NCBI GenBank assembly: GCA_035529575.1
Contig: DATKWM010000009.1
Span: 150-64,149 of the forward strand
DNA from: Desulfatiglandales bacterium
Lineage (GTDB): Bacteria; Desulfobacterota; DSM-4660; Desulfatiglandales; B25-G16
Length of the DNA: 64,000 nt
Reading direction: 5' to 3'
A program made the position numbers and the translations under genes. Below, in pieces: positions 1 to 64,000 of the stretch. Numbering within the stretch: position 1 is the first letter of the stretch; every line of letters starts with the position of its first letter. The notes beneath the pieces are model-generated. The model saw nothing but the letters and a program-made list of their open reading frames with translations, was not told where the DNA came from and did not search any database.

Positions 1-1
1 A

Positions 2-379
2 GCTACGACCTTTGATTACATATCCTCTGAAGGTGCCTATGAGGGGGGAGCAATAGCCCCTGGCATAATCATCTCTGCTGAGGCTCTTTTTCAAAAGGCC
101 TCTAAGCTACCTCGAGTTGAGATATTTGACAAACCTAAAACTGTAATAGGCAAGGAAACCATAAGCAGTATAAATTCAGGCCTTGTGTATGGTTATGCTG
201 GCCTCGTTGACGGAATAGTAAATCGTATAAAAAAAGAGATGGGATCTAATCTTACCGTTATTGCAACAGGGGGCCTTGCCACATTGATAAAATCAGAAGC
301 TGAGAACATCGATTATGTTGAAGAATTCTTGACATTAGATGGATTACAAATACTGTTTAAGCTTAACTCCCATAAATAA
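2..379 (+). CDS. coaX: type III pantothenate kinase, C-terminal part (5' end lies outside the window)
   Basis: Frame 2 is open from base 2. The translation [40 protein letters not shown]...[28 protein letters not shown] looks like the C-terminal half of CoaX. TAA stop at 377-379. Confidence 0.85.
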
Positions 380-441
380 GCAGTACCCTTCTGTTATCAC
401 AACTTTATTCCTTTCCGCTATGAGATTATTGAAATAGCTAT

Positions 442-762
442 TGTATCCAATACATTGTGTGCACTCACACAATAAAGACAAAAAAATACATTAAAAACAC
501 ATTAGATTACAGGTAAGTGTTCAAAGGTTCTAAGTTCACCGTTCAAGGTTACCCTTCTTTCAATAACCTTGCTCATAGGCTGGAAAGTGCTTGATAAAAC
601 CACGAATGGCACTACCATGCCTCAATCCGCCAGACGGCAGGCGGATCAATATGCTCAAATAGTTCAATTCTTATGCCTTCTATATTCAGCACTTACGTAT
701 TGCTGGTTCAGATTTTAGGTCAACTCTGAACCCTTGAACCTGTGAAGCTGTGAACGGTTAAG
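442..762. repeat. intergenic repeat module, copy 1: TGTATCCAATACAT box (442-455), GTTCNNN heptad array (519-554), inverted heptad array (705-762)
   Basis: The 14-mer box and the AGGTAA-GTTC-heptad segment recur at 19464-19525 and, more degenerately, at 4462-4500. The left array GTTCAAAG GTTCTAA GTTCACC GTTCAAG GTTACCC is mirrored on the other strand at 726-757. Confidence 0.6.
622..649. repeat. small GC hairpin TCCGCC-N8-GGCGGA flanked by TCAA direct repeats
   Basis: TCAA(622-625) TCCGCC(626-631) agacggca GGCGGA(640-645) TCAA(646-649). The same stem sequence occurs at 49076-49098. Confidence 0.5.
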
Positions 763-1029
763 ATTAAAGGTTGTTAATAAATAAGAAATAGGATAAAGAA
801 CTTTCAGCAAAAATGCATATAGGAAGTGCAGATATAGACCGTCGTTGTCTCTTCCTTTTGCAAATTACTCAGGGATACAGATAACCTGGGCATCTCTTAC
901 AGAAACTCAAGAACTTAAAAAGGTGATCAAGAGTGTTGATAATTACCTGACGCTGAATTTAATGTAAGCATTGAAAATAAAGTGTAAGGCCAACACGCTC
1001 ACAAGGTATAAAAAAAGGATCCTCATTGT

Positions 1030-1971
1030 ATGAGCATTATTTGTAATCTCAATAATCTCCCCCAAGATATTACAAACCCTGTAGTTACTATAGGAAACTT
1101 TGATGGAGTCCATTGGGCACATCAGAAAATTTTTAAAAAAATTATAGAGAGGGCCAGGGATTTACATGGAACATCTGTGGCTATCACCTTTGAACCACAT
1201 CCCATAAAGGTAATGTTTCCCACGAAGGCTAAACCACTCATAACGCTTTTAGAACAAAAGATAGAACTGATAATAAATCAAGGGATCGACTTACTTCTTA
1301 TAATAGAGTTTACCGCAGAATTTGCTGCTATTTCAGCCAGAGATTTTGTAAAAGATATCTTGGTGGATAAATTAGGGGTTAAAGAAATAATAGTCGGTTA
1401 TGATTATGCCTTTGGCCATAACAGACAAGGTAATATAGAAGTCCTGAGGGAAATGGGTTCCCTGTTCAATTTTAATGTCCAGCAAGTAGATCCTGTGTAT
1501 GTAGAAAATGTTTTGGTATCGAGTACATCAATCAGAAACCTTATTATGGAAGGAAATGTAGTTGGTGCAAAAAAATTACTTGGAAGGAATTACCAGATAA
1601 GAGGAAAGGTTATTAGGGGAATGAATAGGGGTGGTTCTTTATTAGGCTACCCCACAGCAAACCTAAGATTGACTGATGAGCTAATACCAAAAGAGGGTGT
1701 GTATATTGTTTTAATAGATATAGGCGGCAAGACGTATCAAGGATTGACCAACATTGGCTACAATCCAACGTTTAAGAATAAAACCTTGTCGGTTGAGACC
1801 TATATTTTTAATTTATCAGCTCATATAGTAAATCAAAAGATTAAGGTTAATTTCCTCTCCCGCCTACGGGATGAAATAACTTTTGCGAGCAGCAAAGAGC
1901 TTTCCCAGCAGATCGATCAAGATGTTAATCAGGCACGAGAATTCTTTCAAAAGAAAAAAGATACACTATGA
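1030..1971 (+). CDS. ribF: bifunctional riboflavin kinase / FMN adenylyltransferase
   Basis: 313 aa. N-terminal VVTIGNFDGVHWAHQ adenylyltransferase motif and a C-terminal riboflavin-kinase part (GRNYQIRGKVIRGMNRGGSLLGYPTANL). Confidence 0.9.
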   Translation: MSIICNLNNLPQDITNPVVTIGNFDGVHWAHQKIFKKIIERARDLHGTSVAITFEPHPIKVMFPTKAKPLITLLEQKIELIINQGIDLLLIIEFTAEFAAISARDFVKDILVDKLGVKEIIVGYDYAFGHNRQGNIEVLREMGSLFNFNVQQVDPVYVENVLVSSTSIRNLIMEGNVVGAKKLLGRNYQIRGKVIRGMNRGGSLLGYPTANLRLTDELIPKEGVYIVLIDIGGKTYQGLTNIGYNPTFKNKTLSVETYIFNLSAHIVNQKIKVNFLSRLRDEITFASSKELSQQIDQDVNQAREFFQKKKDTL

Positions 1972-2954
1972 AATGGAAATTCTGGCTTGGTCTTTTAATT
2001 AGTGTCGCATTTCTCTATATTGCATTCCATAATGTGGATTTAAACCTCCTGTATTTATCCATTAAATCAACTAATATTCTTTTTTTTATCCCAATTGTCG
2101 TGTTAACTTTTTCCTTCTATTTTATACGGGCCTTACGATGGTTTCATCTTTTAGAGCCAATAAAAAAAATCGGTCTGTTCAGCCTATTTTCTTCCACAGT
2201 TATAGGTTTTGCCGCAAACTGTGTTCTTCCCGCACGATTGGGTGAATTTATAAGGGCAAACTACATTGGACGTATGGAAAACATAAGTAAAAGTTCCTCA
2301 TTAGCAACCATTGTTATTGAGAGACTCTTTGATGTTTTTACCATACTTCTAATGGTATTACTTGTTATCCTTTTTAATGATTTCCCTTCCGAATGGAAAT
2401 CAATGGAAAAGGCCCTAAAAACAGGAGGATTTTTCCTGTTAATTCTTTTTATCATTTCAATCTTTCTCCTTATCGGGCTGAAAAAAAAGACCCACACCTT
2501 TCTCACTGTCTTTGGACGTTTTCTTTTCTTTTTGCCACATACCATACAACAGAGGATCATTGACATTCTGAAAGGTTTCAGCAACGGTCTCGTCCTTGTT
2601 AAAGGCCCATCTCAACTTTTGGCAGTAATATTTTACTCTCTCACACTCTGGTGTCTTACTGCATTTCAGATTTATATCCTTGGTTTTTCAATGGGTATAT
2701 CACTGCCTTTTTTAGCCCCCTTTTTTATTCTGATACTACTATGCCTTAGTGTCACATTGCCATCGGCGCCTGGCTATATCGGTACATTTCATGTGGCATG
2801 CCAATATGCGTTAATCTTTTATGGTATCAGTAAGGAAAAGGCATTATCAATGGCCATCCTTCTTCATGCTGCAGGATTTATACCTACTGTTATTTTAGGC
2901 TTACTGCTATTTTTACTTCACCATATCTCATTACGTAACCTTACTAATAAATAA
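1968..2954 (+). CDS. polytopic membrane protein, UPF0104 / lysyl-PG-synthase-TM-like (flippase-like) family
   Basis: 328 aa with about 8 hydrophobic segments. LPARLGEFIRANYIG motif. The ATGA start overlaps the ribF stop. Confidence 0.6.
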   Translation: MKWKFWLGLLISVAFLYIAFHNVDLNLLYLSIKSTNILFFIPIVVLTFSFYFIRALRWFHLLEPIKKIGLFSLFSSTVIGFAANCVLPARLGEFIRANYIGRMENISKSSSLATIVIERLFDVFTILLMVLLVILFNDFPSEWKSMEKALKTGGFFLLILFIISIFLLIGLKKKTHTFLTVFGRFLFFLPHTIQQRIIDILKGFSNGLVLVKGPSQLLAVIFYSLTLWCLTAFQIYILGFSMGISLPFLAPFFILILLCLSVTLPSAPGYIGTFHVACQYALIFYGISKEKALSMAILLHAAGFIPTVILGLLLFLLHHISLRNLTNK

Positions 2955-3017
2955 TCGCAAACAAGAAAAAAACTGGACATTTAGTGTAAATATCTTATTA
3001 TTTATACGTATAAACTA

Positions 3018-3770
3018 ATGGAGAAAATAATTATGAAAAAGAGTTATCTAATATATTTAATTATTACCCTTATTATCTTTCCAGCAGGCTGCGCCCCTTC
3101 TTACAAGGCAAGGCCACTCTCATTTAAGCATCCATCTGCGTATCCAAATACTACCCAGGTTGCGAATACCATAATCGGCTCAAGAGCCTTTGTTGACGAA
3201 AAGGAAGCCCAAGAGGCCTTTGGTTTTGATGTAAGGTCAGCCGGCATGCTTCCGGTTCAAATTGTGGCAGATAACCAAGGCCAAAAAGGACTATATATTG
3301 TTGCCAATCAAACATTTCTTCAGGATAAAGAAGGTAACCTCTGGCCTGTGTTAACAGATAAATTTGCATACGAGCGGGTAACGAAATACGCGCAAACCAA
3401 AAAGATCTTTCAGGAAGGAGCTTATGCAGGTGTAATGTCTGCGACTGCTGGTGCACTCATTGGAGCAGCTATTGGTATTGTTACTGGTGAAAATGTTGCC
3501 TCTGCAGCAGGAAAGGGAGCAGCTATAGGTGCTGCTGCAGGAGGAACTGCAGGCGGTTTAAAAGGCTATGACTCAGCATATCAGGCCCGAAGAGAGGTCA
3601 TGGAAGACTTTGAAAGCAAAAGCTTGAAAAATAAATCTCTTTCTCCCAATAACCTTAGTTATGGCTTTATATTCTTTCCTGGAGAGGCCAAGTCCGCCCA
3701 ATTACTCAGGTTACAATTGAAAGAAAAAGACTCGAATAGAATTTTCACCATAAATTTAAAATTTGAATAA
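3018..3770 (+). CDS. putative lipoprotein with a Gly/Ala-rich (glycine-zipper-like) segment
   Basis: Signal peptide ending in the lipobox FPAGC. GAAIGAAAGGTAGG stretch. An alternative start at 3033 (MKKSYL) has GGAG upstream. Confidence 0.6.
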   Translation: MEKIIMKKSYLIYLIITLIIFPAGCAPSYKARPLSFKHPSAYPNTTQVANTIIGSRAFVDEKEAQEAFGFDVRSAGMLPVQIVADNQGQKGLYIVANQTFLQDKEGNLWPVLTDKFAYERVTKYAQTKKIFQEGAYAGVMSATAGALIGAAIGIVTGENVASAAGKGAAIGAAAGGTAGGLKGYDSAYQARREVMEDFESKSLKNKSLSPNNLSYGFIFFPGEAKSAQLLRLQLKEKDSNRIFTINLKFE

Positions 3771-3790
3771 CAACTCGCAGCTATACTACA

Positions 3791-4357
3791 TCATATGGAG
3801 AGGGTTTTATCAGTAGTGTGCTTCCTTTTCAGCCTTTCTTGCATGCGATTAATAGCCCTTTCCATCTCCTTAAGAAGCTCTTGAACTCTTTTACTGATAG
3901 GCTCTTTTAGTAACCTGTATTCATTTTCTATATCTTCAGCGAACTTTTTTATTCTCTTTTTAAGCTGGGCTACCTTTTCTTCCAGGTTTTGCCGATTATT
4001 TCTATATTGCTCACGTTTCTCTTTTGAGAGGTCTTTTCCTTCTGCCAGATTTTCCTTCAGGGCCTTTTCTATTTTCCTTAGTTCCACAAGTATTTTTTGA
4101 AGTTTCTCCACTATGGAATTCTCTGCCTTTTTATGGACAGCGCCTCCTTTTTCTTTTAATTCCTTTTGAAATTCCTTTAATTCTTTCTCAGCAGCCTGGA
4201 TACCGGACGTTATGATTTCATTGACAGAATCTAAAATTTCTTTAATGCTCTCTCCAACGGTTATTTCAGAGCCTTTTCTATTCTGAGCCAAAAGCGGACC
4301 AAAAGATGATCCAATAAAAATACTAATAAAGAGGATAAAAATAAATTTTGTCGTCAC
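3791..4357 (-). CDS. secreted coiled-coil protein, function unknown
   Basis: 188 aa. N-terminal signal-like hydrophobic segment followed by a K/E-rich heptad-like sequence. Confidence 0.55.
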   Translation of the reverse strand: MTTKFIFILFISIFIGSSFGPLLAQNRKGSEITVGESIKEILDSVNEIITSGIQAAEKELKEFQKELKEKGGAVHKKAENSIVEKLQKILVELRKIEKALKENLAEGKDLSKEKREQYRNNRQNLEEKVAQLKKRIKKFAEDIENEYRLLKEPISKRVQELLKEMERAINRMQERLKRKHTTDKTLSI

Positions 4358-4461
4358 ACTCCTACCTCCTGGCTGATTATATATATGTGATCAACTCTGC
4401 TGCGATATAATTTAAAAAATTTATAGCACTATAGCGTGGTTTTATCAATGAAAAATATACT

Positions 4462-4560
4462 ATATGTAACTACTATAGGTTCAACGTTCTAAGGGTTTCC
4501 TGATAAAATCGAGATTCAGGGTTAAGAAGTGATGGAGACTGAGTCCCACCGGGACGAAAG
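4462..4560. repeat. intergenic repeat module, degenerate copy 2
   Basis: tatgtaactactataGGTTCAACGTTCTAAGGgtt...cTGATAAAAtCGAgAtt aligns by eye with 19474-19540 and 511-605. Confidence 0.45.
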
Positions 4561-4599
4561 AGTTTAGGATCAAGATATGACAAATACAACGACAGAAAA

Positions 4600-4878
4600 A
4601 TGAGGGGATATACTACAATGGCAATCCGAATAGTGCTGACTCCAACGGTATCTCATTGTATTGAGACTGTGGCGAAAAGGGAATACTGGAAAAATGTGAA
4701 TAACTATCTTAAAAAAAGAAAAGAGGATAAAAGGCTTGAGGGAAAAATAGAGCTTCTTAGGTCTTTCCTTGAGACAGCAGACTTTGCCAATCTTAGGAGA
4801 CAATCTGAAGAACATATTCTACATGGAAAACAGGTAACATTTATTGTATCCATTAAAAAACAAAAAATTATTGTATGA
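4600..4878 (+). CDS. hypothetical small protein (weakly supported)
   Basis: 92-aa ORF with plausible composition. No recognisable motif and a weak RBS. An internal ATG at 4618 is also possible. Confidence 0.35.
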   Translation: MRGYTTMAIRIVLTPTVSHCIETVAKREYWKNVNNYLKKRKEDKRLEGKIELLRSFLETADFANLRRQSEEHILHGKQVTFIVSIKKQKIIV

Positions 4879-5038
4879 GATGACAGTAAAGAATAGTGAG
4901 TAAAAAATTAATAAGAAAAAGATCTTGTAATCTATTTATTCAAATGATATAGGGTATCTCGAATTTTAGATTTAAGAGAAATGTAATATTATTCACATAA
5001 AAATCGATGGGTAACAAAATTTATCCTGGAGGAATACA

Positions 5039-6103
5039 ATGCATAGAGAATCCTATAAATGCATAGAGCACGGATGTATGAAAAGGAGAGATTTTCTGAA
5101 AATTTCTGGTATGTTTGGACTGGGGCTGGCAACATTCCCTGTAGGGATACGTTCTGCCGAAGCAGTAAAGTTTGATAAAAATCTATATAAGGTCTCAAGA
5201 TCCAGGACAGGCATGGGAACAATAGTGTCGATAACCACTGTTAATCCCTCCAAAGACCATGCAGAGGAATCTATCGCCTTAGCCTTTAAAGAGATAGAAA
5301 GACTTACAAAGATAATGAGCCGGTTTGATTCTGATAGCCCTGTAGCACTCCTGAACCGTGACGGATTTTGTAATAACGTTCCTCCTGAACTTTCCTTTGT
5401 TATTAAAAAATCCTTGCAGTATCACCAAATCAGTAATGGCTTTTTTGATATTACTGTGAAACCAGTCTTAGATCTATTGGCTCAATCTTTTAAAGACCAA
5501 AAAAAGGTTATCCAAAATAAGGAAAAGATTGCTGAGCTCTTGGAACTTGTTAATGCCGAACTGATTTCTTTACATGGAAATGATATGTCCTTTAAAAAGG
5601 ATGGCATGGGAATTACGCTGGATGGTATTGCGAAAGGCTTTATTGTGGATAAGGCAATTGAGACACTAATGAAACAGGGGATCAAACATGCACTTATCAA
5701 TGCAGGGGGAGACATTAGGACAATAGGTGACAAAGGCAATAACAGACCATGGAAAATAGCTATCGAAGACCCGCTAAAGAAAAAAAATTACCCTGACATA
5801 GTCGCTATCACAAACAGGTCTATAGCCACCTCTGGTAATTATGAGGTATTTTTTGACAAGGAAAAAATCTTTCATCATATTGTCAATCCCAAAACCGGGT
5901 TATCACCTCTTATTAATGCGAGTGTCTCTGTTCAGGCCCCCACTGCAATAGAAGCTGATGCACTTTCAACCACACTCTTTACCCTTGACCCAGTCCAAGG
6001 AACGAGATTAATAAATTCTATTCCTTCATGCCAAAGTCTTATTATTACTAGAAATCGACAAAAAATCAAATCTAGTAGCTGGCAGGGCATGACTGCGTCA
6101 TAA
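5039..6103 (+). CDS. apbE: FAD:protein FMN transferase (ApbE family), Tat-exported
   Basis: GGAGGA lies 6 nt upstream of the ATG. Twin-arginine motif KRRDFLKISG. ApbE core ITLDGIAKGFIVDKAIE...SIATSGNYE. Confidence 0.85.
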   Translation: MHRESYKCIEHGCMKRRDFLKISGMFGLGLATFPVGIRSAEAVKFDKNLYKVSRSRTGMGTIVSITTVNPSKDHAEESIALAFKEIERLTKIMSRFDSDSPVALLNRDGFCNNVPPELSFVIKKSLQYHQISNGFFDITVKPVLDLLAQSFKDQKKVIQNKEKIAELLELVNAELISLHGNDMSFKKDGMGITLDGIAKGFIVDKAIETLMKQGIKHALINAGGDIRTIGDKGNNRPWKIAIEDPLKKKNYPDIVAITNRSIATSGNYEVFFDKEKIFHHIVNPKTGLSPLINASVSVQAPTAIEADALSTTLFTLDPVQGTRLINSIPSCQSLIITRNRQKIKSSSWQGMTAS

Positions 6104-6156
6104 TAAAAAACAGCCTCTCTTGGTTGGTGCGTAATCAGGCGGATTGAGTATGGATG

Positions 6157-7587
6157 TCAGAAAATACTACCTTCAATCGCTTTTCTCAGTTTTGGTAGGG
6201 TAGATGGACGTATAGCTGATATCGGGATTCCACCGAGTCTCGTAGCGAAATGATCGATCTGGGATTTGTTCAGCCTATCGATTTTGTTTAACACTAAAAT
6301 AGTTGGTATCTCAGTTAGATCAAGACTGTCCAAGATTTTTTTTACTGATTCTATCTGATCTTCCAATCTTGAATTACTCATATCTGCTACATGAAGGAGA
6401 AGATCTGCTTCATGAAGTTCCTCAAGGGTCGCAGCAAAGGCCTTAAAAAGATCCTCTGGTAAATCCTTAATAAAACCGACTGTATCAGTGATAATGGCAT
6501 CCCTCTTCTTCAGCCTGAGATAGCGGCTCGCAGTATCAAGTGTTACAAAAAGCCTGCTTTCTACCTTTACATGACTTCCTGTAAAGGCATTAAGGAGGGT
6601 GGATTTTCCTGCATTTGTATACCCGACAATTGAGATTACCGGCACACCCCTATTTTTTCTTTTTTTTCTTCTCTCTTTCCTCTGGCATCTGATCTCTGCC
6701 AATTCTTTATTTAACAGGGTAATCCTATCCCTTACCCTCCTCCTATTGATTTCCAGCTTTGTCTCTCCTGGTCCTCTCCCGCCTATCCCACCAGTAAGTC
6801 TTGACATTGCAGTATTTTTGGTAATTAATCTGGGCAACACATACCGTAATTGAGCAAGTTCTACCTGAATTTTTCCTTCTCGTGTGATTGCCCTTCTAGC
6901 AAATATATCTAATATCAACTGTGTTCTATCAATCATCTTCATTTCCGTGGAATCTGTCAGAACCCTGACTTGTGCAGGGGTGAGCTCACCATCAAAGATT
7001 AGGAGGTCTGCACCTGCTTGAAGAGAACGTACAACTAATTCGCTTAGTTTTCCTTTCCCTAAAAGAAACCGTGAATCAAAATGTGTTTTTCTCTGAATAA
7101 TAGAATCTACAACCAGGAGATTACCAGTGATTGACAGCTCTTTTAATTCCTCAAGTGATTCCTCTGCCTCCTGCCTCGAGGACTTATTTACACTTACAAG
7201 GGCAGCCCTTTCTTTTTTTTCCATACCGATGTGTGTTCCGGTTTTGGCAAGCTGAGCTTCAAGATCTCTTATAAATTCTAAAAAATTGAGATCGAGTCTG
7301 CCAATATCAGGTATATGTTCTATGATCCATGGCTGCCCTGAATTATTTTTGGGAAGGATATGGGCATAATAAAGATCAGCAGGAACACCATTACTGGTAA
7401 TGTTTAGGCACACCATTAAATCCAGCTTTAGGAGGGCTAAATCCATTAAATCTTCTTGACTTAATGGCTCTCCATGGAGATGAGTATGGATACACCTAAG
7501 GCCTTTAAGTCTACCAACGCCAGATCTAAACCGAGCTAAATCAGGAATAAGAATGCTGTGATCATTACCCACAACCACATATTCCAC
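6157..7587 (-). CDS. hflX: GTPase HflX (coordinates from the first canonical start, GTG; the true start is probably upstream at ATA 7770, see findings)
   Basis: G1 motif GYTNAGKSTLLN and the HflX N-domain. The frame stays open 64 more codons upstream with protein-like sequence. Confidence 0.9.
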   Translation of the reverse strand: MEYVVVGNDHSILIPDLARFRSGVGRLKGLRCIHTHLHGEPLSQEDLMDLALLKLDLMVCLNITSNGVPADLYYAHILPKNNSGQPWIIEHIPDIGRLDLNFLEFIRDLEAQLAKTGTHIGMEKKERAALVSVNKSSRQEAEESLEELKELSITGNLLVVDSIIQRKTHFDSRFLLGKGKLSELVVRSLQAGADLLIFDGELTPAQVRVLTDSTEMKMIDRTQLILDIFARRAITREGKIQVELAQLRYVLPRLITKNTAMSRLTGGIGGRGPGETKLEINRRRVRDRITLLNKELAEIRCQRKERRKKRKNRGVPVISIVGYTNAGKSTLLNAFTGSHVKVESRLFVTLDTASRYLRLKKRDAIITDTVGFIKDLPEDLFKAFAATLEELHEADLLLHVADMSNSRLEDQIESVKKILDSLDLTEIPTILVLNKIDRLNKSQIDHFATRLGGIPISAIRPSTLPKLRKAIEGSIF

Positions 7588-7825
7588 ATCCCCTCTTCTT
7601 CCTACAAGGAGTGCTACCTGTCTCTTAATGTCTGAGGAAATTTCAGCTAATCGGCGTGCTATCTCACGAGAAACTATCGCATCTTCTGAGATGCGTCGTC
7701 TATAAATAGTGTGGAGTCTTTTTAAATGGCTGGCCTTGAGACCACCAATTTTTCCATATACCTTCTCTATGGCTATGCCTCAAGTTGTTATATGAAAGTT
7801 GTCATTCAACAAATGTTTTTCTTTC

Positions 7826-9190
7826 TCACCCTTCTACTAAATCATCTTTATAGTAATTTTGGAATTTTGTATATTTTTCCCTAAATGTCAAAGGAACCAA
7901 GCCAGTAGGACCATTTCTATGTTTGGCAACAATAAGTTCTGCCTTTCCCTTGTTTTCCTCTGTCCGATTATACAGTTCTTCTCGATAAATAAACAAGATC
8001 AGATCTGCATCCTGCTCTATAGCGCCTGACTCCCTCAAATCAGCTAACATCGGTCTCTTATTGGGCCTGTCCTCAACCTTCCTGTTCAACTGTGAAACTG
8101 CCAGAACAGGGATATCTAAATCCTTTGCAAGAGCCTTCAAAGATCTTGATATATCAGAAATCTCCAACTGTCTTGATTCAACCGCCTTTTTGCTCTGCAT
8201 TAATTGGAGGTAATCAATAATAACTAACGATATATTGTGCTTTTTTTTCAATCGTCTGGCCTTTGCCTTTATATCCAGGGAAGACAAACCAGACGAATCG
8301 TCAATATATATAGGTAACTCTGAAAGTCTATTGGCCGAGTCTGTTAAACGAAGGTAGTCATCATCCTGCAGAGCTCCTTTCCTTAATTTCCATGCATCTA
8401 TCATAGCATCACAGCCCAATAGCCTGATGCCAAGTTGGAGGCTTGACATCTCAAGTGAGAATATCGCTACACCTACTTTATCTACAAGTGCAGCATTAAG
8501 TCCAATATTTAAGGCCAATGCTGTTTTACCCATGCTTGGCCTCCCAGCAATAATGATAAAATCAGAGCGTTGAAGGCCGGAGGTGAGATTATCAAAATCG
8601 GTAAATCCGGTTGAAATACCTGTTATATTACTGCCCGTAGTGGCTTCTATTTTCTTGAAGCTGTTCTTGACAACTTCATCGAGCTGTAAAAAGTGTTGAT
8701 CTATATTCCTTTCAGCTATCTCAAATATATACTGTTCGGCTGAATCAAGAATGTCTTCAGTATCATTGCCAGGCTGAAAACACACTTCAGATATATGAGA
8801 ACATTGTCGAATCAGATTTCTTCGTATAGATAAATCTTTCACAATTTCAGCATGATACATTATTCCAGCAGAAGTTGCTGTTGCCTCTGCCAGAGAGGCT
8901 AAATACTCCGTCCCTCCTACCTTATCCAGGGCACCCTTTTCCTTTAACACCTGGGAAAGGGTTATTACATCTACCGGATCATCCCTATTATATAGGGTAA
9001 GCATTCCCTCATATATGAGTGCATGGGCCTCTCTATAAAAATCTTCGCCAGAGAGGATATCCACAACCTGATTAAGCGCATCATTATTGATTAATATCCC
9101 TCCCACTATAGCCTGTTCAGCCTCCAGATTATGTGGGGGGACCTTATAGGGAGAATAAACCGCATCTTCTTTCTTTTTAGGCATAGCCAT
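7826..9190 (-). CDS. dnaB: replicative DNA helicase DnaB
   Basis: PHNLEAEQAIVGGIL N-terminus, Walker A GRPSMGKT, and the C-terminal RecA-like fold. The ORF extends to 9223, but ATG 9190 lies 4 nt past the rplI stop and avoids an overlap. Confidence 0.9.
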   Translation of the reverse strand: MAMPKKKEDAVYSPYKVPPHNLEAEQAIVGGILINNDALNQVVDILSGEDFYREAHALIYEGMLTLYNRDDPVDVITLSQVLKEKGALDKVGGTEYLASLAEATATSAGIMYHAEIVKDLSIRRNLIRQCSHISEVCFQPGNDTEDILDSAEQYIFEIAERNIDQHFLQLDEVVKNSFKKIEATTGSNITGISTGFTDFDNLTSGLQRSDFIIIAGRPSMGKTALALNIGLNAALVDKVGVAIFSLEMSSLQLGIRLLGCDAMIDAWKLRKGALQDDDYLRLTDSANRLSELPIYIDDSSGLSSLDIKAKARRLKKKHNISLVIIDYLQLMQSKKAVESRQLEISDISRSLKALAKDLDIPVLAVSQLNRKVEDRPNKRPMLADLRESGAIEQDADLILFIYREELYNRTEENKGKAELIVAKHRNGPTGLVPLTFREKYTKFQNYYKDDLVEG

Positions 9191-9194
9191 CAGC

Positions 9195-9650
9195 TTACGC
9201 CTTTTCTTCCTCTTTCTCAACAATGACTTTTATTTTAGTCATAACCTCTGGGTGGAGTTTAATAGCGACTTCAAACTCCCCAAGAGTTCTAATTGCCTCA
9301 TCCGTAACAATTTTTCTTCTATCTACACTAATACCTTCCCTTTCGAGCTCTTGAGCAATATCTCTGCTTGTGACAGAACCGTAAAGTTTGCCCTCTTCAC
9401 CAGCCTTACGTATCATCGTTACGGTTATCTGAGAGACCTTTTCCGCGGCTCTTTCGGCTTCCTCTTTATCCTTCATACGTCGAGTCGTTATTTTACCTTT
9501 TCTCATCTCCAAGGCCTTTAAATTCGCGTTATTGGCCTCAATGGCTGTACCTTTTGGAATGAGATAATTTCTTGCATACCCCTTAGCGACATCTACGATA
9601 TCACCTTCAAAACCAAGAGATTCAAAATTTTGTAATAAAATAATTTTCAT
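9195..9650 (-). CDS. rplI: 50S ribosomal protein L9
   Basis: MKIILLQNFESLGFEGDIVDVAKGYARNYLIPKG is the canonical L9 N-terminus. Confidence 0.92.
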   Translation of the reverse strand: MKIILLQNFESLGFEGDIVDVAKGYARNYLIPKGTAIEANNANLKALEMRKGKITTRRMKDKEEAERAAEKVSQITVTMIRKAGEEGKLYGSVTSRDIAQELEREGISVDRRKIVTDEAIRTLGEFEVAIKLHPEVMTKIKVIVEKEEEKA

Positions 9651-9781
9651 GCCTTTTTTCCATTCTAATTTTTTTGTAAATAGTAAGGTAAGGAACTACA
9701 ATTTCCGTAAAGAAAGGTAAATAAAGAATAACAAGGGCTTGGGGAAGTAGAAAATAACTCTATATACCTCAAAGTTAACTC

Positions 9782-10063
9782 TTACGGTTCCCTATATTCC
9801 TTCGTCTTTACTTTTGCCGTAGTAAAAGGTAACAGGGCAATATTTCTCGCTCTTTTTATAGCTAACGCCAGTATTCTTTGATGCTTAGCGCAGTTGCCAG
9901 AAATTCTTCGAGGTATGATCTTACCTCTTTCGGTCGTAAAAGCTGCAAGATTCTTTGAATCTTTGTAGTCGATCTTTAGGCTTGAATCAGCACAAAAGCG
10001 ACAGATCTTGTGCTTAATAAAAACTCTTTTTCTTTGATAATTAAAGGTATCATTAAAGGTCAT
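9782..10063 (-). CDS. rpsR: 30S ribosomal protein S18
   Basis: CRFC...IDYKD...[23 protein letters not shown]18 signature. Confidence 0.92.
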
Positions 10064-10437
10064 TATTTTTCCTCAACGTGTTCATTGTGGCTCTCTTCCA
10101 TTGTATCTTCTATTTCCTTCTCCTTACTTACTAAATCCTTCGGATCAACATTTTCATCAATCTTTACGGTAATATATTTTAAGATTCGATCATCTAATTT
10201 CAGATTCCTCTCTAACTCTGTTAACATTTTAGGAAGAGCGCAAAAATCTAATACGACATAGTAGCCTTTATCAAATCGCTTAACTTCGTAGGCTAATTTT
10301 CTTTTTCCCCACTCATCAACCTTTACAATAGAGCCTTTTAGCTTTTTGATGAGATCCGAAAATTTATCAATTGCCTCTTTTAAAGAGTCATCGTCCAAAG
10401 TGGGGTTTACAATATAAATTGTTTCGTAATGGTTCAT
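10063..10437 (-). CDS. rpsF: 30S ribosomal protein S6
   Basis: [12 protein letters not shown]...[11 protein letters not shown]6 signature with an acidic C-terminal tail. Confidence 0.92.
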
Positions 10438-10486
10438 TGAATAGGATACCTTCTTTCTCTATTTATATGTTGAAATTTGTCTCCAT

Positions 10487-10515
10487 TTCTATCCCTGTCG
10501 CTAAAGATTGTCAAC
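10487..10515 (-). promoter_or_regulatory. candidate sigma70-type promoter of the rpsF-rpsR-rplI-dnaB unit
   Basis: On the minus strand: TTGACA (10515-10510), 17-nt spacer, TAGAAA (10492-10487). It lies about 50 nt upstream of the rpsF start. Confidence 0.35.
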
Positions 10516-10616
10516 CCATTTTTTAGACATCCTGCGTTTATGATATTTTTTGAAAACAGGATCTTTATTCTTGGACGTTCCTTCATGTGCGTAAAGCAAT
10601 CGTAAGGCGATGGCTA

Positions 10617-12746
10617 TCAGTCATGTGGAAAACGGGAAAAATCTTCCTTCAAGCCAAAAATGATAAGGCTATCTCCCTCTTTTATTATAGTCGAAGGTGT
10701 GGGAAGCATATATGAAATCTTATTACTTCTATCTTCCGGCTGCCTTTTGATTGTTAAAACGGTAGCCCTATAACTCTGCCGAAGCCTTAACTCACTTAAG
10801 CTCTTCCCTATAAAAATACTGGGAGCAGTAATTTCCGATACCAGGAACCCTCCCGGTAAAGCCAACTTCTGCGAGTGTATCTTTTGTTGAAGTCGAAGAG
10901 ACGTTGCCAAGCCAGATGCCATATCTAATTTAAAGATTTCCCGATTGTAAGTTTCTATCAGATCACTCCTTCGTATTGTTCCAACCAACTGCCCATTATC
11001 TACAACGGGAATCTGATCAAGCTCAAATTTCCCAAAGAGCTGCATAACCATATCAAGGGATTCTTTCGTATTTACCACTGTTACTTCTTGGTCCATGAGA
11101 TCTGAGGCAATTACAACATCACGAACAGATTCATAATCCTTTAGAATAGGTCGTAAATTCTCAAGTGAGATATGACCATGTATTCGGTTATCATCCCCAA
11201 CCACAAAAAAGTGGGTATGGGAACTTGCCATCATCCTCGTAGCAAGTTCGGCCAAGGGTGCCGAGGGAGATACCAGCTCAATATCAGGAATCATCACCTG
11301 GGAAACCTTGAGACGCTTAAGTACATTGAGTTCCTTTCCACCATAGATATTTACTCCCCTTCGGACTAATTTGAGAGTATAAATTGACTCTCTTGAAAGC
11401 TGTGCTGAGATCACCAGTCCTATAGTACATGCAAACATTAAAGGCAGTATTATGAGATAATTGGATGTCATCTCAAAGATTATGATCATCGCGGTAATAG
11501 GGGCTCTGGTAGTACCGGCAACAACTGCACCCATACCCACTAAGGCATATGCACCAGGGGATGCGGTAGTATATGGAAAAAGTGTATGAACAACATGGCC
11601 AAAGCCACCCCCTAACGCTGCCCCCATAAACAGCGAAGGGGCAAATATACCCCCTGAACTACCTGATCCAAGTGTAATGCTGGTAGCCAATATCTTAGCG
11701 ATCAGGAGCCCTAAAAGCATAATCCCTACTACCTCACCATTTAAGATTTGGGAAATTGATTCATATCCTACACCAAAGATATGAGGGAAAAAAATCCCAA
11801 TGCATCCGATAATAGTTCCGCCAATAGCGGGCTTAATAAATTCAGGCAATTTCCATTGTTCAAAAAAATCTTCCATACCGTAAAGGAGACGAATGAAGAT
11901 ATAGGCAACCACCCCTGCTAAGACTCCCAATATTAGATATAGTAATAACTCACTACTGTGCAAAAGAGCATAAGGGGGGACCTTAAAGGCAGGAAAATCT
12001 CCCAGGTAGTGCCTGGATAGGGCAGTAGCAATGACCGAGGAAACTACTATAGGAATAAACTGTAATGCAGCTAATTCACTCAGTATAATTTCTAAAGAGA
12101 ACAGGGCACCGGCCATGGGGGCATTAAAGGTAGCTGCAATACCTGCCGCTGCACCACAGGCTACTAAAATTCGAAGACGGCCTCCAGACACTTTAATCAA
12201 TCTTCCAATAGCCGAAGAAATTGCAGAACCAATTTGTACTATAGGCCCTTCACGGCCTACCGAGCCACCAGAACCTATACAAATAGCAGATGCAAAGGCC
12301 TTTGCAAAGACGACGCGAGTTCTCATCCTCCCATCTTTTAGGGCAACTGCCTCCATCACCTCTGGCACACCATGCCCTTTTGCCTCATGTGCAAAGAAAT
12401 AGACGATTATCCCTACCAGAAGGCCACCTGTTGCTGGGATAACGAGCTTACTCCAAAAGGGTGCTGCGAGGGTCATATGTAACAGATCTTTTCCCTCCAT
12501 CCCGGTTACATTTCCCCACCCTAATTGGGAAGCTATCGCAATTATCTTTCGAAAACCGATAGCTGCATATCCCCCCACTGCACCTGCAATCCCACCCATC
12601 ACGATCATAAAAAAATGTTCACGACGGGTGAAGGCAAGGATAGTTTTATTTATGCTATATTGGATTTTCGAAAAAAAACTGTTGTTCATTTCATATAGTT
12701 CAAAGTTATTGGGAATGGTGGCAATCGATTCAGGTCCACAATACAT
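10617..12746 (-). CDS. ClC-family chloride channel / H+-Cl- antiporter with C-terminal CBS pair and TrkA-C-like domain
   Basis: GSGGSVGREGP and GIFAPSLFMGA selectivity motifs. C-terminal CBS-like repeats. Start is uncertain (12746 or 12689). Confidence 0.85.
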   Translation of the reverse strand: MYCGPESIATIPNNFELYEMNNSFFSKIQYSINKTILAFTRREHFFMIVMGGIAGAVGGYAAIGFRKIIAIASQLGWGNVTGMEGKDLLHMTLAAPFWSKLVIPATGGLLVGIIVYFFAHEAKGHGVPEVMEAVALKDGRMRTRVVFAKAFASAICIGSGGSVGREGPIVQIGSAISSAIGRLIKVSGGRLRILVACGAAAGIAATFNAPMAGALFSLEIILSELAALQFIPIVVSSVIATALSRHYLGDFPAFKVPPYALLHSSELLLYLILGVLAGVVAYIFIRLLYGMEDFFEQWKLPEFIKPAIGGTIIGCIGIFFPHIFGVGYESISQILNGEVVGIMLLGLLIAKILATSITLGSGSSGGIFAPSLFMGAALGGGFGHVVHTLFPYTTASPGAYALVGMGAVVAGTTRAPITAMIIIFEMTSNYLIILPLMFACTIGLVISAQLSRESIYTLKLVRRGVNIYGGKELNVLKRLKVSQVMIPDIELVSPSAPLAELATRMMASSHTHFFVVGDDNRIHGHISLENLRPILKDYESVRDVVIASDLMDQEVTVVNTKESLDMVMQLFGKFELDQIPVVDNGQLVGTIRRSDLIETYNREIFKLDMASGLATSLRLQQKIHSQKLALPGGFLVSEITAPSIFIGKSLSELRLRQSYRATVLTIKRQPEDRSNKISYMLPTPSTIIKEGDSLIIFGLKEDFSRFPHD

Positions 12747-12853
12747 GGACCTGATGTGGATAAAGAATACTAATTTTGAAAAAGAAAAGAAACCTGCCTG
12801 GGTGTATATATCAAATAAGGATAATTATACAATAAAATTTTTTTAATCATATA

Positions 12854-12892
12854 ATACTATCAGAAAAGGCATTATGTCTTTTCTGATAGTAT
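12854..12892 (-). terminator. perfect 15-bp stem hairpin downstream of htrA (no adjacent U-tract)
   Basis: ATACTATCAGAAAAG (12854-12868), 9-nt loop, CTTTTCTGATAGTAT (12878-12892). It lies between the htrA stop and the ClC start. Confidence 0.35.
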
Positions 12893-12938
12893 ATGGACTG
12901 CTATCTACATACAAAGTCAATAAAGTGATGCAAAAATG

Positions 12939-14378
12939 TTACTTCTTATCTCTTTTTAGCACCACATATCTCGAATGACCTCTCTGTTTTATCACAATGA
13001 GGATCTGTTTTTTTGATGACGACTCCTTCATTATCCTTTTATAATCACTTACGTTTTCTACCGGCTCATGTTCTATCTCCTGAATCAGATCACCTCGTTC
13101 CAATCCTGCATCAGAAGCTGGACTGCCTTTCTTTATGCCTGATATAACTACTCCCTTCTCACCCTTTAAAGACAAGCTTTCCGCAATTTCAGGGGTAAGT
13201 TCTTGAACAGACAACCCAAAACTTTCCTCTATCTCAGGGATAGTGGCAGCAACTCTTGTATCCTCTTCCAGCTCCCCTATTGTGATCGTGAGTCGTTTTT
13301 CTTTCCCCTTTCTGATTATGAGTATCTCTACCTCTTTGCCTACTGGTGTTTCTGCGACCATAGCGGGCAGGGTATTCATCGCCTTAACCTTGTTACCGTC
13401 AAAGTTGATTATTACATCTCCCCTCTTCAGGCCTCCCTTATCAGCAGGACTGCCTTTCGTGACCTCTCCTATGAGGGCCCCTTCTTCCGTTTTGAGGCCG
13501 AATTTTTCCTTAATCTCTTGTGTAACTACTTGAATGCTCACACCGAGCCAACCTCTTATAACCTTTCCTTTCTCTTTTAGCTGGGGCATAACGGATTTCG
13601 CCATGTTAATCGGTATAGCAAAACCAATACCTACATTTCCCCCACTTTGGCTCACAATAGCTGTGTTAACTCCTATAACCTCTCCATTGAGATTGAACAG
13701 CGGTCCACCTGAATTTCCAGGATTTATTGAGGCATCTGTTTGAATAAAATTATCATATGGTCCTGCACCTATTACCCGTCCCTTTGCGCTTACAATGCCT
13801 GCGGTTACAGTACTTCCGAGACCAAAAGGATTTCCAATAGCCACAACCCAATCACCTACCATCAGCTTATCTGAATCTCCGAGTCTGGCAGCTGGGATAG
13901 TGTTTTCTGTCTTGATCTTTATCAGGGCAAGATCGGTCTTCGGATCTCTACCAATGATCTGTGCCTCGTATTTCTTTTTATCAGAAAGTGTGACCAGGAT
14001 TTCATCTGCATCTGCGACTACATGGTTATTAGTCAAGATGTAGCCGTCTCCGCTCACAACGACACCCGAACCGAGGCTTCTCTGTTTCATCTCCTGTTCA
14101 GGTATTTGGCCAAAGAAGTGACGGAAATACTCATCCCCAAAAAAATCCTTAAACTCCCTGCTCTGAAAGGGAGAAAGCCTCTGTATTGACTTAACTATCT
14201 TTGTCGTAGAAATATTCACAGCCACATGGGCCTGTTTAGCTGCCAACTCTGCAAAACTATCGGGGATGCCATTTTTTGCTATGGCATTCTGGCTAAGCCA
14301 GAAGGCTGAAAAAAAGACAATAACCAAGCCCAGAAAAATCTTTTTTCTTAGTTGAAAACGCTGATTTTTCATTATCAT
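12939..14378 (-). CDS. htrA: periplasmic serine endoprotease, DegP/HtrA (Do) family, two PDZ domains
   Basis: Signal peptide. Catalytic-triad context TNNHVV / DLALIK / GNSGGPL. Two PDZ-like repeats. Confidence 0.9.
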   Translation of the reverse strand: MIMKNQRFQLRKKIFLGLVIVFFSAFWLSQNAIAKNGIPDSFAELAAKQAHVAVNISTTKIVKSIQRLSPFQSREFKDFFGDEYFRHFFGQIPEQEMKQRSLGSGVVVSGDGYILTNNHVVADADEILVTLSDKKKYEAQIIGRDPKTDLALIKIKTENTIPAARLGDSDKLMVGDWVVAIGNPFGLGSTVTAGIVSAKGRVIGAGPYDNFIQTDASINPGNSGGPLFNLNGEVIGVNTAIVSQSGGNVGIGFAIPINMAKSVMPQLKEKGKVIRGWLGVSIQVVTQEIKEKFGLKTEEGALIGEVTKGSPADKGGLKRGDVIINFDGNKVKAMNTLPAMVAETPVGKEVEILIIRKGKEKRLTITIGELEEDTRVAATIPEIEESFGLSVQELTPEIAESLSLKGEKGVVISGIKKGSPASDAGLERGDLIQEIEHEPVENVSDYKRIMKESSSKKQILIVIKQRGHSRYVVLKRDKK

Positions 14379-14885
14379 TTCACCTCCTTGTTTACCTTTC
14401 CTTTTTCACTTTTTTCCTCTAATTTTTTTAGGATTTGTTGAGCTTTTGCCAAGTCTCTTCTCAAGGCAACCATCTCTTCTTTCAATCGTTCTGCCTCATC
14501 ATGTTCGTGGGCATCGATATGGTGTGAGGAACTATGATCGCTACATGGAACCGCTCCATCGATCTGGCCACTCATGTGATTTTTTATTACGTCCCCCACT
14601 ATGCCGGAAGCTCCTGTAAATGCTTGTATCCCGAGTTGTTGAAAAACCGATAGCCTTTGGCCCCATGCCACCAGAAATGATTACATCAACCCCTAAGCTA
14701 TGTATAAAATTAGGTACCTCACCAGTTTGGCCATGGCTTTCATAGAAGGGGTTTTTTACTGCCTTGACATCCTTAATTTCCTTGTCATCGACGTCCACCA
14801 CTATATAATAGGGGCACCTACCAAAATGGTGACTTACGACTGCATCTAACCCCATATTATCATCTGTAGCGAGTGCAATTTTCAT
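14375..14885 (-). pseudogene. NifX/NifB-like (dinitrogenase FeMo-cofactor-binding fold) protein, frameshifted at a T5 run
   Basis: ORF 14541-14885 carries MKIALATDD..VSHHFGRCPYYIVVDV...VIISGGMGPKAIGF. The expected continuation QQLGIQAFTGASG... lies in ORF 14375-14671 in another frame. The junction is at the homopolymer 14642-14646. Confidence 0.6.
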
Positions 14886-15156
14886 GCTTGTATTCTCCTT
14901 TCATTGTGACTATTCCGTTAATGCTTCACTCTCTTTTTAATAAAGTAGTATATCCTACAATGGTTATTTTTCAGCTATTACCTACTATGTAAAACAGGAA
15001 TTTAATTAGAAAAGATAAGACTATTAGGAGAGGATGTCAAGACAAGAAGGCCAAATTTGGGAATGATGCGGGCCCACATATACTTCTTTTACGATAACCC
15101 TATTTTCCAATCGAAGTCTTACTTCTATGGCAGTGAAGTATCGAGAATTTTGCCTT

Positions 15157-16470
15157 CTAACTCTCCATAGCCTCAAAAAAAGCCTCAATCCGGGTGCGTG
15201 TCTGCTCCTCGAAGTACACCCTGGAATCAGTAATGTCTGCCTCTATGACCACAGAGGGAACCGTAAGCCTATCCATCAAAATGCGTCCAAGGTCATACTG
15301 ACCCACCGAATAAGGCTTGCAGCTTCTCGCAGAGTGGATCACTAAGCCGTCAACCCGATACTCCTTAATAAGTCGTTCCATAAGCTCTAGGCGATTAGTA
15401 AGGTTTTTGTTAAGTATTACGAGGCTGTAGGCCTTGGCCATGGACTCGAATGGTCGGTTCACATCTAAATCGTAAATAGTCTCAGCCCAGGCGTTTGTAT
15501 ACGTGGCAGTAACAAAGTTCATGCCCTGAGCGGCAAAGATATCGGAGAGATCTCGTACCTTATACCAGATAGGGATGTTGTCCCACATGAGCCTCTTGCG
15601 CTCATGTGGGATAGCCCCCACACCACGCTCAATTCGCTCCTTCAGCTCACGTAGAAGGATACGATAGTAGTCCAAGGCCACAGGCAGCCCGCGCAGCGAA
15701 ACAATGGGGGCGAGATGTCCAAATGCATCAAAGATTGTCATGGGCGCTGGTTGGGTCTTCATGGTAGCCAAAACTTCACCCCAGGTGAGAGAGCCTTCCT
15801 TTGCAATACTAATAATTCCCTGAAACTTCTTATAGTTGAAACGCTGCCCGGAGACCTGCTCTAATAATGGAATCATCTCTTCGAACTGACGGACCATGTA
15901 AGAGATATCATGTTCTGTTATAGTTGAAAAGTTATACGGCGTGTCAAAGAGAACAAGTGGCACCTTCCAGTAATGGGCCAAAGCCTTATACCAGTAGACT
16001 ACTGTCTGGCAGATATTGTTTGAGGCGAACAAAAGGTCCGGCTTTGGTAATTTACCGACCGGGGTTATGCCAGAGAAATAGTGCCCTAGGTCTATCCGGG
16101 CATATGAGCACAGGTCCTGGTGATAGCCATGTTCCTCTGCTATGGCGCACAGTTCCGGCCCCATCTTTTTCGCTCCACAGAGAGCTCCGTGGTTTTCTGG
16201 ATAGAATGTGTAGAAATCAAAAACCCTCAGCAGCTCAACAGGTGCACCACTGGTTACCCAGGCCACAGGTTTCGCTCCCTCAGTGTAGCGTGACAGGAAG
16301 TAGTGTCTGGCCATAATCTCCTTTAAACGATTGGTGCTCTTAAGTGCTGGTCCAAAGTTGGGGTTGGGACTTGTTGGGCGCTTTTTCTTTTTTAACCGAG
16401 AAAAACGCATGAGGGCTGGGGCGCCAAGGTCTTTCATGAAATGGTAACGTACATTCTTAAGCAATGACAT
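15157..16470 (-). CDS. 2-hydroxyacyl-CoA dehydratase / benzoyl-CoA reductase BcrC-BadD-HgdB superfamily subunit (larger subunit)
   Basis: 437 aa with family-typical Cys-containing segments. It is paired with a paralogous subunit immediately upstream. Confidence 0.7.
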   Translation of the reverse strand: MSLLKNVRYHFMKDLGAPALMRFSRLKKKKRPTSPNPNFGPALKSTNRLKEIMARHYFLSRYTEGAKPVAWVTSGAPVELLRVFDFYTFYPENHGALCGAKKMGPELCAIAEEHGYHQDLCSYARIDLGHYFSGITPVGKLPKPDLLFASNNICQTVVYWYKALAHYWKVPLVLFDTPYNFSTITEHDISYMVRQFEEMIPLLEQVSGQRFNYKKFQGIISIAKEGSLTWGEVLATMKTQPAPMTIFDAFGHLAPIVSLRGLPVALDYYRILLRELKERIERGVGAIPHERKRLMWDNIPIWYKVRDLSDIFAAQGMNFVTATYTNAWAETIYDLDVNRPFESMAKAYSLVILNKNLTNRLELMERLIKEYRVDGLVIHSARSCKPYSVGQYDLGRILMDRLTVPSVVIEADITDSRVYFEEQTRTRIEAFFEAMES

Positions 16471-16479
16471 AAAAATCCT

Positions 16480-17556
16480 CTAACTGATCATTTCTACAAA
16501 GGCCTCAACACGGGTTTCTAACTGACCGCTGAGACCCTGGTTTACCTCGCAGTCTATAAGGAGAGTAGCCAGCCCCCTCTTTTTCAGCTCTTCTACAAGA
16601 TGCGGCACATCAAATAGCTCAGTCTCACAGAATTTTACCATATAAAAGATTACCCCTTTGGCTTTGCTACGCTCAATTTTTTTAAAAAGATGATCCGCAC
16701 GTGCTTTCAGAGACGAGTTTTTGGTTGTGCATGGGGGCATACCAAAATAATTCTCGGCCATAGCTTCAAAGGGATCTTCGTTTCTGCTCTCAGGTGACAG
16801 AAGCCGTCTGCCACAATTCAAAAGATCGTCGTCAGCAACCTTCACCCCCATTTCGTCCAGGATTTTGAGGATCTCAGGGGGATTTGGCACAATACCGCTC
16901 AGAATCACTGAGGGACCCTTGCGACCGTGGCCCCTTGAGATGGAAAGGAACTCCTCGAGCAGGGGCAGGAAATCATCAGGATGCAGGTATTCACCTCTTC
17001 GGATTATCTGGTAAAAATCGGTATTAGAGGCGGTAAGTTCATCACAGGCCCTGAGCCTATACAGTTCTTTAAGGAGTGCGGCCACCCGATGCCCCTTCTT
17101 CACCTGCTGTTTCAGTGTGGAGAAATCAAGGGCCCCAAGCTGTGTTTCCAGCCTTAACACTAATCCCTTAAGCTCCTCCAGATAGTAGCGCCTGGATGCG
17201 GCACTGTACGGAGCCTTGGGATGGTAAAAAAAGTAGCAGGGCGTATCGAGGTTCAGGTAATCGGAAACAATAGAGGCCAGATTCTGGATAGAGTCACAGG
17301 TGTGAGGAAACAAGAAGCCATCTATGTCCTTGCACTTGCCCTGCAGTATAAGCTCTAACCCTAGTTTAACTACCGAGCAGATATACGACTGCAGGTGAGC
17401 GTTCGCATGGTTAACCTCGAGTGGCGGATCCCAGACCTCCACTGGCAGCACGTTCATAGCCCAGAGTATCTCTTTGGGGTAGTAGGCAGGGAAAATTCCA
17501 AAAAGTTTTCGCCCCTTTTCCTCCTTCTGCCTCATCAGATATTCTTTGCGTGTCAT
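16480..17556 (-). CDS. 2-hydroxyacyl-CoA dehydratase family subunit (smaller subunit)
   Basis: 358 aa. N-terminus FGIFPAYYPKEILWAMNVLPVEVW and C-terminus FYMVKFCETELFDVP are typical of the HgdB/BcrC family. Confidence 0.7.
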   Translation of the reverse strand: MTRKEYLMRQKEEKGRKLFGIFPAYYPKEILWAMNVLPVEVWDPPLEVNHANAHLQSYICSVVKLGLELILQGKCKDIDGFLFPHTCDSIQNLASIVSDYLNLDTPCYFFYHPKAPYSAASRRYYLEELKGLVLRLETQLGALDFSTLKQQVKKGHRVAALLKELYRLRACDELTASNTDFYQIIRRGEYLHPDDFLPLLEEFLSISRGHGRKGPSVILSGIVPNPPEILKILDEMGVKVADDDLLNCGRRLLSPESRNEDPFEAMAENYFGMPPCTTKNSSLKARADHLFKKIERSKAKGVIFYMVKFCETELFDVPHLVEELKKRGLATLLIDCEVNQGLSGQLETRVEAFVEMIS

Positions 17557-17578
17557 CAGTTCTTTCTATGTAAGATTT

Positions 17579-18340
17579 TTAATTCACGTTTAATCCCTTT
17601 TCCCTTAAATAATCCTTCACCTCTCTAATGCTTAAGATGTGATAATGAAACACAGAAGCAGCCAGGAGAATCTGTGCGCCACCTAAAACCACCCCTTCAT
17701 AGAAATGTGTGAGCTTTCCAGCACCACCTGAAGCCACTACCGGTAAATCAACGACATCTGAAATGGCTTTTGTATATTCAAGATCATATCCTGCCTGTGT
17801 TCCATCTCCATCCATACTGGTGGGTAAAATTACACCTGCACCCAGTTCCTGACACCGTTTGGCCCACTCGATAGCATCCTTCCCAGTTGGTTGTGTACCA
17901 CCTGAAACAACCAACTCAAAACCAGAGGCCATCTCGTTATTCCTTCTTGCATCGATCGCCACAGTGATCCTTTCTGATCCAAATTGTTCCGCCCCTTCCC
18001 TGATGATATCAGGATTCCTTACTGCCGCACTGTTCATAGAAACCTTATTCGCGCCTGCTTTCAAGACCACATCAATATCCTCTAACACAGATATTCCCCC
18101 TCCAACGGTGAGAGGGATATCGATAACCGACGAGACATTTCGTACCCATTCCAGTTGGGTTTTTCTTCTCTCTACTGTTGCCGCTATATCAAGCATGGCC
18201 AGCTCATCGGCTCCTTCTTTTTGATATAAGATCGCATTTTCTACTGGATCGCCGGCATGTTTCAGATCAACAAAATGGATTCCCTTGACTACCCTCCCCT
18301 CTTTCATATCAAGACAGGGCATTATTTTAATTGTATCCAT
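17579..18340 (-). CDS. hisF: imidazole glycerol phosphate synthase, cyclase subunit HisF
   Basis: [22 protein letters not shown] and SGGAG motifs. ATG at 18340 has an AGAGGA RBS. The ORF itself extends to 18373. Confidence 0.9.
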
Positions 18341-18745
18341 AAATTCCTCTTTTTTCTCTTTGGGTAACACCAATCTTACACTCTCCTACGACACCTGCTC
18401 ACATTATCTGAGTATTCTCAAAATCAGATCAGGCATTTTCCTAACACTGCATGGCATCATAGTATTCAATACCAATGTATGCAAATCTCTTAAAGCATAC
18501 GGCGAGACCTTTGAAAAACCTGACAGTTTCTGCCATCCTCATCAAAAAATATGGATTTTGCAAATATCTCACGGCATTCAGGTAGCTACTATTGCATACT
18601 CTCATCTTCTATATCAATTTCTTTCTTACTCTGCAAAGGGGATGGCTTGACAATGTAAAATTCTACCTTATCTTTTACGCTTAAGAAGTGATGAAATATG
18701 GCCTGCTGCAGTGTCCATAGTAAATGGCAGACATAGTACAATACG

Positions 18746-19345
18746 ATGGAGTTATACACCATGCTTAGAAAATTAGTTGTTGGCCCTTATCAGGCTAACT
18801 GTTATATTTTAGGTTGCAAAGAAACAAAAGAGGGCGTTGTAATTGACCCTGGAGATGAAGTATTGCGTATTGTAAAAGAAATCTCAGAGAATGCTCTGAA
18901 GATCCTCTACATACTCATTACCCACGGTCACATTGATCATATTGGGGGTGCTGGTGAACTAAAACAAATAACCAAGGCTCCCCTATTCATTCACAACCTT
19001 GATGCCCCAGGCCTACATTTTAGACCAGATGGATATCTCTACGATGGCCAAGAACTACACTTCGGCACTTATAGTATCTCAGTGATTCATACTCCTGGCC
19101 ACTCTCCCGGGGGAGTGAGCTTCCATTCTCCTGGCGCTATCTTTACTGGTGATACCCTTTTTGCAGGTTCTATAGGAAGAACCGATTTTCCTGGAGGAGA
19201 TCATAACAAATTGATAGATGGGGCTGTAACAAAGATCTTCCCCTTAGGAGATGATGTGCGAGTATATCCAGGACATGGCCCGACAACCACAGTTGGCAGA
19301 GAGCGCCTTACAAACCCCTTTTTCAGCTCCAGCCACACCTTTTGA
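18746..19345 (+). CDS. MBL-fold metallo-hydrolase (glyoxalase II-like)
   Basis: THGHIDHIGG metal motif. GPYQANCY N-terminus. TPGHSPGG. Confidence 0.8.
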   Translation: MELYTMLRKLVVGPYQANCYILGCKETKEGVVIDPGDEVLRIVKEISENALKILYILITHGHIDHIGGAGELKQITKAPLFIHNLDAPGLHFRPDGYLYDGQELHFGTYSISVIHTPGHSPGGVSFHSPGAIFTGDTLFAGSIGRTDFPGGDHNKLIDGAVTKIFPLGDDVRVYPGHGPTTTVGRERLTNPFFSSSHTF

Positions 19346-19463
19346 ACGTATACATGCCATTTTATACGCCTTGGTACGGTATATTTTATATCTGTTCAAA
19401 CGCATCACAAAGGCCATGGATGTCTTTTTTTGCTGTTGAATGGGGAAGCCTTTTTATATAGAC

Positions 19464-19640
19464 TGTATCCAATACATAGGTAACTGCTCAGGTTCAAAGT
19501 TCCCAAGTTCACCGTTCAATGTGAGAAAACGATGAACATACCTGCCCGGCAGACGTCAGACGGGGACCAGTATGAAGATGAGGCAACTAATCCCGATTTC
19601 ATCGGGAAACCTTGAATCTCACCTGCCGTCCGGCGGGCAG
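19464..19640. repeat. intergenic repeat module, copy 3 (TGTATCCAATACAT box 19464-19477, GTTCNNN heptads 19491-19525, GC palindromes 19541-19640)
   Basis: Shares the 14-mer box and the AGGTAAcTG..GGTTCAAAGTTCcCAAGTTCACCGTTCAA segment with 442-550. Confidence 0.5.
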
Positions 19641-19722
19641 GCCTGAACCTGATAACCCGACTAATTACATAAATAGATTCCACGAGATCTTTGCACAACC
19701 TGACAATCTTTGTAACCCAAGA

Positions 19723-19902
19723 AAAGAGGGTGGACTTTTCTGGGCTGGCGTAAGGGCGATGTTTTTTCGCAACTTATCAGTGGGGGAAACCGTAGGCCCC
19801 GACATGTCGGGGCAATGCGGAGGGGGTAAAACTCTCCCATAGATAAGTTGCTGAAAAGACCAGCCCGAGATCCTCGGAACTGAAGAAAAACCCACCCTCT
19901 TT
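19723..19902. ncRNA. candidate structured RNA (or hairpin element), about 180 nt, rod-like nested helices, class unknown
   Basis: Nested complementary pairs: 19723-19733/19892-19902 (11 bp), 19741-19748/19860-19867 (8 bp, one G-U), 19769-19778/19842-19851 (10 bp), 19781-19786/19834-19839 (6 bp), and an apical palindrome GCCCCGAcatgTCGGGGC. No plausible ORF. Strand undetermined. Confidence 0.3.
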
Positions 19903-20047
19903 AAGGGAATATAAGTTATGCAAAGCTCTCTCCACAGGTGCTATTCATAGTAAGAAACCCTGTAGCACAGAATTGATGCCATTTTCTGTGTGGGTGAGCG
20001 GACCTTAATTACTCATCCATGAAGAAAAATTGAGGGGACAAGAGCGC

Positions 20048-20842
20048 ATGGATCCATTGATTGCCAAAGGCGCAGATATGATACAAAAATCTGAAAAGAT
20101 TCTCGTGTTCTCAGGGGCCGGACTGAGTACGGAATCGGGTATTCCTGATTTCAGAAGCCCGGGAGGTGTCTGGAGCAGGTACGATCCATCAGATTTTTTC
20201 TTTGATAAAATTGTATCGGATGAAAACACCAGGGAAAAATACTGGCAGATGAGCACAGAGTTTTACCAGACTATGAAAGATGCTGTCCCAAACCGTGCTC
20301 ACCGTGCGATTAAAGTTCTGGAAGACATGGGCAAGCTCCTATCGGTAGTCACCCAGAACATCGACTGGCTTCACCATAAGTCAGGAAACTCGCCAGACAA
20401 AATCATTGAAATTCACGGCACCGCTTTTTCAGTTTCCTGTCTCAGTTGTGGAAAAAAATATGACAGGGATGAAATACAACAACGGATACAATCAGGCGTG
20501 AAAGTCCCGTATTGTGACGATTGCTCCGGTATCCTCAAACCAGATACTATCTCATTTGGCCAGGCCATGCCTGAAGAAAAGATGGCGACCGCAATTATGC
20601 ATGCTCGCGAATGTGATCTCTGTATCGTATTAGGCTCTTCACTCGTTGTGTATCCTGCTGCTTCTGTTCCTCTTACAGCAGTTCAAAGCGGGGCAAAGCT
20701 GATGATAATAAATCGCGATGAAACACCCCTTGATTCCATGGCAAGCCTGGTGATCCATGAATCAGTCTCTCATGTGTTAGGGGATATGCTTGAGATGTCA
20801 ACGACGCCGCCCTCCCGGACGCGGCTTGAAAAAAGGAAATAA
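20048..20842 (+). CDS. cobB: NAD-dependent protein deacylase (Sir2 / CobB family)
   Basis: GAGLSTESGIPDFRS, QNIDWLH and HG motifs. CxxC...CxxC zinc ribbon (CLSCG / CDDCSG). The ORF extends to TTG 20030. Confidence 0.85.
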   Translation: MDPLIAKGADMIQKSEKILVFSGAGLSTESGIPDFRSPGGVWSRYDPSDFFFDKIVSDENTREKYWQMSTEFYQTMKDAVPNRAHRAIKVLEDMGKLLSVVTQNIDWLHHKSGNSPDKIIEIHGTAFSVSCLSCGKKYDRDEIQQRIQSGVKVPYCDDCSGILKPDTISFGQAMPEEKMATAIMHARECDLCIVLGSSLVVYPAASVPLTAVQSGAKLMIINRDETPLDSMASLVIHESVSHVLGDMLEMSTTPPSRTRLEKRK

Positions 20843-20975
20843 CTTATTGGCCGCCCACATTCCTGCTCTTCAGGCTGTGGGATTAAAAGGCAGCGGTAAA
20901 TTTTTTCCTTGAAGCCAGGCAAGATTGCGTCTATATAACATTTTATGTAAAAAATCGAGTTGTAAGGAGGGAATA

Positions 20976-22091
20976 ATGTTACGAATCGGTTTTATTGGGT
21001 GGCGAGGTATGGTTGGATCAGTTCTGCTGGGCCGTATGCAAGAAGAACAGGACTTTAAAGGTTTTGAACCAATATTTTTTACTACCTCAAATGTCAATGG
21101 GAAAGGCCCTGATGTGGGCCTTGACATTCCTCCATTAAAGGATGCCTTTGACATCGAGCTCCTTTCCTCAATGGATATCATTCTGACCTGCCAGGGAGGT
21201 GATTATACAAAGAAAGTGTACCCCGAAGTACGCAACCAAGGATGGAAAGGCTACTGGATAGATTCTGCGTCTGCCCTTCGTATGAAGGATGATAGCATTA
21301 TTGTCCTGGACCCTGTAAACAGGGCTGTGATAGACGCTGGATTATCATCAGGAATCAAAACCTATGTGGGTGGGAACTGTACCGTGAGTCTGATGCTTAT
21401 GGCCCTTTCAGGTCTTTTTGCCTCGGGTCATATTGAGTGGGTATCTTCTATGACCTATCAGTCAGCATCAGGCGCCGGTGCCAAGCACATGAAAGAGTTG
21501 ATTGCCCAAATGACCATCCTCGGGGATACCTCCAGAACCCTGCTTGATGACCCGGCATCCACGGCCATAGCCATTGATGAGGTTGTGACAAAGGAATTGA
21601 GAAGCAACGCATTTCCAGTTGAAAATTTCTCGGCTCCTCTTGCTGGCAGCCTGATTCCATGGATTGACTCTGCAATGGAATCCGGACAGACCAGAGAGGA
21701 ATGGAAAGGCTCCGCTGAAACAAACAAGATTTTGCAAACAAAAAAACCGATACCCGTAGACGGTCTATGCGTTCGCGTGGGTGCCATGAGATGCCACAGT
21801 CAGGGCCTGACCATCAAGCTTGACAAGGATATACCTCTTGATGAAGTCTCTGAGATGATTGAAAAAGGTAATCAGTGGGTGACACTAATCCCTAATGATA
21901 AAGAATCTACCCTTCAATTCTTAACACCTGCAGCGGTAAACTCTACACTGACCATTCCCGTGGGTAGACTGCGAAAGATGCTCTTAGGGCCTGAATATGT
22001 GGCTGCCTTTACTGTGGGAGACCAGCTCCTCTGGGGTGCCGCGGAGCCTATTCGTAGTATATTAAATATCATAATCAGTTACTTATCGTGA
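20976..22091 (+). CDS. asd: aspartate-semialdehyde dehydrogenase
   Basis: AAGGAGGG RBS before ATG 20976. [18 protein letters not shown]-terminus. [13 protein letters not shown] active-site Cys. Confidence 0.9.
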
Positions 22092-22126
22092 TTATTTAAT
22101 ATGTTAGTTTAATCTTTACAAACTCG

Positions 22127-22492
22127 TAGAAAGTCTTTTGCGAGCGATTTTGGCCACTTTTGGAAAGTGATTCATGAAATGCTGAGCGTTAAAATCGCCA
22201 AACTGTTTGAGGAGCATGTGTATGTCTTTTTTTGTCAAATGCCCAAAACAAAGGCCCGTTCAGGGGCGTTTCAAAAAGGTGCATATGTACGGAGTAATAG
22301 AAGACAAGGGCATGTTGCTTTGCACCATTTTGAAACGGCCCACTACTGTGAATTTATAGGGCATTACAAAAAAAGACATACACATGCTCCTTCTCAGACT
22401 CTTAGGCCGAGTTTTTGGAATTTAGCGAAGCATTTCATGAATCCCAAAATGGGCATCATGAGCGAGTAAAAGGACTTTTTGCGAGACTATCA
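22127..22492 (+). mobile_element. about 366-bp quasi-palindromic repeat element, copy A (MITE-like or structured-RNA-like; no transposase)
   Basis: About 94% identical, by manual alignment, to the reverse complement of 48781-49162. Internal perfect inverted repeats 22211-22235/22366-22390 (25 bp) and 22169-22183/22429-22443 (15 bp). Confidence 0.7.
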
Positions 22493-22530
22493 ATCTTAGA
22501 ATCCATTAGAACCGTATGTTCAGGGCTCAA

Positions 22531-23574
22531 CTACGACTGCCCCATTATCTCCCCTAAACACATCAAGGTCGTATTAATATCCTCTGAGCTAATTCCGTAG
22601 TGCGTCACCAGCCGAAATCGAGATGGTCCGGTAGCCGATAGCTTGATTCCTTTCTTTTTAAGTTGCTTCATGAACACATCCATCGCAATTTTATCACTGA
22701 CAAGATCGAAATAAATAATATTCGTCTGTACCATTTCGAGGTTAATTGACAATCCAGGAATCTGAGCAATACCTTCGGCAAGGCAGCGGGCATTGATATG
22801 ATCCTCTGCCAGTCGATCAACCATCTGTTCCAGGGCGATAGTTCCTGGTGCAGCAATGACCCCTGTCTGGCGCATCCCACCGCCTAATATCTTACGTGTC
22901 CGTAGTGCTCGGGCAATGAATTCTTTCGAACCACACACAACTGAGCCAACTGGCGAGGAAAGCCCCTTTGACAAGCAAAAAATCAGGGAATCAACGCTTT
23001 GAGTTAATTCCTTGACATCTACTCCCAAGGCAACAGCGGCGTTGAATATCCGAGCACCATCAAGGTGTAATAGGAGGTCATACCGTCTTGCCAGTGCTGC
23101 GACTGATTCAATATACTGAGAAGTCAGAGCAGCTCCATTGCAGCGGTTATGGGTGTTCTCAAGGCAGATCAGCCTTGTGCGTGGAAAGTGTATGTTATCG
23201 CCACGAATGGCAGCCTCAATGTCCTCTAAACGTAATGTACCGTCAGGCTGATTGGGAATAATATGCGGCTGTATTCCACCCAATGCTGACATGCCACCAG
23301 CTTCGTTAATAAACATATGCGACGCATCACCCAGGATTACTTCTTCTCCCCTGGCGCAATGAGTGAGCATACATATCAGGTTACCCATTGTCCCGCTCGA
23401 GACCAGAAGCGCCGCTTCCTTTCCCATCTGTTCGGCGGCCATCTTCTCAAGGCGTTGAGTAGATGGATCCTCACCATATACATCATCACCCAGCTCTGCA
23501 TGATACATAGCCTTCCGCATCGGTTCCGTTGGCAACGTAACAGTGTCACTACGCAAATCAATGATTTTCATCAA
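22531..23574 (-). CDS. ltaE: low-specificity L-threonine aldolase (PLP, beta-eliminating lyase fold)
   Basis: DLRSDTVTLPT...GDDVYGEDPS...SGTMGN N-terminal signature. Confidence 0.85.
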   Translation of the reverse strand: MMKIIDLRSDTVTLPTEPMRKAMYHAELGDDVYGEDPSTQRLEKMAAEQMGKEAALLVSSGTMGNLICMLTHCARGEEVILGDASHMFINEAGGMSALGGIQPHIIPNQPDGTLRLEDIEAAIRGDNIHFPRTRLICLENTHNRCNGAALTSQYIESVAALARRYDLLLHLDGARIFNAAVALGVDVKELTQSVDSLIFCLSKGLSSPVGSVVCGSKEFIARALRTRKILGGGMRQTGVIAAPGTIALEQMVDRLAEDHINARCLAEGIAQIPGLSINLEMVQTNIIYFDLVSDKIAMDVFMKQLKKKGIKLSATGPSRFRLVTHYGISSEDINTTLMCLGEIMGQS

Positions 23575-24086
23575 TTTTCTCCCATCGAAGGTTACATGCG
23601 CACAATTCGCAGCATGAATGTAATATTCGTCTCATCATTTATAATAAAAGAATCCTGTTGTAAATAATACCGCCTGATGAACTATTTCGAGATTCTTTCT
23701 ATCACCTCTGAATAATTTTTTTTGCAATCACCGTGCAATTCCTTCAATCTCGTTAAATAATTCTCTTTCTTTTTAGAAATCTTTATGGCTTGAAGGTTAT
23801 CTATGACCACATGCACTGTGCCGTTTATCGCTCCCATGAGAAGTTCGCATGCCACTTGAAGGTGGGGTGACCATCTGTTGTGGAACCAGACAGTTCAGTT
23901 GATCAATCCATATTTTTATACCCTCAATAGTTACTATTTTATACACCGTGGCCCGTTTTTGTTCTCAAAAGAGATAGGAATCGGGAAGGCATCACACGAT
24001 AGAGCAGTAAGAATTGATACTGCTGATGGTGATCAGATCCTTTGTGAAAGATAGACAATGAAAGAACCTGATGAGCCAGAAAAGGC

Positions 24087-24509
24087 CTAAATTGACTCCA
24101 AAAGGGATGTAATCATCGCCGTCTGGTCTTGGTCGGCCATCTTGAATTTCACACCGACTCCCTGTGTGGTAGACCTGACAACTTCTCCAGTAACCTTGAT
24201 ATGTTTCTGGTAGTTTGGGAGCGGAAAAGTCAGTGAAACCTCCTGCCCAACAGTAAACGGCATATGGGTTTGTATAAACACTCCGCCAGTACTTATGTCT
24301 TGAATGAAATCCTTGTAGATATGATCCTGCGTAGAGTAATCTACGGCCATAAGGAAGGGTTTCCTTACATGTTTTCTTCTTCCTTCAAATGGCTTTTCCT
24401 CTAAGTCTTTCAGGAGGGTTCGCTGCTCGTCTTCGGGCATATTCTTAATCAATTCAATCAAACGGGCAGTAATTCTGGATTCATTCGATTGTATCTCGAA
24501 AGTAGTCAT
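24087..24509 (-). CDS. PilZ domain protein
   Basis: RRKHVR...DISTGGVFI PilZ motifs (RxxxR ... D/NxSxxG). Confidence 0.75.
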   Translation of the reverse strand: MTTFEIQSNESRITARLIELIKNMPEDEQRTLLKDLEEKPFEGRRKHVRKPFLMAVDYSTQDHIYKDFIQDISTGGVFIQTHMPFTVGQEVSLTFPLPNYQKHIKVTGEVVRSTTQGVGVKFKMADQDQTAMITSLLESI

Positions 24510-24756
24510 TCTAAAACTCCTTATAAGAGAAATAGATAGAGACTATGATACGTTTTTTGTTGATATGAAGCCTATTGCTGTTACTACACTTATTTTTAGT
24601 AGTATAGTAAAATATAGCCTGAATGTCAAAATATAAAAATATCGCGTGAGTTTAACACAAACTTTTCAGAATTTTGTAATTGCAATTGTCCTTTTTTTGT
24701 TTCTTTCATTGGCTCCCTTCACAATTCATACACTATCAGCGAGCCGAAATTATACG

Positions 24757-25524
24757 CTAAAGTGTTATACTAAAACCAGGTTCTGGAACCATCAGGTTCA
24801 GTGAGCCTGCCATCTGCGTGAATCTTTGCATCTCATCAATCACCTTGCTTCGCACCTTTCTTTGTATATGGACAAGGGCAAGAGTAGATGCGCCACATTG
24901 TTTCGCCATCTTAATCGATCCCGTAACGGTTCCGTGTCCTGGGATTTCGACCTCTAAAGAGAAAGCCTCATGGATGATAAGTTGGCTGCCCTTCGCAAGG
25001 GACATGCTTTCAGGTGTGGCCTTGCCATCACCACTGTAATAGATCGATTTTTCCTGTGCGTCTATTCTCAAGGCCAAATCTCTTTGGGAATGACTGGTAA
25101 CAGCAGCCTGAAAAATAAGGCCAAAAATCGTTACCTCCTTCTCTGGCTCCACCTCCCTGAAATTAAGTGGGAATCCTAATCTTTCATACATACCAGGATA
25201 GGCAAGATCAAGAGATGTGCGCATGAAGGTAGCTATGCCCTTTTGTCCTAAGAGTGTTAATGCCTTTTTGCGTCCTTCTTCCCAGAAGCGAACCAATAAT
25301 GCAGGAATCCCCAGGCAATGGTCACCGTGAAAATGGGAAATCCATATACCGTCAAGTATATCAGCATCTGGCTCTTCCCTCCAGAACTGAGGCGGAGCAG
25401 TAAAGCCGCAGTCAAGCAGCAATGTGACAGGGGTGGCTCCCACCCTATAGCGAATCAAAATAGATGTGTTTGGAAGCTTCTCGTCAAATGCCTCACCAAC
25501 ACCCAAAAAAATTACTTCGATCAT
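24757..25524 (-). CDS. MBL-fold metallo-hydrolase (RNase Z / BN-like)
   Basis: MIEVIFLGVGEAF...LLDCG...SHFHGDH. The ORF extends to 25542. Confidence 0.75.
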   Translation of the reverse strand: MIEVIFLGVGEAFDEKLPNTSILIRYRVGATPVTLLLDCGFTAPPQFWREEPDADILDGIWISHFHGDHCLGIPALLVRFWEEGRKKALTLLGQKGIATFMRTSLDLAYPGMYERLGFPLNFREVEPEKEVTIFGLIFQAAVTSHSQRDLALRIDAQEKSIYYSGDGKATPESMSLAKGSQLIIHEAFSLEVEIPGHGTVTGSIKMAKQCGASTLALVHIQRKVRSKVIDEMQRFTQMAGSLNLMVPEPGFSITL

Positions 25525-25868
25525 AACTCCTCCACATTTCAACCAATCTATTGTAAATGATTGGAGACATGACAGTTCAGTATTCCTATTGCCCTACCAG
25601 CAAATTACTATACTATACTTTTCCATTGCTACATCTTTCACACACATTACCTCTTCCTCTTTTTATGTGAGCTCTTTTGGTGAAAGTTGCAATCCCTGTC
25701 AAACTCTAAACCCATTATGAGATGTTTGTAAATATAAATTGCGTGCGAAACACTACCCTTGTTACAATCTTATGCAAAATCCCAAAAAAATAATTGAGCT
25801 TATCAATTGAAAAATGAACGGCAAATAGATACGATAAGGCTGTAACTCACAAAAAAAAGGTGAACACC

Positions 25869-26912
25869 ATGCCCGAATTACGACAAAATCCTATTACAAA
25901 AGACTGGGTAATAATAGCTCCGGAGCGACGCAAGCGGCCTAATCAATTTAGGCATCATACGGTCAAGGGAAAAATACCTAAACCGGATAGGGAAGAGAAA
26001 GATAAATGTCCATTTTGCCCGGGAAACGAAGAGATTTGTGGAAAAGCTGTTCTAGCATACTATGAAGAGCCTGGGGAGGATGTGCAATCCCAATGGACTC
26101 TGAGGGTAGTGCAAAATAAATTTCCTGCGTTAGTCGAAGGCAAGGAAACATCTCGAATCACAGAGGGCGCTGGAAATTTTTTTATAAAAATGAACGGAGT
26201 GGGCTACCATGAGGTAGTAATTGAACACCCGGAACATTTCCAGACGATTGCTACAATGCCATGTCAATCTGTTGAGCGTATACTTTCATCATACATAGAA
26301 CGATACCAGGTGCTCATACAGAAACCCAATGTAGAGTTAATAACTATATTTAGAAATAATGGTCCAGGAGCCGGCACATCATTACGGCATCCGCATTCCC
26401 AGATAATTGCCAGCCCAATCATTCCAATTCATATCCGGCATACGATAGAAGAGGCGGTGAGATATTTCGATACCATGGGCAGGTGTATATACTGCAACAT
26501 GATAGAGCAAGAAAAAATTTCAGGAAAAAGACTCATATCAGAAACTGAACATTTTATTGCGTTTGCTCCCTTTTCCTCACGAAGTCCTTTTGAAACGTGG
26601 ATTCTTCCAAAAAAACACAGGGCGTCATTTGCAAAAACCTCTGCTATTGAAAAGAAAGATTTAGCAAGGATATTAATTGATATCTTACAAAGATTATATT
26701 ACGGGCTTGATAATCCGGATTATAATTACATGATTCATTCGGCACCATATCAAGAGGATCCTGCGGACTATTATCATTGGCATCTCCAAATACTTCCAAA
26801 ACTCTATAAAGTGGCGGGATTTGAATTGGGCTCTGGTATATATCTAAACAGTGCGAGCCCTGAAGAAAATGCGAAATACTTAAAGGAAATAAAGCCGGAT
26901 GTTTTAGAATAA
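25869..26912 (+). CDS. galT: galactose-1-phosphate uridylyltransferase family (HIT superfamily) nucleotidyltransferase
   Basis: CPFCPGNE zinc motif and HPHSQI active-site His motif. A GTG at 25860 is also possible. Confidence 0.8.
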   Translation: MPELRQNPITKDWVIIAPERRKRPNQFRHHTVKGKIPKPDREEKDKCPFCPGNEEICGKAVLAYYEEPGEDVQSQWTLRVVQNKFPALVEGKETSRITEGAGNFFIKMNGVGYHEVVIEHPEHFQTIATMPCQSVERILSSYIERYQVLIQKPNVELITIFRNNGPGAGTSLRHPHSQIIASPIIPIHIRHTIEEAVRYFDTMGRCIYCNMIEQEKISGKRLISETEHFIAFAPFSSRSPFETWILPKKHRASFAKTSAIEKKDLARILIDILQRLYYGLDNPDYNYMIHSAPYQEDPADYYHWHLQILPKLYKVAGFELGSGIYLNSASPEENAKYLKEIKPDVLE

Positions 26913-26985
26913 TATAAAGAAACTTTCCTGATCGCTGTCTCAATAATTTATGAACGCTGAGCGATACGGTGAATTTTCAAAGAAT
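26690..26985 (+). repeat. galT 3'-end segment duplicated in direct orientation at 43098-43385
   Basis: 26714-26880 versus 43124-43290 shows 1 mismatch in 167 nt. Homology decays gradually on both flanks. Confidence 0.75.
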
Positions 26986-27067
26986 AACTGACGCAGGGAG
27001 CCATAAGTTTCACTGATTTTCAGAACTAGTAGGAATATTTGTCCTTCAGCTTCCTATCATTTTGCTG

Positions 27068-27949
27068 TTAGCGTTGAATCTTGGGATTGAGTTCTTCTCT
27101 AAGCCAGTCGGCAAAGAGATTGATCCCTACCACCAACAGGACCAAGGCGGCGCCTGGAAAGACCACGAGCCACCACATGCCTGCATATATATAGTCTTTC
27201 CCGATAGAGATCATCATTCCCAGGGATGGTTCTGTGAGAGGGACCCCCACACCCAGGAAGCTCAGGGTCGCCTCCAGCATGATGACTACTGCCAGATCCA
27301 CGGCCATGACTACAAAAATGGGGGGGATCGCATTGGGGAGCAGGTGCCTCAAGAGAAGCCTGAAATCTTGAGCCCCAGTTGCCTTTGCAGCCATGATATA
27401 GACCTCCTCTTTGACCTCTAAAACGCTGCCTCGCATGGTTCGTGCATACCTGACCCAGTCTGCGATGCAGATAGCGATGATGACCACCAGCACGCTACGT
27501 TGTTTAAACAGCCCCAACATGAGTAAGGCCATCAGGGTGGTTGAAAAGGAGAAGAAGGTGTCGGCCAACCGCATGATCACCGAATCCAGGTGTCCTCCAT
27601 AATAACCGGCCAGCAAACCCATGGTGATGCCAAAGGTGCCGGCGATTATGAGCACTCCGAATCCCACGGTCAGGGAAGTCCTGCATCCATAAAGGATGGT
27701 GCTGAATATGCCCCGCCCCTGATCGTCGGTTCCCAAAAGAAACGGGGGCTCCCCCCCCTTCATCCAGAGAGGGGGTTTCAGAAAATGTTCAAGGCTCACC
27801 TTCTTCAGGTCATAGGGGTTCTGGGGCGCAATCAATGGCGCAAAAAGGGTAGCAAAAATAAAGACCACAAGGATAAAGCTTCCTACAAGGGCGGACGGGT
27901 CACATAGGTAGTTGTAGAGTAGCTTCGATTTAATGAGCCGTTTATTCAT
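27068..27949 (-). CDS. peptide/nickel ABC transporter permease (DppC/OppC type)
   Basis: 293 aa with 6 TM segments. EAA-like loop AKATGAQDFRLLLRHLLPN. Confidence 0.85.
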   Translation of the reverse strand: MNKRLIKSKLLYNYLCDPSALVGSFILVVFIFATLFAPLIAPQNPYDLKKVSLEHFLKPPLWMKGGEPPFLLGTDDQGRGIFSTILYGCRTSLTVGFGVLIIAGTFGITMGLLAGYYGGHLDSVIMRLADTFFSFSTTLMALLMLGLFKQRSVLVVIIAICIADWVRYARTMRGSVLEVKEEVYIMAAKATGAQDFRLLLRHLLPNAIPPIFVVMAVDLAVVIMLEATLSFLGVGVPLTEPSLGMMISIGKDYIYAGMWWLVVFPGAALVLLVVGINLFADWLREELNPKIQR

Positions 27950-28907
27950 ATCGAATCTTGGGGTTCAGATAGGCGTAGAGGACATCCACGATGATATTGA
28001 GGCTCAGGATGATGAGTGCAGCCAGCATGATGTAGGTAACAATAACAGGTTGATCTGCCTCATAGATGGAAATCAGCAAGAGGTTTCCCATCCCCGGCCA
28101 TTGGAATATCGTTTCTGTGACAATGGAAAAGGCGATTAATTCTCCAAATTGAAGACCTGTCATGGTCACCACCGGTATCAAGGCATTTCTCAAGGCATGC
28201 TTGAAGATCACCTTTCTGGGTGGAAGCCCCTTGGACCAGGCCGTCTTGATATACTCTTCAGTCAACACCTCTCGCATGCCCGCCCGGGTCAGACGCAGCA
28301 GCACTGCAAGCTGGTACATGCCCAGTGTAAAAGCAGGAAGAATCAAATGCGTAATCCCGCTCCAGGTCAGAAGGCCGGTCCGCCAGAACCCAATAGTAAC
28401 CGTCTCTCCCCGACCAAAAGGCGGGAGAACTCCCAGGTAGACCGCAAAGACCATGATGAGCAGGATCCCGGTGAGAAAAGTGGGGATGGAGATGTTGAAG
28501 AGGGAACCCGCCATGATGAATCGGTTCCTGAGGGCGTAGGGCTTCAGGGACACCAGAACGCCCAGCACCACACCCAGCACAAAGGCGATGAACACGGCCG
28601 ATGTGGCGAGCTCCACGGTAGCAGGGAAGCGTTCCATGATGAGGCCGAAGGCCGGCACACGGCTCACAAAAGACTTTCCGAAGTTGCCCTGGGCGGCATT
28701 GGCGATAAAGCGTGTATATTGTATGTAAAAGGGCCTATCGAGGCCAAAGGCCTTCCTCACCATCTCCCGCTCCTGAAAGGTAGCATACCTTCCAGCAAGC
28801 GATACAACAGGATCTCCTGAATAGCGGAAGATGATGAAGCAGATAAAGGAGACGGCCAGGAGAACGACCACGCCTTGAATCAGCCTTCGTGTAATGTAAG
28901 TGACCAT
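27942..28907 (-). CDS. peptide/nickel ABC transporter permease (DppB/OppB type)
   Basis: MVTYITRRLIQGVVVLLAVSFICFIIF N-terminus is typical of DppB. TAWSKGLPPRKVIFKHALRNA. Confidence 0.85.
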   Translation of the reverse strand: MVTYITRRLIQGVVVLLAVSFICFIIFRYSGDPVVSLAGRYATFQEREMVRKAFGLDRPFYIQYTRFIANAAQGNFGKSFVSRVPAFGLIMERFPATVELATSAVFIAFVLGVVLGVLVSLKPYALRNRFIMAGSLFNISIPTFLTGILLIMVFAVYLGVLPPFGRGETVTIGFWRTGLLTWSGITHLILPAFTLGMYQLAVLLRLTRAGMREVLTEEYIKTAWSKGLPPRKVIFKHALRNALIPVVTMTGLQFGELIAFSIVTETIFQWPGMGNLLLISIYEADQPVIVTYIMLAALIILSLNIIVDVLYAYLNPKIRYE

Positions 28908-28963
28908 ATCTGTGAAAGGGAGGGCCGGAAATACATCCGGCCCTCATTTCTCTGCAAGGGTTA

Positions 28964-30490
28964 TTATTTGGAGATCTCCTTGAAAACCATCCACCGGTCT
29001 GGGCGGGGCTGGAATTTAATGCCTTTACCCTTCTGAATCGCATAGATATCCTGTTGGTAGTGCAGGGGGATCCATACGATCTTATCTACCATGGCCATCT
29101 TATTGAGGTCTTGAAGAACCGTTTTGCGCTTCTCCCGGTCAACGATACTGCCGGTGGGCCCGAGAAGGGTGTCTATACTGGGATCGCTGTAATTGGTTCC
29201 GTTTAACTCTCCAAAGCCCTCACCGCGGGTATGGGCCAGCTTGAAATATGTCCGGCCCATATCAAAGGTGCCGTCAAACCACCCGATGAGATAGAATTCG
29301 AGCTCACCCCGGGCGACCTGCGGAAAAAAGATGGACTTGGGCTTTACATCCAGACTCACCTTGATGCCCACCTTAGCCAGATACCTTGCCACGGCCTCGG
29401 CAATCTTTTCGTCCTGTACATACCGATCATTGGGGCCTGATAAGGTAATTTCAAACCCTTTCGTGTACCCTGCTTCCTTCAGGAGCTTTCTGGCCATTTC
29501 CGGGTTGTAGGAGAGACGCTCTATCTCCGGATTATACCCGATGGTAGGGGGATCCGGAATCTGCGCTGCAGGTGCGGCATGGCCTCTCATGATTTTTTCG
29601 ATAATCTCATCCTCATTGATGGCCATGTACATGGCCTTGCGAACACGAATGTCCTCCATGGGGCTCCCCGGCTTGTTGCCCAAGGCCAGAAAAATGGATC
29701 TTCGGGCAGGGCGGGTGATCACCTCGAGTTTCGGGTTTTGTAGAACCTTTTCATACAACTCCACCGGCACGCCGGAGACAAGCTCAGCCTGCCCGGAAAC
29801 CAGCGCGGCAAAACGGGTGGAAGACTCCGTAATGGGCATCAACTCCACGTTCTTAATGGGCGGGGGCCCTTCCCAATAGTCCTCATTGGCCACCATCTTG
29901 ACATACGACCCCTTGACCCATTCAACTAACTTATAGGCACCTGTTCCAATGGGCTTGACCTCTACCTCCCCCGGATCTCTGGCATCTGTCGACTCCTTAT
30001 CCATCATATAGATCTGATGGAGATTGTTCGCGAACCAGGGAATAGGGTCCTTGGTTTTGATGACAACAGTATAGTCATCAACGATATCGATCGATGCAAT
30101 GCTTTTTCCGGTGTTGATGAACTCCGATACGTCCGGGTTGGATAGCCTCTCGAAGGAAAACTTCACATCCTTGGCGGTAAAAGGGTTGCCATTGTGAAAC
30201 CTTACCCCTTTTCTAAGGTATAACTTCCAGGTCAAAAGATCAGGATGCTCGTACCGCACGGCCAATGCCGGGAAGAGGTTTCCCTCGGGCGCCTTGCGCT
30301 GAAGAAGCCCCTCAAAAAAGTTGGCCATTATCGAGAGGTTTGCATCCGCATCGGAGCCGTGGGGGTTCATTGTCCTGGGAGGAGTGTCCACAGCGACCAC
30401 AATGGATGAAGCTCCAATGGCTTGCCCTGTCAAAATGAGCAAGGTTCCTATAAAGATGCCCAAGAATAATAAAATAGAAATTCTTTTCAT
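28964..30490 (-). CDS. ABC transporter substrate-binding protein, family 5 (oligo/dipeptide type)
   Basis: 508 aa with a signal peptide. SBP_bac_5-like sequence throughout. Confidence 0.85.
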   Translation of the reverse strand: MKRISILLFLGIFIGTLLILTGQAIGASSIVVAVDTPPRTMNPHGSDADANLSIMANFFEGLLQRKAPEGNLFPALAVRYEHPDLLTWKLYLRKGVRFHNGNPFTAKDVKFSFERLSNPDVSEFINTGKSIASIDIVDDYTVVIKTKDPIPWFANNLHQIYMMDKESTDARDPGEVEVKPIGTGAYKLVEWVKGSYVKMVANEDYWEGPPPIKNVELMPITESSTRFAALVSGQAELVSGVPVELYEKVLQNPKLEVITRPARRSIFLALGNKPGSPMEDIRVRKAMYMAINEDEIIEKIMRGHAAPAAQIPDPPTIGYNPEIERLSYNPEMARKLLKEAGYTKGFEITLSGPNDRYVQDEKIAEAVARYLAKVGIKVSLDVKPKSIFFPQVARGELEFYLIGWFDGTFDMGRTYFKLAHTRGEGFGELNGTNYSDPSIDTLLGPTGSIVDREKRKTVLQDLNKMAMVDKIVWIPLHYQQDIYAIQKGKGIKFQPRPDRWMVFKEISK

Positions 30491-30784
30491 TTTTGTTCCC
30501 TCCCTTTTTAATTAATAGTTTCTTTATAGGTTTACCCCGCTAGAATGCCCCGCTATTTATGGCCTGAATGCTATAGGTAAAAATTACATTCCTTATTTAT
30601 AGCGGGGTCTAATGACCCACCCTTCTAATGGGGTTTGCTATCAATCATCACCTCCTTTCATGTCAAGTAGTCTCAGGCCTACGTTAGCCCAAATAATGAG
30701 CATCTCATTGGATCCTAACAATAAATGAAGATATAGTTTGAGACTAAAGGCATTGTTAAAGAGTAAATTAAATCAATATAAAAA

Positions 30785-31807
30785 TCAATATAAATAGCAT
30801 CCTACATAGTGATCGCCTCCAATGTCCTTTAATGCTGGTTCACTTTGATCGCATCCCTCCCTTCTATGGGCACACCTGGGATGAAAATAGCAGCCCGATG
30901 GTGGATTGATAGGGCTGGGTACATCACCTTTTAGAATGGCCTTTTCCTTAACTGCTTTCGGATCCGGCACTGGAATAGCTGACATTAAGGCCTGGGTATA
31001 GGGATGCTTAGGGTCGGTGTACAGATCTCGATAGGAGGCCATCTCCACAATTTTCCCCAGATACATTACGGCAATGCGATCGCAGATATATTCCACCACC
31101 GCTAGGTCATGGGCAATAATGATGTAAGAAAGTTGAAACTCTTCCTGCAGGTCAATCAGGAGATTGATAATCTGGGCCTGGATGGAGACATCCAGGGCCG
31201 AGACAGGTTCATCCCCGATGATGAGCTGGGGGTTCAGGGCCAAGGCCCGGGCAATCCCGATCCTTTGCCGCTGCCCGCCACTGAATTCATGTGGGTAGCG
31301 TCTTCCTTGTTCAGGGGTGAGGCCCACCTTTTCAAGTAAATATGCGATCCGATCCTTTCTCTCGTGGCCTTTATACACCCCGTGGATCTCCATGGGATCA
31401 CTGATGATTTGATTCACTGTCATACGAGGATTGAGTGAGGAGTAAGGGTCTTGGAATATTATTTGCATCTCTCTTTTAAGGGATCTCAGCTGGGATTTTT
31501 CCATATGTGATATGTCCATCCCCTGAAAAGTAACCGTTCCAGCAGTAGGTTCGATCAATCTCAAGATAGCCAATCCCGTTGTGGTCTTGCCACAGCCGCT
31601 TTCACCCACTAATCCGATGGTCTCACCCTTACCCAAGGAAAAGGAAATCCCATCCACGGCATATACATACCCTACGGTATGAGAGAAAAGACCTTTTTTG
31701 ATAGGGAAATGAACCTCCAAATTTTCTACCGTGAGAAGCGTTTCCAAGAAAATTCTCTTCACTTTAGCGACCCGAGTGGAGCCAGCAGCTGACCCAATGG
31801 TTTCCAC
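30785..31807 (-). CDS. peptide ABC transporter ATP-binding protein (DppF/OppF type)
   Basis: Walker [10 protein letters not shown], signature FSGGQRQR, and the C-terminal oligopeptide-transporter Cys motif. An alternative GTG start at 31762 would remove the 44-nt overlap. Confidence 0.85.
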
Positions 31808-32756
31808 CTATATCAACCAGTTCGGGCACATGTTCCTGACACAATTCCATTCTTTGCAGGCATCGAGGGTAAAAGCTGCACCCGGGTGGCAATTCATAAA
31901 GGCTCGGAACAATTCCCGCAATTTCCTTAAGCCGTTCGCGGCCATGCCTGGACCTCTGGCCGAGCTTTGGAATGGACTTAAGAAGCCCCTGGGTATAGGG
32001 ATGTTTGGGGTCTTCAAAAATAGCTACTGTTTGTGCCTCCTCAACCACCTTGCCTGCGTACATCACCACAACTCGCTGTGCGATTTCCGCAACCACGCCA
32101 AGATCGTGAGTGATCAGCATAATTGCCGCATTAAAGTCCTCTTTGAGCTGCATCATCAGATCAAGGATCTGTGCCTGAATGGTGACATCCAAGGCAGTTG
32201 AAGGTTCGTCAGCAATAAGGATCTCCGGATTACACGAAAGGGCCATGGCGATCATGGCCCTCTGCCGCATGCCCCCTGAAAGCTGATGGGGGTATTCATG
32301 AACCCTTTTCTCTGGGGCTGGAATCTGAACCTTACTGAGCATCTCGACAGCTCGCTGCCAACCTTCCCTCTTGCTATGTTTCTCATGAAGGACAAACATC
32401 TCAGAGATCTGGTTTCCGATGGTAAAGACAGGGTTAAGGGATGTCATGGGTTCCTGGAAGATCATGGAGATCCGTTTGCCTCGAATGTCTCTCATTTGCT
32501 TCATGGTGAGATCGGGGAGGTTAACACCATCAAAGTCGATCCTTCCATGTACGATCTTGCCTGGCGGCTCGGGTATGAGCCGCATGATAGATTGCGCGGT
32601 GACACTCTTTCCGCAACCTGATTCTCCGACAAGTCCGAGGGTTTCTCCTTTTTTCAGGTAAAAAGAGACGTCGTCAACTGCCTTGGCGATGCCCTCAAAT
32701 GTATAAAAGTATGTCTTGAGCTCTTGGACTTGAAGGAGTTGGGGATGGGTATTCAT
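31764..32756 (-). CDS. peptide ABC transporter ATP-binding protein (DppD/OppD type)
   Basis: Walker A GESGCGKS, signature LSGGMRQR, and a C-terminal CxFxxRC motif. Confidence 0.85.
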   Translation of the reverse strand: MNTHPQLLQVQELKTYFYTFEGIAKAVDDVSFYLKKGETLGLVGESGCGKSVTAQSIMRLIPEPPGKIVHGRIDFDGVNLPDLTMKQMRDIRGKRISMIFQEPMTSLNPVFTIGNQISEMFVLHEKHSKREGWQRAVEMLSKVQIPAPEKRVHEYPHQLSGGMRQRAMIAMALSCNPEILIADEPSTALDVTIQAQILDLMMQLKEDFNAAIMLITHDLGVVAEIAQRVVVMYAGKVVEEAQTVAIFEDPKHPYTQGLLKSIPKLGQRSRHGRERLKEIAGIVPSLYELPPGCSFYPRCLQRMELCQEHVPELVDIGGNHWVSCWLHSGR

Positions 32757-32956
32757 ATTTCCAATCCGCGATCAATACGCTCGTGCAAATAGGATGTAAA
32801 ATAATTGATAGCACAGCTAATGTGACTCTGCAATCAGAAATAGGGGAAAACGCAAATTTTCAGCAGATAGGATAACTTCTTGCCTTATCTGCTACGGATT
32901 CGCATGAAATTATGGAATAGAGTGCACAGAAATTGGTCTTGATAACCTCGGAGAGT

Positions 32957-34138
32957 TCACGTGAGAGCCCTCTGGATTGCCTCAGTAAAAACTCTAACAC
33001 CGATTAAAAGGACTTCTTCATCAACATCAAAGTGTGGGGAGTGAAGCATATGGACAAAGCCTTTCTCCTTGTTTGCGCATCCTAATCGAATCATTGCACT
33101 GGGTCTTTCAATCGCAAAAAAGGCAAAATCTTCGGAGCCAGTGACCGGAGGAAGATATCGCATATTATTGGAGCCACACACATGGGCTGCGGCTTCATAA
33201 AGGAAAGAAGACGTATGTTCATCATTGATACAGGCGGGAACACTTTCAAGGAATTGCAGCCTACACGTTACATGAAAGGTCAACTCAATGCCCTGAATGA
33301 TATCATGTACCCTTTGAATGAGTTGTTCTCTCACATCATTTCTGAACGCCCTAATAGTCCCCTCAAGATGAGCCTGGTCCGGGATGACATTGGCTGCTTT
33401 CCCGGCTGTAAATGTGCCCAGTGTAATAACAGCAGTATCTGTGGGTCTGATATTACGACTGATTATAGACTGAACGGCCGTGACAAAATATGAGCCGGCT
33501 ACGATGGGGTCGATACCTTCTTCAGGACGCCCTCCATGGGCACCCTTTCCCTTGATATCCAGGCTGAACCGATCTCCAGAGGCATGGCTTTGAGTTCTAT
33601 TAACACCCACCACCCCTATAGGGAGATCGGGTGAAACATGGCAGGCAAATATCCTGTCCACATTGGGGTTTTTCAACACTCCCTGAGCAATCATTTCTTT
33701 GGCGCCAGTGCCTCTCTCCTCGCCTGGCTGGAACAAAAACTTTACATTCCCCTTGAGCTTCTTGGAAAGACCTGATTCCTGGATATGCTTGGCCACACCA
33801 AGCATAATGGTTGTGTGGACATCATGTCCGCACGCATGCATGGTTCCATCATGCCGGGATTTATACGGCACATCGTTTAGTTCTTGTATGGGTAAGGCAT
33901 CGATATCCGCTCTTAAAGCAATAGTTTTGCCATTTCCTTCACCTGGGATCAAAGCAGTGAGCCCTGTTAATCCATGCAGTTCTTGGACCGTAACGTCGAG
34001 GTTTCTAAGAATTTCTTTTATTTTTTCAGTTGTCTTAATCTCTTGGTTTGAAATTTCCGGATACATATGGAAATCTCGTCGTATGGCAGCAAGCCACTCT
34101 CTCATCGTATCTTCGTTAAGATGCACTGCTTCCTCCAA
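32957..34138 (-). CDS. M20D-family amidohydrolase (N-acyl-amino-acid / hippurate hydrolase type)
   Basis: ALRADIDALPI...HACGHD...FQPGEE metal-ligand motifs. Confidence 0.85.
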   Translation of the reverse strand: MEEAVHLNEDTMREWLAAIRRDFHMYPEISNQEIKTTEKIKEILRNLDVTVQELHGLTGLTALIPGEGNGKTIALRADIDALPIQELNDVPYKSRHDGTMHACGHDVHTTIMLGVAKHIQESGLSKKLKGNVKFLFQPGEERGTGAKEMIAQGVLKNPNVDRIFACHVSPDLPIGVVGVNRTQSHASGDRFSLDIKGKGAHGGRPEEGIDPIVAGSYFVTAVQSIISRNIRPTDTAVITLGTFTAGKAANVIPDQAHLEGTIRAFRNDVREQLIQRVHDIIQGIELTFHVTCRLQFLESVPACINDEHTSSFLYEAAAHVCGSNNMRYLPPVTGSEDFAFFAIERPSAMIRLGCANKEKGFVHMLHSPHFDVDEEVLLIGVRVFTEAIQRALT

Positions 34139-34155
34139 CTATTTGATTATTTTTT

Positions 34156-35343
34156 TTACTTTTCAAACACACCCTTTACCATAATTTCCTTGTTCCTTAT
34201 CATTATTCTGCCTCGTGCAATTACAGTATCTATGTCCAGATTTTCATTTAGCAGCACCAGATCCGCATCTTTTCCAACATGAACCCTGCCCTTGTTGAGT
34301 AGTTTTAAATTTCTCGCAGGATTTGAGGTAATTACCGTTATGGCAATTTCCACAGGAATTTTTTCATCTATTATTGCATCTCTGACCTCTTTAAACAAAG
34401 AGGTTACCATGCCGACCTCAAGCCCACTAAATTCCCCTTTTTCATCAAACCGGGGCAAACTTCCCTGACCATCGGAGGTAAAACTGACCCTTTCAACAGG
34501 TATTCCTTGGTCAAGTACCTCCTTTAACGCCTTGCTGCATTTAATATTTGCTTTTATTGGAGGCCATTCCGGGCTGCTTGTTGTAAAGTCTATAAGGCCT
34601 CCTTTCTTTGCATATTGAATTGCCGCCTCAAAGAGGCCGGGGTTTCTTCCGAGGTGGGTTGGAATAAACTGTGTTATAGGGATCTCCGTGCTGTTTGCTA
34701 CGTGCTCCAAAAAACTCAATTTATCCTTCCCATCACCTATATGAATATTTACAATACCGGCTTTTCCTGAAAGCATTCCTCCAACCCTTGCGGCTGCTGC
34801 GATTTTTCCTATATCCTCGAGCGTTGGCTGGGAAGAGCGATGATCCGATACTGCAATTTCACCAACACCTATTATTTCATCAATCAAAACAATATCGTCT
34901 TGAATAGAATCTGTGAGTGTTCTTACAGGGATGTGATAAGAGCCCGTGTATATATAGCAGGTGATACCCTCTTCTTTCAGACTCTTTGCCTTTGCAATAA
35001 GATTGCGTATTGTCCTTGTTGACTCATCAGTGCCGAGGCATCCTACAACGGTTGTTACACCCCCTTTGGTGATGTCGCTGAGCATTATTTCGGGAGTTCT
35101 CGTCTTAAAACCTCCTTCTCCTCCTCCACCACAAATATGGACATGTGAGTCTATAAAACCTGGCACTAACAGCATGCCTTTTGCATCAATAACTTCAATG
35201 TCAATTTCTTTGCCTGGATCAATACGATCCTGAATGTATCCTATTTTCTCTGCTGTTATCAAAACATCCTTTTTACCAAGCGGTTCAGGGGTAAAAACAT
35301 TGGCATTTTTAATCAGTTTTATCATCCTCATCTCATCTGACAT
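34156..35343 (-). CDS. iadA: isoaspartyl (beta-aspartyl) dipeptidase
   Basis: GFIDSHVHICGGGGEGGFKTRTPE signature. ATG 35343 is preceded by AAGGAG. The ORF extends to 35403. Confidence 0.85.
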   Translation of the reverse strand: MSDEMRMIKLIKNANVFTPEPLGKKDVLITAEKIGYIQDRIDPGKEIDIEVIDAKGMLLVPGFIDSHVHICGGGGEGGFKTRTPEIMLSDITKGGVTTVVGCLGTDESTRTIRNLIAKAKSLKEEGITCYIYTGSYHIPVRTLTDSIQDDIVLIDEIIGVGEIAVSDHRSSQPTLEDIGKIAAAARVGGMLSGKAGIVNIHIGDGKDKLSFLEHVANSTEIPITQFIPTHLGRNPGLFEAAIQYAKKGGLIDFTTSSPEWPPIKANIKCSKALKEVLDQGIPVERVSFTSDGQGSLPRFDEKGEFSGLEVGMVTSLFKEVRDAIIDEKIPVEIAITVITSNPARNLKLLNKGRVHVGKDADLVLLNENLDIDTVIARGRIMIRNKEIMVKGVFEK

Positions 35344-35443
35344 AAAGTGTTCTCCTTTTATAATAAAAAACTCATAGCCATACTGCCTACTGCTGGAGAT
35401 CACCTATCCGCTGCAGGCGAATCAGCTGTAAACATTATTGTCA

Positions 35444-36567
35444 CTAATTGCTGTATTTTCTCAATATCTTTAATACTTTTTCAGTTGATTTCAGCCCATG
35501 TCCTGTAAGCGGAACAACTATTATTTCTTTGGCTGCACTTTTATATTTTCTGAAACCTGCTATCGCTGCGGCAGATGTCGGCTCAACATACAACCCATTT
35601 TTGCAGATTTCAAATAGAGACTTTTCAATTTCTTTATCAGTAACAATAATGACTTCTCCTTCCGTTTCCAGTAGAATATCTAAAATCTGTTTTGCCCTCA
35701 GAGGTTCAGCTATCCTAATCCCCTCTGCCATGGTTTCTTTTGGTTCAATGCGTGGCACTTCTTTTAATTTTTCATTAAACATCTTATAAATAGGGGCACA
35801 GGTTTCAGATTGAACCGCTATCAATCTGGGCAGTTTTGATATAAGCTTTTGATTCAGTAAATCTTTAAATCCTAAATAAGCTCCGATAAATAGGGTACCG
35901 TGTCCGGTTGGAATAATGAGCGTATCAGGGACAGTGAAATTAAATTGTTCCCAAACCTCAAAGGCAAAGGTCTTAGTTCCCTGAAAGAAAAACGGGTTCC
36001 ATGCGTGGCTTGCATAGAAGCTGTATTTTGCAGCCTCCAGAGTCGCATGGGCTGTATCTTCTCGGGACCCGGGAATTTTTCTTACATGGGCACCATACAT
36101 TTGGATCTGGGCCAGCTTCCCGTGAGATGTCTTCTCCGGAACAAAAATATCACATTCAATACCTGCCTTTGAAGAATAGGCTGCAATGGCACACCCTGCA
36201 TTTCCAGATGAGTCTTCAACTACCTTGGTAACTCCTAATTCTTTAGCCTTGCTAATAAGAACTGAGGCACCCCGATCCTTGAATGACCCAGTGGGAAAAA
36301 GGTGTTCAAATTTAACTAAAATTTTTTTGCACCTACTGTTAACTCTAATAAGGGGGTAAATCCTTCGTTAAATGAGATAATGTTTGCATCCTTGTTAATC
36401 GGTATAGCTTCACGATAGCGCCACATGGTCGGCGCTCTGCCTTTGATTTTTTCTCTATCGAAGCTGAAGGTAAATTCAATATCCAGAAAGGATCTGCAAC
36501 TGCACCTCCACCGTAAATCGTCTAATGGATATGTTGATCCACATCTTTTACATATAAGCCGGTTCAT
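35444..36567 (-). pseudogene. ThrC-fold (threonine-synthase-like) PLP enzyme paralogue, interrupted by a -1 frame change at an A7 run
   Basis: ORF 36316-36567 gives the zinc-ribbon N-terminus. After the A7 run (36322-36328) the -1 frame reads ILVKFEHLFPTGSFKDRGASV... (PLP-Lys motif) and stays open to 35444. Confidence 0.75.
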
Positions 36568-36585
36568 ACGCCTTGGTGTAAGAGA

Positions 36586-36966
36586 TTATTGTGGTAATGA
36601 TGCTATCGCCTCGATTTCTATATCAAAACCAAAATGCAAGTTCTTTATGGGAACAACAGCGCGTGCCGGACGATGCTCGCCAAAGAATTTACCATAAACC
36701 TCGTTTACCCTGTCCCATAATTGAATATCAGAAATATACACGGTAGTCTTAATAACTTTATTTATATCACTGCCTGCAGCTTTAATGATTTCAGCTAAAT
36801 TCTTTAATACTTGCTCAGTTTGCTCCTCAATCGAGCCGAGGCGCTTTTGTCCAGTAGCCGGATCGATAGGCAGCTGTCCTGAAACGTATATGATATTGTC
36901 GTGAATTACTGCCTGAGAGTAATGACCTGCAGGTTTTGGTGCATTTGGACTAAAGATTTCTCTCAT
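36586..36966 (-). CDS. ridA: RidA / YjgF / TdcF family reactive enamine-imine deaminase
   Basis: 126 aa. APKPAGHYSQAV...VYVSGQLP...PARAVV family motifs. Confidence 0.85.
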   Translation of the reverse strand: MREIFSPNAPKPAGHYSQAVIHDNIIYVSGQLPIDPATGQKRLGSIEEQTEQVLKNLAEIIKAAGSDINKVIKTTVYISDIQLWDRVNEVYGKFFGEHRPARAVVPIKNLHFGFDIEIEAIASLPQ

Positions 36967-37357
36967 AATGCCTCCTAAACTCCTTTTAGTTCTGTGGTGA
37001 TATCCCCCTTACTGTATACTATTTTTAAGTTCTTGTCTGTCGGCGTTTGGTGGATCGCTGTCGCGCAGACAAACCAATGATTTTGATGTAGCTAGATCTG
37101 CCTAGACCCGATTTGGAGAAAAAATCCTTTCAAATAAAAAATAACGTCCTTTGTTTGGACTTTACCACATCTGGATTCAAAGAGAGAGTTAGTTTTATCA
37201 TATTCCTTTCTTAAATAAGATAGGAAATTGGCTCAGAAACCCACGCCTATTCATAAGGGGTTATACTTTTTTTTTGTTAATCTTTTAAGCTGACCTAATT
37301 CTCTATGAAAATCAATTGATTAAATGACATTGACATTAGCTTAACTATCATAATTAT

Positions 37358-37386
37358 TTGACAATATGCCCTGCCTTAGATATTTT
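37358..37386 (+). promoter_or_regulatory. candidate sigma70-type promoter for the intact thrC-like gene
   Basis: TTGACA (37358-37363), 17-nt spacer, TATTTT (37381-37386). A second TTGACA lies at 37330-37335. Confidence 0.35.
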
Positions 37387-37492
37387 TAAGGGGATTTTTC
37401 ATATAAGATGAAATAAGATTCTCTTCCTTGTATAAACATATGGAACATCAAACAAGGCATAGGCAAAATCTCAGATGAAAGGAGGCGGCTCA

Positions 37493-38704
37493 ATGACACA
37501 ATGCTATATGACCCACCTGGAATGTCCAAAATGTGGTATTTCCTATGACCCGGATCAGGTGAATCAAGTGTGTTCTTGTGGAGCACCGCTGCTTGTAAGG
37601 TATGACATGAAGGGTTTAGGTGCAGCAGTCAAGAAGGAAGATCTAATCAACCGAGCCCCATCTATGTGGCGTTATAGGGAATTCTTGCCGCTCAGAAAAG
37701 AGGAAAATATCGTAACTCTGGGAGAAGGGATGACGCCAATTATTCCCTTGCAGACAATTGGGGCCAGATTGGGCGTGAATAACCTCTACATGAAAGATGA
37801 GGGCGTCATACCTGGGGGAACGTTCAAGACTCGTGGCGCTGCAGTTGGGGTATCAAGGGCTAAGGAGTTGGGGGTCAAAGTCCTGGCCATGCCCACTAAT
37901 GGGAATGCAGGCGGAACTTGGGCCACATATTCTGCTCGTGCCGGTATAAAGGCCTACATTGTAATGCCTGAAGATGCACCTGCCATTACACGGAAGGAGT
38001 GTGCAGTAAGTGGGGCGGCACTATATCTTGTTCGAGGCCTTATCAGCGATGCCGGAAAGATCGTAGGACGAGCAGTGGAAAGATATGGCTGGTTCGATGC
38101 ATCAACGTTAAGAGAGCCCTACCGCATAGAGGGCAAGAAAACGATGGGTCTGGAAATTGCCGAGCAGTTCTCATGGGTCTTGCCAGACATTATATTGTAC
38201 CCAACCGGTGGTGGAGTTGGAATTATTGGAATTTATAAGGCCATGTGTGAATTGCAAGAAATTGGTTGGATGGGAGAGAAGATGCCCCGATTGGTTTCGG
38301 TGCAGGCTGCCGGTTGTGCCCCTATTGTTAAGGCATGGGAACAGAAGGAGACCAAATCCACGTTTTGGGAAAATTCTGCCACCATAGCCTTTGGCATCAA
38401 TGTTCCCAAGGCACTGGGCGATTTTCTCATTCTCGATGCCGTTTATAAAACAAATGGCTGTGCAGTGGCGGTTGATGATAAGGAAATCCTGCAAGCACAG
38501 GCCAGCCTGGGGGCAGAAGAAGGGGCGTTTGTTTGTCCCGAGGGTGCAGCTACCCTTGCGGCAGCAATTCGCCTGTACAACAATGGCTGGATTGAGCCAG
38601 ATGATAAAGTATTGCTACTCAATACAGGCACCGGTTTGAAATATCCTGAGACCGTGAAAGTAGAAGTGCCTATTATGGATCCAGACGATGATCTAATGGA
38701 GTAA
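37493..38704 (+). CDS. thrC: threonine synthase-like PLP enzyme (ThrC fold, N-terminal zinc ribbon)
   Basis: AGGAGG lies 8 nt upstream of ATG 37493. CPKCG...CSCG ribbon. GGTFKTRGAAV PLP-Lys motif. The ORF extends to 37475. Confidence 0.8.
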   Translation: MTQCYMTHLECPKCGISYDPDQVNQVCSCGAPLLVRYDMKGLGAAVKKEDLINRAPSMWRYREFLPLRKEENIVTLGEGMTPIIPLQTIGARLGVNNLYMKDEGVIPGGTFKTRGAAVGVSRAKELGVKVLAMPTNGNAGGTWATYSARAGIKAYIVMPEDAPAITRKECAVSGAALYLVRGLISDAGKIVGRAVERYGWFDASTLREPYRIEGKKTMGLEIAEQFSWVLPDIILYPTGGGVGIIGIYKAMCELQEIGWMGEKMPRLVSVQAAGCAPIVKAWEQKETKSTFWENSATIAFGINVPKALGDFLILDAVYKTNGCAVAVDDKEILQAQASLGAEEGAFVCPEGAATLAAAIRLYNNGWIEPDDKVLLLNTGTGLKYPETVKVEVPIMDPDDDLME

Positions 38705-38810
38705 TATACTCTAACTGCTGCAATATGGCAGACACTTAAATTGATGAGGAGAATTTCGATGAGGGAAACAATATCCACAAGAGATGCTCTTGAAGGAGCG
38801 GTTCCCGCAG

Positions 38811-39536
38811 TTATATGAGGATCTTGTCCAGAAAATCCTTTGTCCTGGGGCTCTCAGGATTTTGGAAGAAACTAATATCAGTCCCCCGTTCAATGATACT
38901 TCCTTCATCCATGAAGATAATCTCGTCAGCCACTTCCCGTGCAAATCCCATCTCATGGGTGACCACGATCATGGTCATTCCACTCTTAGAAAGATTAATC
39001 ATGACTTCGAGCACTTCCTTGATCATCTCCGGGTCCAAGGCTGAGGTGGGTTCATCAAACATCATGATCTTTGGTTCCATGGCCAAAGACCGTGCTATGG
39101 CAACCCGTTGTTGCTGGCCACCAGAGAGATTGGCCGGATATTCATAGGCTTTTTCCGGGATCCCAACCCTCTGAAGCAGCCCCATGGCACCGGCATTGGC
39201 CTCTTTTTTCGACTTATTTCGTACCTTCATAGGAGCCAAGGTAATGTTCTGAAGGGCAGTCATATGGGGATAGAGCTCGAAGCGCTGGAAAACCATACCG
39301 ATCTCTGTACGAAGTTTATAAAGATCGGTTGCTGAATCGCCGACGGATACACCATCCACGATGATTTCACCTTCCTGGAAGGGCTCGAGACCATTGATAC
39401 ATCTGAGAAGTGTGCTCTTGCCTGAACCGCTTGGACCACACACAACTACAGTCTGCCCCTGTTTCACTTCCTCGTTGATGTCTTTGAGGACCTGAAAGTC
39501 GCCGTACCACTTGCTCATGTTTCTTATCTCGATCAA
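38811..39536 (-). CDS. polar amino-acid ABC transporter ATP-binding protein (GlnQ type)
   Basis: Walker [10 protein letters not shown], signature [13 protein letters not shown], Walker [12 protein letters not shown]. Confidence 0.9.
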
Positions 39537-39539
39537 TAG

Positions 39540-40190
39540 CTATCCTCCTTCTTCTGCCTTTACCTCAAATCGGCGGCTAATCATTGACCCGATATAGCAG
39601 GTGATAAGGAATACAATGGCTACAAAACCAAAGAGCTGGATGGATCGGACTTCTAAGGTATCGACGATTGTTGCTCTCCGGATGAGCTCAGGGAGCCCGA
39701 TCACAAAGGCCAAGCAGGTATCCTGATAGGTGACAATGCTCTGGGTGATCATGCTGGGAAGCATCCTTCGGAGGGCAATGGGGATGAGTATATAACGTGT
39801 GGTCTGAATATAGGTCAGGCCTGTAGAATATCCAGCCTCAATTTGCCCTTTGCTTACAGACTGATAGCCTGCACGGATGATCTCGCCGAAGTATGTTGCC
39901 TCAAAGATAATAAATGATATAACCGCAGATGGGAAAGGATCTAAAGGACTTCCAATAATAATAGGCATTACGAAATAAAACCAGAAGATCACTAGTATAA
40001 GGGGGATATTCCGAATCACATTCACGTAAAAGGTAACCGGGTAATACACCCATTTATTACTGGAGATCCGCCCAAGCCCCACCAATATACCCAAAGGGAT
40101 TCCTCCGGCCAGGGCAAAGAAGGCCAATTTGATAGTCACCCAATATCCACCCATGAGATATGAGATATTATTAATTACTGCATCAAACAT
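39540..40190 (-). CDS. polar amino-acid ABC transporter permease
   Basis: 216 aa, HisM/GlnP-type membrane protein. Tightly coupled to its neighbours. Confidence 0.85.
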   Translation of the reverse strand: MFDAVINNISYLMGGYWVTIKLAFFALAGGIPLGILVGLGRISSNKWVYYPVTFYVNVIRNIPLILVIFWFYFVMPIIIGSPLDPFPSAVISFIIFEATYFGEIIRAGYQSVSKGQIEAGYSTGLTYIQTTRYILIPIALRRMLPSMITQSIVTYQDTCLAFVIGLPELIRRATIVDTLEVRSIQLFGFVAIVFLITCYIGSMISRRFEVKAEEGG

Positions 40191-40192
40191 CC

Positions 40193-40912
40193 TTACCTCC
40201 CGATCATACCAGGTATTTTGAGCCGTGACTCCAGAATACCCATCAACCCGACAACCGCTAAACCCAAGGCCAGGTAAATCAAACAGGCGCCGGTGGTCGA
40301 TTCCAATCCATGGAAGGTCTCGGAATCGATCTTGTAGCTCATAAATGTCGTCTCCAACACACCAATTGTCATAGCAATGGAGGAGTTCTTAAAGATGGTC
40401 AGGAACTCCGTGGTTAATGGAGGGATAATGATCCGTAAGGCATAGGGAATAATCACATAGCGGTACATCTGTGGATGCGTTAGACCGGTAGACAGGCTGG
40501 CTTGATAGTGATCCCGAGAGATGGATGAAAAGCCAGCACGGGTATGCTCGGCCACCCGGGATGCCGTGTACATTCCGAGGGCGATGATGGCAACATAGTA
40601 GTTGAGGCCTATGATGGCATTAATACTTTTTTGAAGGGATGCCCCAAAGACCATGGGCCCGGCGTAATACCAGAAGAAGAGCTGGACCATGAAGGGGATA
40701 TTTCGGAATAGCTCTACATAAGCGCCCCCCAGGAATCTGAGCCATCTCCAGGGGGAGATTCGCATCGTGCCAATGAGAACCCCTAAAGAAAGGGCGATAA
40801 TCCAACCAATGAGTCCCATTTTAATGGTGACCCAGATCCCCTGGACCAGATACATCCCGTATGGGTTTCTCCACAGGACACTCCAGTCAAATTCATATGC
40901 TAAACCCATCAC
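40193..40912 (-). CDS. polar amino-acid ABC transporter permease
   Basis: 239 aa, HisQ/GltJ-type membrane protein. Confidence 0.85.
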   Translation of the reverse strand: MMGLAYEFDWSVLWRNPYGMYLVQGIWVTIKMGLIGWIIALSLGVLIGTMRISPWRWLRFLGGAYVELFRNIPFMVQLFFWYYAGPMVFGASLQKSINAIIGLNYYVAIIALGMYTASRVAEHTRAGFSSISRDHYQASLSTGLTHPQMYRYVIIPYALRIIIPPLTTEFLTIFKNSSIAMTIGVLETTFMSYKIDSETFHGLESTTGACLIYLALGLAVVGLMGILESRLKIPGMIGR

Positions 40913-40959
40913 AATACCCCGAAGAAATATGGAAGAGGGGCGTTAACGCCCCTCTATTC

Positions 40960-41859
40960 TTAATGTTTCTTCCACCAATCCTCCGCTTGTGGATAGCAGA
41001 TCAATTGCAGGTAATCCTCATAGGCCTTGGACATCGGAATCGGAACAACCCCTTTAGGGCCCATCCACTTATCGTACATTTCAAAGAACTTGCCCGTTTT
41101 TATCGACCATACAATGGTATTGTTGATGAAGTCCCTGATATCGGAATTGCCTTCCCTGCACATATAGCCGTAAGGTTCGTAGGCGATAGCGAAATCAGCA
41201 GTTTTCCAGTTTTCAGGGTGCGGGGCCTTCATCCTCAAACCTTCCAGTAAACTCCGATCCGTTGAGTATGCATCGACTTTTCCGCTTTTCAAGGCAAGAA
41301 ATCCTTGAGGATGGGTTTCCACGACTACGATATCCTTGGGTTTATATTTCCCTGCTGCAACCTGATCTTCTATAGCCTTCAAGTTAGTAGTTCCCCGGGC
41401 CGCCCCCAGCCTTTTTCCGTTGAGGTCGTCAATCGTCTTGATATCGCTATCTTTGGGAATGAGAAAGGTCGTCTCCGAGACAAAGAAGATGTAGCTGAAA
41501 TCAACTACTTCTTCACGCTTTTGAGTATAGGTTGTAGAACCCATCTCCACATCAACCGTCGCATTGGCCACCATGGGGATACGGGTTTTAGGAGTAACGG
41601 TAAAAGGTACTATCTCTATCTTTTTGCCGAAGTGTTCGGAGAGCTTGTCAACAAGAAGGTACGTCATATCCACGGAAAACCCAACGTGTTTTCCAACCTT
41701 AGGATCGATGAAGGCGAAGGGTATTGAACCCTCCCTCAGCCCCACACGAATCTTTCCCGTTTTGTTAATGCGGTCCATGGTTTCATCTGCCAGCGCTACA
41801 CTGCCAAAGAGTGTCATGGCAAAGATGAAGCAAAAGGCAAAGATAAAAGATTTTTTCAT
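40960..41859 (-). CDS. polar amino-acid (Glu/Asp-type) ABC substrate-binding protein
   Basis: Signal peptide. SBP_bac_3-like sequence GKIRVGLREGSIPFAF... Confidence 0.85.
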   Translation of the reverse strand: MKKSFIFAFCFIFAMTLFGSVALADETMDRINKTGKIRVGLREGSIPFAFIDPKVGKHVGFSVDMTYLLVDKLSEHFGKKIEIVPFTVTPKTRIPMVANATVDVEMGSTTYTQKREEVVDFSYIFFVSETTFLIPKDSDIKTIDDLNGKRLGAARGTTNLKAIEDQVAAGKYKPKDIVVVETHPQGFLALKSGKVDAYSTDRSLLEGLRMKAPHPENWKTADFAIAYEPYGYMCREGNSDIRDFINNTIVWSIKTGKFFEMYDKWMGPKGVVPIPMSKAYEDYLQLICYPQAEDWWKKH

Positions 41860-42147
41860 AAGACTACCCCCCTTTTATTATTTTATAATAATAACCATAG
41901 CCCAGTTTTTATTTTGAATTTTATCACCCCCCCTTGTCTAAATTTTTGGGTTCACTATAGGACTAAGGAAAGGCTATGTCAACTCCATTTCATAAAGCAA
42001 CAGACGTGATAACATAAGAATCTTATTAAATTTTTTTGGTTTCCTGAAAAATCAACAAGACATTACATAAGATGGTTGAAAGAGGCTGTAGTTTGATATA
42101 TCCTCGTGATTGACCATGGAAAGAATAAGAGAGAAGGAGCTAAAGTC

Positions 42148-42876
42148 ATGAAAGAAGGAATTATCGGTATATTAGGCGGAATGGGCCCAGAGGCGACCTC
42201 ATGCCTTTTCCAAAAGATCATCAAGAACACGAAAGCGATGAGAGATCAGGATCACCTCAGGATACTTATTGATAATAATCCAAAAATCCCTGACCGCACT
42301 CCTGCTATAGTGGATCGAGGAGAAAATCCTGTTCCGATGATGATTGAGGTTGCAAAAAACCTCAAAAAAGCGGGTGCTGACTTTATTGTAATCCCTTGCG
42401 TTTCAGCACATTATTTCATCAATCAATTAAGAGAAGGAATTACCATTCCAATTATCTCCATTCTTGATGAAGTAGCAAGAGAACTAGAAAAGTACCTTCC
42501 AGATATAAAACGAGTAGGCCTCATCGCAACTACAGGGACCATCAAGGCTGGCCTTTTTCAAGATAGATTAAGGGAAATAGGGGTCGAAGTTTTGGTCCCC
42601 TTCCCCAAAGAACAGGAGAATCTCGTCATGTCTGCAATTTATGGAGAATCAGGAATCAAGGCAGGACTTATTTCCTTGAAAAATAAAGAAAAAATTTTGC
42701 AAACCTCAAAGGCATTGATTGAAAAAGGTGCCCAGGGGATCATAGGGGGCTGTACTGAGGTGCCTCTGGTCGTAAACCAAACTGATATCGAGGTCCCCTT
42801 TTTTGATTCCCTCAATATCCTTGCCCTTTCTGCAATCCGTATAGCGAAAAGTAATACCCGCGAATACAGACGATAA
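42148..42876 (+). CDS. aspartate racemase
   Basis: GAAGGAG RBS before ATG 42148. GILGGMGPEAT and GCTEVPL two-Cys racemase motifs. Confidence 0.85.
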   Translation: MKEGIIGILGGMGPEATSCLFQKIIKNTKAMRDQDHLRILIDNNPKIPDRTPAIVDRGENPVPMMIEVAKNLKKAGADFIVIPCVSAHYFINQLREGITIPIISILDEVARELEKYLPDIKRVGLIATTGTIKAGLFQDRLREIGVEVLVPFPKEQENLVMSAIYGESGIKAGLISLKNKEKILQTSKALIEKGAQGIIGGCTEVPLVVNQTDIEVPFFDSLNILALSAIRIAKSNTREYRR

Positions 42877-43097
42877 AATCCGGATTTTTATGTTCTTCCA
42901 CCTCTCTTCTGATCCAGCGCTAAAATGTCCTTTTTCATAATGGGGATATTTTTTATTAGGCTAACGCTGTATTTATGGAAAGGACGGATTGATACTGAAA
43001 GAACCGATTTATGTAAACATGAAAAATTAAGGGTCTTCGTTTGACTCTTATTCCTTTTTTGGCAAGTGTCAAACGGAGACACGACCACTTTATATTA

Positions 43098-43322
43098 AAA
43101 AGATTATATCATAGGTTTGATGATCCGGATTATAATTACATGATTCATTCGGCACCATATCAAGAGGATCCTGCGGACTATTATCATTGGCATCTCCAAA
43201 TACTTCCAAAACTCTATAAAGTGGCGGGATTTGAATTGGGCTCCGGTATATATCTAAACAGTGCGAGCCCTGAAGAAAATGCGAAATACTTGAAGGAAGT
43301 AACAACGGATGTTTCAGAATAA
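43098..43322 (+). pseudogene. orphan 3' fragment of a galT-family gene (last ~70 codons only)
   Basis: Encodes DDPDYNYMIHSAPYQEDPADYYHWHLQILPKLYKVAGFELGSGIYLNSASPEENAKYLKE, near-identical to the GalT C-terminus. No N-terminal catalytic part is present upstream. Confidence 0.75.
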
Positions 43323-43656
43323 TATGATGAAAATGTACTGACTGCTCATTAATTCATTAACGCTAAGCGAGGTGTAAATTTTTAAGGGCTTTTTTGGGCT
43401 TTTTTGCTTGACACACTAGTGCCGTTCTCTTAAGCTACAAAAACCAAAAAAATATTTCTATTACTTATTTCAATCCCTTTCTTAATCATATTCACGCTTA
43501 TGGCTATATCTTGCACTTTGATTGAGCAAAAAGATTTGCCTAACCACGAAATCCACCCTTCCCCAAAGCAAAAGAAGCTTAGAAAGTACAGCCAAATTGG
43601 TAAAACACTAAGCTTTGTATTTTTTTTAACCACATCCAAAAGATAAGGAGGTTATC

Positions 43657-44934
43657 ATGAAAAAAAAAGTTTTCTGTACCATTATTACCCTAATTGTCTC
43701 AACAGTATTAATAGGGGCTTTTGGGGTGAACAGTGTCCAGGCAGCAAAAAAAGGTAAACCCATAGTTGTCGGAGCACCTGTTCCACGAGCGAGTGCATAT
43801 GGGCAAAATGGCGAACGAGGCATGATCTTGGCCGCAGAGGAAATTAATGCTGCAGGCGGGGTTAATGTAAGCGGCGTAATGCGTCCCCTTAAACTCGAGA
43901 TTATTGATACCCGCGACGAGGAACCCGGTGTGCCTACCAGCGAAGTTCTCCTGGCAATAGAGAAATTGATTCTACAGAAAAAGTCTGATGTTATTGTTGG
44001 TGGCCCCTGCATGTCAGAGTGCGGGATGGCAGCTATGGATCTGTACGCTCGATATAAAATTGTAGATATTGTATCCATTGGCTGCTATACGCCCAGCTGG
44101 GATCAGAAGGTAGGCAGCAACCCCGAAAAGTATAAATATTCTTTCAGGGCAAGCGGCAGTGTTAAGGCATATATAAAAGAAGGGCTCGATTTGCTCAAGC
44201 AAATCAACAAGAACTTCGGATTCAATAAGATGTTCGTTTCAATAGACGACAGTCTAATGTGCCGTAAGGCAGCAGGAATTGTGGAAAAGCTTGCTGTAAA
44301 AACTGGCTGGGAAGTCGTAGGCAGCGATAAGCACCCTATTGGAACAACTGATTATTCCATGGCGTTGAGTGATTGTAAAAAATCAGGGGCACAAGTTTTA
44401 TTCATGTGGGCCTATTCACCGGAAACCTCTATTCTCTTAAAGCAGTGGGCTGATATGGAAGTGCCAGCGCTACCACTCGGTTTCATTGGTGCTGCCGAGG
44501 ACCCCGGTTTCTGGAATGTGACAAAAGGGAAAGGTGCTTATACAGTGGTTACCCTCTCGGAGACTGGTAATGTTCCCAGCAATTTAATGCCACAGACCAT
44601 GAAATTCTATAATGCCTTTGAGAAAAGATGGAAAGTGGCTCCCCGGAGCACCGGATGTGTAAGTGCGTATGAAGCACTGTATGTATTGAAGGATGCTGTT
44701 GAGAGAGCCGGAACTCTTAAAAATGATGCCCTGATAGCTTCACTTGAGCAGACGGATCTTCCAGCCGTACGAGGCACGATCAGATTTGATAAAAATCATC
44801 AGATCATCTATGGCTATGATCCAAAGACAAGTGTATTAGGCTGCTGGGTGCAATGGCAGGATGGAAAAAGGGTATCTATCTTTCCAGAGGCAGCTGCTAC
44901 TGGTACGGTAAAGATGCCCCCATGGCTGAAGTAA
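43657..44934 (+). CDS. branched-chain amino-acid (Liv-type) ABC substrate-binding protein
   Basis: AAGGAGG RBS, signal peptide, Peripla_BP_6-like sequence. Confidence 0.85.
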   Translation: MKKKVFCTIITLIVSTVLIGAFGVNSVQAAKKGKPIVVGAPVPRASAYGQNGERGMILAAEEINAAGGVNVSGVMRPLKLEIIDTRDEEPGVPTSEVLLAIEKLILQKKSDVIVGGPCMSECGMAAMDLYARYKIVDIVSIGCYTPSWDQKVGSNPEKYKYSFRASGSVKAYIKEGLDLLKQINKNFGFNKMFVSIDDSLMCRKAAGIVEKLAVKTGWEVVGSDKHPIGTTDYSMALSDCKKSGAQVLFMWAYSPETSILLKQWADMEVPALPLGFIGAAEDPGFWNVTKGKGAYTVVTLSETGNVPSNLMPQTMKFYNAFEKRWKVAPRSTGCVSAYEALYVLKDAVERAGTLKNDALIASLEQTDLPAVRGTIRFDKNHQIIYGYDPKTSVLGCWVQWQDGKRVSIFPEAAATGTVKMPPWLK

Positions 44935-45015
44935 TATTAATCAGTGATACCCATGTAAGCCCCTTGCTCTTGCGAGGGGCTTATTTCAATTTTAAATAGT
45001 TAAGTAGCAGAAAGT

Positions 45016-45900
45016 ATGGACATAGTAATATACGGTACTGTTAATAGCGTTATCTTTGCACTGATAGCTGTTGGTTTTACATTGGTCTATGGGGTGAGTA
45101 GAATACCAAATTTTGCCCATGGTTCCATATATGTGCTGGTCGGTTTCTTGACCTGGAGTTTCGTGAATGATCTCAAAATAAATTATGCACTTGCTATCCT
45201 TGTATCCCTAACTATAGCGGCAGTTCTTGGTTTTATTATATATCGCCTTATACTCATACGCTTAAGGGGCATGGCAACATCTGAGATTATTGCCTCATTC
45301 GCTGTGAGCTTAATTATATTAGAAGGCCTGCGGATGCAGGGTATTGCTGGGTTTAAAGGCTTTATAGGCCCCTTTTATGTTCTACAACCATTTATAGAAG
45401 GCAAACTGAACATATTCGGGGTGTTTGTGGACTATCAACGGCTTATAATTATAGGGGGAGGATTTACAGTAGTAACATTTTTGTGGTTCTTTACCCACCA
45501 TACTAAGATGGGCCTATCCTTAAGGGCTATAGCCCAAGATGAACGTGCCGCTATGATGCTTGGCGTAAACTCAGATAAAACAGCAATGATATCTCTCTCT
45601 ATTGGTTCTGCATTGGCTGGTCTGGCTGCCGTTATTATCCTTCCCCTTGGTAGTATTACTGTTGAGGCAGGATACAAGGTTTTGATATACGCCCTTGCAG
45701 TATGTATCATCGGCGGTCTTGGAAGTTGGGCAGGTGCAGTATTGGCATCCTTTGTAATTGGCTTTGCTATGAAAATCAGCACAGCCCTGTTCGGAGCAGT
45801 ATGGGAGTCAGTAGTACTGGTCGGAACCATTATCTTTATACTATTATTTAGGCCTTCAGGACTCTTGGGGAAACAGAAAGAGCTTGAGGAGAGGGTTTAA
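45016..45900 (+). CDS. livH: branched-chain amino-acid ABC permease
   Basis: 294 aa LivH-type membrane protein (NFAHGSIYVLVGF). Confidence 0.85.
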   Translation: MDIVIYGTVNSVIFALIAVGFTLVYGVSRIPNFAHGSIYVLVGFLTWSFVNDLKINYALAILVSLTIAAVLGFIIYRLILIRLRGMATSEIIASFAVSLIILEGLRMQGIAGFKGFIGPFYVLQPFIEGKLNIFGVFVDYQRLIIIGGGFTVVTFLWFFTHHTKMGLSLRAIAQDERAAMMLGVNSDKTAMISLSIGSALAGLAAVIILPLGSITVEAGYKVLIYALAVCIIGGLGSWAGAVLASFVIGFAMKISTALFGAVWESVVLVGTIIFILLFRPSGLLGKQKELEERV

Positions 45901-45902
45901 GA

Positions 45903-46913
45903 TTGGTTGGCGAGGAGAAGCGCAAAAAAAGGTTAGATAGAAGTATAAAAGTACGAACAGAGGGGCTCTATGCCCTATCGTCATGGGGTGAGATGGCATA
46001 TCTGATCATGCCACGACTTGTCTTAATCCTTGGATTACTTTTTCTTCCCCTGATTTTAGATATGTACTGGCAAAGGGTCCTCTGCTCAGCTGGCATCTAT
46101 GCATTGTTGGCGCTAGGTTTTGATTTTCTGGCCGAATATGTTGGTCTGGTCTGTTTAGGAGGGGCCTTTTTTATCGGAGCCGGTGGATACATCTCCGGGC
46201 TCTTGAATGCATATCTTGGCTGGTCACCGCTGCTGTCTATCCCAATCGCTACAATTGCCGGAGCTGTGATTAGCACACTGATTCTGCTGCCCTGCCTCCG
46301 ACTCAGGGGCATCTATTTCGCTATTGTGAGTTTTATGTTTCCCTTATTTTCGGTCTATATTATCATCGCGCTTAATGTTTTCGGAAGTACAGAGGGTATC
46401 AGTGCCCTGGCCAACCTGCCTAATATCTGGGTTGAACAGTACCTTATCCTTGGGGCTATTATCTTGTCACTATTTGCATTGAGAAGATTAGTCCATGAAG
46501 ATATTGGTGTCATTTTTCAGAGCATAAAGGACAATGACCAGGCCGTTAAGGCCTCTGGTATTAATATAACAGTTTACAAGGCTAAGGCAGTTTTCATTGC
46601 ATCATTAATCGGTTGTTTTGGCGGGGCTTACCTGAGCCACCTTTACGGGTGGTTAGGTTTATCGCTTTTTGCCATGGATTTTTCCATACTTCCCATTGCC
46701 GCCTCTGTCATGGGAGGAATGGGATCTTTAGTAGGGCCAGTATTAGGTGCATTCATACTAACCCCCCTTTCAGAGGCACTGCGTGGTTTTGGGCAACTCA
46801 GGGTAGTCCTCTATTGCCTTATATTAATAGGTTTTATGGTATATAAACCTGAAGGATTAATGAATTACCTTGAGCGCAAGTATCATCAATTCGAGCATTG
46901 GGAAAAAGTGTAA
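45903..46913 (+). CDS. livM: branched-chain amino-acid ABC permease
   Basis: 336 aa LivM-type membrane protein. Start is uncertain (TTG 45903). Confidence 0.8.
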   Translation: MVGEEKRKKRLDRSIKVRTEGLYALSSWGEMAYLIMPRLVLILGLLFLPLILDMYWQRVLCSAGIYALLALGFDFLAEYVGLVCLGGAFFIGAGGYISGLLNAYLGWSPLLSIPIATIAGAVISTLILLPCLRLRGIYFAIVSFMFPLFSVYIIIALNVFGSTEGISALANLPNIWVEQYLILGAIILSLFALRRLVHEDIGVIFQSIKDNDQAVKASGINITVYKAKAVFIASLIGCFGGAYLSHLYGWLGLSLFAMDFSILPIAASVMGGMGSLVGPVLGAFILTPLSEALRGFGQLRVVLYCLILIGFMVYKPEGLMNYLERKYHQFEHWEKV

Positions 46914-46915
46914 CC

Positions 46916-47671
46916 ATGCATGATGAATCTATTCTTCGCGTAGAAAATATTCGTAAGGCATTTGGTGGGGTTCAAGCTGTAAAGGATGTGAGCTTTTCTT
47001 TATTGAAAGGAGAAATTCTCGGAGTCATCGGACCAAACGGCTCGGGTAAAACAACACTTGTTAACCTTATCACCGGCTTTGTGCGAGCCGATTCCGGAAA
47101 TGTTTTTTTTAAAAAAAGGAATATCATAGGTATACCACCCCATAAAATCGTTAATTTTGGACTTACGAGGACGTTTCAGATAATGAGACCCTATCACAGT
47201 TTGTCTGCATTTAAAAACCTCATTGTTCCTTTGAATTCACCCCGTGTACGACGAACCAGAAGTGGGAAGCTCGGCGATATAGATGCAGTTGCCATAGATA
47301 TGTTAGAGGAAGTCGGTTTTGAACGTGATGCTCGTGTTCCGTATAAAGCAGCCGGCACCCTCCCCCTTGGGTACCTGAAACGTCTTGAGCTCGCCAGATG
47401 CATTGCCCTCAGGCCTGACGTCATTATATGCGACGAAATTTTCTCGGGGCTTAGTATGTCTGAAATAACATCCCTGATCCCCTTCTTGGAAAAATTACAG
47501 ATGGAAGGGACCACGATGATGATGATTGAGCATCGACTGAGAGAACTCTTTAAGCTGGCAAACAGACTGATTGTAATGAATTTTGGTGAAAAAATTGCTG
47601 AAGGAATCCCTGTGGAGGTTATTGAGAATCAAGAGGTCAAAGAGGCTTACCTCGGAACGGCGACATCATGA
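46916..47671 (+). CDS. livG: branched-chain amino-acid ABC ATP-binding protein
   Basis: Walker [11 protein letters not shown]-terminal EAYLG. The ORF extends to TTG 46898. Confidence 0.85.
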
Positions 47672-48423
47672 TGCCAATATTAGAAATCAAAAATCTCATG
47701 GTATTTTATGAAAATGCCATAGCCATAAATAATGTTCATATAACATGTGAAAAGAAAGAAATTACAGGAGTCTTTGGGGCCAATAGTGCTGGTAAATCTA
47801 CACTCATGTATACCATTTCCGGAATAATTTTAGATGTAAAGAAAAAAGAAAAAATGAGAGGTGGTGAGAGAATAACAGTGCTTGGAAGCATATACTATGA
47901 TGGGGTGGATATCGTCAATACGGAGACCAGCGAAAGGGCAAAGCAGGGGATTATCCTTTGTCCAGAGAGACGTAGAATTTTTCAGGAAAGTAATGTATTG
48001 GAGAATTTGAAAATAGGCGGCATTTTAGCAACAAGGGCAGAAGCCAAGAAAACACTTGACTATGTCTTTACAATTTTTCCACCTTTAAAAGAACTAAAAA
48101 AAAGAGAGGGAGGTTTTCTGAGCGGTGGTGAACAGCAGATGCTTGCTATTGGGAGGGCCTTGATGGCTCAGCCTAAGTTGCTGTTGCTGGATGAACCGCT
48201 CCTTGGACTTAGCCCAAAAATAGAGGAAATGCTTGCCAGAGTAGTGAAAGATATCAATCTGGAAATGGGGATTACCATATTGATTTCAGAGCAGTATGCC
48301 AGACCAATCTTGCCTATTATACACCACGGTTATGTGCTCGAAAACGGTGGCTCAGTTTTAGAAGGTACCTCCCAGGAGCTTATGGATAACCCGGATGTAA
48401 AATCCGCTTATTTTGGGCTTTAG
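47668..48423 (+). CDS. livF: branched-chain amino-acid ABC ATP-binding protein
   Basis: Walker A GANSAGKST, signature LSGGEQQMLAIGR, C-terminal KSAYFG. Confidence 0.85.
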   Translation: MMPILEIKNLMVFYENAIAINNVHITCEKKEITGVFGANSAGKSTLMYTISGIILDVKKKEKMRGGERITVLGSIYYDGVDIVNTETSERAKQGIILCPERRRIFQESNVLENLKIGGILATRAEAKKTLDYVFTIFPPLKELKKREGGFLSGGEQQMLAIGRALMAQPKLLLLDEPLLGLSPKIEEMLARVVKDINLEMGITILISEQYARPILPIIHHGYVLENGGSVLEGTSQELMDNPDVKSAYFGL

Positions 48424-48780
48424 GTGCTATTAGTTGTCCGCTGGCCACATCGTTCACATTTCTGCAATAAACTTCTATCGCGTGATAATTCTTACATATA
48501 AAACGATTGTAAGCTGTATTGCAAAGTCTTATAGATTCGATCCGGGTAATGACTCACAGCAACAGTCCCAGGCTCTGCATAGCCCTCCGACACAATCTCT
48601 TTAAAAAAGCCCTTTCAATGATTTCCGCCCACATTGACGTACTCCAGTTAGTAGCCGTATGATCACAAAGAAACTATTGAATGAATCGAGAGCAAATCTG
48701 AGACCTTGTCACGGAAATAATGCTTTCCGCCTGACAATTGTATGTATACAAAAAGATTTAGTTATCTTACAATAATGATG

Positions 48781-49162
48781 TTCTTGCAAAAAGTCCTTTT
48801 ACTTGCTCATGATGCCCATTTTGGGATTCATGAAATGCTTCGCTCAATTCCAAAAACTTGGCCTAAGGCTCTGAGAAGGAGCATATGTATGTCTTTTTTT
48901 GTAATGCCCTATACATTCACAGTAATGGGTCGTTTCAAAATGGTGCAAAGCAATATGCCCTTGTCTTCTATTGCTCCGTACATCTGCACCTTTTTGAAAC
49001 GCCCCTGAACGGGCCTCTGTTTTGGGCATTTGACAAAAAAAGACATACATATGCTCCTCAAACAGTTCGGCGATTTTAATCCGCCTGAGGCGGATTAACG
49101 CTCAGCATTTTATGAATCTTTTTCCAAAAGTGGCCAAAATCGCTCGCAAAAGACTTTTTACA
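48781..49162 (-). mobile_element. about 382-bp quasi-palindromic repeat element, copy B (inverted relative to copy A, carries a 19-nt hairpin insertion)
   Basis: Its reverse complement aligns end-to-end with 22127-22492. The internal 25-bp inverted repeat is conserved with a paired G:C to A:T change. Confidence 0.7.
49076..49098. repeat. small GC hairpin TTAA-TCCGCC-tga-GGCGGA-TTAA, an indel relative to copy A
   Basis: Copy A reads gcgTTAAaatcgcc at the homologous site (22187-22200). Copy B has TCCGCCTCAGGCGGA plus a second TTAA inserted. Confidence 0.55.
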
Positions 49163-49282
49163 AGCTTTTCAATAATAAAACACAAAGATAAAAAAATGTC
49201 ATAAGATCGGTGTAAACGAAAAAAGTGAGGTGAATCTTTCCCGTGGATTAATGGAGGGTAAAAGCAAAAGAGGAGGTGTACA

Positions 49283-49942
49283 GTGGGTAAAAGAATTTTG
49301 GCAGATAAAACTCTCAATGAAAGGTTGCAAAAGAAACATCCAAATTTCTCGGCCGAGCTTATTGACTTCGATTTTGGCCCCAATAAAATCCAAATACAAG
49401 CAACGATTTTCAAAGAACTCCTTGAGATAGATGAAGAAAAGGCGATAAAATACTTTGAGGAGTTATGCAGATCTTTCAGTGAAGTCTGTTGCGAGTATCA
49501 TATCAAATTTGATCCTATTGATCTTTTCATACTCGTGGATGAAGAATTACAAAGAGGGACAAGCACTAAATTTCGAGATGCATATGATAAAAGTCTTTTT
49601 GCCGAAGTCCTAATTCCTGCCAGGGATTTTAAAATGTATGAGTATTGGAAGTATAGCTTTTTGCACGAATTAGGTCATTCATGGTTTTCTATTGAGTTCT
49701 CTCCCGAGGACATGGAATGTGGTCATGAAGATCTCTTTATAGATTTAGTGGTCATCTGTACCTTTAGAAAAATCCTCCCCCCACGTAAGCGAGTGTACCA
49801 GGAAGTAAAAAAACATAGACCATATTTTTTAACCCAACAAAGCAAAAGATTTATAGGAAAAGAGCTGTATAAGCAGATATTACGTGACCCAGAGGCATAT
49901 TTAAGGGATTTGCAGCAAAAAATAGACTCAGCAAAAACGTAG
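49283..49942 (+). CDS. hypothetical protein with an HExxH motif (FLHELGHSW), possible minimal metallopeptidase
   Basis: AGGAGG lies 6 nt upstream of the GTG start. 219 aa. No other motif recognised. Confidence 0.55.
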   Translation: MGKRILADKTLNERLQKKHPNFSAELIDFDFGPNKIQIQATIFKELLEIDEEKAIKYFEELCRSFSEVCCEYHIKFDPIDLFILVDEELQRGTSTKFRDAYDKSLFAEVLIPARDFKMYEYWKYSFLHELGHSWFSIEFSPEDMECGHEDLFIDLVVICTFRKILPPRKRVYQEVKKHRPYFLTQQSKRFIGKELYKQILRDPEAYLRDLQQKIDSAKT

Positions 49943-50006
49943 GAGAGACATAAAGAAAGAAAGTTTACAATGAAAGAAAGATTTTTAGACGTTATGAAAT
50001 GCGCGC

Positions 50007-51662
50007 TTACATCCTAATCGGTTTTTTTTCCTTGCTTATCCTTCTTCGCTCCTCATCTCTTACCTCTCGTCTCAGGAGTTTTCCGACCTTGGACTTTGGA
50101 AGCATATCTCTGAATTCTATATATTGTGGAATCTTATAAGGGGCCAGTCTTTCTTTGCACCATTTCGTCAACTCAGAGCCACTCACGCCCCTCACATCCT
50201 CCTTGAGCACTACAATTGCCTTGATGCGTTCGCCTACCTTAGGATCGGGAACGCCTACCACACATGCCCCTATGAGGGCTGAGTGATCTTGCAATGCAGC
50301 TTCGATTTCAGAGCATGATACCCTATAACCCTTATACTTGATAATATCTGCACTTCTGTCCACATAGTATAGTTGACCGTCCTCGTCCATCTGGACATAA
50401 TCGTTCATTCTGTACCAGGTTTTACCATCGATCTCCACATATGAAGCAGCAGTCTCCTCTGGTTTTTTCCAATAGCTTTTAGAGATATATTCAGAAGTAA
50501 CCAATAACTCTCCAATTGTTCCGGGAGTAACTGTTTTTAAGGTATCAGGGTCTACGATTTTGGTTTCCCTGGAAGATAATGGTTGTCCAATGCTCCCTGG
50601 AACAGGCTCTCTATCCAGAGGACTCATCGCAGTAAAGCCGACTTCTGTTGCACCGTATACCTGATATATTGGCACATTGAACTTTTTTTTCCACCGGTTA
50701 TAGACCTCCAGAGGGAGGACATCCCCACCACTCCAGCAATATCGCAGCGAGCTTAAGTCAAATAAGTCTACCCTATCGTTTTCCAAAATCATCCGGAAAA
50801 GGGTAGGTGCGCCGAGAAAGAGAGTTCCTTTATATTTCTGTATGGCTTTCAAAATAGCATCTACTTGAGGTATGGGCATTAATACGGCGGTATTTCCTTT
50901 GGTTAAAACCATCCCCAAAATGACACCCTGAGCCATCTGGTGAAAAAGAGGATTAACCATAATAAACACCTCTTGCCCATCGGCAATATGGCCATCCCCT
51001 ACTGCTCTAATTTCATTAACAAAGGATACCATGCCTGTATGGCTGGCTATGCAGCCCTTGGGAAATCCGGTAGTCCCTCCAGTATAGAGTATGTAGCTGA
51101 GGTGATCGTTTGGATTAATATTCAGCTTAGGTGGGTCAGGCGGATATTTTTGGATTAAATTCTTAAAGGAATATATATTATTGCCTTTTTCAATAATTCC
51201 GTCTGGTACTTTGTCGAACAAGGCACCAATCACCCGCTTATATAATGGAAGTAAATCCACATAGTTTGTTACAATAGCCCTTTTCAGACAGGTCTCAGGA
51301 AAAACATCTTTGATATATCTGAAATTTGTGTCCTGGCATAGGACAGTTTCAGCCTCAGAATCGTTGATGAGGTATTTCATCTCATAGGGCGTATAAATAG
51401 GAGAGACTGGAACCGGAATAGCTCCAATTTGCTGGGCTCCAAAGTAACTAATAAGGAACTGAGGGCAATTCGGAATATAAAGCATAACCTTATCGTTATC
51501 CCTCACACCTAAATCGTGCAGTGCAGTAGCAAATCTATCAATTAAATCTTTTATTCTCAGGTAAGAGAACTTCTCGCCAAGATATATTATTGCTGTTTTA
51601 TCAGGATATTTCTCACACGCTCTTTCAAATGCATTAATAACTAATTCGTCGTATACTCCCAC
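50007..51662 (-). CDS. AMP-dependent acyl-CoA synthetase / ligase (ANL superfamily)
   Basis: YTGGTTGFPKGC AMP-binding motif. GATE, DRSADIIKYKG and VGKLLRR C-terminal motifs. GTG start with a GGAG RBS. Confidence 0.85.
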   Translation of the reverse strand: MGVYDELVINAFERACEKYPDKTAIIYLGEKFSYLRIKDLIDRFATALHDLGVRDNDKVMLYIPNCPQFLISYFGAQQIGAIPVPVSPIYTPYEMKYLINDSEAETVLCQDTNFRYIKDVFPETCLKRAIVTNYVDLLPLYKRVIGALFDKVPDGIIEKGNNIYSFKNLIQKYPPDPPKLNINPNDHLSYILYTGGTTGFPKGCIASHTGMVSFVNEIRAVGDGHIADGQEVFIMVNPLFHQMAQGVILGMVLTKGNTAVLMPIPQVDAILKAIQKYKGTLFLGAPTLFRMILENDRVDLFDLSSLRYCWSGGDVLPLEVYNRWKKKFNVPIYQVYGATEVGFTAMSPLDREPVPGSIGQPLSSRETKIVDPDTLKTVTPGTIGELLVTSEYISKSYWKKPEETAASYVEIDGKTWYRMNDYVQMDEDGQLYYVDRSADIIKYKGYRVSCSEIEAALQDHSALIGACVVGVPDPKVGERIKAIVVLKEDVRGVSGSELTKWCKERLAPYKIPQYIEFRDMLPKSKVGKLLRREVRDEERRRISKEKKPIRM

Positions 51663-51797
51663 AGTTAACTCCCTATCACCTTTTCTTTCACAGGAAATCT
51701 GTGCATAAATGTTGAGCTTTGATGTAAGAAACGGTGTTTGAAGCAGTTATATAACATTGTATCTCTTTTCCATGTTTGATAAGAGATGCTCAGTCAA

Positions 51798-52376
51798 TCA
51801 TTCAAATTTTACCTTGGGTGTGGCCTTTGCTGCTGCGGGAACTTCAAAGAAGGTGGCCTTGCTAAACCCATACATCCCAGCGAGAATATTTGCTGGAAAG
51901 CTTCTTATTTTCACATTGTAGGCCTTTACTGACTCATTATAGCGTCTTCTTTCAACAGATATTCTGTTCTCCGTGCCTGCCAGTTCATCCTGAAGCCTCA
52001 TAAAGTTTTGATTTGATTTGAGATCAGGATATCTTTCCACCACAAAAAGTAATCTGCTCAAGGCCCCTGAGAGCTCATTGTTTGCCTTGATCTTGTCTGG
52101 TATATTCCCTGCGCTGCCAACCTGTGATCGTGCCTTAGTCACATCAATAAAAACATCTCTTTCCTGCTTGGCATACCCTTTTACCGTTTCCACAAGATTT
52201 GGGATGAGATCATATCGCCTCTGTAGTTGATTTTCTACCTGTGCCCATGATGCCTTGACCGTCTCATCAAGCGTCACAAAGGTGTTGTACGTGCCCTTAA
52301 AAAAAGAATACAGAGAGAAGAGAATAATAACAATTATCGCAAGTGCGATAACGAGATTTCTTGTTCCTTTGGTCAT
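51798..52376 (-). CDS. lemA: LemA family membrane protein
   Basis: N-terminal TM segment. SWAQVENQLQRRYDLIPNLVETVKGYAKQE is the LemA signature. Confidence 0.85.
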   Translation of the reverse strand: MTKGTRNLVIALAIIVIILFSLYSFFKGTYNTFVTLDETVKASWAQVENQLQRRYDLIPNLVETVKGYAKQERDVFIDVTKARSQVGSAGNIPDKIKANNELSGALSRLLFVVERYPDLKSNQNFMRLQDELAGTENRISVERRRYNESVKAYNVKIRSFPANILAGMYGFSKATFFEVPAAAKATPKVKFE

Positions 52377-52391
52377 CAGTACCCTCCTTGC

Positions 52392-53120
52392 TTAAATTTC
52401 CATTGTATCAACAACTTCCCATAATTTTCTTACCTCTACCATATAGGCTGTAAAGAGGTCCTTTATTTCAGATGATGAAAACTCCGCCTCGCCTTGCTTT
52501 ATATCCAGGCATTTCATAAAAATCTCCTGGTTGATAGGTATTTCTTTTGCAACAGATTGTATAATCTCCCTCCTGGTTGGGGGTATCTCAATGCCTTTAA
52601 GGTGTAAAAGTCCATTAAAGATAGATATAAAGGCGGTGATTGACGCCTTGATTAGCTCGGCTATCCTCTTTTGTTTTCCCCCTGTCTCCAGAAAGCCTGC
52701 CCTCAAAAGCAGGAGTTTACCTTTGATTTCCCGTTCACACTGAAGCCTGAGGTGATGAGATTGCAGGGATATGTCTTTGAGTACATCTTCACCATACACA
52801 AGAATATAATTTTTCTTTATGTTGAGGAATTCGAGGGGATATGAATCCAGGGAAGACTGGATATACGATTGTGTCATGAACAAGGGTGTGGCCACATTCC
52901 TTTTCCTCCATCGGGATACTGTTTCAATAGCCCAATCCAGGTGATCTATGGCTTCTTCTGAAAGGATTATAAGGAAATTCAAATCCGAGGTGTGAGGATT
53001 GAAGTCACTTCCTGCACCACTCCCATAAAGAATGACGGAAATGAGGGCATCTTTAAAGATTTTCCTAAAATCCTCTTCTATTTCAGCAAATATCTCTTCT
53101 GGCTTTTTTATCTTGGTCAT
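52392..53120 (-). CDS. nucleotidyltransferase-fold protein with helical C-terminal domain (KNTase-like architecture)
   Basis: LYGSGAGSDFNPHTSDLNFLII fits hG[GS]-x11-D-h-x with Asn in place of the second carboxylate. 242 aa. Confidence 0.6.
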   Translation of the reverse strand: MTKIKKPEEIFAEIEEDFRKIFKDALISVILYGSGAGSDFNPHTSDLNFLIILSEEAIDHLDWAIETVSRWRKRNVATPLFMTQSYIQSSLDSYPLEFLNIKKNYILVYGEDVLKDISLQSHHLRLQCEREIKGKLLLLRAGFLETGGKQKRIAELIKASITAFISIFNGLLHLKGIEIPPTRREIIQSVAKEIPINQEIFMKCLDIKQGEAEFSSSEIKDLFTAYMVEVRKLWEVVDTMEI

Positions 53121-53134
53121 TGTTGTACCTCTCT

Positions 53135-53926
53135 TTAAAATCCACGGCCTGCACCTCCCCCACCGCTCAAGCCACCTCCAAAACCTCCAAATCCACCCCC
53201 AAAACCTCCAAAGCCACCGCCGCCTCTGCCTCCAGCTAAAAGCATAAGCAGGATGAAGGGAAGGATTGTCCTTCCCCGCCTTGTACCAAGGAGCATTGTC
53301 AAAACGATGAAAAACAGGATAAGAGAAAATAGCTTGATGCGTGGTTTTTCTTTTATCTTTTTTTTCGTTTGATAGTGTGTTGTGCTGCTTCCAGTGAGAG
53401 AAATCTCTGCATCTTTTGCGATCACTGATGATACAGCTGCGAGGGCGTTTGACAGGCCCTTGCCGTAGTTACCTTTTTTAAGATACGGTACTACATACGT
53501 ATCGAGTATCTCACCAACGAGTCCGTCAGGTAAGATTCCTTCAACACCATAGCCAGTTTCAATCCGTACCTTCCTTTCGGTAAGGGCAAACAAAATAAGC
53601 ACTCCCTTATCTTGGCCTTTTTTCCCAATACCCCAGGCCTCATACAGCCTGTTTGCATAATCGGCAGGGTCATTGCCCTCGATACTTTTCAGGGTGACAA
53701 CAACGACGGCGGTCCCGGTCTTCTGTAATACTTCACGGGCAAGCAGATCCATAGGACGTTCATATTGCGGTGTAATCACCTCGGCATAATCATTGATAGC
53801 CCCCTTCGGTTCAGGAAACTTCTGGGCCCCTGCTGAAGTGAGCAGGAAACAATGGAGCAATAGTATAATAATGAAAAGCGAAAGAGAGGCTTTTAATTTC
53901 ACGTCATATTTTCTTTGTTGAGTCAT
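53135..53926 (-). CDS. TPM-domain (YgcG-like) protein with TM segment and Gly-rich tail
   Basis: Signal peptide. INDYAEVI...VVVVTLKSIEG...YANRLYEAWGIGKKGQDKGVLILFAL..RKVRIETGYG. C-terminal GGFGGFGGG repeats. Confidence 0.8.
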   Translation of the reverse strand: MTQQRKYDVKLKASLSLFIIILLLHCFLLTSAGAQKFPEPKGAINDYAEVITPQYERPMDLLAREVLQKTGTAVVVVTLKSIEGNDPADYANRLYEAWGIGKKGQDKGVLILFALTERKVRIETGYGVEGILPDGLVGEILDTYVVPYLKKGNYGKGLSNALAAVSSVIAKDAEISLTGSSTTHYQTKKKIKEKPRIKLFSLILFFIVLTMLLGTRRGRTILPFILLMLLAGGRGGGGFGGFGGGFGGFGGGLSGGGGAGRGF

Positions 53927-54099
53927 AGTGTATTTTTTTCATACCATATAACGCCAAAAAATGGCAAACTTTTATGTGAAGCTAGGTGGTACTACATGCT
54001 ATTGATATCCCAAAAAAAAATTTAAAAAAAAGAACAAAAAAAATTGGTTATACAAATATCCCGTAGGAGAAAAAAACCGCAGGTGGGAATCGTTGTTGA

Positions 54100-54456
54100 T
54101 TAGAGTTTTGGGGGTTCAAGAATAGATAATCCAACCAAATAAAGTCCTTTAAATCTTCCTTCTTCATCTTTCGTGATATGCCTGATCTTTGTTTTTAAGT
54201 ATTCAATGGGTTTTAAGGCATTATTCGTGTAGTATTTCAGTTCCGATACGGAGCCAACCTTTAAATAATTCAACAAATTAGAGTTTTCCTTTACCAATAC
54301 ACATATTCCTTTTGATGATATATCCCAAATTTTGAATTGATACGTAAACGCGCAGTCATGTAGTGAAAATTCTACACTATGATATTGATCTATGATGCTT
54401 CGGGGTTCTGATCTTTTTTCGGTAAAATCGTCTTTCATACACCAACCTTTTACCAT
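54100..54456 (-). CDS. PilZ-like domain protein
   Basis: EKRSEPR...DISSKGICV resembles the PilZ RxxxR...DxSxxG motifs. 118 aa. Confidence 0.5.
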   Translation of the reverse strand: MVKGWCMKDDFTEKRSEPRSIIDQYHSVEFSLHDCAFTYQFKIWDISSKGICVLVKENSNLLNYLKVGSVSELKYYTNNALKPIEYLKTKIRHITKDEEGRFKGLYLVGLSILEPPKL

Positions 54457-54590
54457 GCACTATTTGGGAGAAACAGCCTTTGAGATCATACCTTCATGGC
54501 TTTCATTGAAAAGCCTCGCGTACAGTGGATTCATGCATGTAAATCGAGCACGAGTTTTTTTAAAAAATTATAAGAGTTGAATATACATCA

Positions 54591-54971
54591 TTAGCCAATG
54601 TAACTGCTGCTTGCAGAGTCTGATTCCCAGGCTGTAACCTTACTGATCTTGATATTTGTATCATTAAGCTCGTTGCTTAACTTCCTGAAAATATAGGCAG
54701 CAATGTTTTCCGACGAGGGATTCTTATCTTTAAATTGAGAAAGCTCATTTAAGAATGAATGATCAAGTTCTTCCAGGATTCTGTGTGTAGCATCTTTCAC
54801 CTCTTTAAAATCTATCAATAGCCCAGTATCATTGAGTTTTTCTCCCTCAACAAAAACTTCTATCCGCCAATTATGCCCATGAAGCTTCTCGCATTTACCC
54901 CTATAGTTTCTCAACTGATGCGCAGCTGCAAATTGTGTAATTATCTGTAACTCATACATATAATAAGCCAA
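54591..54971 (-). CDS. queD: 6-carboxy-5,6,7,8-tetrahydropterin synthase
   Basis: FAAAHQLRNYRGKCEKLHGHNWRIEV is the QueD/PTPS signature. Confidence 0.85.
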   Translation of the reverse strand: MAYYMYELQIITQFAAAHQLRNYRGKCEKLHGHNWRIEVFVEGEKLNDTGLLIDFKEVKDATHRILEELDHSFLNELSQFKDKNPSSENIAAYIFRKLSNELNDTNIKISKVTAWESDSASSSYIG

Positions 54972-54989
54972 TTCACGGTTAAAAAACGT

Positions 54990-55259
54990 CTACTTTTTTT
55001 TGCCCTTATAGTGTCTTCCGCACATATTGCATTTTCCATTTATTATTATTCCAATGCAATTTCCATCTGAACAGGGGATTCTATCCTCAAAATCAATACT
55101 ATCTGCGTCTCCAGCACTTGTTGTTGTATCCTCTCCTGGGGAAGTACTACGCAGGTCTGCTCCGCAATAAAGGCAGTAGCTGCTCTCTTCAGGAATTGAT
55201 TCCTGACATTCAGGGCACGTAATACCTGGAATCTCCTTATCACAATGTGGGCATTTCAT
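54990..55259 (-). CDS. double zinc-ribbon protein
   Basis: CPHC..CPEC..CLYCG and CSDGNC..CNMCG cysteine pairs. AAGGAG RBS. Confidence 0.6.
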   Translation of the reverse strand: MKCPHCDKEIPGITCPECQESIPEESSYCLYCGADLRSTSPGEDTTTSAGDADSIDFEDRIPCSDGNCIGIIINGKCNMCGRHYKGKKK

Positions 55260-55295
55260 ATATACTCCTTGTAAGAGGTTTAGTATTTTTCTCCT

Positions 55296-55324
55296 TCTTT
55301 AATGTATCTTCCTGCTATTGTCAA
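55296..55324 (-). promoter_or_regulatory. candidate promoter of the zinc-ribbon/queD unit
   Basis: On the minus strand: TTGACA (55324-55319), 17-nt spacer, TAAAGA (55301-55296). The -35 element lies inside the left arm of a 10-bp inverted repeat. Confidence 0.3.
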
Positions 55325-55367
55325 TCATTGATGACTCATACCAGAAGGATCAACCAGTATTATTTGA

Positions 55368-55396
55368 TTGACAAAAAAGGATTTTTATCAATAATA
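55368..55396 (+). promoter_or_regulatory. candidate sigma70-type promoter of tRNA-Met
   Basis: TTGACA (55368-55373), 17-nt spacer, ATAATA (55391-55396). The mature tRNA 5' end is 10 nt downstream. Confidence 0.5.
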
Positions 55397-55405
55397 AACA
55401 ACCAT

Positions 55406-55482
55406 GGCGGTGTAGCTCAGGTGGTTAGAGCATACGGCTCATATCCGTAGTGTCCGGGGTTCGAGTCCCTGCACCGCCACCA
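55406..55482 (+). tRNA. tRNA-Met (anticodon CAT), elongator type; a lysidine-modified tRNA-Ile2 cannot be excluded
   Basis: Manual cloverleaf: acceptor GGCGGTG/CACCGCC, D-arm GCTC/GAGC, anticodon arm TACGG-CTCATAT-CCGTA, T-arm CGGGG-TTCGAGT-CCCTG, encoded CCA. G1-C72 and the lack of a GGG/CCC anticodon stem argue against an initiator. Confidence 0.93.
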
Positions 55483-55539
55483 TATTGATTCTATAAACAG
55501 TATTGACATATTCATTTTTCGATTTATTTTATAGGTATT

Positions 55540-56118
55540 ATGACCCTGCAATATTTTAATAAAAATCAGTTGAGTGTTGTTGGGGACGCCTTAGATATTG
55601 CTGAAGATATGACGAGCAACTATTTTAAATTATCGCTATTACACTGGAAAAGGAATCGCTTTGATATAAGAACTCTTTCTTCTTTATTCGGCGAAGAAAT
55701 TAAAGATAATGTCTTTGCCCTATTGAAGAAACATAGCTCAGACGGCAAAGCAGAAATAGAACCGCTCAATAAACGACGTGAATTTTACCTTATTTATTTG
55801 CAGGATCACCACATTTTACAAGCCCTTCAAAGGGACAGTAACATTAAACTTCTCCCCCTTTTGGCGTATATACTCACCCATGAGTTGGTGCATATTGTAC
55901 GGTTCTGTAAATTTCATGTGAGATTCGATACTCAGGAGGAGAATAGCAGGGTAGAAGAGGAAAAAATCGTAAATAACACAACGTTTGAAATCCTAAAACA
56001 ATTATCGTTACCAAGCCTCTCATATATTCTGGGTTCTTATAACCCTGATAAAATGAATATTGATAGCTGTATGGTGTATGAGTATGACACATGGAGAATA
56101 AATAATGCCCATCTATGA
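55540..56118 (+). CDS. hypothetical protein with an HExxH motif (ILTHELVHIV)
   Basis: 192 aa. Overlaps the downstream zinc-ribbon gene by 14 nt, which suggests translational coupling. Confidence 0.5.
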   Translation: MTLQYFNKNQLSVVGDALDIAEDMTSNYFKLSLLHWKRNRFDIRTLSSLFGEEIKDNVFALLKKHSSDGKAEIEPLNKRREFYLIYLQDHHILQALQRDSNIKLLPLLAYILTHELVHIVRFCKFHVRFDTQEENSRVEEEKIVNNTTFEILKQLSLPSLSYILGSYNPDKMNIDSCMVYEYDTWRINNAHL

Positions 56119-56398
56119 ATATAAATGTAGTAAATGTGGCCACATAACTGAGCTGTGGCAAAAATTCTTTGATTCACCTTTAGGGGAATGTGAGATATGC
56201 GGTGAATCGGTGAAAAAGATTATTTCACAAAATACCTTTCACCTCAAAGGGTCAGGTTGGTATGTAACTGATTACGCATCAGGGGCATCTAAAAATAAAC
56301 AAGCAAAAAAAGAAGATAAAGAAAAGAAACCGAACAAAGATGACACCAAAAATGCGTCAAAAGAGGTATCCAAAAAAGCACCTCCTACAGACACATGA
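56105..56398 (+). CDS. FmdB-family (CxxC_CxxC_SSSS) zinc-ribbon protein
   Basis: MPIYEYKCSKCGH...CEICGE N-terminal signature with a K-rich tail. Confidence 0.75.
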   Translation: MPIYEYKCSKCGHITELWQKFFDSPLGECEICGESVKKIISQNTFHLKGSGWYVTDYASGASKNKQAKKEDKEKKPNKDDTKNASKEVSKKAPPTDT

Positions 56399-56468
56399 GC
56401 CCTGGAGTAACCAAAATACCATACCATAACCTTTTTTAAGAAAGGCATTACGCAGTAATAAAAAAAAG

Positions 56469-57002
56469 ATGAAATATAGATATAGTGGAAGGATACAGGA
56501 CAGATTAATAAATCGATTAGAAAAAAAGGAAAAAAGGGAATCCTTTCGGAGAGATCGATTTTTTAAATTTAAGCTGTCAGAAATTCACAGCAAGCTTTCC
56601 CAGGCTCTACTCCTCAACAAGATAATTGAGACAGAAAATTCTCAAGCGATTTCTGATCTCATCATGCAGGGCCTTAACAAGGCATATAAAAGTAGTGAGT
56701 TTGACTTTAAATATTTCACTGCACCTATACGAACCCTTGTCCCTCGTCCAAATCCATATGTCCTGTATTTAACGCAATATATTCTGGAAGTAATAATCAA
56801 TGATCCCAATGTAATAGACGTGTATGGAACTGACCTTGAAATTTATACGTTAATAGACGGTATTATCAATCAGGTGAATGAAAAATTTGAAAGGACTGAA
56901 GAAGAAATAGTGAAACAGCTCTCCCGTAATAAATCCCTTATTAGAGGATCGCGGGACTACGAAATTGCCCTTGAGCAGCTTTTCTACAAGAAAGTGGGGT
57001 AA
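56469..57002 (+). CDS. hypothetical protein (possibly DUF507-like; recalled from memory, unverified)
   Basis: 177 aa, basic N-terminus, SLIRGSRDYEIALEQLF near the C-terminus. Confidence 0.5.
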   Translation: MKYRYSGRIQDRLINRLEKKEKRESFRRDRFFKFKLSEIHSKLSQALLLNKIIETENSQAISDLIMQGLNKAYKSSEFDFKYFTAPIRTLVPRPNPYVLYLTQYILEVIINDPNVIDVYGTDLEIYTLIDGIINQVNEKFERTEEEIVKQLSRNKSLIRGSRDYEIALEQLFYKKVG

Positions 57003-57049
57003 GCGAGATTCCTCACAAGTAGTCAGGCTGTAAAAAAACCCTTGTTGAT

Positions 57050-58144
57050 TTATTCATCCAAAGGTTGTGTATCCTCAGAGGGCTCTTCCTTTTTTCTCCC
57101 AGGATATTTTATCTCATACATCGTTTCTTCTAATGTGTCTATATCCTCTATTCGACACACTTTTACATCAGGATACTCATCATTTATTATCTTTTGTGTT
57201 ATCTTGCCCGGGCCAAAGATAATGATTCGTGTTATCTTATATTCTTCAACGATTTTTTTAATGGTCTGAGCCCATAAAACCGGATGATCCAGCTGATATA
57301 TAAGCTCTTCTTTGATCTCATCTGGATGAGTGATGATCTTTGGATCAATGTTATCATCTGTCAAGGTATTTGCAATAATAGGTATTACAGCCCTTTTAAA
57401 AGAAAACTCTTTTTCTTCGATATACTTTTTAAAATTCTCACTAGCAGCAACCATAAGCGGTGTATGCCATGGACCCAAGACCGGCAAATCTATCGCTCTG
57501 AACTCTGATTCCTTGAGCAACTGTTTTGCTGCACCGATGTTTTTAGTTCTACCCCCAAAGACATTCTGTTTGGGTGAGTTATAAAGGGCTATGTGCAGGA
57601 TTTCTCTTCCTGCGTAGTATGTAATATTTCGAACATCCTCCTGAGTAATGTCCCTATCCTTATTTATGATGGCTACCAGTCCACCATCAATATCTTTGGC
57701 ACACGAGGTCATAATACGTTCGCGTTCATTAACCAGGTGCAGGCCAGTATCGTAATTCATACCCCCTGCTGCGGTAAGCGCAGCATATTCACCAAAACTA
57801 TGTCCAGCCATGACTGCCGGCTTGAGGCTTAGTTTCTCTTCCACCAATCTTTCTCGAAAGGTTGAAAAGGCTGCCCACGAGGAAATGTAGGTCGCAATCT
57901 GAACCTGTTTATCTAAATGGGTTTTAAGCCCTCTTTTAATACCAAGCTCATCGATATGACTGACTCTATCACGAAATTTGTCAGGTATTTTGCCGAATAT
58001 TATCTTTTCAAACTCCCTATTCAGTAACCTGTTTGCCCTGTAAAAGACAAAGGCAGCAATCTCGAAATTATCATAGAACTCATGTCCCATTCCTAAATAT
58101 TGAGATCCCTGACCAGGAAAGATATACGCTGTTTCAGGTTGCAT
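57050..58144 (-). CDS. acyltransferase-domain protein, malonyl-CoA:ACP transacylase (FabD)-like with C-terminal extension
   Basis: FPGQGSQYLGMG and GHSFGEYAALTAAG active-site Ser motif. About 50 aa longer than a typical FabD. Confidence 0.75.
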   Translation of the reverse strand: MQPETAYIFPGQGSQYLGMGHEFYDNFEIAAFVFYRANRLLNREFEKIIFGKIPDKFRDRVSHIDELGIKRGLKTHLDKQVQIATYISSWAAFSTFRERLVEEKLSLKPAVMAGHSFGEYAALTAAGGMNYDTGLHLVNERERIMTSCAKDIDGGLVAIINKDRDITQEDVRNITYYAGREILHIALYNSPKQNVFGGRTKNIGAAKQLLKESEFRAIDLPVLGPWHTPLMVAASENFKKYIEEKEFSFKRAVIPIIANTLTDDNIDPKIITHPDEIKEELIYQLDHPVLWAQTIKKIVEEYKITRIIIFGPGKITQKIINDEYPDVKVCRIEDIDTLEETMYEIKYPGRKKEEPSEDTQPLDE

Positions 58145-58146
58145 AA

Positions 58147-58689
58147 TTAATTCTCCCTACACTCTTTTTTTTCACCCTGCTCAAGGTCGAGTAAATATCG
58201 TTTCATATCAATTCCTGAATTAAAACCACCTAAGCCATTCACCGCAACTACCCTATGGCACGGGATAAGAATGACAAGGGGGTTTTTCTTTAATGCCTGT
58301 CCAACAGCCCGTGCCCCCTTTGGGGTACCTGCCATGAATGCAACATCTTTATATGTTTTTGTTTCACCATAGGGTATTGTGCATGCACTCCTGTAAACAT
58401 TATACCTAAAGGGGGTCACATTGATGTCCCACGGTACATTAATTGCTGGATTATTTCCTTTAAGATAGGCCTCAATAATTCCTATGAGGCCTTCATTATG
58501 TGTACGATCTTCAATTAATTCAGCGTTCGGCGCAGAGGAGATGAGCTCAGCCATAAAACTATTCCCCCTGGCAAAATCTAATTTTACCATGACTGCGCCT
58601 CTCTGTGAAGAAGCAACATGTACTGAAAATCCCCTACGTTGAAACTCCCAGTAATAAACAGCTTTAACATTTTGGTGTAACAATTTCAT
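58147..58689 (-). CDS. ogt: methylated-DNA-protein-cysteine methyltransferase
   Basis: IPCHRVV active-site motif. YGETKTYKDVA. Confidence 0.85.
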   Translation of the reverse strand: MKLLHQNVKAVYYWEFQRRGFSVHVASSQRGAVMVKLDFARGNSFMAELISSAPNAELIEDRTHNEGLIGIIEAYLKGNNPAINVPWDINVTPFRYNVYRSACTIPYGETKTYKDVAFMAGTPKGARAVGQALKKNPLVILIPCHRVVAVNGLGGFNSGIDMKRYLLDLEQGEKKECREN

Positions 58690-58961
58690 ATAATGAAATA
58701 TATCAGAAAATTTATCCTGCTGTAAGCGGGAAAATCATTGTCGATTTTAGTTATCGTACTTTAATTGACATTTATACCCATCTTGGAGCGTTGGAGTACT
58801 GGAGGAATAGATAGTATAAACGAAATAAGTTTTTACTCCCCTCCTTCATTTATACTCTTGTCCTGAACAACGTGAAGAAAAAAAATTCACCCACAGCTCC
58901 ATCATTCCATAACTCCAATATTCCAATTGGGGCAAAGGCCCTAAGTCCAAAACCTGCGAGT

Positions 58962-61247
58962 TTATTTTCCAACTACAGTGACGGGCTGACTTGGCTTACT
59001 TTCTAAGCCATCCTTATCAACTGCTGTTACGGTGTAATCCCTACTCTTTCCTGGTTTAGGAGAAACTACACTACATTGCGGCTCTTTCACGGTGTCTACC
59101 TTTCGTGGACCTAAAAATCCTTTTTCAAAAACATTGTATGATGTAATATCTGACTCAGTGTTATTCGACCAGGTAAGGGCCGTCTTTCCTTGTTCAACTC
59201 TTGCAGTAAGCCCTGTAGGTGCCCCTGGTTTCGGTTTTGTTTTGATGGTTCTTGTATCTGAAAAATCACTTATGAGGCTATCTTTATCCTCGGCTGTCAT
59301 TTTATATCGATATTCCCACCCATCCTGAAGCCGCTTATCCACATACGAAGTTCCCCCCTCAACAGAGGCTATTTCAGAAAAATCTTTTTCATCACCTGAA
59401 CTCCTGAAGATATGGTATTTTGCGATATCATCCTCTGGATTTGGATGCCAGAAAAGAGGTATTTTTTTCACATGAAGGCTTTCCCCTCCAAATCCAGAAG
59501 GTCTGACAGGCCGCGGTTTGGTGGTTGCAGAAATTATGTCTGATGGCTTACTTTCAATGTCTACCTTGTTATAGGATGTCACCTTATAATAATAGGTGGT
59601 GTTGTCCTTTAAGAAACCACCTCCACTGAATGCAGAAAATAGTGTACCATTGGTTCCCTTATCATGGTAATTGTTCTTATTTTGATTATCTATCGTTTTA
59701 ATCGAGATATATTCCCCTTCCCTTGCGGTTGAGCGATACAATTTATACCCTTTGACCTCCTCCTCGGCGCACATATTCCACAGAAGTTTTACCATTCTGG
59801 CCAACCCGCTTTTTGCGTTCAGCCTCCTTGGTGTGGGAGGTCGTCCCTTGGTTGTAGCTGACACCACATGTGACATGGACCCCTCTCTTTCATTATCTTC
59901 AAAAAGAGAAACCCTGTAGTAATATGTTGTTTTATCTTCCAGGCCTTCGGTATCGATAAAACTATCAGTCTCACGACCAATAATTGTTGTTATTTTTATA
60001 AATCCTTGCTCTGGTGACATACTCCTGTAAATAACATAGCCTTTAACATGCCCTGAGAGAGTTGGTGTCCACCTCAGTTCGAGCTGTCGTATCATATCTC
60101 CTGTGGCCACAACCCCGTTGACTACAGGCAGGCAACTGCCTTTCATACCACTTGAGAGGTCACTTTCCAGGTTTTTTTCATTGTAGGTGCTTACTTTGAA
60201 ACAATATTGCTCTCCATCAGCCAGATTTCTATCCAGATACTCTATATCGGCAGCGGTATCAATCCCCCCGCCTAAATCTTTTTCCGTCAGATTAGCTATC
60301 TCCGCATAAGGGCCCTCTTCTGTATTTGCCCTATATACCTTGTATCCCATTAATTTGTGTGGATCAGGGCTCTTGGTTGGATTCGGTGACCATAGTATCT
60401 TGATACTCTTTACGTGAGACTCGGCGTTGAGAATAATAGGAGGATTTGGAGTTAGTGCTGTTTCAGCGCGGATCGTTGCGGAGAAATCACTCTCTTTGCC
60501 TTTTGTATCGAATGCCTTAATTCTATAATAGTATGCGGTGTTTTTCTCTAAGCACTCATCAACATAGTTGCTTTTCGTTACCTGTGCTATTTTTACAAAT
60601 GGGCCTTCTTCTGATTGACTGCGGAATATTTTGTAGCCTTGAGATTTTGAATCAGGAGCACCTTCCCAGTAAAGACCTATTTTTGAACTCCCAGGCCTCG
60701 AGACTATTTTCACTGGATGTGCTAACCTGCCTTTTGTTGAGGATGCTTTTATTGCATCACCCATTTTTATGGGAATAATCTTTGCTATGTTACTGCTGAG
60801 CCGCCTGATTTCCTCCTGTAAGCCTGAATCTCCAAACGATCTCACCTTTCTGATATATATAAAGGATCTCTCTGTTATTTTGGCAACCTTACAAGAAATT
60901 TCGATTACAGGACCATTCTTTTTGACAGTACCTACAACAATCATATCCAGACCAAGCCTGTTTCCAATAGTAACGACATTAGAAAGATCGCAATTTTGCT
61001 GAAGATCATTAAGGTATAAAAAGCCCTCTAATTCTTTCCGATTAAGGATGTTGAGAGATGAAGTCCTTTGTAAAAAGTTGATAAGTGTATTCGTAACAGT
61101 CGCATCATATCCCCGGGCATCTAAATTGAGGACATTAAAGTTAAAAACAGCAATTTTTGCCTTATGAGGATACGCTGGCTTTGGATAAAGGGCGAGTATA
61201 ATAAGCAGTGAAATCCAAAAAAGATAGGGAAATGATTTTTTTTTCAT
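58962..61247 (-). CDS. secreted protein: N-terminal CsgG/LpoB-like module followed by about six fibronectin type III-like repeats
   Basis: Signal peptide from MKKKSFPYLFWISLLIILAL (the ORF extends to 61274). KIAVFNFNV...NRKELEGFL...LGLDMIVVGTV module. Repeats contain GYK[IV][FY]RS...YYY[RK][IV]. Confidence 0.75.
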   Translation of the reverse strand: MKKKSFPYLFWISLLIILALYPKPAYPHKAKIAVFNFNVLNLDARGYDATVTNTLINFLQRTSSLNILNRKELEGFLYLNDLQQNCDLSNVVTIGNRLGLDMIVVGTVKKNGPVIEISCKVAKITERSFIYIRKVRSFGDSGLQEEIRRLSSNIAKIIPIKMGDAIKASSTKGRLAHPVKIVSRPGSSKIGLYWEGAPDSKSQGYKIFRSQSEEGPFVKIAQVTKSNYVDECLEKNTAYYYRIKAFDTKGKESDFSATIRAETALTPNPPIILNAESHVKSIKILWSPNPTKSPDPHKLMGYKVYRANTEEGPYAEIANLTEKDLGGGIDTAADIEYLDRNLADGEQYCFKVSTYNEKNLESDLSSGMKGSCLPVVNGVVATGDMIRQLELRWTPTLSGHVKGYVIYRSMSPEQGFIKITTIIGRETDSFIDTEGLEDKTTYYYRVSLFEDNEREGSMSHVVSATTKGRPPTPRRLNAKSGLARMVKLLWNMCAEEEVKGYKLYRSTAREGEYISIKTIDNQNKNNYHDKGTNGTLFSAFSGGGFLKDNTTYYYKVTSYNKVDIESKPSDIISATTKPRPVRPSGFGGESLHVKKIPLFWHPNPEDDIAKYHIFRSSGDEKDFSEIASVEGGTSYVDKRLQDGWEYRYKMTAEDKDSLISDFSDTRTIKTKPKPGAPTGLTARVEQGKTALTWSNNTESDITSYNVFEKGFLGPRKVDTVKEPQCSVVSPKPGKSRDYTVTAVDKDGLESKPSQPVTVVGK

Positions 61248-61293
61248 CACCTCGTCTACACAGATTAAGTGCACATGAATTACTATCCACTCA

Positions 61294-63279
61294 CTACATA
61301 TCCTGAGTCAGTGTGGCAATCATCTCAGCGGATTTTTTAGATATTGGACTTGCGATACCCTTAAGGCGTTCATCATAGATAGCATCGGTATACCCCTCTA
61401 TGGCATCTTCGTATCTACGCCTTTTTAATTGTTTTTCTCCCTCATTGAAATAGCCTAACTCCAGGCTCTGGAAGTGTTTTAAAATACTTAAAGCAACCTC
61501 TGAGACCTTTTGGTTCGTCAGCGTATCTAATACCTCCACCTCTGCGGGAAGTTCTAAGGGATCTTCTTTGATATTTGCTGCAGGAAGTCCATGATGATAG
61601 CCATCCTCTTTTCCAAGTTTACCGGAAACAGTATCGGCAAAAATGTTCTCTCCCGTCATAGTCTCGACTAATTTATAGGCGATCTCTACAAAACTCATTA
61701 TCTTAGTGATCCCAGTCTCATAGGTGAAAAGCTTATACACTGGTTTTTCTATTTTCATGGGTGGAGCGGTTTTCATCTCCTCCTCAGTAGGATTGGTATG
61801 CACAATCCGCCATCTCTCAAAGTCCGGATTACTCTCTGTCCGGGTATCTATCTGAACCCTGACGGTGTTAGTACTTGGATAATTTTTACTTTTAGATGAG
61901 AAATGCAACACATCCCCCAAGATAAACGTATCTATCCCTCTCATCTTGCCTACTCTTTTTGCGGTATCTATATCAACCAGCCCGGTCTGACCTAACTGCA
62001 TCTCTTTTAAGATAGATTGCAGGTTTTCCCGCTCAATAATCTTCAAATCCCCACTTGCATTTTTGGATAAAAAGGTGACGAGCTTGCTGGCAATTATCCT
62101 GCCGGCATCCTTATTATCAATCGGATACGAAAAGTCAAAGACCGCAATAGATTTCCTGATCCTATTTTTAATCTTATCCTCTACCAGCTGTAATTTATGA
62201 AAAACTCCCTTATAGTCAGGATTAATGCTGTCCAGTTGCTTCAGCCATACAATTGCATTGCCCCACTTTTTTAGTTCTATATACACATCACTTCTTTGAT
62301 CAAGTTTCTGGCAGAGGCTGTGAATAAAATCTTTATAAAAACGGCTCTCAACAAGAGAAGGAGAATATTGTAACGATACATACAATTCCTCAGCCGCTCT
62401 TTTCAGCTTTCTCTGGGAAGACAATTTCATTGCGTTATCAAAATGGGCCTGACCACCTTTGCGTTTTAATGCGTCAATCCTTTTTAGAAGCTGTTCATTA
62501 TCTGGCTCGTATTCCAGCGCCTTTTTATGAAGAAAGATCGCTCTATCCCAGTCCCTTGCCCCTATTGCTTCCTCTACCTTTTTGATGAAATAATCGATAC
62601 TATCATTGGCCTGAGCGGTTTTAAAAAGCTGCTGTATATCGTAATAATTCGGATCGATTTCAATAACCGCTTTGAAGGCACTTACCGCCATCCCCCAGTC
62701 CTCTTTTTTGCTGAATTCTATCCCTTGTTTATAAAATATTTGCGCAGCATTTTTTTCTGCTGTGGCCAGTTTATCCTGTGTTTCTTCGTATCCTGGAAAT
62801 AATTTTTTTATTCTTTTTAGTTTTTCTGTTGCACCCATCCATTCTTTATGAGCCAAATCAGCATCAGCTTGAGTATACAGGGATTTGACAGTGCCTAAAA
62901 GATCATCTTTTCTTTTGACAAGATCACTAAACAGAGTGTTTATTGCGCTATTCTGTGGATCTAAACTGTGGGCACGCTCTGCCTCCTTCACAATCCTATC
63001 CAGTTCTGGAAAGGTAGGATCCGGGTTATCTGCCAATAGTTTTTTCGTCTTTCTGTAATGAACAAGCGCCAATTCCTTTTTAGCCTTGGCTAAAGACTGC
63101 GCATATTCCTTGCTTTGCGGATTTTCTTTAACTGCCTTCTCATAAAATCCTATCGCATCACCCCAGCGTCCCTTTTCACTTAACTCTTGGCCTGTTTTAA
63201 AATTTTGTTGACCTGCAATACATCCGAACATAAAAACGAAGGATATACACACTGCCAGAAGCACGTCTTTTCTTTTCAT
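61294..63279 (-). CDS. lipoprotein with TPR repeats and a central CsgG/LpoB-like module
   Basis: Lipobox FMFGC. TPR-like helices. KSIAVFDFSYP...IIERENLQSILKEMQLGQTG...AKRVGKMRGIDTFILGDV. Confidence 0.75.
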   Translation of the reverse strand: MKRKDVLLAVCISFVFMFGCIAGQQNFKTGQELSEKGRWGDAIGFYEKAVKENPQSKEYAQSLAKAKKELALVHYRKTKKLLADNPDPTFPELDRIVKEAERAHSLDPQNSAINTLFSDLVKRKDDLLGTVKSLYTQADADLAHKEWMGATEKLKRIKKLFPGYEETQDKLATAEKNAAQIFYKQGIEFSKKEDWGMAVSAFKAVIEIDPNYYDIQQLFKTAQANDSIDYFIKKVEEAIGARDWDRAIFLHKKALEYEPDNEQLLKRIDALKRKGGQAHFDNAMKLSSQRKLKRAAEELYVSLQYSPSLVESRFYKDFIHSLCQKLDQRSDVYIELKKWGNAIVWLKQLDSINPDYKGVFHKLQLVEDKIKNRIRKSIAVFDFSYPIDNKDAGRIIASKLVTFLSKNASGDLKIIERENLQSILKEMQLGQTGLVDIDTAKRVGKMRGIDTFILGDVLHFSSKSKNYPSTNTVRVQIDTRTESNPDFERWRIVHTNPTEEEMKTAPPMKIEKPVYKLFTYETGITKIMSFVEIAYKLVETMTGENIFADTVSGKLGKEDGYHHGLPAANIKEDPLELPAEVEVLDTLTNQKVSEVALSILKHFQSLELGYFNEGEKQLKRRRYEDAIEGYTDAIYDERLKGIASPISKKSAEMIATLTQDM

Positions 63280-63380
63280 ACTCCCCTCTCTTTAAACAGA
63301 TCACCTCGTATATATAAACCAGTAAATAGGAATAGATTACACACGTGATTGGTTTTTTCGCACCCTGAGAAACGCCATGA

Positions 63381-64000
63381 TTATGGTGAAAGCCCAATCT
63401 CCAGCCTGTTCTGGCTTATTTCAGATATTGTAATGGACCTGTCACCTACATTTCGTCCTTCTAAGTCATTGGCTAACGACTGTGTATCACCCTGAAAATC
63501 TAACTCCATCTCTGCCCTTCCCTGGGCATATGATCTCAGCCGTATGTCCTTTATTCCCCGGACTTCATTCGCCAGAAACGTTTTAAATGAGCTTAACTCA
63601 TCAAAAGAGTGAAATTGTGAGGCAAAAAGTTTTACCTCAACCGTATTCGTTAACTCAGATGACCATCGGTTTAAAATATCATTCATTAATGTGCCGGCCA
63701 GCAACTCAGCGCCCTGTTCTGTAGTGGGTTGAATTAAGCCTTGAATACCAGGTAGTCGTTTTGTCTCGCTTCCAGTGGTAATAATTGCACCTGTGTCAAC
63801 ATTGACTACCTTCGCAGATATCGTCGCACGATTGGAATACATTTCAACATCACCAACCCTAAACGGATTGCTGCTGGTTTCCACGCTACATAAAAGTATC
63901 ACCTCAGCTCCAAAACGCTGCCCGACCTGAGCTGCACCCTGTGGATCACGAGCCAGGCTCGTAAGACGGTCATGTTCTAAATTTTTTCTGACAGTCTCTG
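63381..64000 (-). CDS. CsgG/FlgT-like periplasmic protein, C-terminal part (5' end outside the window)
   Basis: The frame is open to the window edge. ...AAQVGQRFGAEVILLCSVE...ATISAKVVNVDTGAIITTGSE followed by a beta-rich C-terminal domain. Confidence 0.6.
   Translation of the reverse strand, partial: ETVRKNLEHDRLTSLARDPQGAAQVGQRFGAEVILLCSVETSSNPFRVGDVEMYSNRATISAKVVNVDTGAIITTGSETKRLPGIQGLIQPTTEQGAELLAGTLMNDILNRWSSELTNTVEVKLFASQFHSFDELSSFKTFLANEVRGIKDIRLRSYAQGRAEMELDFQGDTQSLANDLEGRNVGDRSITISEISQNRLEIGLSP

Follow-up and report, generated by a model that had tools for sequence, protein, structure and literature searches.

The spacer in front of a sirtuin gene in a Desulfatiglandales genome folds into a long hairpin, and the question is whether this hairpin belongs to a regulatory RNA gene or to something else. 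The window, that is, the whole stretch of 64,000 nucleotides analyzed here, carries at this locus the genes for an HGD-D family protein (16480-17556, minus strand), a HisF-like cyclase (17579-18373, minus strand), a metallo-beta-lactamase-fold hydrolase (MBL; 18761-19345, plus strand), the Sir2 deacetylase (20048-20842, plus strand), and aspartate-semialdehyde dehydrogenase (asd; 20925-22091, plus strand). NCBI HUV58598.1, encoded in a Desulfatiglandales MAG, has exactly the sequence of this Sir2 protein. Between the MBL stop codon and the Sir2 ATG (20048) lie 702 nt. In this spacer a preliminary description had placed a rod of about 180 nt with a big central bubble (19723-19902), likening it to 6S RNA and naming a hairpin-type mobile element as the alternative. 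The evidence presented below favors the alternative. With a probability of about 0.9, a non-autonomous DNA transposon (MITE) has one of its copies at 19684-19930; its host is a Desulfatiglandales genome, and its family is undescribed in the literature searched. The literature search found no paper linking Desulfatiglans to MITEs.

The hairpin core and its folding

Direct reading of the sequence bore out each of the nested stems that had been proposed. P1 joins 19723-19733 (AAAGAGGGTGG) to 19892-19902 (CCACCCTCTTT) over 11 bp, and P2 joins 19741-19748 (TGGGCTGG) to 19860-19867 (CCAGCCCG) over 8 bp including one G-U. P3 consists of 10 bp between 19769-19778 (GCAACTTATC) and 19842-19851 (GATAAGTTGC), and P4 of 6 bp, one of them G-U, between 19781-19786 (TGGGGG) and 19834-19839 (CTCCCA). 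The 18-nt palindrome described at the apex is present at 19796-19813 (GCCCCGACATGTCGGGGC; no strand assigned) and represents the type A apex module of the family. These stems and the apex form the inner rod (19723..19902, plus strand), the stems of which are nearly invariant in 53 copies.

Comparison with shuffled controls, a check proposed in the preliminary description, placed the fold far beyond chance. The plus strand RNA of 19723-19902 reaches a minimum free energy of -87.9 kcal/mol, whereas dinucleotide shuffles give -55.6 +/- 4.0 (z = -8.0; 0 of 200 shuffles equally good), and the minus strand RNA reaches -78.2 kcal/mol (z = -7.6). The pairing continues past these limits, and 19684-19930 is one continuous rod (-105.7 kcal/mol as RNA, z = -7.0; -55.7 kcal/mol as DNA, z = -6.9). 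The rod had thus been recognized correctly as a fold but not in its extent, since the full feature measures 247 nt and the outer 39 and 28 nt, which hold the TIRs, had been missed. The big central bubble is replaced by two staggered side branches, one per strand and not opposed; each of these unpaired regions forms a small hairpin of its own, and their length varies among copies. The two 76-aa ORFs across the rod had been regarded as noise, in agreement with the lack of any Pfam match to them and with length differences among subfamilies that are not multiples of three.

A transposon copy upstream of the Sir2 gene

The full-length copy at 19684..19930 is 247 bp long (the family mode is 251 bp) and lies on the plus strand in the orientation of the family consensus. 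Its boundaries are given by BLAST and by an nhmmer search of the window with the family profile, which matched 19684-19930 from model positions 2 to 251 with E = 3.3e-82. The TIRs of the window copy are 16 nt long. The left one, GAGATCTTTGCACAAC (19684..19699, plus strand), agrees at 14 of 16 positions with the reverse complement of 19915-19930, and the right one, GTTATGCAAAGCTCTC (19915..19930, minus strand; reverse complement GAGAGCTTTGCATAAC), was delimited by sequence reading and the family alignment. The family consensus is KAGASCTTTGCAMAAC. Immediately outside the TIRs the window copy is bracketed by the 5-bp target-site duplication TCCAC, identical at 19679..19683 and, by sequence reading, at 19931..19935 (no strand assigned to either). 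The element is short and non-coding: copies range from 231 to 259 bp, below 500 bp, and their ORFs have no Pfam match. The ends are conserved among copies.

The mobile-element alternative was therefore correct as to class, the feature being multi-copy with TIRs and target-site duplications, while the TIRs and the TCCAC duplication of this copy had been overlooked. An empty allele at the window's own site was found neither in the population nor in the syntenic relatives examined, all of which carry the copy, and this counts against the MITE reading.

A plausible history can be outlined for such a copy. A transposase encoded elsewhere would recognize the terminal repeats, cut an AT-rich target with a 5-nt stagger, and insert the element; repair of the gaps would then produce the 5-bp duplication. 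The long rod would arise from the two arms being inverted copies of each other. Where the spacer is transcribed, a very stable stem-loop should appear in the MBL-Sir2 intergenic RNA, and this stem-loop could incidentally affect processing or read-through with no dedicated RNA gene being involved.

Copies across genomes and metagenomes

A first scan of a genome collection (596 Gb) with a 16-base TIR-stem motif gave 119 matches, most of them due to chance because the motif was too short. When these loci were compared with the spacer by BLAST, only two proved real. One, L087, comes from a Desulfobacteraceae MAG; its match to window 19682-19930 has 88.5% identity over 253 nt, and the gene downstream of it is RmlD-like instead of Sir2. 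The other, L016, is a partial copy of the MITE family. A second scan, with a 30-nt gapped motif against a metagenome collection, yielded 93 loci, in which BLAST found 66 full-length matches of 72-97% identity sharing the boundaries of window 19684-19930. A profile census of 628 kb of loci counted 75 full and 34 partial copies, with two or three copies in 14 loci. In a control of 837 kb of unrelated genomes, only L087 and L016 matched the family profile.

After merging the same insertion seen on several contigs, 53 distinct insertion sites remained. An exact 5-bp duplication stands at the predicted boundary in 25 of them, against 14 of 2756 (0.5%) when the left flank of one copy was paired with the right flank of another. 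With a boundary error of +/-3 nt allowed, 42 of the 53 sites show the repeat, compared with 6.6% of the mismatched pairs. The duplicated 5-mers vary from site to site (24 different ones) and are richer in A+T than the background (72% vs 58%). The copies are intergenic, and the adjoining genes are unrelated housekeeping genes. A duplication of fixed length and variable sequence, and many dispersed copies beside unrelated genes, are features expected of a MITE.

A further feature is the empty orthologous site. Predicted empty sites were built from the two flanks of each copy and run against all fetched DNA, which gave one clean case. At L190:4690-4927 the filled site reads GAAAT, then a 238-nt element, then GAAATGTGTCAA, with the duplication GAAAT/GAAAT. 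In the orthologous L169, whose flanks are 89% identical, AAAAT occurs once and the element is absent; the sequence there reads AAAATGTGTCAA. L133/L214 was considered as an empty site for L137 and was rejected, as it carries an independent, truncated insertion. In Desulfatiglandales/Desulfobacterota genomes from sediments the family thus occupies many scattered intergenic sites that are unrelated to one another, and it is active enough to yield filled and empty alleles.

Conserved helices and interchangeable modules

The alignment of the 53 copies shows a common framework of paired segments: AAGAGGGTGG with CCAYCCTCTT, CTTTTCT with GAAGAAAAG, ACTGG with CCAG, TCTTTTCGCAACTTATC with GATAAGTTGCTGAAAAGA, and GTGGGGGA with CTCCCCC. 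Upon this framework the rod bears three variable modules, namely the apex, the left branch, and the right branch. At least three apex hairpins, GC-rich and unrelated to one another, can be distinguished; of the aligned copies, 39 have type A, 9 have type C, and 5 have type B. The left branch is 58 nt longer in L225/L227, and the right branch is 7 nt longer in L159, L197, and L234. The outermost 5-6 nt of the termini vary among subfamilies, and the inner stems are nearly invariant; the reverse pattern is seen in many MITE families, a point that counts against the MITE reading. Part of this invariance is due to ascertainment, because the search motif sits in the inner stems.

Size variants also exist. 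Long variants of about 380-415 nt (L172, L016, L139, L211) share the outer stem and have a different nested palindromic core. In L172:33-410, L016:1-215, and L211:1075-1490 the outer stem contains AAAAGAGGGTGGGCTTTTCTGA and the core contains GGGATATGGATGTCTTTTTTTTGAAACC ... GGTTCAAAAAAAAGATATTCATATCCC; a similar motif, ATGGATGTCTTTTTTT, occurs in the window at 19416-19437. L134 and L146 have half copies that stop precisely at the tip of the hairpin. Both half copies (L134:7700-8480, minus strand; L146:6010-6800) are followed by a VapB/VapC-like (PIN-domain) toxin-antitoxin pair.

The 6S RNA reading

According to the 6S reading, the hairpin would be the gene of a 6S or 6S-like regulatory RNA, a rod of about 180 nt whose bubble mimics an open promoter and sequesters RNA polymerase. 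The size of the inner rod, its overall outline with internal loops, its highly stable fold, and the better folding of the plus strand all fit this proposal. However, cmscan of the whole window at the gathering score returned no 6S RNA; the only match was to a tRNA. This tRNA gene lies at 55406-55479 on the plus strand and scores 65.3 bits. A scan of 19350-20060 with permissive filters, at E<=10, likewise gave no match within the hairpin to 6S (RF00013) or any other Rfam family, so that the Rfam comparison suggested earlier went against 6S even at this threshold; two chance snoRNA matches in the same scan fall outside the hairpin. A consensus scan for sigma70-like promoters found none in or just upstream of the element.

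The structure itself also departs from 6S RNA, which has a conserved central bubble with opposed sides, placed between its closing stem and its terminal stem. Here the bubble resolves into the two staggered side branches, variable in length and sequence among copies, as with the 58-nt extension on the left in L225/L227 and the 7-nt extension on the right in L159/L197/L234, and the apex modules are interchangeable. The preliminary description had held that multiple genomic copies would speak against a single-copy RNA gene, and copies occur at more than 50 distinct sites. The element is not a single-copy RNA gene, because it is a dispersed multi-copy repeat with TIRs and target-site duplications. 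A 6S-like gene is accordingly so improbable that it can practically be set aside, and the MITE reading is retained in what follows.

The Sir2 locus in the population and in relatives

Nine public contigs encode the exact Sir2 of the window, and all are about 99.9% identical to it. Six of them end within the element or at its edge, at 19622, 19794, 19824, 19841, and 19901 (twice). Contigs found through the MBL gene either end at 19616-19954, some of them at 19920-19954, or begin at 18505/18506. The contig ends cluster at the element because assemblers break at repeated sequence.

Two contigs of the same population, with flanks 99.5-99.97% identical, show a second allele at the site of window 19740-19752 (L225:3480-3550 and L227:3212-3282). 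This allele has the left branch that is 58 nt longer, and the rest of its element is only 95-97% identical to the window copy. Either gene conversion has really taken place here, or the assembly is chimeric across the repeat.

A group of relatives about 92% identical to the window (L234-L238) has the same gene order, HGD-D, hisF, MBL, Sir2, and asd, with the element at the same position and flanked by the same TCCAC duplication. The insertion therefore predates the divergence of these relatives from the window lineage; it is old and common to relatives about 8% diverged. In these relatives the copy carries a type C apex, in place of type A in the window, two of them have an alternative right branch, and the left terminus has decayed to CCGATATTTGTACAAC. 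Between window and relatives the flanks diverge by 5-10% and the arms by 4-9%, so that the arms evolve about as fast as neutral spacer, while the apex, at more than 50%, has been replaced. At a second orthologous site, L185/L175 hold a type A copy (251 nt) and L161/L141 a type C copy (237 nt). Copies thus exchange internal modules, comprising the apex and the two side branches. That the apex differs at two orthologous sites suggests that dispersed copies have recombined with one another or undergone gene conversion.

The Sir2 gene does not depend on this association. In L231-L233 a Sir2 that is 92% identical stands behind different upstream genes, and no copy of the MITE family was found at these three loci; Sir2 is therefore independent of the element.

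A minimal derivative and other repeats in the window

A profile search of the 64-kb window detected the family nowhere besides 19684-19930 and 18504-18570. The second match (18504..18570, plus strand), identified by its duplication and by nhmmer, is a mini-derivative of 67 nt located 1.1 kb upstream of the full copy. It consists of both TIRs, GAGACCTTTGAAAAAC and (as reverse complement) GAGATATTTGCAAAAT, with almost no interior, and matches model positions 1-41. It has its own exact 5-bp duplication, ACGGC, at 18499-18503 and 18571-18575. The Logan contigs L229 and L230 start at 18505/18506, that is, at the edge of this derivative.

Several other repeats were observed nearby. A segment of 147 nt that includes the derivative (18428-18574) is missing from the relatives L234-L238. 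To the left of the derivative it ends in ...AATGTATGCAAATCTC, which resembles the right terminus of the MITE family, and this spacer may contain a further remnant. About 200 nt just upstream of the full copy (19470-19669) are also missing from L234-L238 and, being absent from these syntenic relatives, are therefore an insertion in the window lineage. An inverted motif, TCAGGTTCA/TGAACCTGA, is common to the two ends of this insertion. The left 31 nt of the insertion (19492-19522) have a counterpart of 87% identity at window 519-549 and recur in L165 and L187, and an inner part (19584-19651) recurs in L143, L147, L175, L176, and L190. The insertion probably represents a second small family, mobile or palindromic, that is nested in the MBL-Sir2 spacer.

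Farther away, 22108-22497 and 48771-49179 form a repeat pair of about 390 nt in inverted orientation, 88-94% identical. Within each member lie the two halves of a perfect 26-bp inverted repeat, with 130 nt between them, and a called ORF of 45 aa. By profile search they are unrelated to the MITE family. Beyond this repeat, contig L004 runs on into genes for ApbA and HhH-GPD, both missing from the window; this suggests that a rearrangement took place or that another copy exists.

Possible selection on the rod

The MITE reading explains the rod as a by-product of inverted arms. It can also be asked whether the rod has a selected function of its own, as RNA or as a single-stranded DNA hairpin. It might serve, for instance, as a small RNA borne by the MITE, a site for RNase III or other processing, an mRNA stabilizer or attenuator, or a structure used in transposition. 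MITE-derived small RNAs are documented in Coxiella (PMC10969869), and this precedent was counted in favor of the proposal. So was the maintenance of the stems while the left branch, the apex, and the right branch vary.

The alignment offers some covariation. RNAalifold on the 53 copies predicts 67 pairs, and double-sided changes, although few (4 pairs in its table), do occur. An apex pair is C-G in 11 copies and T-A in 24, and terminal position 5 is G-C in 24 copies and C-G in 9. The covariation check recommended in the preliminary description nevertheless gave a weak result: of the -61 kcal/mol, the covariation term supplies only -1.4, and the majority of pairs show no variation at all.

The two strands differ as well. 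The plus strand RNA is the more stable one in 52 of 53 copies. Wobble-type mismatches favor the plus strand in 256 against 122 cells in a fold-free arm-versus-arm alignment; a count made on the plus strand-derived structure gave 388 against 29 and is biased to that strand. These cells correspond to few independent events because the copies share ancestry, and in the consensus the asymmetry is only 5 against 1. The fold-free asymmetry is suggestive, and it would not be required of a purely DNA-level element, a point that counts against the plain MITE reading. The copies also show a mild co-orientation with flanking genes (17 vs 8), but this bias is not significant.

Other observations oppose selection on the rod. 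Arms and flanks evolve at the same pace where the orthologous copies are compared. The 67-nt derivative has no rod, yet it has intact ends and a duplication of its own. Sir2 occurs without the element, and no internal promoter was found. Taken together, the data give only weak hints of selection on the hairpin itself, and a selected rod is unlikely. The more specific proposal of a transposon that carries a functional structured RNA or single-stranded DNA hairpin, either a regulatory or guide-like RNA or a hairpin needed by the transposase, is a shade less likely again. If it were true, the conserved helices, the three interchangeable modules, and the wobble bias toward one strand would reflect selection, and the element would be more than a passive palindrome.

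The presumed mobilizing enzyme and known repeat families

A transposase or autonomous element with matching ends was found neither in about 1.5 Mb of fetched DNA nor in plasmids, phages, and viral contigs; this counts against the MITE reading, in which we infer mobilization in trans. Clustering of all ORFs of at least 150 aa across the loci gave only ordinary paralogs, namely acyl-CoA dehydrogenases, histidine kinases, and sigma54 activators. Several candidates for a parent IS were considered and rejected. IS-sized intervals between extra termini (L160/L169, L137) hold V-ATPase and glycosyltransferase genes. L172 is a long variant of about 380 nt beside TRAP-transporter genes, L211 is a composite of partial copies, and L134 and L146 are half copies adjoining the VapBC-like pair.

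The family might instead belong to another class of repeats: REP/BIME elements moved by a RAYT transposase, IS200/IS605-type palindromic elements (PATEs), or Tn3-derived TIMEs. Its palindromic, intergenic, and multi-copy character would suit such a class. REPs, however, are short units of 20-40 nt that create no duplication, and elements of the IS200/IS605 type, which have subterminal hairpins, lack TIRs as well as duplications. The present element has both TIRs and 5-bp duplications, which argues against these two types. TIMEs share the 5-bp target-site duplication and the preference for AT-rich targets. Tn3-family ends are about 38 bp long, start with GGGG, and end with TAAG. The ends of the element start with GAGA or TAGA without the GGGG start, and its terminal repeats are not of the 38-bp GGGG...TAAG form. 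Membership in any of these classes is very unlikely.

In prokaryotes a MITE is defined as an element of less than 500 bp that has TIRs of 4-30 bp, is flanked by direct repeats, targets AT-rich intergenic DNA, and forms stable stem-loops when transcribed (PMC10969869), and the features of the window family agree with this published definition. For Chunjie, a MITE of Geobacter uraniireducens, that review, citing Chen et al. 2008, gives a length of 235 bp and counts 38 full copies and 57 partial ones, and it presents Chunjie and the QMITEs as size-variant families (PMC10969869). As far as this description goes, Chunjie resembles the window family in its length of about 240 bp, its lack of coding capacity, its TIRs and direct target duplications, its many full, partial, and size-variant intergenic copies, and its predicted stable stem-loop transcript. 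Its host likewise belongs to an anaerobic 'deltaproteobacterial' lineage. In this comparison, made by description and not by sequence, the window family stands apart in that its copies at orthologous sites have swapped apex and branch modules.

Correia (NEMIS) elements of Neisseria and ERIC elements of enterobacteria are also similar, being imperfect palindromes over their whole length that form long hairpins when co-transcribed, with intergenic, multi-copy distribution and size variants having internal insertions or deletions. In contrast to the 5-bp duplication of the window family, Correia elements duplicate TA, and they have characterized promoter, IHF, and RNase III features. The window family has no sequence similarity to Correia or ERIC, and its host phylum differs.

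Implications

The finding corrects the interpretation of the rod with z = -8 beside the sirtuin gene, which is a mobile repeat and not a regulatory RNA gene. Screens for structured RNAs in Desulfobacterota MAGs should mask this MITE family. The element also accounts for the breaks that short-read assemblies of these sediment genomes show in the Sir2 spacer, and the apex swaps at orthologous sites provide a small and tractable example of recombination between dispersed repeats.

Follow-up and report, generated by a model that had tools for sequence, protein, structure and literature searches.

A MITE-like palindromic element and a duplicated galT 3' end at a variable spot of a Desulfatiglandales genome

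Two kinds of repeats, quite probably unrelated to each other, are present near a recombination-prone variable spot in the 64-kb window (the whole stretch of DNA analysed in this study, which belongs to an uncultured member of the Desulfatiglandales from sediment): two insertions of a MITE-like palindromic element (copies A and B) and a duplicated 3' end of galT, regarded as a recombination scar. The spot extends from galT to the conserved gene orf219 (Table 1). Read in this way, the locus combines ordinary bacterial hotspot plasticity with a MITE family that is previously undescribed.

Table 1. Positions of the repeats, genes and other segments discussed in the text.
Feature	Position in window	Strand	Remarks
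MITE-like palindromic element, copy A	22117-22491	+	375 nt, refined limits
Thr aldolase	22531-23574	-	conserved core gene; NCBIfam/Pfam
PilZ protein	24087-24509	-	conserved core gene; NCBIfam/Pfam
MBL-fold hydrolase	24757-25542	-	conserved core gene; NCBIfam/Pfam
galT	25869-26912	+	intact, 347 aa; left flank of variable spot
Direct repeat copy 1	26681-26985	+	last 77 galT codons and ~70 nt downstream
Peptide ABC transporter operon (dppC, B, A, F, D-like)	27068-32756	-
M20 amidohydrolase	32957-34138	-
Isoaspartyl dipeptidase	34156-35403	-
6.8-kb inner insert	35390-42147		missing from L021, which has 292 nt instead
Truncated thrC	35444-36100	-	in inner insert
RidA	36586-36966	-	in inner insert
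Intact thrC	37475-38704	+	in inner insert
Polar amino-acid ABC transporter	38811-41859	-	in inner insert
Asp/Glu-family amino-acid racemase	42148-42876	+	90.6% identical to L021
Filler	42953-43090		138 nt, between end of L021 homology and orphan galT fragment
Direct repeat copy 2	43091-43385	+	orphan galT 3' fragment and its downstream region
Branched-chain amino-acid ABC operon (livKHMGF-type)	43657-48423	+
MITE-like palindromic element, copy B	48777-49170	-	394 nt, inverted relative to copy A
orf219	49283-49942	+	conserved gene; right flank of variable spot
Acyl-CoA ligase	50007-51662	-

Palindromic element copies A and B

Copy A and the reverse complement of copy B are identical in 349 of 394 alignment columns, compared with only 265 of 419 in direct orientation. 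The inverted orientation noted in an earlier reading of the sequence alone is therefore real, despite each copy being an imperfect palindrome. The two copies are complementary over a longer pair of arms (22189-22497 and 48771-49079; 309 nt, 94%) and a shorter one (22108-22192 and 49095-49179; 85 nt, 88%), and have an exact run of 40 nt in common. Each copy is flanked by its own 6-bp target-site duplication, AATCTT for copy A (22111-22116 and 22492-22497) and AATAAT for copy B (48771-48776 and 49171-49176). The genes on either side of copy A, asd and the Thr-aldolase gene, are convergent; copy B is located in the orf219 leader. The target sequence is single in the empty sites of relatives, which were found for copy A in L019 and L038 (AAGCTT) and for copy B in L010. 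The copy A site is occupied in L001, L014, L020 and L021, and by an internally deleted element in L017; all five are devoid of copy B and of the cargo, except for a shorter block of ~10 kb in L021. Copy B was also found in L141, L142 and L156. Judged by these junctions, copies A and B are separate, independent insertions and no unit is delimited by them.

The element is 375-394 nt long and its terminal inverted repeats are formed by the complementary ends GACAAACTCGTAAAAAGTC... and ...GACTTTTTGCGAGA.CATC. As DNA, copy A folds with -94 kcal/mol (z = -13.5), and the hairpin fold of the whole element is kept in eight copies. The sole ORF (22167-22469, 100 aa, inside copy A) has no NCBIfam or Pfam match. 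Two copies were counted in the source genome, within the 64-kb window only, and five more in two other Desulfobacteraceae MAGs (four in CAZSWT01 and one in CAYTDY01). Target duplications of 6 bp are also present at copies in other MAGs (ACTATT in L128, ACTTTT in L099). A GC-rich hairpin insert of 19 nt in copy B is common to L087 and missing from copy A, hence copy B was not copied directly from A. In MAG B33_G16, a close relative, ~42 contigs contain a sister subfamily with the same 23-nt core motif, in ~37 cases at the contig end.

Based on the inverted repeats, the 6-bp duplications and the small, non-coding size, the copies are classified as a non-autonomous MITE-like element. Further features in common with bacterial MITEs are the fixed length of the target-site duplication, the intergenic location, probably a dispersal in several copies, insertion polymorphism in close relatives and internally deleted derivatives. 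Hairpin potential over the whole length is known from Correia/NEMIS in Neisseria, ERIC/IRU in enterobacteria and MITEAba12 (PMC3184786, PMC2229807, PMC6382973). In contrast to most bacterial MITEs, the element is longer (375-395 nt, arms of ~150 nt). It also differs from bacterial MITEs in an inner inverted motif of 23-27 nt common to a second subfamily with unrelated outer arms, in a 183-nt centre present in both orientations among the copies, and in the absence of matches in Rfam and in plasmid and phage collections. At gathering thresholds, a scan of the whole window, and thereby of both copies, gave no Rfam hit; a lenient scan from 42800 to 49400, in which copy B alone is included, was also negative; the plasmid and phage collections were compared with copy A. 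No parent insertion sequence was found: among the 157 loci compared, these ends do not recur on any larger, transposase-encoding element. Since a transposase with matching ends was not found there, we infer that this element of ~375-395 bp with long inverted arms is mobile in trans, presumably by means of a DDE transposase.

A composite transposon, in which accessory genes are likewise flanked by two copies of one mobile-element family, was considered and rejected. The flanking copies have no coding capacity for a transposase, possess their own target duplications with different outer flanks (AATCTT versus AATAAT) and are independently polymorphic. As a unit, it is contradicted by the presence of copy A without copy B and by the enclosed DNA, which is partly core, the genes from copy A to galT being found in all relatives.

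The variable spot between galT and orf219

In about ten relatives, including L001, L007, L008, L016, L017, L019, L020, L030 and L035, galT is directly followed by orf219, so that ~22.4 kb are variable here. One of them, L017, is 92-96% identical to the window across 14454-61100. At least six alternative contents were found between galT and orf219 among contigs 88-96% identical. In L021, the shorter block of ~10 kb is situated at the same place, without the orphan galT end, the liv operon, copy B or the duplication; the left junction of the block is also present in L009, and L010/L012 contain a different insert of 1.4 kb. The outgroups L003 and L004 have different neighbours of galT. The identity to the window varies incongruently from gene to gene, which indicates recombination, and the GC content of the cargo is layered. 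As far as can be judged from these alternative haplotypes, the interval is a gene-gain hotspot, or flexible genomic islet.

The interval between copies A and B had been described as made almost entirely of genes for uptake and turnover of amino acids and peptides. The gene content is as described, but the first 4.4 kb (Thr aldolase, PilZ protein, MBL-fold hydrolase and galT) are conserved core DNA; all close relatives, whether or not they contain cargo, have the genes at 22531-25542 at 87-96% nucleotide identity. Assembly by successive events, also part of that reading, is supported by relatives with no cargo, a ~10-kb version or other inserts, and by layers of different origin. The dpp operon has a GC content of 0.49-0.52 compared to 0.42 for the syntenic dpp of L021, at a mutual identity of 72-77%, and L009 has the same higher-GC version (88.7% identity, GC 0.51). 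The stretch encoding the amidohydrolase and isoaspartyl dipeptidase (32957-35403) is 95% identical to L021. The racemase, previously named aspartate racemase, is above the cut-off of the asp_race model but scores best in NCBIfam as a cysteate racemase of the CuyB type. The liv operon sits in an extra stretch (43415 to ~48680) missing from L017-type relatives; in L157, a distant genome, this operon adjoins the acyl-CoA ligase gene. The latter gene is missing from all relative contigs reading beyond orf219; their sequence resumes at ~51785.

In line with the earlier reading, no recombinase was found among the ORFs of at least 100 aa between copies A and B. Each ORF of this size from 20 to 51.7 kb is either without a match or assigned to a family of metabolism or transport, and none is a tyrosine or serine recombinase. 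Conserved flanks (galT to the left; to the right, orf219 and a LemA gene), at least six contents, the absence of dedicated mobility genes and a mosaic identity indicating homologous recombination are features of chromosomal hotspots of gene gain and loss. Unlike in such hotspots, the left boundary lies inside the last galT codons, the C-terminus of GalT takes an alternative form in several relatives, and the displaced old end is kept in this genome.

The duplicated galT 3' end and the origin of the locus

The product of the intact galT is identical to HUV58604.1 of a Desulfatiglandales MAG. The direct duplication of the galT 3' end, recognised already in the sequence-only reading, is real: 26681-26936 and 43091-43346 are 92% identical, and the homology extends to ~26985 and ~43385. 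The copies are in register at an offset of 16410, with 14 mismatches over 26681-26912 and a longest exact run of 121 nt (26713-26833 and 43123-43243). Downstream of copy 1, the sequence is of the type of the block-bearing L009 and L021, and also of L010/L012 with their different insert. Downstream of the orphan (copy 2), the sequence remains homologous to the block-less L017 and L035 as far as 43414. The 3' part of the orphan itself is likewise of the block-less type, and that of copy 1 of the block-bearing type. At its 5' end, by contrast, copy 2 has the SNPs (C.T) of L009 and L021; the 5' SNPs of the repeat copies are compatible with one-ended illegitimate recombination as well as with a single crossover. 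The left junction of the orphan is non-homologous and identical in L145, a lineage 93% identical to the window. The 138-nt filler at this junction has no match anywhere else in the data compared and may be what is left, in degenerate form, of the promoter region of orf219. As indicated by these alignments, the duplication is most likely the trace of a recombination, one-ended or by single crossover, through which the 16.4-kb block was acquired. To account for a near-identical core between diverged arms of the repeats, a further event is required, which may be gene conversion or an allelic replacement at a later time.

In L149, a metagenome contig of 7.6 kb, galT is fused to liv via a single hybrid repeat, which is of the copy-1 type on its 5' side and of the copy-2 type on its 3' side, with the switch between 26835 and 26881. 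Within 43299-44022, this contig shows 59 differences to the window, while it is 99.8% identical elsewhere. The switch lies within the interval predicted for loss of the 16.4 kb between the direct repeats and gives partial support to the part of the earlier reading that proposed such a loss, but it was seen in a single contig of one short-read assembly, in which the junction may be a false join across the 121-nt exact repeat. That the repeats as a whole are artefacts of metagenome assembly, by chimeric joins or collapsed strains, is extremely unlikely. Several contigs do stop within repeats: 43262 is the first position of L143 and L144, L150-L153 terminate at 26742-26881, and the ends of L148 and L150 fall within copy A. 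Against this, different assemblers recovered the arrangement from other samples at 99.95-100% identity, with copy A, galT, repeat copy 1 and dpp spanned by L146, L147 and L148, and racemase, orphan, liv, copy B and orf219 by L141 and L142. The more distant L145 has the arrangement as well.

Taken as a composite, the sequence-only reading would amount to a functional nested switch, in which the inverted copies delimit a 26-kb amino-acid module that inverts or moves as a unit and the inner 16.4 kb are excisable. The repeats are long and similar enough for RecA, as judged from the exact runs given above, and the predicted galT-liv junction is present in L149. Nevertheless, a switch of this kind is improbable and its outer bracket is contradicted already by the separate target duplication and empty site of each palindromic copy, by copy A occurring without copy B and cargo, and by the 4.4 kb of core DNA. 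Both junctions have one orientation in every related or same-strain contig, no inverted isomer being found in ~20 such assembled contigs, and no recombinase was found among the segment's ORFs of at least 100 aa. Moreover, asd is followed by the Thr aldolase gene in every relative and never by the genes now at 49 kb. Islands targeting tRNA genes bring a replacement gene end, and the 16.4-kb block could accordingly be viewed as a site-specific genomic island at the galT 3' end with the repeats as attachment sites. Although a duplicated gene 3' end flanks foreign-looking cargo of partly higher GC, such an island is very unlikely: no integrase or excisionase was found among the ORFs of at least 100 aa in or beside the block, the repeat, ~300 nt long and with ~70 nt of it non-coding and diverged, does not resemble a short attachment core, the shorter block of L021 occupies the same place without a duplication, and the orphan's left junction contains the filler.

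A further reading, unlikely but less so than the two preceding ones, takes the block-less galT-liv form of L149 as ancestral and the window as the product of a Campbell-type integration, by single crossover, of a 16.4-kb circle that contained a 3' fragment of galT. The two repeats would then be the hybrid products and excision the exact reverse. The hybrid repeat of L149 is as expected of an unoccupied site, the 5' SNPs of copy 2 are those of block-bearing relatives, and single-crossover integration of circularised DNA is on record (PMC3240628). On the other hand, the 59 differences of L149 are more easily reconciled with later allelic replacement or a mosaic assembly than with an ancestor left unchanged, the orphan is already present in the more distant L145, and the galT-liv junction is limited to one contig.

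In the preferred reading, MITE insertions next to a galT-end recombination scar, the following order of events is proposed from the observed anatomy, target duplications, empty sites and haplotypes. The 22.4 kb would have been layered from a ~10-kb block (peptide ABC transporter, amidohydrolase, isoaspartyl dipeptidase and racemase), the 6.8-kb inner insert, a replacement of dpp by the higher-GC version, the liv operon and MITE copy B. A block-bearing and a galT-liv haplotype would have been joined out of register, which would have duplicated the galT 3' end and displaced the old end and its downstream DNA by 16.4 kb. The join might have combined a homologous side with an illegitimate one, or might have been a single-crossover integration of a circularised fragment; both routes are documented (PMC3240628), as are orphaned 3' regions left by such displacement (PMC5361080). 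Orphans in Rhs and T6SS effector-immunity arrays, attributed to homology-facilitated illegitimate recombination, likewise have a homology anchor in a conserved upstream gene, a resident 3' end pushed downstream together with its adjacent DNA and kept as an orphan, and no integrase (PMC5361080, PMC3240628). Unlike in these arrays, the mechanism is deduced here from sequence comparison, the cargo is metabolic (peptide and amino-acid uptake) instead of toxin-immunity, and one displaced copy is present rather than an array. The galT scar would now offer RecA-type recombination a substrate through which the block can be lost or replaced.

Repeat architecture of the window

The two repeat pairs described in the sequence-only reading of the window were both returned by the repeat finder, in exact agreement: an inverted pair of palindromic elements (copies A and B) and a direct pair formed by the 3' end of galT. 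In alignments, the homology of the direct pair reaches ~26985 and ~43385 and spans the final 77 galT codons together with ~70 nt 3' of the gene. Each palindromic copy is predicted to be self-folding (copy A, as DNA: -94 kcal/mol, z = -13.5). Since copy A matches the reverse complement of copy B in 349 of 394 alignment columns, compared to 265 of 419 in direct orientation, calling the pair inverted is meaningful despite the self-palindromes. The left half (14-34.5 kb) is reproduced by L146-L148 and the right half (42-55 kb) by L141 and L142, contigs from independent assemblies of other samples, at 99.95-100% identity. With this reproduction, the repeat architecture is real, and both pairs are confirmed by repeat finder, alignments and independent assemblies. 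Promoter and terminator scans around both pairs gave counts at shuffle level.

Coordinates of repeats, genes and compared features (window positions unless a locus is named)
Feature	Positions	Remarks
Inverted pair, long arm	22189-22497 / 48771-49079	309 nt, 94%; repeat finder
Inverted pair, short arm	22108-22192 / 49095-49179	85 nt, 88%; repeat finder
Direct pair	26681-26936 / 43091-43346	92%, spacing 16410 nt; repeat finder
Gene order 1: cobB, asd, (copy A)		NCBIfam + Pfam
Gene order 2: Thr aldolase, PilZ protein, MBL hydrolase, galT		NCBIfam + Pfam
Gene order 3: dpp-like peptide ABC operon, M20 amidohydrolase, isoaspartyl dipeptidase		NCBIfam + Pfam
Gene order 4: truncated thrC, RidA, intact thrC, polar amino-acid ABC transporter		NCBIfam + Pfam
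Gene order 5: Asp/Glu-family racemase (best match CuyB), (orphan galT'), livKHMGF, (copy B)		NCBIfam + Pfam
Gene order 6: orf219, acyl-CoA ligase		NCBIfam + Pfam; orf219 without family match
183-nt element centre	22209-22391, 48877-49058; L021 3733-3915; L014 36-124	
183-nt element centre, further loci	L116 4189-4370; L128 6152-6334; L087 5447-5651	
Second-subfamily loci	L088-L140, L105, L136, L138	L088-L140: MAG B33_G16, QMLT01
Element right-end fragment in Thr aldolase-PilZ gap	L019 2929-2985; L011 619-649; L014 1320-1350; L021 5128-5164	
orf219 box and leader	L017 11100-11350; L019 6240-6475; L016; L008; L021 18090-18255	
dpp operon	27068-32756; L021 8500-14116	
Racemase	42148-42876	
Truncated thrC / intact thrC	35444-36100 / 37475-38704	opposite strands
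Inverted repeat I3	35783-35832 / 38283-38332	50 nt
liv / acyl-CoA ligase	43657-48423 / 50007-51662	

The palindromic element and its insertion sites

A GalT query of metagenomes yielded ~25 contigs, 88-96% identical to the window. Site A is empty in L019 and L038, where the uninterrupted sequence carries a single AAGCTT; in the window AATCTT flanks the 375-nt insert on both sides. It is occupied in L001, L014, L020 and L021, and just the outer 80 and 79 nt of the element are left in L017. Site B is uninterrupted in L010, and in the window its 394-nt insert is flanked by AATAAT on both sides. Duplications of 6 bp also border element copies of other Desulfobacteraceae MAGs. Copies A and B are independent MITE-type insertions. 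B was not made by copying A, since a 19-nt GC-rich hairpin insert is common to B and the copy in L087 and absent from A.

The inverted copies had been taken to bracket a 26-kb module that they might invert. This view is not upheld: each copy has its own target duplication and its own empty site, and no inverted isomer was found on any related contig compared. Copy A occurs in relatives without copy B and without cargo (the variable content between galT and orf219), and in all of these the 4.4 kb reaching from A to the galT 3' terminus belongs to the core; A and B therefore delimit no unit. The order asd, Thr aldolase is found in every relative. The Thr aldolase-PilZ intergenic region (window 23594-23903) varies among relatives, several of which carry an element right-end fragment there; the window gap contains neither this fragment nor an inverted repeat.

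One genome per species was scanned with the inner motif AAAAAAAGACMTACMYATGCTCC. The window-type subfamily was represented by four copies in one MAG and by a single copy in a second. A second, sister subfamily with a shorter palindrome, unrelated outer arms (GTAACTTCTCAATAAGTTGGGG...) and an identical inner motif was detected on ~42 contigs of the closely related MAG B33_G16, an abundance not transferable to the window type. As ~37 of these carry it at contig ends, it is a high-copy repeat breaking the B33_G16 assembly. At site A of L001 and L020, a second-subfamily centre sits between window-type arms. The 183-nt centre lies in either orientation relative to the outer arms, depending on the copy: it is flipped in L021, L014, L116, L128 and L087 compared to window A, window B, L099 and L119. 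It is bordered by a 23-27-nt inverted motif (GGAGCATGTGTATGTCTTTTTTTGT / ACAAAAAAAGACATACACATGCTCC), which, together with the two orientations, suggests flip-flop inversion within the element.

No autonomous partner or transposase with GACAAACTCGTAAAAAGTC-type ends was found in any of the compared loci. Rfam scans of the whole window at gathering threshold, both copies covered, and of 42800-49400, L017 and L010 at E <= 0.1 returned a tRNA only; element and orf219 leader had no RNA-family match. Copy A had no match in plasmid and phage collections. Across eight element copies almost every pair is invariant, so that covariation shows a conserved palindrome and nothing more. The element appears to represent an undescribed MITE family. 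Tiny GC-rich hairpins are nested in some copies (TTAATCCGCCTCAGGCGGA in copy B, 49083-49101, and in L087; inserts of ~40-50 nt in L116 and L128; a further one of 24 nt in L087) and resemble a distinct class of very small palindromic insertions.

The variable spot between galT and orf219

In nine relatives (L001, L007, L008, L016, L017, L019, L020, L030 and L035) galT is followed by orf219 within 0.25-0.45 kb, and the sequence past orf219 corresponds to window 51785 onward. L017, from a contig of 113 kb and 92-96% identical to the window over 14454-61100, lacks 26.98-49.3 kb and the ligase gene. Other states were found at the same spot. L021 carries galT, dpp, amidohydrolase, dipeptidase, racemase, 207 nt and orf219, without orphan, liv or copy B, and L009 has dppCBA after galT like the window. 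L010 and L012 contain a distinct 1.4-kb insert encoding a 326-aa protein (L010 2376-3356) that has a pair of CxxC...CxxC motifs resembling zinc ribbons and a long repeat rich in Glu, Lys and Arg (EEEERAEALRKQK...). The C-terminal galT codons differ (...GGAAGCCTGA), with another downstream spacer, in eight relatives (L001, L002, L008, L011, L013, L014, L015 and L020), which places the left edge of the spot within the end of the gene. Gene-by-gene identities to the window are incongruent (e.g. in L019, 96% for Thr aldolase and 88% for galT), as would be expected with frequent recombination. Polarising insertion versus deletion by the outgroups L003 and L004 failed, because their galT neighbours differ. 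A promoter-like box (TTGACACGCACGAAAAATTAAGGCAATATA) and a ~190-nt leader are conserved upstream of orf219 in relatives; in the window liv takes the place of most of this leader, and copy B interrupts it.

The cargo itself is layered. The window dpp genes (GC 0.49-0.52, a higher-GC version also present in L009) are 72-77% identical to the syntenic genes of L021 (GC 0.42), while the neighbouring genes are 90-95% identical (amidohydrolase and dipeptidase 95%); from these values, the operon looks like an in-place replacement by a foreign version common to L009. The region 35390-42147 is missing in L021. In the distant Desulfobacteraceae locus L157 10001-16757 (CP070700.1), a convergently oriented acyl-CoA ligase gene comes 33 nt after livKHMGF; the window has 1.6 kb with copy B and orf219 between the two, and L017-type relatives have neither liv nor the ligase gene. 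The alternative states and the layered cargo support the earlier proposal that the segment was assembled by successive events.

The orphan galT' at the right end of the 16.4-kb block between the galT repeats is most likely a recombination scar. 3' of copy 1, at the live galT, the sequence takes the form seen in L009 and L021, which bear the block, and in L010 and L012; 3' of the orphan, it continues to 43414 as in the block-less L017 and L035, and the homology stops just past TTGACAC, a -35-like box upstream of orf219 in these two. The left junction of the orphan is abrupt and preceded by a 138-nt filler (42953-43090) for which no match was found; it resembles the orf219 promoter too faintly for an origin there to be claimed. 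An identical orphan junction is present in L145 (93% identical overall), and the duplication is therefore older than that split. The repeat core (26713-26881) is mismatched at 1 of 169 nt, versus 80-86% identity in the arms, which implies gene conversion or an allelic exchange at a later time. Most simply, the duplication would have arisen by an out-of-register joining of a block-bearing and a galT-liv haplotype, either by homology-facilitated illegitimate recombination or by a circularised fragment integrating through a single crossover. Each process is documented and leaves displaced 3' ends (PMC3240628, PMC5361080); the repeat SNPs do not tell the two apart.

The direct repeats had also been proposed to remove the block. 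The predicted galT-liv junction was found on a single contig (L149, JGI 3300031578, 7562 nt, obtained by look-up with the window PilZ protein), with the order PilZ, MBL, galT, one repeat and livKHM. Mismatches to the window number 7 in the 3285 positions on the galT side, 7 over 44023-47546 and 59 over 43299-44022. Its repeat is of copy-1 type through 26834 and of copy-2 type from 26882. The diverged 0.7-kb tract fits a block-less allele of another lineage having taken the place of the block, and also a mosaic assembly. The hybrid GalT is confined to this contig, and short-read assemblers can make a mis-join across an exact repeat of 121 nt; the chances that the galT-liv form is real are about even. 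Block loss across the direct repeats is plausible, with this one candidate example.

Both mechanisms are familiar ones: MITE transposition, and recombination at a hotspot that leaves a displaced gene end. The work opens up no long-standing question. It is unlikely that the block is an integrase-free cassette repeatedly gained and lost in the natural population and, separately, that the element represents an undescribed MITE superfamily, in which the conserved inner inverted motif would be a module common to the subfamilies and would drive the flip-flop of the centre. Such gain and loss would proceed by RecA recombination over the 121-169-nt galT repeat or by allelic replacement from block-less neighbours. 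If true, the population would be polymorphic, on or off, for the scavenging of aged sediment peptides, an idea suggested by the block's isoaspartyl dipeptidase, racemase, and peptide and amino-acid transporters. The value of the finding is modest: an undescribed MITE family is documented in sediment Desulfatiglandales/Desulfobacteraceae, as is a hotspot at which a coherent peptide/isoaspartyl/amino-acid uptake set is variably present among near-identical genomes. We infer that this set may bear on the use of aged protein by subsurface sulfate reducers. A striking nested-repeat pattern can come from two unrelated, common processes, which a population-level comparison of metagenome contigs separates without a cultured strain.

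Gene content and affiliation

No recombinase was found between copies A and B among the NCBIfam and Pfam matches. GalT as called has 347 aa; an exact look-up with a 350-aa GTG-start ORF version gave no match. Both LivK and GalT have identical counterparts in a Desulfatiglandales bacterium MAG, and the nearest named relatives are sediment Deltaproteobacteria/Desulfobacteraceae MAGs. One contig of MAG B33_G16 is 90-93% identical to window 1-10524. The racemase scores 235 bits with the NCBIfam model for cysteate racemase CuyB (cut-off 190) and also exceeds the cut-off of the general asp_race model, leaving the substrate implied by the name aspartate racemase uncertain.

The first 141 nt of L141, opposite window 41849-41989 just upstream of the racemase gene, are unlike the window or any other locus compared; from 41990 on, the contig is of the same strain (99.985% identical). 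The mismatch may reflect structural variation at strain level or a branch in the assembly graph. The truncated thrC encodes the C-terminal 218 aa only and lies 1.4 kb from the intact gene; the inverted repeat I3 is residual homology of the two.
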